A DNA stretch of 41,226 nucleotides from a virus (Duplodnaviria; Caudoviricetes): the IMG/VR virus record IMGVR_UViG_3300049015_000042, positions 1 through 41,226 of that record; one strand, given 5' to 3'. Positions 1-41,226 of this stretch are shown here, one piece after another (the stretch's first letter is position 1; each line of letters begins with the position of its first letter). The notes beneath the pieces were generated by a model. It made no database searches, had not been told where the DNA came from, and saw only the letters and a list, made by a program, of their open reading frames with translations. A program made the translations under genes and the position numbers.

Positions 1-895
1 AGCCTACGATGCGGATTTGTCGACGTGGGCCGGCATCACGCCGGCGGCCGGTTTTTCCGCCTGGCTGGCAGGATCTCCGACGAGCGCCAATTTCGCCACA
101 CTGCTTTCCGACGAGAACGGCACCGGCAAAGTGATTTTCTCCGCCGGCACGCTGGCCGTCGCGAGCGGCAAGACGCTGACGGCTAACAACAGCATCACGC
201 TGTCCGGAACGGATGGAACCACGGTCACAACGCCGTCCACCAACGCGACCATGGCGCGGACCGATGCGGCGCAGACGTTCACCGGGGCTCAGACGTTTAA
301 CACGCCGATCGCCGTCGCTTCCGGAGGCACCGGCATCAACGCTTTCGGGACCGGTGTGGCGACGGCCATGGGCCAAAACACCAACACGAGCAGCGGGTTC
401 GTCACTCAAAGCGGCGGGGATAGCCGATACCTACCCACCTATTTCCTCTATGACACGACCGCCACGACTTCGGTCTCTCACGCATCTTACACTACCTCCG
501 CGACACAGGTCACGCTGCCCGCGGGAACCTATCAGTATAGCGGACTTGTCGGAGGGTCGACCGCATCATCGTCGGCTGGCGTCACCGTCTTATTCACGAC
601 CCTGAGCGGATCCGGGGTGATGCGAATCCAGAACTATCGAGGCACTTCGTTTTTCGGCCTTACGACCATGCAGGCGAGCACCCTGAGGGCCGACACCAAC
701 GTCGATCTGGCGGCCGCTCACACCAATGATCCGAGCGCATCGGACAAGTTTGCCGTCAGCACAATCAGCGGAATCCTTGTGTTGGGTTCACAACAGACCT
801 TCGGTTTCAAAATCAGTCAGCGGACCGCGACGGATGCCAGCAACGCGGCAACGCTGATGAGCGGCAGCCACGTCATCTTCACCAAGATTCAGTGA
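1..895 (+). CDS. Tail fibre/adhesin-like protein, C-terminal part (continues the ORF starting at 40836)
   Basis: Thr/Ser/Gly/Ala-rich beta-type sequence with fibre-like motifs AQTFTGAQTF and PIAVASGGTG. The frame is open from base 2 and the junction reads GTNVQA-YDADLSTWA. Confidence 0.75.
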   Translation, partial: AYDADLSTWAGITPAAGFSAWLAGSPTSANFATLLSDENGTGKVIFSAGTLAVASGKTLTANNSITLSGTDGTTVTTPSTNATMARTDAAQTFTGAQTFNTPIAVASGGTGINAFGTGVATAMGQNTNTSSGFVTQSGGDSRYLPTYFLYDTTATTSVSHASYTTSATQVTLPAGTYQYSGLVGGSTASSSAGVTVLFTTLSGSGVMRIQNYRGTSFFGLTTMQASTLRADTNVDLAAAHTNDPSASDKFAVSTISGILVLGSQQTFGFKISQRTATDASNAATLMSGSHVIFTKIQ

Positions 896-937
896 TCGAT
901 GTCCGAATCCTGAACCGCAATTCGCTAAGTCTAGTTT

Positions 938-1375
938 ATGCACTACACCCAAGAGAAATTCCTACTCGTCATTCTCAGCTCCCTAACCAGTGCCGTTAGC
1001 ACGATGGGAGCCATCCTCACCCAAGGGGATACCCGCTGGTTTTGCGTGACGCTCTCCGTCAGCACTATCGTCGCGGTGTTCCTCAGCCTGGGGCTCAAGC
1101 GCGATCACGAAACGATTCACCTAGTCATCTCCCGCGCCGGGGTCTCGCTCTGCAGCGGGGTGTTCGTCACCCGCCCGTTCGCCTGGTATTTCAACCTCGC
1201 CAGCGTCCATACCGATACGGTCAACCTCGCCGGTTCCGCCGCCCTCTGCTGCACGTTGGGATTCATTCTCGGCTTCGCCGGTCTGAGTTACCTGATGAAA
1301 CGCTCCGATTTCCTTGCCAAGAAATTCATCGATTTGAAAGCCGCGCCATTCCTCAGCAGCAGCGATAACAAGTGA
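938..1375 (+). CDS. Putative holin (small multi-TM membrane protein)
   Basis: 145 aa with about 4 hydrophobic segments and a charged C-terminus; first gene of the lysis cluster. Confidence 0.55.
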   Translation: MHYTQEKFLLVILSSLTSAVSTMGAILTQGDTRWFCVTLSVSTIVAVFLSLGLKRDHETIHLVISRAGVSLCSGVFVTRPFAWYFNLASVHTDTVNLAGSAALCCTLGFILGFAGLSYLMKRSDFLAKKFIDLKAAPFLSSSDNK

Positions 1376-1761
1376 GCGAAAGGGTCAACTACTTCCCGGA
1401 CAAGCTCCGCCTCGAAGACGCCGGGATGCGTGGAGGAATCCGGGTGTTCCGCATCGAGAGATTTTTTCGCTACATCTCATCCTTCGGAATCATCGAAGTT
1501 CCCGCCGGAACCGAGACCGATGGCGCATCCGTCCCGCGCGCGTTTTGGAGCATCTTCGATCCCTTTGGGGAATATTTCGCCGCTGCCGTCATTCATGATT
1601 TCCTCTACTCGCCTGGAAACATCGAGTTCACCCGTTTCGAGTCGGACGTCATTTTCAAGGAAGCGATGTATAACGTCGGAGTGCCCTGGTATCGTCGCGA
1701 GATCATCTATCAAGCCGTGCGCATCTTCGGAGGATCCAGCTACCGAGCCACCCCGCTTTGA
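1372..1761 (+). CDS. DUF1353 family protein
   Basis: Motifs VPAGTETDGASVPR, AAVIHDFLY and IYQAVRIFG typical of phage DUF1353 proteins; GTG start overlaps the upstream stop. Confidence 0.85.
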   Translation: MSERVNYFPDKLRLEDAGMRGGIRVFRIERFFRYISSFGIIEVPAGTETDGASVPRAFWSIFDPFGEYFAAAVIHDFLYSPGNIEFTRFESDVIFKEAMYNVGVPWYRREIIYQAVRIFGGSSYRATPL

Positions 1762-1779
1762 CAGCCGCTCTCAAGCATC

Positions 1780-2052
1780 ATGAGAGCCATCGCTACGTCA
1801 CTCGCCACCTTGTTGCTACTCTGCCTCGCACTCGTCCTCCTCCAGAGTTGCACAATGTCAGTCCCTCCCACCGAGGAAGGCCCCGCCACCGCGCAAACCG
1901 TCGACCCCGTCCAAGGCCCCAGCTTCGGAACCGCCTTCGATCCCCTCGACGAGCCAGGCTTTGTGCCACCCACTGTCGAGAGCATTCGCCGCAAACGGTT
2001 CGCTGACATGACCAACAATCCAGCCTACCCGCTCCGCGAGCCAGGCCAATAA
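1780..2052 (+). CDS. Small lipoprotein, o-spanin-like candidate
   Basis: Hydrophobic signal followed by a lipobox-like LLQS-C; Pro-rich mature part; lies in the lysis cluster. Confidence 0.5.
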   Translation: MRAIATSLATLLLLCLALVLLQSCTMSVPPTEEGPATAQTVDPVQGPSFGTAFDPLDEPGFVPPTVESIRRKRFADMTNNPAYPLREPGQ

Positions 2053-2070
2053 TCCTAGCCGATCCGCTCG

Positions 2071-2694
2071 ATGAGAACCCCGCAGATCCCCGCCGAGGAA
2101 GTCCTCCGCATCCTCACCCTCAACCGCTGCAACCTGGGGGAAGCCTGCGCCCTCGCCATCCGCGGTTACTACCTCGACACGATGGGGAAACCGGGTGTCA
2201 ACGATCGCCGGATCTATGACGACGCCGTTGCCATCTATCACCCGGACCGCGGGGTCCTCACCTATCAGGGCAACACCGATCCTAACGGCTACCGCAAGGG
2301 CCACGGCACCGCCGAAAGCACGAAAGGCATGGGCATGCTGAAAAAAGGAGTCTGGCGCTACGGTAAAGGACTCCACCGCGGCCGCCGCGGATTCCGCCAG
2401 TGTCAGCAAGTCACGGTGATTCGCGATGGAAATCCGCCCTACGAAGACACCGGATGGCACGCCATTAACATCCACTCCGGAGCCGCCGAATCCACCAGCT
2501 CCCTCGGTTGCCAAACCCTGCCGCCCTCCACCTTCTCCCAGTTCCAGCCGCTATTCTATCAGTGGCTCGACGAGTGCAAGAACGCCAAAATGAAAAACGA
2601 CAATGGCGAGCTTGTTCGGAGTTTCGATTACGTGCTCATCGAGGAGCCGGATCGGAGACAGGGAAATCTCACCGTCCCGCGGGTGGCTGTCTGA
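2071..2694 (+). CDS. Putative endolysin, cysteine peptidase with L,D-transpeptidase-like H...SxGC motif
   Basis: Motif INIHSGAAESTSSLGCQTL; position after the holin-like and lipoprotein genes. Confidence 0.6.
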   Translation: MRTPQIPAEEVLRILTLNRCNLGEACALAIRGYYLDTMGKPGVNDRRIYDDAVAIYHPDRGVLTYQGNTDPNGYRKGHGTAESTKGMGMLKKGVWRYGKGLHRGRRGFRQCQQVTVIRDGNPPYEDTGWHAINIHSGAAESTSSLGCQTLPPSTFSQFQPLFYQWLDECKNAKMKNDNGELVRSFDYVLIEEPDRRQGNLTVPRVAV

Positions 2695-2805
2695 GTTTAA
2701 AAGAAGCAGCTCGTCTCAGGCGATGTGGCGTCACCCTCGGGACGCTGAACGAGGTGACTCCTTGCTTTTGCTTGCATTTTGGACAAGACGCCCGTGAATG
2801 GCGCC

Positions 2806-2997
2806 ATGGAGGAGCCATTGAAGATTGGGGATATGGTTTGCTTCGTCAGAGAGAGTGATTTGCCGATGAAGCTCATTGGCATCGAAAGGAACGAAGGATT
2901 GGTGTCCTGGGTCGACGCGGCCGAACATTATCACGCCATGGAAGTTCCGATTGGTTTTCTGAAGCGGGTTGAGGCAACTGGAGAATCCAAGGGCTAA
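2806..2997 (+). CDS. Small protein, YodC/DUF2158-like
   Basis: LKIGDMVCF...PMKL...VSWVD pattern resembles DUF2158; ATG 2806 preferred over TTG 2779. Confidence 0.5.
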   Translation: MEEPLKIGDMVCFVRESDLPMKLIGIERNEGLVSWVDAAEHYHAMEVPIGFLKRVEATGESKG

Positions 2998-4289
2998 GTT
3001 GGCTCTGCCGACGCCGGACCCAGTAGGTCCCACCAATGCAGCCCGTCCTCGTGCATGAGCGGCCGCCGGTAGTTGCTCTTTAAAATCGCGGGCGAGTTGT
3101 CCGCCTCCGTCGCCACTTGTTCCAGCGACTTCACCACTGCGATCCGATACGAGCAAAACGAGTGCCGCAAAACATCCGTGGGCCACTCCTCGCAGATCCC
3201 TTTCGCCCGCGCCAGCACGCTGAGAAACTCTCTCGATCGGAAAGCACAGCATTTCGCCTTCGCCGGCTTTCCGCTATCCACAAAAAGCTGATGGAGCCGG
3301 TTCGCCAGCCGCTCATCCATCGGGATGTAGCGCTCTGATGAATTCTTCTGGGCCACTGCCGGAGTCACATGACAGTACCGGCGTTTCCAGTTGAAAGACT
3401 GCCAGGTGATCCGCTGGATTTCGGACGGCCGCAACCCGAGCCAGCCGCCAATCAACAAATAGGCCTCAAGCTGCTTTCCCTTTCGATCCGTCTCCGCATC
3501 GTGCTCGCGGACGGCCGCCAGCAATGCCTTGCCCTGGGAGACCTCGAAAATCGCCTTTCCTGCTTCCGGAACCACCGGCCGCCGCAACAAATCGCCCGCG
3601 TGCTTCCTTCCGTCAGGAATCAAATTCCAGTCGCGACAACGGTTGAGAAACGTGATCCACGTCGTCATCCGGTTGTCCACCGTCCGCTCCGCCGGCGCAT
3701 CCTTGCCACCGTTCACCTTGCGATTGGTCCACCGCGTCAGTCGTGGTTCGTCGAGATCGAGCAACAGCAGCGCCGCATTGCCTGGGAGATCCACGTAGGA
3801 TTCCAGCTCCTGCGAAAACGTCCGGTGCGTCTCCTTCGACCCGTCCTTGTATTCCGCGAGAAACCGAGCCACCGCTTGCGCCAGCGTCGTTCGCTCGATC
3901 TTCAAGGGACCGTTCTCCGCATACCAGCGCGCGGCCGTCGTCAGATCCGCAGCCCCATCCAGCCATTTCATCGCCCCTTTCACGTCCTCGATCAACCGCC
4001 GCACCGCCCCATCCTCCTCGCCGGCAATCCGCCGCATGGCTTCAAGCACATCGCTTTCCCCGCGCTGCACCCACTGCCGGCCGCTCCCCGCGTCGAGTTC
4101 CTTCACCTTCACTCCCGCCCATTTCAACGCGTTCTCTTCCCCTGATTTCGTCGTCTTTCGCTGGCTCCCGAGTTCCCGCCAGGTCAGATCGTAAAACCCT
4201 CCCGGCCTCTCCCGGATCCGCAGCTTGCCCGATCCAAAGACGATCGTCCTCGGATAACCTTCGATTTTCGCCTTCGCCGCCACGGACAA
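2994..4289 (-). CDS. int: Tyrosine recombinase / phage integrase
   Basis: Catalytic R in GLRPSEI, K in VAQKN, box II DVLRHSFCSY and ADNSPAILKSNY (Tyr nucleophile); adjacent to a tRNA 3' fragment. Confidence 0.93.
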   Translation of the reverse strand: MSVAAKAKIEGYPRTIVFGSGKLRIRERPGGFYDLTWRELGSQRKTTKSGEENALKWAGVKVKELDAGSGRQWVQRGESDVLEAMRRIAGEEDGAVRRLIEDVKGAMKWLDGAADLTTAARWYAENGPLKIERTTLAQAVARFLAEYKDGSKETHRTFSQELESYVDLPGNAALLLLDLDEPRLTRWTNRKVNGGKDAPAERTVDNRMTTWITFLNRCRDWNLIPDGRKHAGDLLRRPVVPEAGKAIFEVSQGKALLAAVREHDAETDRKGKQLEAYLLIGGWLGLRPSEIQRITWQSFNWKRRYCHVTPAVAQKNSSERYIPMDERLANRLHQLFVDSGKPAKAKCCAFRSREFLSVLARAKGICEEWPTDVLRHSFCSYRIAVVKSLEQVATEADNSPAILKSNYRRPLMHEDGLHWWDLLGPASAEPT

Positions 4290-4292
4290 AAG

Positions 4293-4310
4293 TTACGCCT
4301 TTTTACGCCT
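4293..4310 (+). promoter_or_regulatory. Integrase arm-type sites (tandem TTACGCCT), int-side arm of attP
   Basis: TTACGCCT at 4293-4300 and 4303-4310; the same motif recurs on the other side of the core. Confidence 0.7.
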
Positions 4311-4385
4311 CCAATTACCACCAAAAACCCCAAATTCCCTACATTTTTGCAATCAGTCCCATCCACGCCACACCATGGGGACAAC

Positions 4386-4412
4386 AAAAAACCCGCTGAA
4401 AACCAGCGGGTT
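4386..4412 (-). terminator. Intrinsic terminator downstream of the tRNA 3' fragment
   Basis: Stem AACCCGCTG/CAGCGGGTT with a 5-nt loop, followed on the minus strand by a T-run. Confidence 0.75.
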
Positions 4413-4437
4413 GGAGAAAAAATCAGGTAAAGAAAAA

Positions 4438-4470
4438 TGGAGCGGGCGATGAGATTCGAAGCCATCGCCC
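4438..4470 (-). other. attP: attP core: 3' 23 nt of a tRNA-Gly (TTCGAATCTCATCGCCCGCTCCA) with a symmetric core site
   Basis: Reverse complement of 4438-4460 gives a T-loop plus acceptor 3' strand ending CCCGCTCCA (tRNA-Gly type). The inverted repeat GGGCGATG/CATCGCCC is centred on the 7-nt T-loop. Confidence 0.85.
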
Positions 4471-4510
4471 TCGCGTTGATCCTCAGACCGTTGCAGAAGC
4501 AGTTATGATT

Positions 4511-4530
4511 TTACGCCGCTTGTTACGCCT
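4511..4530 (+). promoter_or_regulatory. Integrase arm-type sites, distal arm of attP
   Basis: TTACGCC at 4511-4517 and TTACGCCT at 4523-4530. Confidence 0.7.
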
Positions 4531-4604
4531 CGGAAACTCTTCCGAGAGTGCCTTTTCACAAACGTCGTGGGGAACTAATCACGCTCGCCATGGGGGAAGT
4601 CAAT

Positions 4605-5075
4605 TCAGAAGCCTTCCAAAGCCTTTTTCTCTTCGGCTTCTTTAGCGGCCGCGCGCTTTTTCGCGTAATCCATCGTGAAAAACATCAGATGATGCTTAAG
4701 CGTATCGTACATCACTACCCGCTTCTTATCCTCTGTGTCGTGGGTTTCATTTACGAAATCGAAGTCCTCTCGCAGAATCCACTTAGAGCCACCCGTGTTC
4801 GCGTTCCTGAACGTTTCTCGCTCCGCTACAGAGATCTCAGGGTCGCCGATGGAAAAGCCACTGCTAGGTTTTTCCTTGGAGATGAATATGTAGCTTGCGC
4901 GCCCTTGGTCGAACGTGACGCAGATGTTGAAGCCAGCTTTTTTAAAGACCAGCATCGAAGCTGCTTCCTCAACGCTGATTGGCTCGCCATAGCGCGCCTT
5001 GCATTCGGGAACGGTCTCTCCAAGACGGCCAAAAACAGGCACCATCAGCGCAAAAAAGAACGCGAGCGTTTTCAT
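4605..5075 (-). CDS. Secreted hypothetical protein (accessory/moron)
   Basis: N-terminal signal peptide MKTLAFFFALMVPVFG; lower GC than the genome average. Confidence 0.7.
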   Translation of the reverse strand: MKTLAFFFALMVPVFGRLGETVPECKARYGEPISVEEAASMLVFKKAGFNICVTFDQGRASYIFISKEKPSSGFSIGDPEISVAERETFRNANTGGSKWILREDFDFVNETHDTEDKKRVVMYDTLKHHLMFFTMDYAKKRAAAKEAEEKKALEGF

Positions 5076-5231
5076 GCTCGCGTTCTAACTCCGAATTTAG
5101 CGCTCTGACGAGGGAATTTTCTGCCTCCGCGCCGGAAGAGTGCGCGTATCAGCGCGAGGGGATTGCCGCTCGGCGGAAAGTCAATCCAAAGAAAAGCTCG
5201 CCCGACTCGGTTAGCTTTGCGAGAAACCGCA

Positions 5232-5729
5232 ATGAGCAAGCGAAGCAAGCGCCGGGGGCCGTTGAGTTACGTGGAGCAAACTCTTTTGCCCGGTGAGGAT
5301 CTTTTCGCGCTCGGAACGTTGCATTGGGCCTTGTTCGTGTCGCCCCTGCTGACCGCGTTGGTTTTCACCTGGCTGTGGCATCGGATCGCGGTATTCTTTT
5401 CCGGTGGCGGGCCGGTGGACGCACTGTGGTATTTCTTTTTCATCATGCCCTGGTTTCCGCTGCTGAATGCGATGATTCAGTTCTCGAGCACGGAATCCGC
5501 CATCACCAGCCGCCGTGTGCTTTTGAAAAAAGGCCTGGTCTCGCGCTACTCCGATGAGATCGCCTTATCCAAGGTTGAAACCGTGGGAGTGAGCCAAGGG
5601 ATCATCGGCCGCATATTCGGGTTTGGCACGGTCCACGTCCACGGGACGGGAGGGAAGGGGATCGCCATCGCGGGAATCAAGCAACCGATGCAGTTCCGCT
5701 CGATTCTCCAGCAAGTGCTAGCCTCGTGA
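5232..5729 (+). CDS. Membrane protein with bacterial PH domain (bPH_2/YdbS-like)
   Basis: Two TM helices followed by AITSRRVLLKKGLVSR...IALSKVETVGVSQGIIGRIFGFGTVHV. Confidence 0.85.
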   Translation: MSKRSKRRGPLSYVEQTLLPGEDLFALGTLHWALFVSPLLTALVFTWLWHRIAVFFSGGGPVDALWYFFFIMPWFPLLNAMIQFSSTESAITSRRVLLKKGLVSRYSDEIALSKVETVGVSQGIIGRIFGFGTVHVHGTGGKGIAIAGIKQPMQFRSILQQVLAS

Positions 5730-5913
5730 TGCCGCGCGGATCATCGCTACGGAGGCGCTTCGAGAGCTTCTGACGGTCTGCGTTACCGTCGGGCCCTTGT
5801 GGAGTGATGATTCGAAGCTCATTGGATGGGGTTGTTACGCGAAGAGGTTAGAGACGGCTAGAAAGGATTCTGCTAGTTGACCAGCCGCCGGTATTTTGCC
5901 GGGTGGAAGGGGA

Positions 5914-6366
5914 TCACTTTCCTTTGTAATGAGTGCCGTCCTTCATGGGGGAGACGTCGCTACGCTTTTCGGAAGCCTCTGCCGCATGAACTTTAAGATG
6001 TGATCGGAAGGGGAGGGACTTCTGGGGGTTGTTGAAATACTCGATCGCCATTTGGTTGAGGCCCTCGCGAGCCCAGTCCTCGATGAGCTTTGGCCCACCC
6101 TCGCATTCCAATGCCGCGCGGTTCCATGCTCGGAATTCCTCATCGGTCGCCTGCACCTGGATCCGAGGCCCGATTGAAGATCCGCTGGACCATTCCGCCA
6201 TGGTGCGAGCTGCAAACTCCTTGCGTGAGTCAGGGACGCCCTTGGAGCGCCAGTGGTTGACGGTTTGCACGGTGATTCCGAACCGGCCCGCAACGGTGGG
6301 GGCTTTCAGCTTCAGGGAATCCATCCACTCCCGGAACTCGTTTTTCTTAGGGGTCTTGTTGGCCAT
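5914..6366 (-). CDS. Phage repressor-like HTH protein, without a peptidase S24 domain
   Basis: N-terminal HTH LKAPTVAGRFGITVQTVNHWRSKGVP; divergent from the early operon. Confidence 0.75.
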   Translation of the reverse strand: MANKTPKKNEFREWMDSLKLKAPTVAGRFGITVQTVNHWRSKGVPDSRKEFAARTMAEWSSGSSIGPRIQVQATDEEFRAWNRAALECEGGPKLIEDWAREGLNQMAIEYFNNPQKSLPFRSHLKVHAAEASEKRSDVSPMKDGTHYKGK

Positions 6367-6377
6367 GGCGTGATTTC

Positions 6378-6453
6378 TTGCCGATTCAGCATAAAATACA
6401 AACTTTTAATTTGACGCATTGCCGATTCAGCAATAAATCTTGCCCGTAAGCAA
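6378..6453. promoter_or_regulatory. Lysis/lysogeny switch: repeated operators overlapping divergent promoters
   Basis: TTGCCGATTCAGCA at 6378-6391 and 6419-6432 (TTGC-N7-GCA(A)); variant TTGCCCGTAAGCAA at 6440-6453; TTGACG -35-like hexamer at 6411; AT-rich. Confidence 0.75.
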
Positions 6454-6461
6454 TTAAAGCC

Positions 6462-6617
6462 ATGTCAGCCAACCTTAACTTCGACGCGTCCCAATACCCC
6501 GCTGAGACCCTTCAGCTCATTCTCGCGAAGGCCCAGGAATGGGTTTGCACGCCACAGGAAGCGGTTACGCGCCTCCTCAATGAGCTCGCGAAAAAGCACG
6601 CGAGACAAGCCGCCTAA
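6462..6617 (+). CDS. Small Cro-position regulator (51 aa, below the ORF-track size)
   Basis: ATG 6462 to TAA 6617, MSANLNFDASQYPAETLQLILAKAQEWVCTPQEAVTRLLNELAKKHARQAA; first gene right of the operators. Confidence 0.65.
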   Translation: MSANLNFDASQYPAETLQLILAKAQEWVCTPQEAVTRLLNELAKKHARQAA

Positions 6618-6638
6618 CCATCACTCCCGATCCCCGCC

Positions 6639-6887
6639 GTGAACTCCGCCGATTTCAAGAAAAGCGCCGCTCCCCATCCCGATGGGTTCGGAGGCCAGCG
6701 CGATGCGTCGATTCTCAAGACCTACGATCGGGAAGGGGATTTCGTGATGGTCCAGTCCGTCCAGCGGACGGATGGCCTGCTGAAGCGCGCGGGAATCAAG
6801 CGTCCCCAGCGCCACGCCTTCTACAAGGTCCCCGTGATTTTCTGCGAGAAAATCCGGGGGCTCCAACTCAACGCGGAGGCGGTCTAA
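6639..6887 (+). CDS. Hypothetical early protein
   Basis: Fills the operon between neighbouring genes; GTG start. Confidence 0.55.
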   Translation: MNSADFKKSAAPHPDGFGGQRDASILKTYDREGDFVMVQSVQRTDGLLKRAGIKRPQRHAFYKVPVIFCEKIRGLQLNAEAV

Positions 6888-6888
6888 C

Positions 6889-7878
6889 GTGAAAGTGGTT
6901 GCCTTCACTCAATCCGAGCGCAGCGAGTTGATCCGCCGCGCGCAAAATCTCCGCAAGTTTTCGGGAATACTCATGAAATCTCCCGCTTGTTGCGCGCTGC
7001 TTGCAGGAGGCTCGGTGGATGCGCTTGCTATCAGCTCTGCCGCCCGCCGTTTTTTGATGGTCGAGTTGTCCGCGCCGGCCGTCGACCGCATCCACGTCGT
7101 TCTCCGCCGCCGCATCGAGGCCTGCCAGGCCCGCCGCAAGGAAGCCGCGCTCTCGCCGGGGAATGACGAGGATTTCGCCATCTGGACCCGCGAATGCGCC
7201 CGCGGTGACAAGCTCGTCCGCGCCCTCACTGCCCATCTGTCCCACGTCCCGTTTGTTTTCACCATCCGATCCCCGCAACCAGCCATGAGCACCGCCACCG
7301 AAGACGAAACCATGAGCAAGAAGCAGCTTCTATCACCCGCCACCGTCTCCTCGATCCTGAGCCATGGAACTTGGCAGGGGAGCGATAAAGTCCGGATTGT
7401 GAGCACTCTGCGGAATGATCCCGTGCTGAGAAAAGCCGGGGTGCATGACCCGCGACCGCTGGAATCCTATGACGTGCCGGTGAAGCGTGACGCCCGCGGG
7501 TTGCTCGTCATCGATCACGACGCGCACACGCCGCCGCCGGTCGCCGCCAGCGATGACAGCCTGTTTGAATCCGGGGGATTGTTCGCCAATCAGGATCGCC
7601 CCAACGTGGTCGATTTCATCCCCGCTGCTTCCGTCAGCGATGAAATCCAGCCAGTGCTCGATGCGCTCTGTGAGATCCCCGCCACTCGCACCTTTGAAAT
7701 CACCATCGACTCGCACCGCAAGATCCGCGTCCAGGTCTGCGGGTTCGAGGATCAAGCGTTGCCATCGCCCTCCGAGCCGGAGCGCTGGAAGCCGCGCAAG
7801 CCCTCTAACGTCGATGTCCACGCCGCTATCAGCGCCCTGCACATGGCCCGCGAGCTCGCCCACTTCGAGCAACTCTAA
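6889..7878 (+). CDS. Hypothetical early protein (may use an internal start near 7285)
   Basis: 329-aa ORF, closely packed in the operon. Confidence 0.55.
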   Translation: MKVVAFTQSERSELIRRAQNLRKFSGILMKSPACCALLAGGSVDALAISSAARRFLMVELSAPAVDRIHVVLRRRIEACQARRKEAALSPGNDEDFAIWTRECARGDKLVRALTAHLSHVPFVFTIRSPQPAMSTATEDETMSKKQLLSPATVSSILSHGTWQGSDKVRIVSTLRNDPVLRKAGVHDPRPLESYDVPVKRDARGLLVIDHDAHTPPPVAASDDSLFESGGLFANQDRPNVVDFIPAASVSDEIQPVLDALCEIPATRTFEITIDSHRKIRVQVCGFEDQALPSPSEPERWKPRKPSNVDVHAAISALHMARELAHFEQL

Positions 7879-7881
7879 CCC

Positions 7882-8160
7882 ATGGCCCGCTCTCCGGATA
7901 ACAACCCGATCGCGTTTCCCGCCGAGATCGCCCGCTACCTGTGCGTGGAGCGAACGGATGTGCCGGTTCTAATCCGGGAAAGCCGCCTGCCCGCGCTGCG
8001 GATCGATAAGAAAAAACGCAAGGTCCTGAGGATCCCGCTGCGGGATTTTCATGAATGGCTCAAGCGCCAGCGCGCCGGCTCGGATTCGGTCATGGGGACT
8101 TACGAAACCTTCCTCGCCGATTTCAACCAGGTCGCCCGCCACTCTCAACCCACATCATGA
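7882..8160 (+). CDS. Excisionase-like HTH protein
   Basis: AEIARYLCVERTDVPVLIRESRLPALRI...LRIPLRDFHEWL matches the Xis/HTH_17 pattern. Confidence 0.7.
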   Translation: MARSPDNNPIAFPAEIARYLCVERTDVPVLIRESRLPALRIDKKKRKVLRIPLRDFHEWLKRQRAGSDSVMGTYETFLADFNQVARHSQPTS

Positions 8161-8333
8161 AATCCTACCTCATGAGAAAGCGCGCCCCGCGGAACCCCTC
8201 CGCGCTCTATCTGCAAAACCTCGCGTGGCTCCGCGCCTTCCGGGATTGCGGATTCTTCGGGGATCGAGCCGTCGCCCATGCCGACGCCGCAACCTTCCAT
8301 TCTCCCCGCCAACCCTTCCCCACGCAGCGCTGA
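8157..8333 (+). CDS. Small hypothetical protein
   Basis: ATGA overlap with the upstream stop; begins MKSYLMRKRAPRN. Confidence 0.5.
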   Translation: MKSYLMRKRAPRNPSALYLQNLAWLRAFRDCGFFGDRAVAHADAATFHSPRQPFPTQR

Positions 8334-8349
8334 TTTTCCGCGCGGAAAA
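8334..8349. repeat. Perfect 16-bp palindrome TTTTCCGCGCGGAAAA, type copy of a dispersed family (parS-like candidate)
   Basis: Intergenic perfect copy; 14-15/16 copies at 9317, 11105, 13772, 19774, 20020 and 25491. Confidence 0.75.
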
Positions 8350-8364
8350 AATGCCACACCATCC

Positions 8365-8919
8365 ATGAACACCATCCTCTTTGCCGCCGCCCGCCATGCC
8401 GCATTCGTGCGCCACCGCGGAGAGACAATCCCCGAAGATCATCCCCGCGAATTCCATTTCGCCGATGACGAGTCGCGCGAGAACTATCAGCGGGAGCTCC
8501 GCGGGGAGCCGTTGCTGCACGTTTGCAATCCCATCGTCCTGGTGAGCGGAAACTACCCGTGGACCGGGGAAAGCTCCCTGGTGCGCTCGCTGATCGCTGC
8601 GAATCATGGAATCGATAATGCGTGGGTCGATAAAGACTTCCGCGGAAGCGAGCCGCGCCTCCAAAGGATCATCGAGGACGCGATCGTCAAGGGACGCCCG
8701 TATGTGTGGTTTGATAACGTTTCGGGTCACATCGACTCCGAGGCCCTCGCGTTTTTCGCAACGGTTTCCCGCTGCACCATCATCACCAATGGAGCCGGAG
8801 AGCGCTATCCGGTGAAACTGCGATTCTATCTGTCAGGAAACGATCTCCGCCCCTCTGCGGACATCCTCCGCCGCTCCCGCGTCATCCGTCTTTCCCGCCC
8901 TCTCGATTCCGCCGCCTGA
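8365..8919 (+). CDS. Degenerate P-loop domain, paralogous to the helicase ATPase domain
   Basis: GNYPWTGESS / VWFDNV / LSGND / DILRRSRVIRL align by eye with ANTPGSGKSR / MFLDNL / LTGNQ / DLTRRSLMVDL of the 15886 protein. Confidence 0.7.
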   Translation: MNTILFAAARHAAFVRHRGETIPEDHPREFHFADDESRENYQRELRGEPLLHVCNPIVLVSGNYPWTGESSLVRSLIAANHGIDNAWVDKDFRGSEPRLQRIIEDAIVKGRPYVWFDNVSGHIDSEALAFFATVSRCTIITNGAGERYPVKLRFYLSGNDLRPSADILRRSRVIRLSRPLDSAA

Positions 8920-8928
8920 ACCCCTCTG

Positions 8929-9780
8929 ATGTCGCGCGGAACCCGCCAATCCTTTCCCAATGAGCTTGGAGACCCCGAGAAGCTTGACCGTCTGTTGCTC
9001 AAGAACGTGCAGCGGGACGTGTTCGGAGCCTCCGCCTTCCATGGTCTCGACCCGTCGCAGATGTGCATGGCCCTGGAGGAAATGGACGGGGAGGATCACG
9101 CCAGCCGCGAGCGGGTTGCGTTGCGCTGCGAGATCTTTTCCGGGTTCGTCGAATACCTGTTCGCGGACGGCCCCGAGCCGGAGTGCGTGCGCGCCAGGAT
9201 CGAGGGATTCTTCAAAGCCTTCCACCCCAAGCTCGCCGCGGGGATCAAGGGCCCGCGCGAGTGGGTCGCCACCGAGGCCGTCTCCGCCGTCCTGGGGAAA
9301 ACCAAATACGCCGCCCACTTCCGCGCGGAAAAGGACGCCGCCACCAGCCGCGGAGCTCTCTCCACCTGGGTCCGGGACTTGGAGGCCGAGTTTGATCTCG
9401 AATGCGTCTGGGAAACGATCGTCGCCCTCATCGGGTTCATGGTTTCCGAGGGGAAGACCTGGAAGATCGTCACCGCCGTCGCCTACTGCATCGCCAAATC
9501 CCTCCGCCCGCACGTGCTCGCGGGAATGTCCCTGGAAGACATCGCCACCCTGTCCGGTGACCGCGGACGCGCCACTCCCAGCCACCGAGGGAAACGCCTG
9601 ATCTCCCGCCGGCTCGCCGAGTCCGGAGCCAAGGCCACCCACGTCCACTATCAGAAATCTCCCGAAGCGGTGCGGAAATACAGCGCCGCCCAGATGGGAA
9701 ACCAGAACCGCGCCAAGAAGAAATCCCCCAAACGCCAGCCTAGCAAGAAACGGAAAACCACCGATCCCCGCAAATCATGA
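8929..9780 (+). CDS. Hypothetical DNA-binding protein with a C-terminal HTH and basic tail (possible late regulator)
   Basis: GMSLEDIATLSGDRGRATPSHRGKRL resembles a sigma-region-4-type HTH; Lys-rich C-terminus. Confidence 0.5.
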   Translation: MSRGTRQSFPNELGDPEKLDRLLLKNVQRDVFGASAFHGLDPSQMCMALEEMDGEDHASRERVALRCEIFSGFVEYLFADGPEPECVRARIEGFFKAFHPKLAAGIKGPREWVATEAVSAVLGKTKYAAHFRAEKDAATSRGALSTWVRDLEAEFDLECVWETIVALIGFMVSEGKTWKIVTAVAYCIAKSLRPHVLAGMSLEDIATLSGDRGRATPSHRGKRLISRRLAESGAKATHVHYQKSPEAVRKYSAAQMGNQNRAKKKSPKRQPSKKRKTTDPRKS

Positions 9781-10526
9781 GCTATTCACGACTAATCCGA
9801 ACTGGCAAGGAACGACTTGCCACAGCAAAGCGTTACGAAAAGCTCAGAGGAGCGGGATGGAGCGTCGCGGACATCTGCTCCGAGTTCCCCGGTTCAAACC
9901 AATCCGAGATCTACTGCTTGCTCCAGATTGTTAAGCTCCCCTCGGAGATTCAGGAGGATATTCACACCGAGAGACTCACCATAAACGCTGCCAAGAAACT
10001 GTGTAGTTTGTCCGAAGCGGACCGGGATAAGGCAATGACAGTCTTGAGATTATTGCCCGGGTATGAACAAGGAAAGACTCCAGATCGAACCCTTCTAAGC
10101 GCAATAAAAACGTCATCTCAGCCGGATGCTGAGACGCTCCCCATAACTCTCGCTGATTTAGTAACCAAAACCGCCAAGGGAGAAAATCTCACCGACAGGG
10201 AAAGAAGTTACATCCTGTCTCACACTGAGAAGGTCAAGGCTATGAGTGTTGGGGCCGAGAGCGACACCGTGGTAGGAGAAGTGACTGCCGCTCTTAGCGC
10301 TTTGAGCGGGGTCCTCCTCCGGATGGATGAGCGCGCAATGAGGATTTGTGAAAACTGCCAGTGGTTCCGCGAGGATCACGAGGTTGAGGAATCTTCATTT
10401 TCAATGGGTTTTTGCCATCGTAAAGCGCCCGCACCATCAAACCTCACTGAAGCTGATGATGAAGCTCGCCAAGCGGAATGGCCATTTGTCCGCAGTGATG
10501 ATTTCTGCGGAGATTTTCAACCCTAA
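9777..10526 (+). CDS. ParB/Spo0J-type HTH domain (no N-terminal CTPase) fused to a C-terminal Cys cluster
   Basis: GWSVADIC...LLQIVKLPSEIQEDIHTERLTINAAKKL; C-terminal CENC...FCHRKAP...WP...FCGDF. Confidence 0.65.
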   Translation: MSYSRLIRTGKERLATAKRYEKLRGAGWSVADICSEFPGSNQSEIYCLLQIVKLPSEIQEDIHTERLTINAAKKLCSLSEADRDKAMTVLRLLPGYEQGKTPDRTLLSAIKTSSQPDAETLPITLADLVTKTAKGENLTDRERSYILSHTEKVKAMSVGAESDTVVGEVTAALSALSGVLLRMDERAMRICENCQWFREDHEVEESSFSMGFCHRKAPAPSNLTEADDEARQAEWPFVRSDDFCGDFQP

Positions 10527-10531
10527 TAAAC

Positions 10532-10831
10532 ATGAACACTCGTAATTTAACGCCTCTTCTTGCGCCCTCGCCCGCCATGCAGCCTCTCGGTCCTGAGTGT
10601 CGCGCGTGGATGGATCGCATCGCCGGATGTGCAAAATCTTGTGCGACCATCATTTCGAAAGGCGAGCTCAACGACGGGGAGATCCCGCTGGTGATTGGCT
10701 CGCTGATAGTTGCTCTCTCCGATCACAGTGGGAGAGATATGGAAACCATCATCGGAGTGTGCGCTAGCGCCGCCCGCCAGTTGCGGGACGCCACACCTGA
10801 GGAGCGACCGGGTAAGGAGGTCGCTGCATGA
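10532..10831 (+). CDS. Hypothetical protein
   Basis: Closely packed ORF ending EVAA with an ATGA overlap. Confidence 0.6.
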   Translation: MNTRNLTPLLAPSPAMQPLGPECRAWMDRIAGCAKSCATIISKGELNDGEIPLVIGSLIVALSDHSGRDMETIIGVCASAARQLRDATPEERPGKEVAA

Positions 10832-12894
10832 GTGCCGACCCCATCCAAGGATTCTGGGGACTGCCGAAAAACACGTCCTTCAACCAATATCACTATTTCC
10901 TGACGGATACCGCCGAATGCGTCTGCGGGAAGTGGAGGCTCCGCGAGATCACCGATGATCACCAGGATCGCAAGCCCGCGCCGAAGATCGATTGCAAGAA
11001 GTGCGTCGATATCTATCAGGAGCTTTTTGCTGTGAAACCACCCGCCGCGCCCGAGCCGGATTGGACGGTGAAGACCGATCCGATGGATGGAGGCCACATC
11101 CTGCTTTTCCGCGGGGAAAAGCATAGCGCCGTCCGCGGGCTCGCCGGTCTCACCGCGCAAAAGGATCTCGCCGCGATGTTCAACAAGAACGGAACGGTCC
11201 CCACGAAGGGAAAGAAAATCCGCTGCGCCGCGGATGCTCCGAACCCCGCGAAGTTTCTCGAAAAAAAGTCCAGCCAATCTCCCGCGCTTCCACTCGATCT
11301 ATCGACCGAACCACCTGCCAAAATGCCAAAAGCCACTGCCGCCACTGCCACCGCCGACCAACCCGTCGCCCCCGTTGTCGAGACGTTCCCCGCCTCGCAC
11401 TACCGCCGTTATCCCACCAACCGCAATCCGGATGCCGAAGCGGTCAAAAACATGTCGGACAGCATCCGCGAGGTCGGTGTCCTGCAACCCATCATCGCCC
11501 GCACGATTCCGGGAGACCCGGAGATCGAGATTCTCGCCGGCGAGACCCGCTGGCTCGGGTGCAAGGCCATCGATCCGGACTATCCGGTGCCATGTTTCCT
11601 TCGCAACGTCGACGACAAGGAAGCCGCCAAGATCCATGCGATCGAGAATTTTCAACGCAAGGACCTCACACCGTTCGAGGAAGGCCGCGAGATCCAGCAC
11701 ATGCTCTCGTGCGGATGGGAGATGGAAGAAGTGGCCACCCACCTCGGGAGGTCCACTAACTGGCTCTACAAGCGCCAGATGCTTCTCAAGCTGCCAGAGG
11801 AGGGAGTGACCGCGTTCGGGGAAGGAAACCTCTCGCTGAATACCGCGCTGAAAATCCTGTCGCTGCCGGAGGAGAAGCAGCTCGAAGCGGTGAAAGCCGT
11901 CTCCGAACCGACGCACGCCGCGAGCGCCTTGTCCGAGCGTGACGCGCTGGAACTGCTTGATGACGAGTTTGTGAAGCCGCTGGAAAAAGCCGCGGAGTGG
12001 GAAGAGCGCCGCGATCTGTTGGAATCCGAGAATCCCGGATGCCACTGGCTCAAGTATGAGCACGCCGCCAAGGCCGGGGTGCACGGAAGCGACTACGTGA
12101 GAGCGGACTACACCCCGAACCGCGAGCTTCTATCCGATGCCGCGAAGCTCGGGGAGCTGGTAGTCCCCACCTGGAAAGCGCTCGCTGAAAAGCACGCCGC
12201 GCCGATCTACATTGGCCTCGCGCCCTGGGGACCGAAGGAGGCCGTGCTTTACGTCTCTCCCAGTCCGATCGTCGATGCCGAGAAAGCCGCCTTCAACGAC
12301 AACCCGGGAGACTGCATTTTCAGCCACGAGAAAGCGGTCGAGAAAAGCCGCAACGACGCACAGCGCCGGAAGCTGGAAGACGAGCAACGCGCCGAGGCCG
12401 TCCGCGTCGCCAACGAGGCCCGCCACGAGGAACGCAAGAAACTGTCCGCGCTCATCCTCGCTCCCGATGGTCTCACGAAAACCGCCGTCAAGAAATTCAT
12501 GGACCGCTGCCACGCGGAAGCCCTCGACTCTGTCTATCTGGAGTCGGACGAACTCGCCAAGCTTTTCGACGTGGTCAGAGGTGAGGATGAGGATTTCACC
12601 GCCTTGCGGGATCGCGCTCTCGCCGCCACCGCAAAGTATCTGAAAAGCAAATCCCTGGAACCGTTCGAAGCCCTGGGTAGGCTGGTGATGGCCGGTTATG
12701 CGCTGAGCCACTATTGCAGTGCCGAGGAGATGTTCGAAACGGGGATCGCCAAGCCCGCTGAGTTTCCCCAGTTCCACGCCGACTATCAGAAACGCCTCGC
12801 CCAACTCGCCGCGGAAAAGGCCGCGGAGGAGGAATCCGCCGCCGCTTTCGCCGATGGCGAGCCCGAATCCAACCGGGAGGAAGCCACCGCATGA
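10828..12894 (+). CDS. parB: Large ParB/RepB/Spo0J family protein
   Basis: SIREVGVLQPIIAR, ILAGETRWLG, IENFQRKDLTPFEEG, HTH EEVATHLGRSTNWL; N-terminal CxC/CxxC. Confidence 0.85.
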   Translation: MSADPIQGFWGLPKNTSFNQYHYFLTDTAECVCGKWRLREITDDHQDRKPAPKIDCKKCVDIYQELFAVKPPAAPEPDWTVKTDPMDGGHILLFRGEKHSAVRGLAGLTAQKDLAAMFNKNGTVPTKGKKIRCAADAPNPAKFLEKKSSQSPALPLDLSTEPPAKMPKATAATATADQPVAPVVETFPASHYRRYPTNRNPDAEAVKNMSDSIREVGVLQPIIARTIPGDPEIEILAGETRWLGCKAIDPDYPVPCFLRNVDDKEAAKIHAIENFQRKDLTPFEEGREIQHMLSCGWEMEEVATHLGRSTNWLYKRQMLLKLPEEGVTAFGEGNLSLNTALKILSLPEEKQLEAVKAVSEPTHAASALSERDALELLDDEFVKPLEKAAEWEERRDLLESENPGCHWLKYEHAAKAGVHGSDYVRADYTPNRELLSDAAKLGELVVPTWKALAEKHAAPIYIGLAPWGPKEAVLYVSPSPIVDAEKAAFNDNPGDCIFSHEKAVEKSRNDAQRRKLEDEQRAEAVRVANEARHEERKKLSALILAPDGLTKTAVKKFMDRCHAEALDSVYLESDELAKLFDVVRGEDEDFTALRDRALAATAKYLKSKSLEPFEALGRLVMAGYALSHYCSAEEMFETGIAKPAEFPQFHADYQKRLAQLAAEKAAEEESAAAFADGEPESNREEATA

Positions 12895-13385
12895 AAGACG
12901 TTTCCCGCAAGGATTGGGACTATCTCCTGGGTTCCGGTGCACCGTCGTCCGCGGATGCCGCACCCTCGCTCAAACCGTGGTTCCTGCTCGCGAATGGTTC
13001 CGACCCCGAGGCCAGCCTCCGCGCCGTCGCCAATCACGATTTCAGCCGGCTCTCGTGGCCGATCTACGTCGCCGCACGCGATAAGGAGCAATTCCAGGAC
13101 TTCACCTTCGCCGAGGGCCTGATGTGTTCCGAGGTCCGCCGCTTTCACGGGGCTCGCCACAAGCTGGAGAAGCTGCGGGAGGATAAAATCCTCATCCTGC
13201 TTCCCCGGTGGCAGGATGACCTCCAAACCTGCGAGCTGGTGGATTGGTGGGTGAATGACCTCGATCGCTACACCGTCGAGCTTCGATCGCCGTTACCCGT
13301 GTTCCGCACGCCAGGCTTCCCGTGGTATCGCCTCGCGGTGCTAGCGGGGATCGTCGCCCTCTTCGCGTGGCTCGTCACCCGCTGA
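12891..13385 (+). CDS. Hypothetical protein with a C-terminal TM helix
   Basis: ATGA overlap; hydrophobic end LAVLAGIVALFAWLV. Confidence 0.65.
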   Translation: MKDVSRKDWDYLLGSGAPSSADAAPSLKPWFLLANGSDPEASLRAVANHDFSRLSWPIYVAARDKEQFQDFTFAEGLMCSEVRRFHGARHKLEKLREDKILILLPRWQDDLQTCELVDWWVNDLDRYTVELRSPLPVFRTPGFPWYRLAVLAGIVALFAWLVTR

Positions 13386-13388
13386 AAC

Positions 13389-13583
13389 ATGGATGCCGCC
13401 CTCGCCGATCGCCCCTGCCAACCAGGGGAAATCCCCGTGTGGATCATCCATCACGAAAAATCCTACTACCTCGAAAACGATCCCTCCGCCGTCCGCTCCG
13501 CGGAAGCCCAGGGATACCACACCGAACGCATCACCATGATGCAAGATGACTATGACGCCTTACCGGATTTCCCCGGGAACTAA
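13389..13583 (+). CDS. Small hypothetical protein
   Basis: 64 aa, closely packed in the operon. Confidence 0.55.
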   Translation: MDAALADRPCQPGEIPVWIIHHEKSYYLENDPSAVRSAEAQGYHTERITMMQDDYDALPDFPGN

Positions 13584-13593
13584 CTATAACAAC

Positions 13594-14517
13594 ATGAAAA
13601 AACTCGATATCGAAAGCCTAGCAGGAAGACTCTACGACACCTATTGCCTTTCGGTGGGAGGTCTCGCGTTCAACGGTGATCCGTTGCCGAAGTGGGACGC
13701 GTTTCGCGAGGATCCCGCGAAGAGGAAACAAAGCGAAGCGTGGATCCACTCAGCGGCCGAGGCGATGAGGATTTCCCACGCGGAAAATTGCGTGCCCGGT
13801 CTCTGGATGTGCCCCACGTGCAATTTCCGCATGCACAAGCGGATCATCGGGAGGCACGACGTCGGAGTTGATACCAGCGCCCACACGGATCCTTGCCCTA
13901 ACGACGGGGATGCAATGCTGCCTGTGACGTGGGAGGATTACAGCCAAGGTCAGGAGCTGCTTTTGGCCCAAAAACAAGAGGAGATCAACGCCCTGCGAAA
14001 GCAGAAATCCCATCCCCGCATCACCCGCGAATTTCACGAGTTCATCAAGGAATACATCGACGGGTATGAGATGCGCGACCAGGACCACGGTGACTACACC
14101 CCGAACGCTAACGAAAAAGCCGTCGCGGAGGATGCCATTCACGGGTTGCTCGATGACGACGAGTTTCTGTCGTTCGTGATCCAATTCCGGATTGGCCCTT
14201 CGATTGAAGCGGGAATCAACGCCATCGTAGCAGAGCGCACCAAACAGTTTAACGTCAAAGGCTGGACTGCCGAGCATGACGACGCGCACATTTTCGGAGC
14301 CTTGGCCCGTGCGGCCACGTGCTACGTGGAGACAGCCGCAGTGCAATCGGAGCGGAGTCTCACAGAGCTGCCGGCCTGCTACATCCACAAGAATTGGCCC
14401 TGGGAGCGGGATAGCTGGAAAGTCTCGAACGACCCCGTGCGCAATCTGGAAAAAGCCGGCGCGCTCATCGCCGCGGAGATCGATCGGTTGAAAAGGAAAG
14501 AAACCACGGGGTCATGA
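13594..14517 (+). CDS. Mosaic phage early protein with a common C-terminal phage domain (Ead/Ea22-associated type)
   Basis: AIVAERTKQ..KGWTAEHDD..LARAATCY..WPW..RNLEKAGALIAAEIDRL; internal CPTC/CPND. Confidence 0.65.
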   Translation: MKKLDIESLAGRLYDTYCLSVGGLAFNGDPLPKWDAFREDPAKRKQSEAWIHSAAEAMRISHAENCVPGLWMCPTCNFRMHKRIIGRHDVGVDTSAHTDPCPNDGDAMLPVTWEDYSQGQELLLAQKQEEINALRKQKSHPRITREFHEFIKEYIDGYEMRDQDHGDYTPNANEKAVAEDAIHGLLDDDEFLSFVIQFRIGPSIEAGINAIVAERTKQFNVKGWTAEHDDAHIFGALARAATCYVETAAVQSERSLTELPACYIHKNWPWERDSWKVSNDPVRNLEKAGALIAAEIDRLKRKETTGS

Positions 14518-14726
14518 CGCTATCCGAGCTAAAAACTAACGTCGATGACGCTGTCCAGATCGCCCTCGAAATGGGTGAAGACCCCGCCAAAGTCCCGATC
14601 ACCCTGCAACTCGATCAGCAGGTTGACGGCTCTATATGGTCCGCCGAACAGGTGGAACTATTTTACGATGGCGGTGCTCAATGCACGGGATGCCTGATCT
14701 CAGCATATCTTCCGGAGAACAGATAA
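14514..14726 (+). CDS. Small hypothetical protein
   Basis: ATGA overlap; begins MTLSELK. Confidence 0.6.
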   Translation: MTLSELKTNVDDAVQIALEMGEDPAKVPITLQLDQQVDGSIWSAEQVELFYDGGAQCTGCLISAYLPENR

Positions 14727-14731
14727 CTCCG

Positions 14732-15877
14732 ATGGACCTAGTAGAACGTGCGGAAAAATTCGTCGATTGGCTCTCGAATAACAAGTCGTGGGCCAATGAG
14801 CACGATCTTGCCTTTTGTGCCGCGATGAACCTGGTGCACGGGTTTTCGATGGGGGAGGGTGAAGCGTTGGAGATCATGCAATCCAAGCTGAACCCGCGGT
14901 GGAAAGAGCGGGAACTCCGCCACAAGCTCCGCCAGGCCAGCAATTCCACATCGGACCGCCCCGCCGGATACCTGCTCACCCAAGGCCACGAATCCGCGCC
15001 AACGTCCTATTCCCAGCCACGCCGGGGAAACGACGGTCACAGACCGCCGCCACAGCAAGCCGAGCCGGAGCGGGTGAAAAAGCGCCAGGCTTACGAGCCG
15101 TCCGCGTTGCAAAAAATGATGCTCCGGGGATTCAACCCAACGACCTCATGGCTTGCGGAGCGATCGCCCTGGGATCCGCGCCGCTTGTCCGCGCAGCAAT
15201 TCCTCGATGGGATTTTCGAGCCTGGGGAAAAGACGATCATTTTCTTCAAGTATGCCAGCCAAGGCCAGTTTGGACACATCGCCGGGAATCCGGGGAAAAC
15301 GTATTACGTGGGAGATCGCCCCGGACTCCGCCCGACGATCGCCGAGGAGTTTCCCGATCACGGTCGCGAGGGTGCATGGTTCCTGCCGTGCCCGGTCAAC
15401 GGGAAATGGTTTCCTAACGGGAACGTGGACGATGCGGGAAACCCCATCCTTTCGCGCCGCACCGCCGCCTCTATCAGCACCTTCCGTCACATGCTCCTGG
15501 AGTCGGACGATGCGCCCGTCGATGAGTGGCTCAACCTGATCTGCCAGCTCGATTTGCCGATTTCCGCGCTCTACACGTCCGGAGGGAGATCCATCCATTG
15601 CCTGGTCAAAATCGACACGCCCACCAAGAGCGCCTTCGACGCATTCCGTGACCGCGTCTCGCCGGTGCTCTCGAAGCTGGGAGCCGACCCCGCCGCGATC
15701 TCCGCGGTGCGTCTCACCCGCCTTCCGGGGATCCTGCGAGATGGGACCGTCGATCGTGATGGAAAATATCAGAAATTCGACCCGCCCCGATTGCAACGCC
15801 TCCTCTACTTCAACCCGACTCCCGAAATCAAAGCCATCAAGCTGCTGCCCCGCCTCCGAACCATTTCCGCTGAATAA
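14732..15877 (+). CDS. AEP-type DNA primase (RepB-like primase domain)
   Basis: Catalytic-like motifs HMLLESDD and YTSGGRSIHCLVKI, plus RLTRLPG; lies directly upstream of the helicase. Confidence 0.75.
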   Translation: MDLVERAEKFVDWLSNNKSWANEHDLAFCAAMNLVHGFSMGEGEALEIMQSKLNPRWKERELRHKLRQASNSTSDRPAGYLLTQGHESAPTSYSQPRRGNDGHRPPPQQAEPERVKKRQAYEPSALQKMMLRGFNPTTSWLAERSPWDPRRLSAQQFLDGIFEPGEKTIIFFKYASQGQFGHIAGNPGKTYYVGDRPGLRPTIAEEFPDHGREGAWFLPCPVNGKWFPNGNVDDAGNPILSRRTAASISTFRHMLLESDDAPVDEWLNLICQLDLPISALYTSGGRSIHCLVKIDTPTKSAFDAFRDRVSPVLSKLGADPAAISAVRLTRLPGILRDGTVDRDGKYQKFDPPRLQRLLYFNPTPEIKAIKLLPRLRTISAE

Positions 15878-15885
15878 CCCATCCC

Positions 15886-17724
15886 GTGCCAGAAGTCACC
15901 GAAGAGATCCTCGCCAAACTCATTTCCGCAGCCAAAGCGAACGGACTCGATCTCGGACTTGCGCCCGATGGGAGCGAGATCGGAGACCTGAAACCCATCA
16001 TCGCCGCGGTCAATCTCAACCGCGCCACGTCGGAAATCGCGCATGAGACGGGAGCGAATTTGAAGGGGTCCGGGTTGTATGTTTACTCGGAGCGACTGGT
16101 GACGGTCAATGAAGACGGGACCACGCGGGACATGGACTCGAAGCGCTTCCGCTCGTGGATCGATACCTATCAGCTCAACTACTACAAACGCCGTATGCTG
16201 AAGGATGGGGACGAGACCAAGCTCGGACCACCCATAAAGGCCACGATGAAAAAGGATGTCGTGGACGTGTTGCTGGCGAGTGACGAGTTCCTGAGCCATT
16301 TACCGGTGATCAAGCGCATCGTGCCCGTCCGCCTGCCGGTGTGGGAAGCCGATGAGGAGGGAGGGCGCCGGGTCCGCCTGCTGCCGTTCGGGTATGACCT
16401 GGAGACGATGATTTTCACCAGGAACACGGGAATCGAATACCTGGAGAATTGGACGCTGCAAAACGCCGTCGATTATCTGAGGACGCTGCTCAAGGATTTC
16501 CCCTTCGCCGACGAGGGCCGGTCGCTGTCCGTCCAGATCTCCGCGATGCTTACGATTTTCTGCCAGTTCCTGTTTTTCGAACGGGACCGGTGGCCGCTGA
16601 TCTATTTCAACGCGAACACGCCGGGATCCGGAAAGAGCCGGCTCGCAGAGATGTGCATTTACGCCATCTATGGGGAGGCCTTGCCGCTCACGTATTCGGA
16701 AAATGACGAGTTCGTGAAGAAGCTCGACACGTGGGCCCAGCAAGGGATGGCCTACATGTTCCTGGATAACCTGACGGGCCTGGTCAAAAACAACGACCTC
16801 GATCGCTGGTTGACCTGTCCGATGTGGGCCTTCCGCCGCATGCACACCCAGACGATGGGAAGCGTGCTGAATCAAACCCTGCCACTCCTAACGGGAAACC
16901 AAGCCACTCTATCCGATGACCTCACCCGCCGCTCCCTGATGGTGGACCTGTGGTCAAGCCAGCGGCCGGAGGATCGGATGGAAAGCCTGTCGATTAACAT
17001 CGATGCCGAGTGGCTCACCGCTCCCAAGAACCGCGGGGACATGCTGTCCGCGTTCTACGCGCTCGTCCGCCACTGGAGCCACGATCATGGAGGAAAGGTC
17101 TATCACAAGTTGATTCCGTCGTTCGAGGGCTGGTCGCGGATCATCCCCTCGATCGTCACGCTCGCCGGTTTCAACTGTCCGCTCGAAAAACCGAACGTCC
17201 AGGACGCCGGCGGGAAGCAGGAAGTGGAATTCTTCCGCCTGATCGCAGCGGCCGTCGCCGAGCACGAGCCCACCCCCGGAAAGCCGGTCGCGCTGCTGCT
17301 AACGGAATGGTGCCGCCTCGCCCGCAAGCATGGTCTCTTCCATGCCGTCATTTCCGATGTGGAGACCATGCGCAGCGTGCTCGATGCCTCGCCGCGTCTC
17401 TATAAGCCGATGAAGGATGCCGGTGGAGCCGACCAGCTGCTAACGGAAGGGGACAAGGATTTTCAAGCCGCCTGCTACATGGAGAAAGGCCAGTCCACGA
17501 AGTTCGGAGGCTTGCTCCACAAGTTCTATCGAGGCCAGGAGCGCAAGATCAACGGGGTGTGGTATAAGTTCGCCGATCGCGAGGCGCGCCACTCCACCTT
17601 CGCGCTCGAAGTGGTCGACCGCCCCGGATCTCCCGCCCCCGAGCCGCCGCCCGCAGAGCCGGAAGCAGACCTGTCAGCGGTGGTCGAAACACCTGCTGAG
17701 GAAGAGGAAAAGCCGCCGTTTTGA
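15886..17724 (+). CDS. Replicative P-loop ATPase/helicase (SF3-like)
   Basis: Walker A ANTPGSGKS, Walker B YMFLDN, motif C LLTGN, arginine finger DLTRR. Confidence 0.75.
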   Translation: MPEVTEEILAKLISAAKANGLDLGLAPDGSEIGDLKPIIAAVNLNRATSEIAHETGANLKGSGLYVYSERLVTVNEDGTTRDMDSKRFRSWIDTYQLNYYKRRMLKDGDETKLGPPIKATMKKDVVDVLLASDEFLSHLPVIKRIVPVRLPVWEADEEGGRRVRLLPFGYDLETMIFTRNTGIEYLENWTLQNAVDYLRTLLKDFPFADEGRSLSVQISAMLTIFCQFLFFERDRWPLIYFNANTPGSGKSRLAEMCIYAIYGEALPLTYSENDEFVKKLDTWAQQGMAYMFLDNLTGLVKNNDLDRWLTCPMWAFRRMHTQTMGSVLNQTLPLLTGNQATLSDDLTRRSLMVDLWSSQRPEDRMESLSINIDAEWLTAPKNRGDMLSAFYALVRHWSHDHGGKVYHKLIPSFEGWSRIIPSIVTLAGFNCPLEKPNVQDAGGKQEVEFFRLIAAAVAEHEPTPGKPVALLLTEWCRLARKHGLFHAVISDVETMRSVLDASPRLYKPMKDAGGADQLLTEGDKDFQAACYMEKGQSTKFGGLLHKFYRGQERKINGVWYKFADREARHSTFALEVVDRPGSPAPEPPPAEPEADLSAVVETPAEEEEKPPF

Positions 17725-17739
17725 TCTAACTAACTCGCC

Positions 17740-17958
17740 ATGACGCCAGGACAAAAAGCCTACGAAGCCGATTTGAAAGAGTGTCCGAACTATCATGACG
17801 GCCGCTCACGCCGATCGTGGAATGAGCTGGATGAGATAACGCAGCTTTCTTGGGAAAAGAATCCGTCGAGGCGCAGTTGGTTAGCTCGCACTCGCGATGC
17901 GCGTGAGAAAATCGATCCATTGAAAAATAAGTGTTGCACAGACGCGAGGAAATGTTAA
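17740..17958 (+). CDS. Small hypothetical protein
   Basis: MTPGQKAYEAD...WNELDE...WEKNP, a phage-type small ORF. Confidence 0.6.
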   Translation: MTPGQKAYEADLKECPNYHDGRSRRSWNELDEITQLSWEKNPSRRSWLARTRDAREKIDPLKNKCCTDARKC

Positions 17959-17961
17959 TTT
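17934..17961 (+). promoter_or_regulatory. Putative sigma70 promoter for the DUF932 gene
   Basis: TTGCAC-N16-TAATTT with an extended TG at 17953-17954. Confidence 0.45.
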
Positions 17962-18026
17962 CTTCTCGTTGCCACTGAGTGACAGCCCGACCGGGAGGAC
18001 CCCGGAACCTCAATAGAGAATACAAA

Positions 18027-18899
18027 ATGACAACGACTAGCATCCCACGTTTCGCCCGCGCCGCTTCTAATGGTGCGATTTCCTTCACTTCCCGCCACGG
18101 TGCGATCGAGATCGATCATCTCCGCCGGCTCGCTCCCTCGATTTTCGCCGAGGATGCGCACGGAAGCAGGTCTGACAAGTATGCGCACATCCCGACGAGC
18201 GCGGTGCTTGAGCGCCTGATGAGCGAGGGTTTCCGCCCGTATGCCGTGATGCAAGGTGGTAGCCGGGACGCTGCCAAGCGCGCCTTCACCAAGCACGTGA
18301 TCCGCCTCCGCCATGACTCGCAAGAACTCCAAGTGGGTGGCACTCACAATGAAATCGTGCTTCTCAACTCGCACGATGGATCGAGTTCCTATCGCCTGAT
18401 GGCCGGTGTGTTCCGGCTCGTCTGCGGGAACGGAATGATCGTCGCGCAATCGATGATCGAAGACATCCGGATTTCCCACAAGGGAGACGTCGCCGGCCTC
18501 GTGCTCGATGGTTGCATTGAGATCATGGAGCGCTTGCCCGAAGTGTCGGAATCGATCCGCGAGATGAGCGCGATCAACCTGAGCCAAGCCGAGCAAACCG
18601 CGTTTGCCCGCGCGGCCCTGGTTGCCCGCTACGAGGGCGACGAAGCGCCGATCCGCGTTGACCAGGTGCTTGCGCCACGTCGCCGCGAGGACAGCGAGTC
18701 GAACCTGTGGCAAGTGCTGAACCGCACCCAGGAGAACATCATCCGCGGTGGAGTGACCTATCTGCAACGCGATGGCGAGGGCCGTCCCGTCGCCCGCCGG
18801 CGCACCCGCGAGATCAAGGGTGTGGATCAAAACACGACGGTCAACCGGGCGCTCTGGACGCTGGCTGAGGAAATGAAGGCGATCAAGAACGCCGGCTGA
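18027..18899 (+). CDS. DUF932/DUF945 family protein (plasmid leading-region YubP-like)
   Basis: APSIFAEDAHGSRSDKYAHIPT, FTKHVIRLR, LLNSHDGSSSYRLMAGVFRLVCGNG, NRALWTLAE. Confidence 0.92.
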   Translation: MTTTSIPRFARAASNGAISFTSRHGAIEIDHLRRLAPSIFAEDAHGSRSDKYAHIPTSAVLERLMSEGFRPYAVMQGGSRDAAKRAFTKHVIRLRHDSQELQVGGTHNEIVLLNSHDGSSSYRLMAGVFRLVCGNGMIVAQSMIEDIRISHKGDVAGLVLDGCIEIMERLPEVSESIREMSAINLSQAEQTAFARAALVARYEGDEAPIRVDQVLAPRRREDSESNLWQVLNRTQENIIRGGVTYLQRDGEGRPVARRRTREIKGVDQNTTVNRALWTLAEEMKAIKNAG

Positions 18900-18909
18900 T
18901 AATGGAAAC

Positions 18910-18943
18910 GAAAAGCCGGGGTCCAATCCCCCGGCGCATCTTT
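18910..18943. terminator. Hairpin, probable terminator after the DUF932 gene
   Basis: Stem GCCGGGG/CCCCGGC (18915-18935) preceded by an A-run, with T-rich sequence a few nt downstream. Confidence 0.5.
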
Positions 18944-19060
18944 CTTGGATAGATAATTGCAAAGACAGTGATTCTAATATCAATCGCAATAGCTTGGCCG
19001 TTAACGAGTTGTGGTAGAAAAGGTTTGACTCTCTCCAGTGATCCATGTTTGGTAAAGCAA

Positions 19061-19390
19061 ATGAACGCCAACTCTACATTCACCCATTTAGCAGTGACCC
19101 ACACATACCCCGGATCCCTCAGACCTTCTGAAACCAGGTTTTACCCGGTTCGTCCGCAGGGACACTTGCTGTGTATTACCGATTGCGAGGTCGAGAATCG
19201 TTGTATGAAGTTCGTCTTTTCCTATCTGGAAACGGAAGACGATCCCCTTCAAAGGCCGGGCTGTCGAGTACACCCCAAGGTGCCGCCGCTGTTGGAGTGG
19301 ATGGAAGACACAATCGACCGCCCGGACCTGCTCACAACTGGAGATGGCTTCCCTCCTTGCCCCATTCTTCCTGAAACCTATGACCGATGA
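19061..19390 (+). CDS. Hypothetical protein
   Basis: ATG follows an AT-rich promoter-like region; lower GC. Confidence 0.5.
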   Translation: MNANSTFTHLAVTHTYPGSLRPSETRFYPVRPQGHLLCITDCEVENRCMKFVFSYLETEDDPLQRPGCRVHPKVPPLLEWMEDTIDRPDLLTTGDGFPPCPILPETYDR

Positions 19391-19752
19391 AACGCAAATT
19401 GTCTGGAGACTCACCAAAGCCGAAAAAGGACGTTACGTCGCGGCCGCCCGCAACCACGTTCCCCCGCTCCCCCTTGTCGGCTGGCTCAAGCTCGTCGCCG
19501 ACTCCGCGAGCGAGCCGATCGGAAACGATCGCGGAGAAAGTAGCGGCGGGGGCATGGCACGGGAGCGGCCGCAGTTGGACGCCGGCAGAGGATTCGCTCC
19601 TGGGGACGATACCTGACGGCGAGGTCGCGAAGATCGTCGGCCGCTCTCGCGGCTCCGTCGTAGCACGTCGCAACAAACTGGAGATCGCGGCCGCACTGCC
19701 CGCGCACCGTCCACCGCGCCCTTCCGGACCTGCCGAAGCGACAGGTCGATAG
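19380..19752 (+). CDS. DNA-binding protein(s): RHH-like segment (frame from 19380) and HTH-like segment (+1 frame, to 19752); possibly one frameshifted gene
   Basis: VWRLTKAEKGRYVAAAR..LVGWLKLVAD in one frame and WTPAEDSLLGTIPDGEVAKIVGRSRGSVVARR in the next. Confidence 0.5.
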
Positions 19753-19759
19753 ACCCAAA

Positions 19760-20277
19760 CACGCTCCCGAACGTTTTCCGCGCGGAAGATTCAGCATCGA
19801 GGTTGAATCATCATGGTCGCCCCTGCCGGCCGATAGGCCGCTCCCGAGTCGCCGCCTTGGACGTGCGCACCTCACCGACTCCGCCGGCGACGACGGCTAG
19901 TTCCCTCTGTCCCGTCGCGCCCCTTTTCGCCGCCTCCTCCCCTCCTCCCCACCATTTCGAAGGAAATAGCACTCCATAGGTCTGCAAGTCGCCACAAATC
20001 AGAGGGAGGTCTGCAACGATTTGACGCGCGGAAAATCCCTCTGCTTCAGTGCGTTGCGTGGCTCCCTCTCAGTCTTTACAGACCTTCACACTCAAAAAGT
20101 AAATTAGACTGACAAACTACAAGAGGGATTGAAGGGGTTTTATCCGCGTTGCCCTTTCGAGTGTGCAAAAAGGAATCTATTTGCCCTTTCGAATCCCCCT
20201 GAGGTCACCAAGCCCCACCCTTTGCACTTTTGAGACCCCTTTTCCAATTTTGCACCTTTTGACATTCGCCCGGCATT
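19760..20277. other. Long non-coding region before the packaging operon (cos/pac or origin candidate)
   Basis: About 500 bp with no convincing ORF; repeats AGGTCTGCAA x2, TTGCCCTTTCGA x2, TTTGCAC x2, and two 16-bp palindrome copies. Confidence 0.5.
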
Positions 20278-20280
20278 GTG
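20258..20280 (+). promoter_or_regulatory. Late-gene motif TTTGACA-N13-start codon, first copy in the late operon
   Basis: Same geometry at 23707, 28665, 30052, 30508 and 39823. Confidence 0.75.
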
Positions 20281-20961
20281 CCGTCTCCTCTCCAGCTCGC
20301 TGCCGCCGCCTTCCAGAACCGGGAAGCGGACGTTCGCTCGCGACAATTTCCGGTTGCTACCCGTGGGATGACTGCGGTTCGCCGATTCGAAATGGCAAAG
20401 CGTCGGGACAAGAAGGCCGGCCGCGCGTTGATCAAGCCGGAGAACTCCGACCAGGTGATCGATGCGATTCCGGAAACCCCGGAAGAAACGTTTCACGCGC
20501 TGGTCTGCGGTGACTTCGTTTTCTGCGATCTGCTGACGCGCATCGTGCAGCGGCTCGGGGCGCCGACGACTTTGACCGTCGCCACGCTTTCGCTTTCGGT
20601 GAAGAACCTCGATTCGCTCGTCGCGATGCTGAAAGCAGCTCCGGATCTCAGATTGCACCTGCTGCTGAGCCACTATTTCCAATCGACCTCGAAGGAAATC
20701 TTTGTCGCCCTGGAGAAGCTGCTTTCCGAGACATTTCCGGATCGGTTTCAGCTCACGATCGGGCGGAGCCACGCCAAGGTTGCGCTTTTCGACTACGGTC
20801 GGGAGGGCCGGGAGCCGATCATCATCGAAACGAGCGCAAATCTCCGCAGTTCGGCAAACCTTGAGCAGTTGGCGATCTTCCGCGGCCGGGATCTCGCTGA
20901 CTTCCACTTGGGTTGGATCGAGGAATTTCGTCGCGTCAACGCCGAGAAGGAAGCCACATGA
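20278..20961 (+). CDS. Phospholipase D (HxK)-like domain protein, possible nuclease
   Basis: RSHAKVALFD...IETSANLRSSANLEQ resembles the PLD HxK...GSxN signature. Confidence 0.6.
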   Translation: MPSPLQLAAAAFQNREADVRSRQFPVATRGMTAVRRFEMAKRRDKKAGRALIKPENSDQVIDAIPETPEETFHALVCGDFVFCDLLTRIVQRLGAPTTLTVATLSLSVKNLDSLVAMLKAAPDLRLHLLLSHYFQSTSKEIFVALEKLLSETFPDRFQLTIGRSHAKVALFDYGREGREPIIIETSANLRSSANLEQLAIFRGRDLADFHLGWIEEFRRVNAEKEAT

Positions 20962-21869
20962 GCGCCGAGGGAACCGAGAATCGGAATGGTGAGAGCGCGG
21001 AGCCTGACGCGGCGTTCTTCGACCTGATCCTTGAAACCGATCTCGCCAACATCATCAAGAAAGCGCAAACCGGAGCGCCGCTCACGAAGCGGGAGCGTGA
21101 AATGATAGAAGCGGAGCGGACCCGCCGGGCAAAAACGCCGCCGTCCGCCGACTTTACCCTTGAGGGGGAGGGGTTCGATGCCCGCTTGGAGCGAATGACG
21201 CAGGCTCAGCTCGCCGCTGCTTGGGGGTATTCGCCCAGGTCAATCAAAGGCTGGCTTGCCGAAGGAAGAGATGCGAACGATCCGTGTCCGCTAACGCGCC
21301 CCGCGGAAATGGCCGCTTGGTTCTGCCGGGTTCACGCGCCCCGCCAATGCCCAGACAAGTTGAGAGCAGCTGCAGATCGCCTATTGGAAGACAAGCCCGC
21401 TGCCCTGCCCGCCGTCGCTCCAACCGCGCCGCCACCAGAGCGAAGCGAGATTCCCGAAGAGGCGAAGGGTATGCTCGCCATGTTGAACCGCCTCAGAACC
21501 GCGGAGGCAACGATTCATGACGATTACATGAAAGCGATCGCAAGCGGCAACGAGCAGCGTTCGACCTATCTGATGAAGGAATGGTCGCAGATCGCCGAAA
21601 AACTTCGGGCGATGGAAAAGGTTGCGCCGGAGACTTTGGAGAAACTCGGGCTGTATGTTAAAAAGTCGGAGGTATTGCGAGAATTGGAACCGATCCATCG
21701 GGCGATTATCAAAACCATCCGCCAAGCGCTCAGGCTGAGCCGTCCGCGGTTGCGAGCGGCTGAAACCGTTGAAGCCTGGAACACCGTCGCCGATGAAATC
21801 GTTGACGGAATCTGTGCCATGCTAACCGATTCCGATTTTGCGGAACCTCTCGCGTTGGAAGCCGCATGA
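20958..21869 (+). CDS. Terminase small subunit (Nu1-like)
   Basis: HTH TQAQLAAAWGYSPRSIKGW plus a coiled coil; directly upstream of and overlapping terL. Confidence 0.7.
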   Translation: MSAEGTENRNGESAEPDAAFFDLILETDLANIIKKAQTGAPLTKREREMIEAERTRRAKTPPSADFTLEGEGFDARLERMTQAQLAAAWGYSPRSIKGWLAEGRDANDPCPLTRPAEMAAWFCRVHAPRQCPDKLRAAADRLLEDKPAALPAVAPTAPPPERSEIPEEAKGMLAMLNRLRTAEATIHDDYMKAIASGNEQRSTYLMKEWSQIAEKLRAMEKVAPETLEKLGLYVKKSEVLRELEPIHRAIIKTIRQALRLSRPRLRAAETVEAWNTVADEIVDGICAMLTDSDFAEPLALEAA

Positions 21870-23710
21870 ATTCGGTCCGGAGCTTCCTGGTGGATGGTCT
21901 CAAGCGTGCTTGGCGACTGGTAGAAAAGAAAGCCTTGGAGTTTTGGGCGGTTGAAAACATCTGGCTCGACTCGAAAGAATCGATCGACAATCCAGGGCCC
22001 TATAAGCGCGAGGTGGCAGTTTACGCGCCTCGCTTGCTCGATATCTTCATGGACGATCCGCAGTGGCGGACGTTGGTGGTCATGAAGTCCTCTCAGTCCG
22101 GTCTGACGCTCCATGTCCTGATTCAGATCTGTCGACGGATTGCCGAGATCGCCACGTCGATCATGTATGTGATCGATTCGCTTCCGAAAGCAAAAGACCT
22201 ATCGGAGACCCGTCTCCAACCGTTGTTGAAGAAATGCAAGGCGACCAGGATGGAGCTGGGGGAGGGAGTGGAGGATTCGAAGATGAAGGTTCTCGCCTAC
22301 AATCTGCGAAACTCGATTCTCCGGCTGGCCGGCTCCGGCTCCGCGGGCCAGGTGGCCTCGGTGCCGGCTGACTTTGTCGTCGGTGACGAGCTCGATAAAT
22401 GGCTGAAGGCAGCGAAGGAAGCTCACAAGTGGCTGTTGCTGATTCAGCGGATTAAGAAATCCGAGCACGGAAAGGCGATCGGCTTTTCCACTCCAACCGA
22501 TGAGGCGGGAATCACCAACGTCGGTTTCTTGTCGGGAAGCCAGCACCGCTATTTCGTGCCATGCCCGCACTGCGATTTCCGACAGCTCGTGGACCTCGAT
22601 CACATCAAGTTTTCCCACTGCAAGCAGCCTGATGGAAAAACCTACGACCTTGAGCGCGTGCTGCGGGAAACCTACATGGAGTGCGAGAGCTGCGAAGGCA
22701 GAATCGATGAGGATCACAAGATCGCGATGCTTCTAGCAGGGGCTTGGAAGCCTACCAATTTCGTAGAAATCGAGGTGGATGGGGTCAAGCAGCTTGTCCC
22801 CGGCTGGGTGCCAGGAGAAATGAGCGCACACATTTCCGATTTCTACTCGACCCACCCGCGGAGTTCTTGGGGCGTACTAGCGTTCGAGTTCATCCAAGCC
22901 CAGGGCAGTTCGGAATTGCTTCACAATTGGACCAACGGTCGAGCCGGGATGCCGGTGAAAAAGACGGTCGCGAATATTTCCATGCAGCACATCCTGCGAC
23001 TACGCGGTCACTACAAACGCGGGACCCTCCCGTTGGTACCGTGCATTATCACGCTGCAAGTTGACAACCAGGGCGACCACCAGAAATGGGTATTGATGGG
23101 GTGGCTCCCGAATGGGACCCGATTCATCATTGATTACGGGAAGACGCTTGATCGGCGTGAGATCAAGACGGACATTCTGCAGCGACCGGTGAAGGTGATT
23201 GATCGCGAGAAGGGGCTTTTGAAGGAGATTCTCCCGCAAAACGGGATCATGGACGAAGGGGGCAAGGACGGGACATCCTACGAAGTTAGAAAATTTTGCA
23301 AGCCGCTCTATCCATTCATGGTGCCGTGTAAAGGGAGGGGAAAAATGCAGGCGAAACACACGATCGCCTGGAGTGATTCGAAGCTGGACAAGGGCGGAGA
23401 TGAGACGATCGGCGTATGTCATTTCGACGACGACGCGTTCAAGCGGGAGCTTTACATCGATCTCATCCGCAAGCATGACCCGAAAAAGATAGAGGAGTTC
23501 AACCTCCCGCGGATTTGGTTCCCTATCGATATCGACGAGGATTTCGTGAAAGAAATGTGCGGCGAGGAACTGGTGAAGGAAATCGACGCGGCCGGCATCG
23601 AGCAGCTCGTCTGGAAATCCAAACCTCCTAACGACTACGGCGACTGCGTGAAAATGGGCGGAGTGCTGTGGAACTCGATCTCGAAGCGTTTCAGCGATTC
23701 GCCACTTTGA
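21866..23710 (+). CDS. terL: Terminase large subunit, lambda GpA family
   Basis: Deviant Walker A VMKSSQSGLT, Walker B VVGDELD, FSTPT, YFVPCPHC. Confidence 0.93.
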   Translation: MNSVRSFLVDGLKRAWRLVEKKALEFWAVENIWLDSKESIDNPGPYKREVAVYAPRLLDIFMDDPQWRTLVVMKSSQSGLTLHVLIQICRRIAEIATSIMYVIDSLPKAKDLSETRLQPLLKKCKATRMELGEGVEDSKMKVLAYNLRNSILRLAGSGSAGQVASVPADFVVGDELDKWLKAAKEAHKWLLLIQRIKKSEHGKAIGFSTPTDEAGITNVGFLSGSQHRYFVPCPHCDFRQLVDLDHIKFSHCKQPDGKTYDLERVLRETYMECESCEGRIDEDHKIAMLLAGAWKPTNFVEIEVDGVKQLVPGWVPGEMSAHISDFYSTHPRSSWGVLAFEFIQAQGSSELLHNWTNGRAGMPVKKTVANISMQHILRLRGHYKRGTLPLVPCIITLQVDNQGDHQKWVLMGWLPNGTRFIIDYGKTLDRREIKTDILQRPVKVIDREKGLLKEILPQNGIMDEGGKDGTSYEVRKFCKPLYPFMVPCKGRGKMQAKHTIAWSDSKLDKGGDETIGVCHFDDDAFKRELYIDLIRKHDPKKIEEFNLPRIWFPIDIDEDFVKEMCGEELVKEIDAAGIEQLVWKSKPPNDYGDCVKMGGVLWNSISKRFSDSPL

Positions 23711-23725
23711 CACCGGCCTTCAGCC

Positions 23726-24010
23726 GTGGCCGTTTCCGAAACCGTGATCGCAGCGTATCTGCGAATTTACAATCCCGCCGAGCTGCGAGCCGCGCTCGTG
23801 ACCGCGCTCAATGACCGCGCATCCGGCGTGCTCGTCACCCAGGTAAATTTCCAGGACGGGGGAGGATCCGGAGAGGTGATGTCGGGCGATCCTAACGAAA
23901 TCATCGAGATCCTGGAGCTGTGCCTGCAGCGGATCGACGATCCGACGCAGGCCGCGAAAAAGCCGTTGGCCGCGGGAATGGACTTCAGCAAGCGCCGCTC
24001 CGAAACATGA
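23726..24010 (+). CDS. Head completion / head-tail joining protein (gpW position)
   Basis: 94 aa between terL and portal, as in lambda gene order. Confidence 0.6.
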   Translation: MAVSETVIAAYLRIYNPAELRAALVTALNDRASGVLVTQVNFQDGGGSGEVMSGDPNEIIEILELCLQRIDDPTQAAKKPLAAGMDFSKRRSET

Positions 24011-25488
24011 AAAAGCGTAACAAAAACCGCCAAAGCCAGCACAATGCGGCCGCCCGCCGCGACATGAGCGAAGCCGCGCAATATCAAGCGGCCGCAGACA
24101 TGATCAAGGCTTTCTCCGGATTCGACGGAGCGAACCAATCCAGCCGCCGTGGTTTCATCTATTGGCCCACACTCGACACCAAGAAAGAGCTGGACAGCTA
24201 CTCGCGTACCGAGCTGCTTCGCAAGAGCCGCTGGTTGCGCGCGAATTTCGGGCTCGCCACCCGCATTTGCTCCGGCCTATCCGATTTGATCGGCTACCTA
24301 ACGCCGTGTTCGATGTCGGGAGACGACGATTGGGACGAGCTCGCCGACGCCCACTGGGAGGATAGGGCGGGGGAGGCAGCCGTCATCGACGCGGCCGGCC
24401 AGTTCAATATCAAACAGCTTCAAATCGAGCTGAACAAAGCGGCCTTCGGCGATGGCGACGTGTTGCCCGTGCTCATCAAGGGCTCGACGGACGGCGTGAT
24501 GCTCGCCCTGTATGAGGCGCACCAGCTGGCCAATCCCCAGCAATCCCACAAGGGCTGGGTTGATGGCGTGCTGATCAATAAATTTCGCAGGCACATGGCC
24601 TATGGGCTCCGTGGTGACGACGGCCTGGTGAAAACGATTTCGGCGAATGATGCACTCTATTACTCGCACCCCGATGCACTGGGTCGGATCCGGCCGCCGA
24701 CGATCCTTTCGCACGCGGTCAATCACATGCAGGACATTTCCGAGATTCTCTCGGATGTGAAGCTAACGATCAAGGTGGCCGCGCAGATCGGCCTCTATCT
24801 GAAAAACAGCGTGGAGAACGCGGGCGGACACGAGGGACCGCGGACTCTGCAAGGGGCGCTGCGGAACGAGCAGCAAAACGCAGGCGATGGCACTGCCCAA
24901 GACCCGAAAGTTGAATACACGATCGAGGATATTTACAAAGCGCAGGGTGGAATGGCGAATCTGCCAAAAGGAATGGACGTGGGAGTGATTTCCGACGCGC
25001 GACCGCACCCTAACCAGGTCGCATTGATTGAATATTTGATTCGAGACATCTCATGGGGCGTTGGCGTTTCACCTGACTTGCTGTGGAACATTAAGGACCT
25101 GGGAGGAGCAAACAGCCGGATCGCTAACGCAGACTTGGAACGATGGATTTCCGTCAAACTGCTTCGTCTCCGTTCGTGGTTGAAGAAGTTCCGTGCCATT
25201 TGGATCGCGAACGAAATTTCAGCCGGACGTTTGCCGGAACCGATCGGATCCGGCCATTATTGGAATGCAACGTTCATCCCCCAAGCGTCGCTCACCGCGG
25301 ACAAGGGCAGGACCGGAAACCTCAACATCGAACTCGTGAGGAATCGGCTTCGTTCGCTGCAAACGCACTTCGCTGAGGAAGGCACCTACTGGGTCAAGGA
25401 ACTCCGACAGATTCAACGAGAGGAAAAGCGCTTTCCTGGATTGCGCGAAGTAATCCGCGGACTCGATAGCGAAAAGAAGGCCGCCTAA
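24007..25488 (+). CDS. Portal protein, lambda family
   Basis: RTELLRKSRWLRAN, FGDGDV, WVDGVLINKFRRHMAY; about 493 aa; position after terL. Confidence 0.85.
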   Translation: MKKRNKNRQSQHNAAARRDMSEAAQYQAAADMIKAFSGFDGANQSSRRGFIYWPTLDTKKELDSYSRTELLRKSRWLRANFGLATRICSGLSDLIGYLTPCSMSGDDDWDELADAHWEDRAGEAAVIDAAGQFNIKQLQIELNKAAFGDGDVLPVLIKGSTDGVMLALYEAHQLANPQQSHKGWVDGVLINKFRRHMAYGLRGDDGLVKTISANDALYYSHPDALGRIRPPTILSHAVNHMQDISEILSDVKLTIKVAAQIGLYLKNSVENAGGHEGPRTLQGALRNEQQNAGDGTAQDPKVEYTIEDIYKAQGGMANLPKGMDVGVISDARPHPNQVALIEYLIRDISWGVGVSPDLLWNIKDLGGANSRIANADLERWISVKLLRLRSWLKKFRAIWIANEISAGRLPEPIGSGHYWNATFIPQASLTADKGRTGNLNIELVRNRLRSLQTHFAEEGTYWVKELRQIQREEKRFPGLREVIRGLDSEKKAA

Positions 25489-25533
25489 CATTTTACGCGC
25501 GGAAAAATCCCAATTCCAAAAATATCGCCGACC

Positions 25534-26370
25534 ATGAAACAACTCCCGCACATTTCCAGTCTGCTTTACGGGCAAGCCTGGGCCATTCTCCCCGAAGTCC
25601 ATGCGGAATACGGGCTTCTCTATCGGAACTACCTCGCCGGAACCCTGACGGTTCCCGCCGCTCTCGCCGAGAAGGGGGAAGCCTGTTACGGGGTCTCCTA
25701 TCAGGCGAATCACTCCCAGGGCATTGCCATCGTCACGATGTCCGGGGTGATCATGAAGCGCGCGCCGGAAATGCTGTGCGGACCGCCGGTGATCGACCTC
25801 GCCGCTTTGGATGGATTGTTGGATGAGATCTCCGCAGACACGTTGATTGAGACGGTGGTTTTCGCGATCCAATCGCCAGGCGGCATGATGATCGGCCTGG
25901 AAGAAACTTGTTCGCGGATGCGTGAGCTTTCCACGCAGGGCATCCGGACCATCGCCTATGCCGACTATCAGATGTGTTCCGCCGGGTATTATCTGGGGGC
26001 CGCCTGCGATGAGATTTATTGTGCCCCCTCCGCCTTCATCGGATCGATCGGTGTCTATTGCGCGGGCCTCGACGATTCGCGCGCCTGGGAAATGGAGGGT
26101 TTAGAGCTGGTGCTCGCGAGGTCCGGAAAGCTGAAAGCCATGGGACATCCCGGAAAGGCATGGACGTCCGAGGAGCGGGAATGGCTCGACAACATGGCCG
26201 GCGAATGCGGCACCGAATTCCGGCAGTGGGTGACGAGCCGCCGGGGCAATGTCCCGGAAGAAGCCATGCAAGGCCAGTGCTTCGCCGCCAAAAAAGCCGA
26301 TCCGTCGCTCATTGACGGGATCTATCGAGACCTCCCCGCGTTGCTCGCGGACCTCATGCAAGCCGCATGA
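25534..26370 (+). CDS. Prohead protease, peptidase S49 (SppA/ClpP-like)
   Basis: IQSPGG, MCSAGYYLGAACDEIY, IGSIGV, SGKLKAMG. Confidence 0.9.
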   Translation: MKQLPHISSLLYGQAWAILPEVHAEYGLLYRNYLAGTLTVPAALAEKGEACYGVSYQANHSQGIAIVTMSGVIMKRAPEMLCGPPVIDLAALDGLLDEISADTLIETVVFAIQSPGGMMIGLEETCSRMRELSTQGIRTIAYADYQMCSAGYYLGAACDEIYCAPSAFIGSIGVYCAGLDDSRAWEMEGLELVLARSGKLKAMGHPGKAWTSEEREWLDNMAGECGTEFRQWVTSRRGNVPEEAMQGQCFAAKKADPSLIDGIYRDLPALLADLMQAA

Positions 26371-26436
26371 TTTGACACGCAATTAGGAACTGATCGCCGA
26401 TAGGGCTCCTACCTCACCACGCAACTTTCCGAGACC

Positions 26437-27029
26437 ATGCTCCGCAACCCCTTCAATCCGCTGTTTACGAAACACGTTGACGCTCCCGCCGCGAATGCCG
26501 GCACTGCCGCCGCGACTGCGAAAAGAAAGAAGCCGACGAGGACGAACCGGAGCCGGAGCAAACTCCCGCCGAGCCCGCCGCTCCCGATGCGCCGGAAGCA
26601 GCGGTCGCCGTTCCCAAGCTCAACGCATTTCAGCGCGGAGCCCTCCGCGCTCTTGGCACCGGCGATCTGATCGCTCGGGTCGAACGCGCGGAAGCCGCGG
26701 AATCCATCGCCAGCGCGGAAGTCAACCGTCTGACCGCCGAAAATATTCGCCTGCAAGGCGAGCTCTCGAAGCTCGAAAAGGAAACGCCGCAGAAAATCGA
26801 AGCCGCGGCCAAGGGCCGTGAGAACGACGTTTCCAAGAAAGTCACCGCTGAGCTTTCCGCCCTGGGAGTCGAGCCCGCCGCCGCACCTTCCCAAGTCGCC
26901 GCCGACCAAACTCCCGAGGCGATGCTCGAACATTTCGCCACGCTCAAAGGCGCGGAGAAAACCGCCTACTGGCGCGCTAACAGTAAGATGCTGAAAGCCG
27001 CCGATGCCGCCGCATCCAAATCCAAGTGA
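26437..27029 (+). CDS. Capsid scaffolding-like protein split by a -1 frame change near 26520-26530
   Basis: The ATG 26437 frame gives MLRNPFNPLFTKHVDAPAA. An acidic, coiled-coil frame (EKKEADEDEPEP...RLTAENIRLQGELSKLE...SKSK) is open 26481-27029 with no early start codon. Confidence 0.65.
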
Positions 27030-27073
27030 TCCCCGCCCGCCGTTCCTAACCAAAATTCGCACCACCTAAAATC

Positions 27074-27985
27074 ATGGCCCTCGCCGCTGGACTCCAAGTT
27101 ACTGAAATTCTCGACGCCGCTTTGCTCGCGTTCAAGAGGACGATCATCCCCATCCGCATTTTCTCCACCGCGTGGAGGAAAGGACAAGCCCCTTTGCAAA
27201 AGGGGAAAACGATGTCCGTTCCCTATTACCCGCTGGAAACTAACGCTTCCACGGACTTCGTTGCGGCTAACGGATATGTCTTCACCGGAGCCGGCCCGAA
27301 TGCCAGCACCAAGGACGTGACGGTCGACAAGCGCAAATATCAGCCTCTCGTCACCACCAGCGAGGAACTGGCCCGCTACAATTTCGACCCGGTGAAGCTG
27401 GGTGAGATGAAGGGTAACAAACTCGCGATCGATGTTGTGACCGACATCTTGTCCACCGTCACTCTAGCCAATTATGGTGCCGCGGCCTTCACCGGACTTT
27501 CCAGCACCTTCGACGCGGACGACGTGGCAGACATCCAGCTCGTCTGCAACCAAGCCAACTGGCCGCGCCCGCAACGGTCGCTCGTGATCAGCGAGTCTTA
27601 CAACACCGCCCTGGTGAAGGACAACGCGATCCAAGCGGTCTATGCCAGCGGAACCACCGATCCTCTCTACGAAGGCCGGATGCCCCGACTCCACGGATTC
27701 GATACGATTCCCTCGAACGAAATTCCCGCCAATGCGCAGAACCTCGTCGGTTTCGCCGCCTATCCGTCCGCGCTGCTGGTCGGTTTCTCCCCGATCCAAC
27801 CTGCCGAGGCGGTGATGAAGATGCTCACTGCTTACGAGGTGGTCGAAGATCCCGAAACCGGAATCTTCATCGAATACCGCGCATGGGGTGACCCGAACAT
27901 GGACCAGCAACGCGAAGTGATCGAAGTCAACTACGGTTACGCCGTGGGTGAAGCGGCCGCCCTCAAGCGCATGGTTTCCGCCTGA
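27074..27985 (+). CDS. Major capsid protein (HK97 fold, P22-coat-like)
   Basis: 303 aa after the protease and scaffold; KGKTMSVP, GRMPRLHGFD, C-terminal EVNYGYAV; strong codon bias. Confidence 0.8.
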   Translation: MALAAGLQVTEILDAALLAFKRTIIPIRIFSTAWRKGQAPLQKGKTMSVPYYPLETNASTDFVAANGYVFTGAGPNASTKDVTVDKRKYQPLVTTSEELARYNFDPVKLGEMKGNKLAIDVVTDILSTVTLANYGAAAFTGLSSTFDADDVADIQLVCNQANWPRPQRSLVISESYNTALVKDNAIQAVYASGTTDPLYEGRMPRLHGFDTIPSNEIPANAQNLVGFAAYPSALLVGFSPIQPAEAVMKMLTAYEVVEDPETGIFIEYRAWGDPNMDQQREVIEVNYGYAVGEAAALKRMVSA

Positions 27986-27991
27986 TTCTCC

Positions 27992-28026
27992 GCGGGGCTC
28001 GCCCTCATCCTCCCCGCGAGCCCCGC
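27992..28026 (+). promoter_or_regulatory. GC-rich stem-loop after the capsid gene (mRNA stabiliser or attenuator)
   Basis: GCGGGGCTCGC/GCGAGCCCCGC, 11-bp stem with a 13-nt loop. Confidence 0.6.
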
Positions 28027-28054
28027 CTTCAACCTTTTCCCCAAACTTTCCACC

Positions 28055-28594
28055 ATGGCCAAATATGTAATGCTGATCGGGATCCTTCACGGCGGGGGAG
28101 ATCCGGTTGTGATTTCGGGTCCCGAAGTCCCCTATGAGCAGCAGCGCGAACGGTTCAAGGAAGCCCTCGCGAAGCGCGTTCATCCGCAGTTCGAGCGAAT
28201 CGATTTCCTCGACTCCCGCCGCGGCGTGCGCAAGCACACGAAGCACATCACCCCCGAGGAAGCCGAGCGCCGCGAACTCGCCCTGATCCAACAGCAGGAA
28301 GAATTCGAGGCCTCGCAGAAATCTCCGGAAGATCGGGAGAAGGCCAAAGCGGATGCCGAAGCGAAAGCCAAGGCCGATGCCGAAGCGAAGGCCAAGGCCG
28401 ACGCCGAAGCGAAAGCCAAAGCGGATGCCGAAGCGAAGGCCAAAGCCGATGCCGAAGCGAAAGCCAAGGCCGATGCCGAAGCGAAAGCCAAGGCCGACGC
28501 CGAAGCGAAAGCCAAGGCCGATACCGAGGCGAAGGCCAAAGCCGATGCCGAAGCGAAGGCAAAAGCGGACGTCGATCCCAAGTCGAAGAACTGA
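28055..28594 (+). CDS. Hypothetical protein with KAKADAEA tandem repeats
   Basis: 179 aa; C-terminal half is a charged helical repeat. Confidence 0.8.
28340..28570 (+). repeat. Coding 24-bp tandem repeat (9 full copies plus 1 partial)
   Basis: Unit AARGCCAARGCSGAYGCCGAAGCG repeated with mostly synonymous variation. Confidence 0.95.
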
Positions 28595-28626
28595 TTTCCC
28601 TGGTTGTTATTGAATCATGTCATCGG

Positions 28627-28658
28627 AAACCCCGTTCTCTCCGGAGAGCGGGGTTTTT
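28627..28658 (+). terminator. Rho-independent terminator ending the head transcript
   Basis: AAACCCCGTTCTC-TCCG-GAGAGCGGGGTTTTT. Confidence 0.85.
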
Positions 28659-28683
28659 CGTGTTTCGACATCGGCCCGTTTTG

Positions 28684-29031
28684 ATGGGACTGAAAAGAGC
28701 TGGTTTGAACGCATTCCGCACGCGCGTCGATGAGGTGCTGACGGATCTGTTTCCCGCCGAGTTGTTTCTCGGTGTCGCCCGCCTTCCGGTGACCGGCTCG
28801 GGACCTGGGGGCCGTGCGGTGACGACGTATCTCGATGGCGGGGAAGCCGAGAATTTCCGGTTTCCGTTCCGGGTGAAGCGAACGGATGCGGCCGGGGTCG
28901 ATTTCGCGGTGGGGATGGTGGTCGCTTGGAAACTGGAGGATGACAGCGAGATCCCGCTGGAGATTTCCGAGCTGCCATTCCGTCCGCACGAGGCCACGAT
29001 TTCCTTCACCTGCAAAAAGCGCCGGGTATGA
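28684..29031 (+). CDS. Putative head-tail adaptor/closure protein
   Basis: Position and size; start assigned from the TCGACA-N13-ATG motif. Confidence 0.5.
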   Translation: MGLKRAGLNAFRTRVDEVLTDLFPAELFLGVARLPVTGSGPGGRAVTTYLDGGEAENFRFPFRVKRTDAAGVDFAVGMVVAWKLEDDSEIPLEISELPFRPHEATISFTCKKRRV

Positions 29032-29783
29032 GTGCGATGATCACGCTCGATCGCTCGCGGTTCGATGCGCAGTTAGCGAAGGTTAGAAAAGAACTGGAGA
29101 GCCACGTCGCCAGCGGGATGCGTGAGACTGAGGAGAAAATCCGCCAGGTCGCGATCCGCGCCGCGCAGGATCTCGCGGAGCGGACCTTCCCCTCGCCGAT
29201 GGCGATCGGTCTAGCGGTCGCCGCGATGCGGTTCGATATCGGTCGCGTTTTCATCACCGCGGGGAAAGCGTATGAAACGCTCAAGGATGCCAAGGGTGAG
29301 CGGATCGCCGGGGCGTTTTACGCTGCTTACAAGCACGGGGATTTTTCCCGCGCGCTGTCGGTGCTTCGTGCTTCCGGGGTGCTGCCGGGGATTGAGATTG
29401 GCCGGCTGGATCCCGCGTTGCACGAGCGTGCGCGCAACCCGAAGAACGGTCGCGTCGAACTCGCGCGCCCGCTGCAGATCGTCACCAGCGAGGAGCTCGC
29501 CGCTTACATGCGCAAGCAGGTAGCCGAGATCGGGAAAACCTCGTCCGGATGGAATGCGTGCGCCGCCAAGCTCGGAGGGAGCGAGAGCGCCACGCGATGG
29601 AAGGGGACCGCCGTGCATGGGACCGATGGGGGATCCGCCGCGATCGAGAACAACGGAGGAAAGATCGTCGTGAATCTCACAAATCTCCGCCCGCTCGCGC
29701 GCAAGCACATTTCGCCAGGACAGGTGGATGCCATCCTCAAGCGCAGTCGGGATTTTCTCCAACAGCTTCTAGCCACTCCCTGA
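29028..29783 (+). CDS. Putative neck/tail-completion protein (HK97 gp10 position)
   Basis: Basic protein, MITLDRSRFDAQL..GKTSSGW; synteny. Confidence 0.5.
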   Translation: MSAMITLDRSRFDAQLAKVRKELESHVASGMRETEEKIRQVAIRAAQDLAERTFPSPMAIGLAVAAMRFDIGRVFITAGKAYETLKDAKGERIAGAFYAAYKHGDFSRALSVLRASGVLPGIEIGRLDPALHERARNPKNGRVELARPLQIVTSEELAAYMRKQVAEIGKTSSGWNACAAKLGGSESATRWKGTAVHGTDGGSAAIENNGGKIVVNLTNLRPLARKHISPGQVDAILKRSRDFLQQLLATP

Positions 29784-29784
29784 C

Positions 29785-30018
29785 ATGCCCGCCGACACGC
29801 CTGAGACAAATGCCGCGAAAATTTACATCGGGACCTCGCGCCTGCAGTATGTTGAGGCGGAGATTTGCGAAAAGATGGAGCGCCAGCGGAATGAGCTGCG
29901 GAGCAAGCTGAGGATCGCCGAGACCGCTCTCGCGTCAGCCCGGGGCCATTTGCGGAAATGCCAGGTGGATCGGGAGCGGATCCACTCGCAGTTGCGGAGC
30001 CGGAAGAGTGATGAATGA
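29785..30018 (+). CDS. Small coiled-coil hypothetical protein
   Basis: EICEKMERQRNELR motif; looks inserted between structural genes. Confidence 0.5.
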   Translation: MPADTPETNAAKIYIGTSRLQYVEAEICEKMERQRNELRSKLRIAETALASARGHLRKCQVDRERIHSQLRSRKSDE

Positions 30019-30022
30019 ACGC

Positions 30023-30041
30023 AAGGGGTGAGACACCCCTT
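30023..30041. repeat. REP-like intergenic hairpin
   Basis: AAGGGGTG-AGA-CACCCCTT. Confidence 0.5.
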
Positions 30042-30070
30042 CTCCTTAGGTTCGACACGCCCGCGACTGC

Positions 30071-30511
30071 ATGTCCGATTCCACGATCCCCGATGCCGTT
30101 GCCGCCGATTTGCGCGATTTTTTCCTCTCCGCCCAACCGGGTGGGCTCGCTCTCCCAAATGACAACGTCCGCCCGAAGCACGCCACCACCGAGCCGCCTG
30201 CAACGCGACTGGTGATCTTGTGCGGGGAGCCCAAAGGAGTCCCGCGCATGGAGGGAACAGCGGTGGTCGACGTGTCGCTCGAATACATTTCGTCGATGGA
30301 TCCCGAGGGAGCGCTCGCCGCCCACCAAGCCGCTGCCGGTAAGATCGACGCCTGGTGGAGAAACCTCCGGAGCGCCAAGCGCCGGGACGTGATCTCCACC
30401 CGGATCTATCTGCATGATCATGCCAATGGCCAGCCCACCACGGAGATCCGCGAGCGCGAGCAGGTCACTGTCATCCGCGGGAAGCTCACCGTCACGCTGG
30501 TCGAGATTTGA
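30071..30511 (+). CDS. Putative tail terminator protein
   Basis: 146 aa immediately before the tail tube gene; synteny. Confidence 0.5.
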   Translation: MSDSTIPDAVAADLRDFFLSAQPGGLALPNDNVRPKHATTEPPATRLVILCGEPKGVPRMEGTAVVDVSLEYISSMDPEGALAAHQAAAGKIDAWWRNLRSAKRRDVISTRIYLHDHANGQPTTEIREREQVTVIRGKLTVTLVEI

Positions 30512-30526
30512 CACGCGCGGATGCGC

Positions 30527-30898
30527 ATGGCCGCCACGCTTTTAGGAACTGTTGGGATTCACGGAATCGCCGCCGATGAAACCGGATTGATCATTCACAA
30601 GTTGGATGACGAATCGAAGAACAAGAAAAACTTCCTCGAAAACCGGTCTGGCGAGCGGGTGGGACGCGCCGACTACGACGAGTCGATCGAGATCGAAATC
30701 GCCGGAAAGCTCACTGCCACGAGCCCGTGGGGTCAGAAGCTGTCCGCCGTGCTCACCATCACCAACACCATCGCCGCGACGCACCTGGTCAGCATCCTCA
30801 CGGGAAAAACCTACGTGGACAACGTCAAGCGCAGCCGCAAGAACGACGATTGGAACGAGATCGCCGTCTCCGCGGAGATGCTTCCGTTCTTCCCATAA
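30527..30898 (+). CDS. Putative tail tube protein
   Basis: Beta-rich 123 aa upstream of the chaperone and tape measure; start assigned from TTGACA-N13-ATG. Confidence 0.55.
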   Translation: MAATLLGTVGIHGIAADETGLIIHKLDDESKNKKNFLENRSGERVGRADYDESIEIEIAGKLTATSPWGQKLSAVLTITNTIAATHLVSILTGKTYVDNVKRSRKNDDWNEIAVSAEMLPFFP

Positions 30899-30931
30899 CA
30901 GCTCCTAGCAGCCGCCCCCGATCCCCGCGCC

Positions 30932-31381
30932 ATGAGTCCCTCCGCTTCCTCTTCCTCCCCGGTTTCCAGCACCCTGATCAACCTCCCGCCAGGGTCGCTG
31001 GAAACCACCAATACCAAGCTCGCCGCCGCGCTCACCGCGGTGGGGATCCCGCTGAACAAGGATTGCCCGGTGCGCCTGCTAGCGGGTGGAAATGGCCGGA
31101 ACCACTGCTTTTTCTTCCAGGAGAAAAGCCCGTGCGGGGACTTCATCACCGTGGAGCTCATCAAAGCCTGGGATGACCGGGAATGGCACCTCACCCACCC
31201 GGAGCATCCCTTCGCCTATCTGAAAGTCGCCTTCGAGAATGCCGAGCGCCTCACCGACTACGTGAAAAAAGGAACGCCCATCGGGACGGTCACCCGCGGT
31301 CACAAGATCGGATTCCTCAGCCTCGGTGCGAGCGATGCCGCGCAAAAAATCTTTTTCAAGGAACTCAACAGCCACCGCTAA
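30932..31381 (+). CDS. Hypothetical tail-region protein
   Basis: ETTNTKLAAALTAVGIP..HPEHPFAYLKVAF; phage-like codon usage. Confidence 0.65.
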   Translation: MSPSASSSSPVSSTLINLPPGSLETTNTKLAAALTAVGIPLNKDCPVRLLAGGNGRNHCFFFQEKSPCGDFITVELIKAWDDREWHLTHPEHPFAYLKVAFENAERLTDYVKKGTPIGTVTRGHKIGFLSLGASDAAQKIFFKELNSHR

Positions 31382-31386
31382 CAGCC

Positions 31387-31569
31387 ATGTCCGACAAGCC
31401 AGAACCCACCGTCAAGCTCACCCCCGATTTCAAGGCCGGTGAGACCATCAAGTGCAAGTCCACCGGGGAGGAATTCAAGATCCTCAAGATCCATGCAAAA
31501 GGCGCCCTGGAGTGCGAAGGCCGCGCCGGCCTGATGCCGAAGGAAGCCGCCGAGAAGATCCTTCCCTAA
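31387..31569 (+). CDS. Small hypothetical protein (60 aa)
   Basis: Begins MSDKPEPTVKLTPDFKAGETIKCKSTGEEF; strong codon bias. Confidence 0.65.
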   Translation: MSDKPEPTVKLTPDFKAGETIKCKSTGEEFKILKIHAKGALECEGRAGLMPKEAAEKILP

Positions 31570-31580
31570 CCGCCAACCCG

Positions 31581-31602
31581 GTGGGGACAGGAATGTCCCC
31601 AC
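31581..31602. repeat. REP-like intergenic hairpin
   Basis: GTGGGGACA-GGAA-TGTCCCCAC. Confidence 0.6.
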
Positions 31603-31622
31603 TCCCCCGATCCCCGAAATTC

Positions 31623-32308
31623 ATGAAACCGATCCCATCCCGTGACGCTCTGCTGGAGCAAGCGTTTTCCGAAATCCCGCTGCAGATCGCGAGCTATCAG
31701 CTCCGCCCGCTTTCCGCGGGTTCCTTCACCCTGCTAGCCCGCCTGGGGAACCCGATGATTGGAGGAAAATCCAATCCCGCCGTCGCCCTCCCGGATCGAG
31801 CTGAGATGTTCGAATCGGTCATCCAATACATCTGGGTTCACTCCGCGGATCTCGATGCCGTGATGAAAATCACCGAGCCTCAGCAGATCCCCGAAGCGGA
31901 GCTTCAAAAGATCGGGTTCACCCTCAGCATCGGTCAAGCGATGGAGTTCCTCATGACTTTCGCTGACAGTGCGCTGCGCATGAGCGCCGGACTCACCGAA
32001 GTCGAGCCCGAGGAAAGCGATGAATTGGGAAAGCCCCCGGAGTCGCTCCCTGTTGGCTCGCCAGCCTCATTTACGCCTGCGGTGCCTGCGGAGACCCCGT
32101 CCGGGAGCGATACATCATCTGGCTCATGCCCATCGAGCGAGCTTTTTCCTACCTCCACGCCGCCAATGTCGCCAACGGAGCCCGCTGCCGATGGAGCGTG
32201 CCTCATCTTGCTTCCGGATCTGTCGGGGACAACGCCGCAGAGCTGACGTTCCGCGCGCTGCAAGCGCAGCATCTAACCATCAACGATCAACCCTCAACCA
32301 TCAACTAA
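31623..32308 (+). CDS. Tail assembly chaperone pair (gpG 31623-32246; gpGT by -1 frameshift to 32308)
   Basis: In-frame slippery heptamer G GGA AAG at 32027-32033. The -1 frame stays open to TAA 32308, which abuts the tape measure start. Confidence 0.85.
32275..32307 (+). repeat. Heptamer tandem repeat (AACCATC-like, about 4.5 copies)
   Basis: AACCATC AACGATC AACCCTC AACCATC AACTA. Confidence 0.7.
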
Positions 32309-34366
32309 GTGGACGGTTTCACCATTCCCATTGGAGCGGATTTCTCCGTGATGCAAGCCGCCGTGGACCGGATCATCGAAGCGATGGACCGGATGGGGGA
32401 CCGGATCACCGCCGCGATGCAGCAGTCCAGCGCCGCCACCAGCGAGGCCAGCGCCAAGCTTGCCCGCACGGTGGATATCGCGGGGAACATGGGAGACGCG
32501 TTTTCCGGTGCGCACGCCGCGATGAAGATCACCGCCAGCGCGTCGCGCACGCTCGCCGGGGTGAATCTCGCGCAATCCCTCAGCCAGTGGGTTGCCAATG
32601 CCGGGGGACTCCGCGCCGCGCTTGCCACGCTGCCGGGGAGGATGCTCGCCATCGCCCGCAATCCCACGTTCCAAAAAGTCGCCGCCGCCGCGCTCGTCGC
32701 CGTCACCGCGCTTTACACGGTTAGAACTGCGTTTCGCGCGGTCACGGGATCGATCCATTTGCTCGAATCCGCCGCCCTGAAAACCTTCCGCGGGATGGTC
32801 GCCGCCGCCCGCGCCGCGGGAAGCGCCATCAAGAGCGCGTTCAACGGGATTTCCTCGGGGATCGGAATGATGATGCCGGGAGGTCTCGCCATCGGGGGGA
32901 TTCTATCCGCCGCCGGTGCCATCGGAGTCGCCGTGAACGCAATCGGTAAAGCCGCGGAAATGGAGACGCTGCAAACCGCGTTCGCCCCGCTGCTGGGTGG
33001 AGCGAAAGCCGCGAAGGAACGGATCGAGCAGCTCGCGAAATTCGCCGCCACCACGCCCTTCGAGCTGCCGCAGATCGCGCAAGCGTCGCGCACGCTGCAA
33101 ACGCTAACAAAGGGAGCGCTCGCCACCGGGGAGGGCCTGCGCCTCGCCGGGGATGTCGCCTCCGGAACGCAGCAGCCGATCGAGGAACTCGCGATGTGGA
33201 TCGGTCGCCTGTATGATGGTCTCCAAAGCGGTCGCCCGGTGGGTGAAGCGATGATGCGCCTCCAGGAGCTGGGATCGATGTCCGGAGACGTCCGCTCGCG
33301 GATCGAAGCGCTGCAGGAGGAAGGTGCGAAAGGACCCGCCGTGTGGGGGCTCGCTGCCGCCGCGCTCTCGCGCTTTTCCGGGAGCATGGAGCGCCAGTCG
33401 GTCACCTGGAAAGGTAAGCTCAGCAATCTATCCGATTCTGTTGGAATGCTGATGGCCAAATTCGGGGAGCCGATCATCGACGGTCTGAAGCCGTATCTCG
33501 ATATCGTCATCGGGAAGGTGGAGAGCCTGAAAAATGCCGGGATCGCCGCGGGGAACGCCATCCGCACCGCGCTCGATACGGTGATGGCCTCCTTCCAAAC
33601 GGGAACCTTCCTGCCGCTGCTGATGAACGGTCTGGAGCTCGCTTTCCTGAAAGGGGTGAACGTCTTCATCCACGGAATCCAGAGCGGGTTGAAAATCCTG
33701 TCCCTGGGTATCGGTGGGATCATGGGAGCACTCGGAGAGGGACTGGAGAAATCCGGACTTGCCGACGTATTCCACAATCTCGCCAACGCGCTCGGAGCCA
33801 CCATCTCCGCCGCCATCATGAGCACCATCGGGAAAATCACCGGTTGGAAAGGCTGGGAGATCGATGCCGCGAACGAGCGCCAAAACGCCGCGGGTGCCAT
33901 GTATATGGCCAAGGATGGGATGAAGAATCTCGATTTCCTCGGAGGTGCCGATGCGCTGGGTAAGAAACTGGAAGAGACCTTCGCCAAGATCAAAGCCGAG
34001 TGGACCGACCCCAAGCGCACGCCATTCGCCGATACCACCGAAGCCGAGCAAAGCGTCAACGAACTCGGTCGCCTGCTTTTCCTCCAGATCCAGAAAAACC
34101 GCGACGCTGCCGCCAAGCTCAACGAAGCGATGGACTCGAAGTTGAAGAACCCGTCCGCGGATAGCGGTGCCTGGGATGCGAAAGAAAAGCTCGGACGCGC
34201 CATCCAGCCCGCCGTCATGAGCCTGACCCGCATCGGTGGTGGAGGATTCGCCGCCACCGTCATGGGGACCCATCTCGCCGAAGCGCGCAAGCAAACGGGT
34301 TGGCTCAAGCAGATCCATCGCACGCTTGAGCAACCGGCCCGCCCCATTACCGCCCGCTACGCATGA
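32309..34366 (+). CDS. Tail tape measure protein
   Basis: Ala/Gly-rich helical 685 aa with FAATTPFELPQIAQA and TWKGKLSNLSD motifs. Confidence 0.9.
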   Translation: MDGFTIPIGADFSVMQAAVDRIIEAMDRMGDRITAAMQQSSAATSEASAKLARTVDIAGNMGDAFSGAHAAMKITASASRTLAGVNLAQSLSQWVANAGGLRAALATLPGRMLAIARNPTFQKVAAAALVAVTALYTVRTAFRAVTGSIHLLESAALKTFRGMVAAARAAGSAIKSAFNGISSGIGMMMPGGLAIGGILSAAGAIGVAVNAIGKAAEMETLQTAFAPLLGGAKAAKERIEQLAKFAATTPFELPQIAQASRTLQTLTKGALATGEGLRLAGDVASGTQQPIEELAMWIGRLYDGLQSGRPVGEAMMRLQELGSMSGDVRSRIEALQEEGAKGPAVWGLAAAALSRFSGSMERQSVTWKGKLSNLSDSVGMLMAKFGEPIIDGLKPYLDIVIGKVESLKNAGIAAGNAIRTALDTVMASFQTGTFLPLLMNGLELAFLKGVNVFIHGIQSGLKILSLGIGGIMGALGEGLEKSGLADVFHNLANALGATISAAIMSTIGKITGWKGWEIDAANERQNAAGAMYMAKDGMKNLDFLGGADALGKKLEETFAKIKAEWTDPKRTPFADTTEAEQSVNELGRLLFLQIQKNRDAAAKLNEAMDSKLKNPSADSGAWDAKEKLGRAIQPAVMSLTRIGGGGFAATVMGTHLAEARKQTGWLKQIHRTLEQPARPITARYA

Positions 34367-35136
34367 ACGCAACCTCGCTCTCGCCCGCGACCCACGAAAA
34401 GAAGATCAACCTCAAGAAAACGGAGGCGGTCGAGTGGGAACTGGAAATCGATTTTTCCGAAACCAAGGTCCCCGCGACGTTCACTTACACGGACGAGTAT
34501 GACGGATGGCTTTCCCGCGCTCCGGTCGCTTACAGTGCACACCCGGAACTCGCGGGGATGAAGCTCCAAAAGATCAAGGGAAGTCGCCAGCCAGGTGGGA
34601 TCATCAAGGTGACGCTTTCCTACGAGTGCACCGATCCGGAAGCCGTCTATCCGGGACGCGCGAAGGGAAAGATCAAGCGCTATCACATGGAGCCGGGTGG
34701 GGGAGAGGAGCCGCTCCTCACCAACAAGCTTTTCAAGGATCTGCCAGACGCCGAAAAGGAAGCTGGCTTGCAACTGGTTTCCAGCGCCATGAGCAGCGCC
34801 GATTTCACTACTGCGACCGCCGCACTCACTTCCGAAGCTGGAATCAAGCTGATCGAGAAGGTGCGCAAGGGTTACCAGGGATATCGAGCCTTCGGTGTCG
34901 TCTGGGTGGAGCGCTTCACCACCAAAACGCTCGCCGATGTCGAGCTGACGAAGATTTACAAGACCGTTAGCACCCCCCCCGGAGGCTGCCCCGAAGCCGG
35001 GAATGATTACGATTGGCTGCGACTGCCGCCGGGGGTGAACCCGCATGATGACGGGGAATCCTGGGATATCGAAAACCGCTGGGAGCTTTCCCTGTTTGGG
35101 AAGTGGGACCCTGACTTCTACCCCGCCGGAGGATGA
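34363..35136 (+). CDS. Tail tip / distal tail-like protein
   Basis: Follows the tape measure with an ATGA overlap; EEPLLTNKLF...KGYQGY...WDPDFY. Confidence 0.6.
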   Translation: MNATSLSPATHEKKINLKKTEAVEWELEIDFSETKVPATFTYTDEYDGWLSRAPVAYSAHPELAGMKLQKIKGSRQPGGIIKVTLSYECTDPEAVYPGRAKGKIKRYHMEPGGGEEPLLTNKLFKDLPDAEKEAGLQLVSSAMSSADFTTATAALTSEAGIKLIEKVRKGYQGYRAFGVVWVERFTTKTLADVELTKIYKTVSTPPGGCPEAGNDYDWLRLPPGVNPHDDGESWDIENRWELSLFGKWDPDFYPAGG

Positions 35137-36515
35137 AACTCACTCGCTTCATTCGCATCCCGGAAAAGGTCAAAGGGGGCTTGGAGATCAAGGCGGATCA
35201 TCACAACCAGGTGGTGGATGCTCTTCAAAAGATCGTCCGCCGTATGGGAGAATTGGTCATCAACCCGAGCGCGGATATCGGAACCAAGCCAAATGGCGCA
35301 GGAGGAATTGTGCTTTGGGTGAAGCGCCCGAATCGTTCAACAGGTTCCTCCAATCACCGTTTCGCCTTCGGTGGCCTGTTCAAGGACGCGGAGGGAGTCT
35401 GGCGCGTGCGGATCGATCCGGGTTGCGTCATTTACAACGAGATCAAGCGCGAGGGGGTGTTTGACGATCAGGAGGACAAGCCCGCGGCCATTTTCCTGCG
35501 AGGCGTCTTTCCGACCATTGAAGTGGGTGGCGAGGATGTGCGGATCGATGACGAATCCCGTCCCGCGTTGGAGCTGGGAGAGCGCTTGAACGCCACGGTC
35601 TGGCTCGTCGTTTCCACCACTAAATGCTATTCCAGCCTGGATACCGAGCGGCTCGAAATTACTGACCGCGACGTGGAATCGGAGGACGCCGTGAATGGTG
35701 AAACCTGGGTAAAAATCGTCGACTTCGACGTGGAGGTCACCGGCGAGGGAGCCACGCAAACGAGGACGGCCACCGAGGTTTTTACTTTCCTCCACGACAA
35801 CTGGGAGCAGCCCTACACCTGCGAGGATGCCGAGGATGACAGTTCGCTGGCATCGTTCGACTCTGAGTGGCCGTTCTCGTCGGACGAGTCCGACGCGAGT
35901 GGTGACTCCATGTCGGATTCGTCCGGGATCGGTGGAGGCTCGGATGGCAGCGGCTCCTCGGACGATGAGGGCGGGGACGGCGCGGATTGCCAGGTGCGCA
36001 TGACCGGGGTGTGGACCAACCGCGCGGACTGCTTCCCGGTGGACACCTCGATCTTCGACGCCACCGCCTGCATGCCGAAAAAGTATCGGTTCCAGATCGA
36101 CTGCCAGTTTTGGTTTCGGAACAACTTCGGCGGGATAAGGTGCCAGTCCATCGCCTACGGTGTGTCCACCGAGGGCGGACTGACGGTCAATGGTGCGAGC
36201 ACCGACACCGCAACCGAATATCGCTGGCGCAACTCCGCCCGGGAAACCCTTGTCTTTGAGTTCGATGATCCACCCGTCTGCGAATTCCTAACACTCAACT
36301 GGCGGGTGAAAACCTTCGCTGCAGTGCTTGGATTCGGGGGAGTGACTCCGGAGGATCAAGGCTGCTGCGGACAAACTTTCGAAGGTGTCGCCAAGCTGCA
36401 ATTCAGCACCGCCACCGACGGCACGGTGTCCATCCGGAAACTGCCCCCGGTCTGCGGGCCTTCGTGCCTTTGCTCGTCCTCACTGGGAAGCAGCGGGTCC
36501 AGCTCCGCGCCATGA
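35133..36515 (+). CDS. Minor tail protein with a Ser/Asp/Gly-rich linker and a Cys-rich C-terminal domain
   Basis: SSDESDASGDSMSDSSGIGGGSDGSGSSDD linker; about a dozen Cys downstream; ends SSSLGSSGSSSAP. Confidence 0.65.
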   Translation: MKLTRFIRIPEKVKGGLEIKADHHNQVVDALQKIVRRMGELVINPSADIGTKPNGAGGIVLWVKRPNRSTGSSNHRFAFGGLFKDAEGVWRVRIDPGCVIYNEIKREGVFDDQEDKPAAIFLRGVFPTIEVGGEDVRIDDESRPALELGERLNATVWLVVSTTKCYSSLDTERLEITDRDVESEDAVNGETWVKIVDFDVEVTGEGATQTRTATEVFTFLHDNWEQPYTCEDAEDDSSLASFDSEWPFSSDESDASGDSMSDSSGIGGGSDGSGSSDDEGGDGADCQVRMTGVWTNRADCFPVDTSIFDATACMPKKYRFQIDCQFWFRNNFGGIRCQSIAYGVSTEGGLTVNGASTDTATEYRWRNSARETLVFEFDDPPVCEFLTLNWRVKTFAAVLGFGGVTPEDQGCCGQTFEGVAKLQFSTATDGTVSIRKLPPVCGPSCLCSSSLGSSGSSSAP

Positions 36516-37147
36516 TCGCCGTCATTTACACCCACCTCCCGGATTACCTGATGGCAGGCACCTCCGCCCGGGTGCTGGCGGCTCAGGGAGTCAAAGTGTT
36601 CCTCGCGATCGAACGCGAGGCGCCGGCGTTTGCCTGCGAGTTCGCCACGGTGATCCGCACGAATTTCGAGCGGAGAGGAAATCTCAACGGCAGCGCCTTC
36701 ATTGCGGGGCATCTGGATCTGCTGAGCTCGCTGACCGATGGGGATGACTACGTGCTCAAGGTCGACAGTGACACGCTCGTCACGGATGCCGCCCGGTTAG
36801 TCGCTGGACGGACGGAGCATGCCGTGGGGGTTTATGCGACCGGGATGGGCGGGATGCAGGGCTGCTGTTATGCCCTGCGCCGCGAGTCGCTGCCCGCCTT
36901 GTGCGAGGCCGCTGGAAATCTTCCCGCCGGCCGTTTTCTGATGGAGGATCGGGCTATTGGCGAACTCGCAGGCAGTCTGGGCCCGGTGCATCTGCCAGTG
37001 TGGCAACGCGATGCGAATCTCTACGGGCGGTGGAACCCTGCAGGCGGTGCGGATTGGCACTGCGGCCGACACGCCGTGGTCGCCTTCGAGGCCAAGCCCG
37101 ATGCCGACCGGTGGGCAATCGCCCGGAACATGAAAACTTTCCTATGA
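36512..37147 (+). CDS. GT-A fold glycosyltransferase-like protein
   Basis: DxD motif DYVLKVDSDTLV, GCCYAL, EDRAIG, similar to GT31-type signatures. Confidence 0.7.
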   Translation: MIAVIYTHLPDYLMAGTSARVLAAQGVKVFLAIEREAPAFACEFATVIRTNFERRGNLNGSAFIAGHLDLLSSLTDGDDYVLKVDSDTLVTDAARLVAGRTEHAVGVYATGMGGMQGCCYALRRESLPALCEAAGNLPAGRFLMEDRAIGELAGSLGPVHLPVWQRDANLYGRWNPAGGADWHCGRHAVVAFEAKPDADRWAIARNMKTFL

Positions 37148-39852
37148 GGCCGCTGTTTGTCATCGCCCCGCCCCGTTCCCGCGCCAGCCTGCTCAAGCGG
37201 CTGCTGGCCGATCATCCGCAAGCTCGCCTGGTGCCGACGCCGGCCGGCGGCGGGCACTTCGGCGACTCCATCAGCTATCAGTCGCGCAAGGGTTGGGTTG
37301 TCGCAGTTCCGCTGTGGAGCTGGCTGTTGGAGAACTGGCCGTCCGCCCAAATCATTTTCCTGATGCGCGACCAGGGCGCGATCGAGGCCCGCATGATGGC
37401 CAGCCAGTCCCGGTACCAGTGGATCCCGAAGTGGGGGAAATGCCTCGGATGCTGTGGCGGCCAGGTGAAAGCGATGCACGATTCGTTCGCCGAGTTCCAC
37501 GAGCTCAATCCGACGCGCACCGTCATCATTCAATCCGATGACCTGTTAAATTTCGAAACGGCCGCCGCCGCACTTCCGGGATTGTCCCGCGAGACGTGGG
37601 AAAGGGAAATCGCGGTGATCACCAATGCCACCCGCGAGGCGCTGCCCGATACGGATCCCGCCGTCGATCCGTTCCACCCGCACGCCACGCTTGCCACGCT
37701 GGAAGCGCTGCCAGGACCCGACTCTCCACCAGCGCCAGCGGATCCCTTCGCGGATGATACGACCGTCGAGGACCTCGCCGAGCTGCCCGGGCCCACAGCG
37801 CCGGATTACGCAACCATGATGCCGTTGGAGACTCGCCGCATCATTCCGGAACGCCCGCGGCATCGCGCCGTGAAAGGCGCGGACACCGTTGTTTACACCC
37901 TTCGCTATGGCGCTGCCGACTGGCTCGACGAGTGTGTTCCGACACTGGAGACGTGGTGCGTCCGCCATGACTACGATCTTCAGGTGGTGGGGAAACCGGA
38001 CGTCGAACTGCCCGACGAGAAATTCGCCACGGTCGCGATGATCCGCGAGTTTCTCGCAAGCGGGAAGCAATGGATGATTTTTGTGGACGCAGATGTGGCC
38101 ATTCATCCAACCGCCCCCGGTTGGCCGCGGCTACCAGGCTTTGCCGCCGCACATGACAAGCCGATGAACATGCGGCACTGGGGAAAGTGGCTGAAAACTT
38201 TTTTCCCAACCGTGCCGGCCGATGGCTGGACCTATCGGAACTCGGGCATCTGGTCATTCGACCGTGACTCCGCCAAGCTGTTTTTGGAGCAGGTCGATCT
38301 AACTTCGGAGTGGCAACCGGGCGTCCGTGAACAGCATCAATTCAATTTGTGGGCGATCCTCGCGAGTCACCGCGGGATGCGCGTCCCGTTGCTGCCGGCG
38401 GAATGGAATCAGCTCGCAAAATACGAGAGCGACAAGCCCGCGTGGTTCTATCACCTCGCGGGAAAAACCGAACTCAAGACCCGCTACCTGAAACGGCTGC
38501 GGGACCGGCAATACCTGCCGAGAAAGCCGCGGGCGTTTGAAATCGTGCAGCCGCGGAGCGAGCGGGCGATCGTCTGGCCGTGGCTCGCCAGCGTCGCGGA
38601 GTGGGACGAACTGCGGTTCTCGCTGCGCAGTGTGGAGCGGTTTTTCGCCGACAAGGACTGCCCGCTCTACATTCTGGGAGACACGCCGCCGCCGTGGCTC
38701 GTGCCTGGCGGGCGCGTGGAATTCCTGCGGATGAACGGCTACTCCCGCCATCCTGCCGAGGGCATGTTCGAAGCACGGGTGACCGGCTATCAGATCGCTG
38801 AAAACGTGCTGTGGATGAATGACGACATCTTCCTGCTGCGTGACCAGGATTGGCCGGATTTCGAAGTGGCGCTGCATGAGGGTAACCAAACGGGAAACAT
38901 CGTCGACATGCTGGGAGGCGGGTTGACCTATAAACGCTGGATGGGCGAGGCCTTCGCGGACCTCGTCAACCACGGTCTCAGCCGGGTGCGGAAGTTCGCC
39001 ACGCACACGCCCGTTCTCTATCAAATCGACAAGGTGCGCGAGATCCTCGGGAGGTTTCACATCCATCACAAGGGGAGCTTCGCCAACCTCTATCACAACT
39101 GGCACCACACGCCGTGCCGCGGTGTCGGCCGCGACAAGGCCCGGGAGTTTCCCGCCGATCCCGCCGCCCGCTTCCTCTGCCATGGCAACTACCTGCCGAG
39201 CGTGGAAACCCGCGCCGAACTGGAGCGGCTGTTTCCGGATCCCGCTCCGTGGGAGGATCCCGCCCTGTCGCCGGCGTCATGCTCGCGGCTGCCGTCCGTC
39301 CGCCTCTGCGTGGCGACGTTTAACGAGGATGTTTCCTGGGTGGAAAAAACCGGGCTCGACGCCTGCATTTACGACGCCACCGGCCGCCGCCCTGGATTGA
39401 TCCACGTGCGCAACGAAGGTCGCGAGGCCGGCCAATACCTCAAGCACATCATCCGCCATTACGGAGAGTTCCGTGACTACGAACTCTTCCTGCAGGGCAA
39501 CCCGTTCGATCACGCTCCGGATGTTTTCGAGACCCTCGCCGCGCGCAGTTGGCAAGGTCAACGCGTTTCCCCGCTCGGGCCGCTGATGGGAGTGCATCCT
39601 CAGGTGCACGCCGCCAGCGCCGCCAAGCTTGCCAAGGACCTCGGATTGCAGGACGTCAAGGAAACCGGCTGGACCTACGGAGCCATGTTCGCCGCCTCCC
39701 GCGAGGCGCTCATGTCCCGCCCGCGAGAGTGGTGGGAAGCACTGCTGCAGCGCGTGCTCGATGATGGCAACGGCCCGTGGGCGATCGAGCGTCTGTGGCT
39801 CTCCATTCTCAGCCCGCCGCTTTTGACATCGCCGGTCCCGCATGTGGATTGA
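37144..39852 (+). CDS. 902-aa multidomain glycan-modifying enzyme: sulfotransferase-like + GT-A glycosyltransferase + Stealth-like phosphotransferase + DUF3431
   Basis: PLFVIAPPRSRASLLKRLL/IIFLMRD; IFVDADV/NSG/EQHQFN/WNQ/FYHLAG; ELRFSLRSVERF/WMNDDIF; FNEDVSW/NEGREA/FLQGNPFDH/GAMFAASRE/IERLW. Confidence 0.8.
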   Translation: MRPLFVIAPPRSRASLLKRLLADHPQARLVPTPAGGGHFGDSISYQSRKGWVVAVPLWSWLLENWPSAQIIFLMRDQGAIEARMMASQSRYQWIPKWGKCLGCCGGQVKAMHDSFAEFHELNPTRTVIIQSDDLLNFETAAAALPGLSRETWEREIAVITNATREALPDTDPAVDPFHPHATLATLEALPGPDSPPAPADPFADDTTVEDLAELPGPTAPDYATMMPLETRRIIPERPRHRAVKGADTVVYTLRYGAADWLDECVPTLETWCVRHDYDLQVVGKPDVELPDEKFATVAMIREFLASGKQWMIFVDADVAIHPTAPGWPRLPGFAAAHDKPMNMRHWGKWLKTFFPTVPADGWTYRNSGIWSFDRDSAKLFLEQVDLTSEWQPGVREQHQFNLWAILASHRGMRVPLLPAEWNQLAKYESDKPAWFYHLAGKTELKTRYLKRLRDRQYLPRKPRAFEIVQPRSERAIVWPWLASVAEWDELRFSLRSVERFFADKDCPLYILGDTPPPWLVPGGRVEFLRMNGYSRHPAEGMFEARVTGYQIAENVLWMNDDIFLLRDQDWPDFEVALHEGNQTGNIVDMLGGGLTYKRWMGEAFADLVNHGLSRVRKFATHTPVLYQIDKVREILGRFHIHHKGSFANLYHNWHHTPCRGVGRDKAREFPADPAARFLCHGNYLPSVETRAELERLFPDPAPWEDPALSPASCSRLPSVRLCVATFNEDVSWVEKTGLDACIYDATGRRPGLIHVRNEGREAGQYLKHIIRHYGEFRDYELFLQGNPFDHAPDVFETLAARSWQGQRVSPLGPLMGVHPQVHAASAAKLAKDLGLQDVKETGWTYGAMFAASREALMSRPREWWEALLQRVLDDGNGPWAIERLWLSILSPPLLTSPVPHVD

Positions 39853-40825
39853 CATCGACCTGGACCAGAGCGACCTGATCATTTCCGGCCCCGGTGTCAG
39901 GGATGAAGCCCGCCTCTTCCGGTTCAAGCGCGATACCGATGGCGAGCTCGCCGTTCGATTCTGGCGCTCCGGTGTCCAGGTGGAGCTCGCGGAGGACGCG
40001 GTGGGATATTTCGGGATCAAACCCGCGGGTGAGTTCGATGGGGACTTGCTGGTATACGCCGACGAATGGACCAAGACCGGGACCGCCGACGAGACGGTTT
40101 ACACCTTCACTCCCGAGTTCAACGGAGTCGCCCTGAAAAACCTGCTAGGCCTGGGTGATGGCGATGTCGAGAACGACATCGCCAGCATCATGGCGATGCT
40201 CGAAATCAAGTGGGTGGCCGATGGGAAGAAGCACCGCACCCAGACGGTGGACACAGAGATTTTTCCCGAAGTGCTGCAGGATCTGGACGGCCTGCCACTC
40301 GCATTCCCCAACTTGTGGGACGCGCCGCTGCAGCTGACGACGCCGCCGCAGAATGGAGACGAAACATCGCTCGCGTTCTCCGGTCTCACCGGAGCCGGTT
40401 TCACCTCGCCTTGGGTGCGGGACCTCGAAGTGAACGGTAAATGGTCGTGGTTTTCCACCGCGGATCCCCACGGAGTTCAGTGGACGGGGACGCGCTGGGA
40501 GGTCATCGACGCCGCGGACGTGATCTGTTATTCCGATGACGATACCGATCACCCGCCGGCCGATCCAGCCCGCTGGACGGTGGTCGCCGAGGGAGTGACT
40601 GCGCCCACATTCGCCTTCGGAGGCACAGCTGCCACCGCTCTCGATCAAGCCGCCCACGTCACCGCCACTGTGGGAGGCGTCGAGTTCAAGGACCGCTGGT
40701 GGTGTTCGCGGGTGCACCCCGTGGAGTGGCAACCGCCCGGGAACATCTTCCGCGATACCGTGACCGGGACGCTTTACCGCCAGTTTTTCGCCTCCGGAGC
40801 GCCTGACTACGCCGTCGCATACTAA
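39842..40825 (+). CDS. Baseplate-upper/BppU-like tail fibre adaptor protein
   Basis: N-terminal FKRDTDGELAVRF...MLEIKW pattern; directly upstream of the fibre gene. Confidence 0.55.
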   Translation: MWIDIDLDQSDLIISGPGVRDEARLFRFKRDTDGELAVRFWRSGVQVELAEDAVGYFGIKPAGEFDGDLLVYADEWTKTGTADETVYTFTPEFNGVALKNLLGLGDGDVENDIASIMAMLEIKWVADGKKHRTQTVDTEIFPEVLQDLDGLPLAFPNLWDAPLQLTTPPQNGDETSLAFSGLTGAGFTSPWVRDLEVNGKWSWFSTADPHGVQWTGTRWEVIDAADVICYSDDDTDHPPADPARWTVVAEGVTAPTFAFGGTAATALDQAAHVTATVGGVEFKDRWWCSRVHPVEWQPPGNIFRDTVTGTLYRQFFASGAPDYAVAY

Positions 40826-40835
40826 CGAAACCTCT

Positions 40836-41226
40836 ATGAAACTGTTACTATCCATCCTCGCTCTAACCGGCATCGCCGCCGCGCAACCCACGTCCGTTTT
40901 CAAACCAGTCCCTGAGACCCGCACGGTCAACGGCCACGCACTTTCCGGAAACGTCACCGTCAGTAAATCCGATGTCGGACTAGGTAACGTGGACAACACG
41001 AGTGATGCAGCGAAAGTGGCATCGGGACCGATTGCCGATGCGTTAGCCACAAAAGCCGGCTGGGCGAGCGTCAACACCTATAGCAGCTCGCAGATTTACA
41101 ATTCGGATGTCACGTTCAACAACTGGTCAATCTATGGTTCGGGTGCGCTCTTCTCATACGCCCCCGCAGCCGCTACAAGCCACCGTGCCGCACTCGCCCT
41201 AACTCCGGGAACAAACGTGCAAGCCT
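40836..41226 (+). CDS. Tail fibre-like protein, N-terminal part (joins 5-895; 426 aa in total)
   Basis: ATG 40836; MKLLLSILALTGIAAAQ; fibre motifs TRTVNGHALSGNVTV, KSDVGLGNVDNTSD and GTNVQA; no stop before the window end. Confidence 0.8.
   Translation, partial: MKLLLSILALTGIAAAQPTSVFKPVPETRTVNGHALSGNVTVSKSDVGLGNVDNTSDAAKVASGPIADALATKAGWASVNTYSSSQIYNSDVTFNNWSIYGSGALFSYAPAAATSHRAALALTPGTNVQA

Follow-up and report, generated by a model that had tools for sequence, protein, structure and literature searches.

A candidate one-box late promoter in a 41-kb temperate phage and in related Verrucomicrobiota phages

What does a word resembling the sigma70 -35 hexamer do when it recurs immediately ahead of the late genes of a phage, with the start codon following after little more than a dozen bases? 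In bacterial promoter models, DNA opening depends on a -10-type element, and TTGACA has its place about 35 bp away from the start. The window, that is, the whole stretch of DNA analysed here, comprises 41,226 nt; the phage is temperate, with 41 kb, and its host is likely a Luteolibacter-type bacterium. An initial annotation had reported T(T/C)GACA followed by exactly 13 nt and a start codon at six late genes, and had proposed a compact late promoter yielding leaderless mRNAs.

Across the window, TT(T/C)GACA occurs eight times on the + strand and never on the - strand, and all eight copies, which lie on the late strand, are those named by the annotation. A sigma70-type hexamer, TYGACA, is thus present at eight of eight sites. 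Six boxes are followed by exactly 13 nt (N13) and then an in-frame ATG or GTG (20278, 23726, 28684, 30071, 30527 and 39842), as had been claimed. The chance of finding RTG at one offset in at least six of eight boxes is P = 1.5e-8, or 3e-7 when 20 offsets are allowed. TTTGACA was observed six times, with about one copy expected under Markov models; TTCGACA by itself shows no excess (two observed, 2.2-2.3 expected). The RTG codons are true starts, as homologues of five of the six N13 genes align from residue 1, and orthologues swap GTG and ATG at box-linked starts.

The first TTTGACA (1757..1763, + strand) stands N16 before ATG 1780 of a lipoprotein gene (1780-2052), and the TGA within it is the stop of ORF 1372-1761; A1777 would be the corresponding transcription start. 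No TTYGACA follows between 1763 and 20258, so that early genes have none ahead of them, in agreement with the annotation. The next TTTGACA (20258..20264, + strand) precedes by N13 the GTG at 20278 of the first late gene, with the terminase genes coming next, and is kept in all six relatives having the region. This gene has weak nuclease-like matches (PLDc_2, E 0.049; PHROG endonuclease, E 0.002). Upstream lies a conserved non-coding block (20165..20216, not assigned to a strand), kept in the window and five relatives; it is separate from the box and no part of it, and judged by its position before GpA-type terminase genes it is probably a cos/pac packaging site.

Further along the + strand, TTTGACA at 23706..23712 overlaps the stop of the terminase large subunit and is followed after N13 by GTG 23726, the start of a 94-aa gene preceding the portal; the orthologues of this box are spaced N12-15. 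The copy at 26371..26377 (TTTGACA, + strand) lies ahead of the scaffold-capsid unit with the longer leader noted before; the N59 that separate it from ATG 26437 include an in-frame TAG, and G26392 is the predicted transcription start of the unit. The TTCGACA at 28664..28670 (+ strand; N13, ATG 28684) was found in four of five orthologues, being missing in L004. It directly follows an intrinsic-terminator-like hairpin with a T-run (28625..28658, + strand), which ends 5 nt before the box. The terminator that the annotation had seen here is real: the hairpin folds with -25.8 kcal/mol and is kept with altered sequence in three of three orthologues folded. A second TTCGACA (30051..30057, + strand; N13, ATG 30071) is found in three of five orthologues and missing in L004 and L005. 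TTTGACA at 30507..30513 (+ strand) overlaps the stop of ORF 30071-30511 and stands N13 before ATG 30527, the start of a gene that is, from its position, a probable major tail gene; N13 is kept in five of five orthologues. The last TTTGACA (39822..39828, + strand) lies within the end of ORF 36901-39852, N13 before an ATG/GTG at 39842, and is spaced N13 in orthologues L003, L126 and L127 as well.

Neither a -10 element nor a ribosome-binding site accompanies the box. TANNNT is found 16-18 nt downstream at none of the eight window sites, bearing out the absence of a -10 box at sigma70 spacing, and at none of 115 family sites described below. No Shine-Dalgarno (SD)-like word precedes the seven close starts in the window, and such words were flagged at only three of 38 window starts examined. 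The absence of SD sequences thus stands, but it is not distinctive and had to be dropped as evidence, because the host lacks them too (SD-like words at 5.6% of host ATG starts versus 7.1% in a control window). A host 16S rRNA retains an intact anti-SD in its 3' 705 nt. Host starts show a TTGC/TTGAC peak 29-35 nt upstream, and TANNNT 5-7 nt before them is at control level (10 versus 9 of 453 genes; both from a simple gene caller), so this host sample alone does not show canonical leaderless promoters.

A family set of 34 non-redundant late loci of related Verrucomicrobiota phages holds 165 copies of TTTGACA; searching viral contigs with the capsid protein and with P0290, each as a single sequence, yielded no relative. 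A start codon follows at N12-18 after 115 of the 165 copies and lies 20-99 nt away at 30, and the other 20 have no assignable gene. The exact 13-nt spacing therefore holds for the window, and what relatives conserve is a range of N12-N18 with mode 13, not one fixed value. Leaderless mRNAs, likewise, would apply to most sites but not to about a fifth of the assignable ones (30/145), where true leaders are predicted. At these long-leader sites, nt 15 after the box is a purine in 24 of 30 cases (background 0.46, p 1.5e-4, an optimistic value because the sites are orthologous and the phages related), and nt 14 or 15 in 29 of 30. In a larger clustered set, a YR step at 14/15 occurs in 41 of 57 sites, nearly equalled by 40 of 57 at nt 21/22. 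At the scaffold site, 14, 29, 43, 46, 54 and 59 nt separate the box from the same ATG in six phages, and each of the five long leaders has a pyrimidine followed by a purine at nt 13/14 or at 14/15.

The 115 close sites would also suit a signal in the mRNA, in which UUUGACA about 20 nt ahead of AUG would be recognised by the ribosome or a phage RNA-binding protein to initiate or re-initiate translation. The upstream gene's stop codon falls inside the box, as TGA, at 38 of the 115 sites, as a coupling signal might show, the host lacks SD, and the scaffold leader of L003 has an in-frame CTG at N12. We nevertheless favour a DNA promoter, because the box is kept with leaders of 20-99 nt and a purine at nt 14/15 (in the window even with an in-frame stop in between), because it precedes tRNA-Met genes in relatives, because it follows a conserved terminator, and because the antisense strand has fewer copies than expected, for which a translation signal gives no reason. 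Pairing with 16S rRNA was rejected, as the G002 host 16S rRNA region has no TGTCA complement of the box within its 3' 705 nt. A translation signal is quite improbable.

The strand bias is pronounced. The observed/expected ratio of TTTGACA is 4.6 on the late strand versus 0.28 on the opposite strand, where nine copies were observed against 32.7 expected, rank 14 among 5433 comparable 7-mers. On host antisense strands 16 copies were observed against 21.5 expected; the remaining words of the form NTTGACA are under-represented in host DNA as well. This bias also speaks against an RNA-processing mark, at which a phage nuclease would cut long late transcripts 13-14 nt past the box to release leaderless mRNAs and tRNA 5' ends. 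Such cutting would cover start codons, leaders and tRNAs alike, and a nuclease might be sought in the weak matches of the first late gene. However, boxes stand before that very gene and right after a terminator, places with no evident transcript entering from upstream, and the factor that co-occurs with the box (8929-9780, see below) has a predicted DNA-binding fold. We regard processing as very improbable.

Boxes ahead of tRNA genes come from relatives. A single tRNA-Met begins 14 nt (L011) and 12 nt (L121) after TTTGACA in two confirmed relatives, and 13, 13 and 12 nt after it in L281, L463 and L418. Four of these five tRNAs at 12-14 nt start with A, and those about 80 nt from a box start with C (3/3 shown). 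Only two of 11 tRNA-Met genes in relatives have a perfect box at N12-14; that of L208 has a one-mismatch box and C as its first base, and those of L099 and L194 have no box within 200 nt. One pattern scan for box plus tRNA (120 loci) gave four distinct tRNA-Met/box arrangements, one of them at N29, and a second (115 loci) gave 43 tRNA matches (25 unique), three of which fit the Verrucomicrobiota-phage family. Both scans yielded mostly chance matches or other phages. Unrelated AT-rich phages, too, frequently carry TTTGACA ahead of tRNAs, in a different context: in such multi-tRNA phages the same 7-mer occurs as GTTC-TTTGACA-T, which we take to be boxA-like. The box could by analogy be an antitermination or polymerase-modifying site in nascent RNA, and the candidate protein below has the antiterminator AlpA as its best, albeit weak, fold match. 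Yet TC precedes the box at only six of 118 family start sites, GTTGACA or ATTGACA takes its place in some lineages, and such a site would not be expected to keep a set distance from a purine or start codon. This explanation has a very slim chance.

The composition of the box itself resembles a sigma70 -35 element. The core in relatives is exact at 105 sites versus 7 in background, with TTGACG (14) and TTGACT (7) tolerated, and the window's clade tolerates TCGACA. A at -11 (0.10) and T at -7 (0.17) are not enriched in the family sites, where TANNNT at N0-2 occurs at 0/115 and NANNNT at 6/115. An extended -10 formed by the start-codon TG at a 17-bp spacer was rejected, since no TANNNT follows, since RTG is the conserved protein start, and since most long-leader sites have no TG there. 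A second upstream box was rejected too: the 45 nt upstream contain no conserved column across 227 pooled sites, a test that a lineage-specific element could escape.

A candidate late-transcription factor is encoded in the early operon (8929..9780, + strand; 283 aa). The protein has an internally duplicated helical domain and a C-terminal helix-turn-helix (residues ~200-231), with a conserved QKS..Y..AQ.GN.NR segment after it. Homologues occur in 30 of 37 phage records, a co-occurrence confounded by kinship and by the many members that built the profile, and in only four of 151 genomes of the host family. G055 and G143, found by the gene alone, both carry a prophage with TTGACA-N13-16 starts (2/2 with enough DNA); a metagenome scan with the candidate matched three short contigs. 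The core of the structural model (pLDDT 93) folds into a helix-turn-helix. Its best fold matches, all weak and at background level (Z under 6), are AlpA (Z 5.7, rmsd 4.1, 81 aligned) together with a large number of sigma region 4 domains (Z 4.0-4.9). Foldseek with the core returned nothing at E<=0.001 in PDB or BFVD, fold searches with the full-length model nothing at Z>=5 or E<=0.001, and the ESM Atlas no feature match (TM under 0.4). Profile matches include RpoD (E 0.005) and TFIIB (E 5e-5), and Sigma70_r4 in one of 71 family members (E 0.016); domain scans gave no Sigma70_r2 match, nor did the full-length model at Z>=5.

The promoter evidence does not by itself name the factor, and a promoter at the same place might be activated by another phage protein or by the host holoenzyme alone. 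Six partial phage records have boxes with no detected homologue of 8929-9780, and hosts carry additional sigma70-family genes. No RNA polymerase or sigma factor was found among the 55 and 50 window ORFs scanned, ORFs under ~60 aa being mostly outside these scans. On the other side, host genes do not use the layout: TTYGACA at N11-18 precedes none of 453 called host genes, which led us to reject a host-wide signal, and TTYGACA-N13-ATG occurs 9-16 times per host genome, prophage copies included, versus 2-7 in the reversed control. The box is thus confined to late genes and absent before host and early genes, as for a phage-activated late promoter, and genomes found by the gene alone had the motif in both testable cases. 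We find a different activator improbable, and 8929-9780 somewhat more probable than not to be the needed factor.

Taken together, we propose, with a probability of about 0.6, that TTYGACA 13-16 bases before late starts is a late promoter consisting of one box and sufficient by itself, where host RNA polymerase would start, likely under redirection by the helix-turn-helix protein 8929-9780. That the box acts as DNA and fixes the transcription start appears likely from comparative sequence evidence, and a compact promoter with its box at about -19 to -14, inferred in the annotation, fits every comparative test run. RNA would begin at the purine 14-15 bases downstream of the box, giving mostly leaderless messages whose AUG or GUG would be translated by host machinery that does not use SD. 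In this mechanism, the sigma-region-4-like helix-turn-helix of 8929-9780 would read the box and take over part of sigma's job, and the protein would also keep the C/G-rich spacer, with its missing -10, in the open state. We put forward only tentatively that this helix-turn-helix reads the box itself in place of part of sigma. Rather more doubtful is a bolder form, in which 8929-9780 would be a minimal, sigma-4-derived initiation factor that docks polymerase on the -19 to -14 box and opens DNA with no -10, a class outside the sigma70 and sigma54 layouts, phylum-wide in Verrucomicrobiota phages and serving leaderless mRNAs and tRNAs with a mature 5' end. We know of no bacterial promoter at which transcription begins in the absence of a -10-type element. 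Here such an element is missing and A-11/T-7 are unenriched, so that DNA melting is hard to account for, which counts against a promoter.

Within the same reading, with the same promoter and start, host sigma70 region 4 could be freed from the beta flap by the phage protein, parked beside region 2, and read TTGACA itself. With the -10 slot at -12 to -7, this geometry would leave 12-13 nt from box to +1, matching the mode of N13. The lambda Q-loading complex does place region 4 at a -35-like site immediately upstream of region 2 (PMC9388147). The core equals the sigma70 -35 consensus and does not diverge, while the putative reading helix of the phage family diverges strongly, and region 4.2 of host sigma70 is canonical in the four host genomes for which the translation was correct. 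Against this stand the -10-like and Q-binding elements required by Q, neither of which was found here, and the TCGACA of the window's clade, a change that weakens a sigma70 -35 reading. Moreover, the base ahead of the hexamer tracks the subfamily of the phage protein, a correlation confounded by kinship. This variant seems unlikely, though it is a close alternative to direct reading by the phage protein.

The element was not found in the literature searched, and on present genomic evidence the box is likely an undescribed compact late promoter in this phage and dozens of relatives, with a phage DNA-binding protein as switch. Relocation of sigma region 4 has, to our knowledge, been seen so far only in the paused Q complex. 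If our proposal holds, a box of 7 bp lying 13 nt before the start and one small phage protein would constitute a new way of reprogramming RNA polymerase, and it would become testable whether a relocated region 4 or a sigma substitute can drive initiation. In uncultured Verrucomicrobiota phages the box could serve to recognise late genes, their true start codons and the host phylum, and together with the protein possibly as a two-part inducible switch for Akkermansia-type bacteria.

Several known systems share parts of this design. The lambda Q-loading complex at PR' has the only geometry known to us that brings a -35-like word right up to the -10 slot from upstream, and there too it is set up by a phage late regulator; it is a paused elongation complex at one locus, dependent on an upstream promoter, on a Q-binding element and on a pause element resembling a -10 (PMC9388147). 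Here, by contrast, eight boxes are dispersed, with no common flanking element, no -10-like word and no Pfam or PHROG match to the Q family among the window ORFs scanned. T4 AsiA-MotA and P23-45 gp39 displace or remodel sigma region 4 and bring host polymerase to phage promoters that lose or replace the -35 and keep an (extended) -10 (PMC7403470). The box promoter would instead retain the -35 word, about 16 bp closer, and lose the -10. Late promoters of phage P1 carry a -10 and a distinct upstream box. There are several of them, each needing the phage-encoded RNA-polymerase-binding activator Lpa (PMC8198154); no Lpa-like match was present among the window ORFs scanned. In Akkermansia, of the same phylum, sigma70 promoters have a TTGACA-type word, a -10, a YR start and leaderless mRNAs (10% of TSS) (PMC4782308); in the host the word is found about 35 bp upstream and is paired with a -10, whereas the phage word lies 13-16 nt before the start without one. 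The late promoters of Thermus phage Lalka27a have TAGGGT, a -10 of the TANNNT type, six bp ahead of the TSS and a C at -25 (bioRxiv 10.64898/2026.04.20.719267), where the present phages have no -10 and only the -35-type word at about -19 to -14. In other respects it comes close to what we propose, with many gene-by-gene late promoters, mostly leaderless and starting at the A or G of the start codon, and a phage factor proposed to redirect the host polymerase.

The 7-mer TT(T/C)GACA (the box) precedes late genes of the window. All eight copies lie on the + strand, each at a site named in the initial annotation, and the - strand has none. Six of the eight boxes are followed by the proposed 13 nt and then ATG or GTG (P = 3e-7, allowing 20 offsets). 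These codons are true starts: alignments with homologues begin at residue 1 for five of the six genes, and ATG and GTG replace one another between homologues. The -10 element is indeed missing, as TANNNT is absent 16-18 nt downstream of all eight window boxes. The lack of a Shine-Dalgarno sequence, also pointed out initially, does not set the boxes apart, because such words are rare at window starts (3 of 38 examined) and at host ATG starts (5.6% of 407 vs 7.1% in a control window).

Nine close loci carry 40 of 41 TTYGACA copies on the late strand. The wider family set comprised 34 loci retained out of 94 by a redundancy filter, with 165 TTTGACA copies having enough flank. Here, 13 nt remained the commonest spacing but was no longer fixed, with 115 copies lying 12-18 nt from a start (54 at 13 nt, 28 at 14, 10 at 15, 16 at 16 and 7 at others), 30 lying 20-99 nt away, and 20 having no assigned start. 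The spacer sequence is free across loci, and no conserved element was found in the 45 nt 5' of the pooled boxes of relatives. Individual boxes are gained or lost, that at 28664 being absent in one of five orthologues and that at 30051 in two of five, and one locus (L092) has no box at all. Box-bearing loci range from 42 to 68% GC and are titled Verrucomicrobiales, Chthoniobacterales and Opitutales. The box is real, phage-specific and widespread within one phylum.

An ORF scan of the 41,226-nt record identified integrase, ParB-like, primase, GpA-type terminase, portal, protease, capsid and tape-measure genes. We infer a Verrucomicrobiota-type host from the named relatives of the capsid and terminase, which belong to Luteolibacter and further Verrucomicrobiota, and from 26 genome loci carrying the capsid gene, of which 25 bear titles of Verrucomicrobiota groups and one of Lentisphaerae. 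The host does not use the box layout. A 680-kb sample of one 6.8-Mb genome yielded 453 called genes, none of them with the layout, and TTYGACA-N13-ATG occurs 9-16 times per genome vs 2-7 for the reversed pattern in five genomes.

Several other elements were observed in the window. A non-coding block at 20165-20216, shortly before the first late box, is kept in five relatives and is a probable packaging site. Four TTGCMC-TTTYGA repeats span about 20150-20262, the last overlapping that box. The word ACGCGCGGAAAA(A)TCCC occurs at 20025-20041, upstream of the late region and preceded by TTTG, one mismatch from the box, and at 25495-25512, between the portal and protease genes. At 6410-6462, the interval between the divergent genes 5914-6366 (weak helix-turn-helix match) and 6462-6617 contains TTGACG 46 nt ahead of the first early ATG, likely the ordinary early promoter that serves the lysis-lysogeny switch. 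The 983-aa late ORF at 36901-39852 has sulfotransferase-like, Stealth CR2 and DUF3431 matches, suggestive of an enzyme that modifies sugars and is encoded in the tail region.

On balance, the sequence comparisons favor the box acting as a DNA promoter, with a probability of roughly three in four. The alternative, a translation signal in the mRNA, would fit the 38 of 115 sites at which the TGA of the box is the stop codon of the upstream gene, but the 3' part of host 16S rRNA contains no complement to the box. Furthermore, the scaffold box (26371-26377) is kept at 14, 29, 43, 46, 54 and 59 nt from the same ATG (26437 in the window) in six phages, and the window leader contains an in-frame TAG, both of which argue against translation; an in-frame CTG 12 nt after the box makes the leader of one relative, L003, ambiguous. 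The box at 28664 likewise speaks for the promoter, beginning, as first annotated, directly after a terminator hairpin (5 nt), which is kept in three orthologues. TTTGACA is also avoided on the antisense strand of phage loci (9 seen vs 32.7 expected), more strongly than on host antisense strands (16 vs 21.5). Finally, among the 30 long-leader sites, which are partly orthologous, 24 have a purine at nt 15 and 29 have one at nt 14 or 15, again disfavoring a translation signal and resembling the YR transcription start described for Akkermansia (PMC4782308). In a looser set, YR peaks again at nt 21/22.

A frameshift near 26510-26530, either an assembly error or a real lesion, interrupts the scaffold gene itself (26437-27029); the gene's first frame begins like the intact 201-aa L003 orthologue, and the remaining orthologue-like sequence lies in another frame.

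Single tRNA-Met genes of relatives, 12-14 nt after a box, also count against a translation signal. They start 14 nt (L011) and 12 nt (L121) after TTTGACA in two loci related by terminase and portal, and 13, 13 and 12 nt after it in L281, L463 and L418, linked to the phage family by arrangement only. The first tRNA base is A in four of five close-box tRNA-Met and C in all three shown about 80 nt from a box. Against the promoter, a perfect close box precedes only two of the 11 tRNA-Met genes of relatives, and the 7-mer also stands before tRNAs, within a GTTC..T context, in unrelated AT-rich phages. More specifically, these apparently unrelated phages (L378, L383, L386, L403, L405, L440 and others) have arrays of up to 23 tRNAs, with GTTC-TTTGACA-T, which we take to be a boxA-like word, 11-18 nt before individual tRNAs. 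In many relatives, the late region holds one tRNA-Met(CAT) whose first base pair is open (L011:6358-6432, L121:5317-5388, L081:6377-6448, L085:11293-11365), presumably an initiator-like tRNA; in L081, L085 and L033, a hairpin-forming non-coding leader separates box and tRNA. No tRNA was called in the window.

The most probable reading of the box is a compact late promoter consisting of this single element, for which the product of early-operon gene 8929-9780 (+) is an identifiable candidate activator. No window ORF scanned matched a polymerase or sigma family. The gene has 34 close homologues and 238 representatives at 50% clustering, and profile comparison places a distant subfamily, first seen by weak matches, in this family too (97%, E 1e-11). 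Members are present in 30 of 37 phage records, many having helped build the search profiles, and the other seven comprise six partial records with boxes and one with neither gene nor boxes. In a gene-only search, 4 of 151 host-family genomes carried the gene; two newly found ones with enough DNA hold prophages with 4 and 9 TTGACA-N13-16 starts, and the third contig measures 4.3 kb. In genomes G003 and G005, the candidate and capsid genes lie on different contigs. The core model (pLDDT 93) comprises two helices, a helix-turn-helix and a conserved tail. Because all matches, whether by fold (AlpA at Z 5.7 and sigma region 4 domains at Z 4.0-4.9) or by profile (TFIIB and RpoD), are weak, we treat "DNA-binding, sigma-4-like" as a lead, with no family assignment.

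This phage protein may, tentatively, itself read the box. No -10 is present for host sigma region 2, TCGACA is tolerated in the window's clade, and lineages with the RAAVSKR helix have A, G or T before the hexamer where most others have T, but that last pattern is confounded by kinship. In one such prophage (G143:C6:60001-100000; L344, L345), 7 of the 9 sites at 13-16 nt read GTTGACA. Reading by host sigma region 4 is a close but somewhat less probable alternative; it would agree with the hexamer being the -35 consensus and constant while the phage helix varies widely, and host region 4.2 is canonical. In the lambda Q-loading complex (PMC9388147), region 4 occupies a -35-like site directly adjacent to region 2 on its upstream side, a geometry that by arithmetic would give 12-13 nt to +1.

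No publication on the box appeared in literature listings that covered mainly openly accessible journals. Among known systems, the box would work like the late promoters of Lalka27a, with phage activation and leaderless mRNAs, but it lacks a Lalka-type -10. Phage activation would likewise be shared with the P1 Lpa late promoters and with sigma remodelling by phages (PMC7403470), both defined by a -10 that the window box does not have. The promoter class would be categorically new if the 8929-9780 protein proved a minimal initiation factor, which we consider doubtful.
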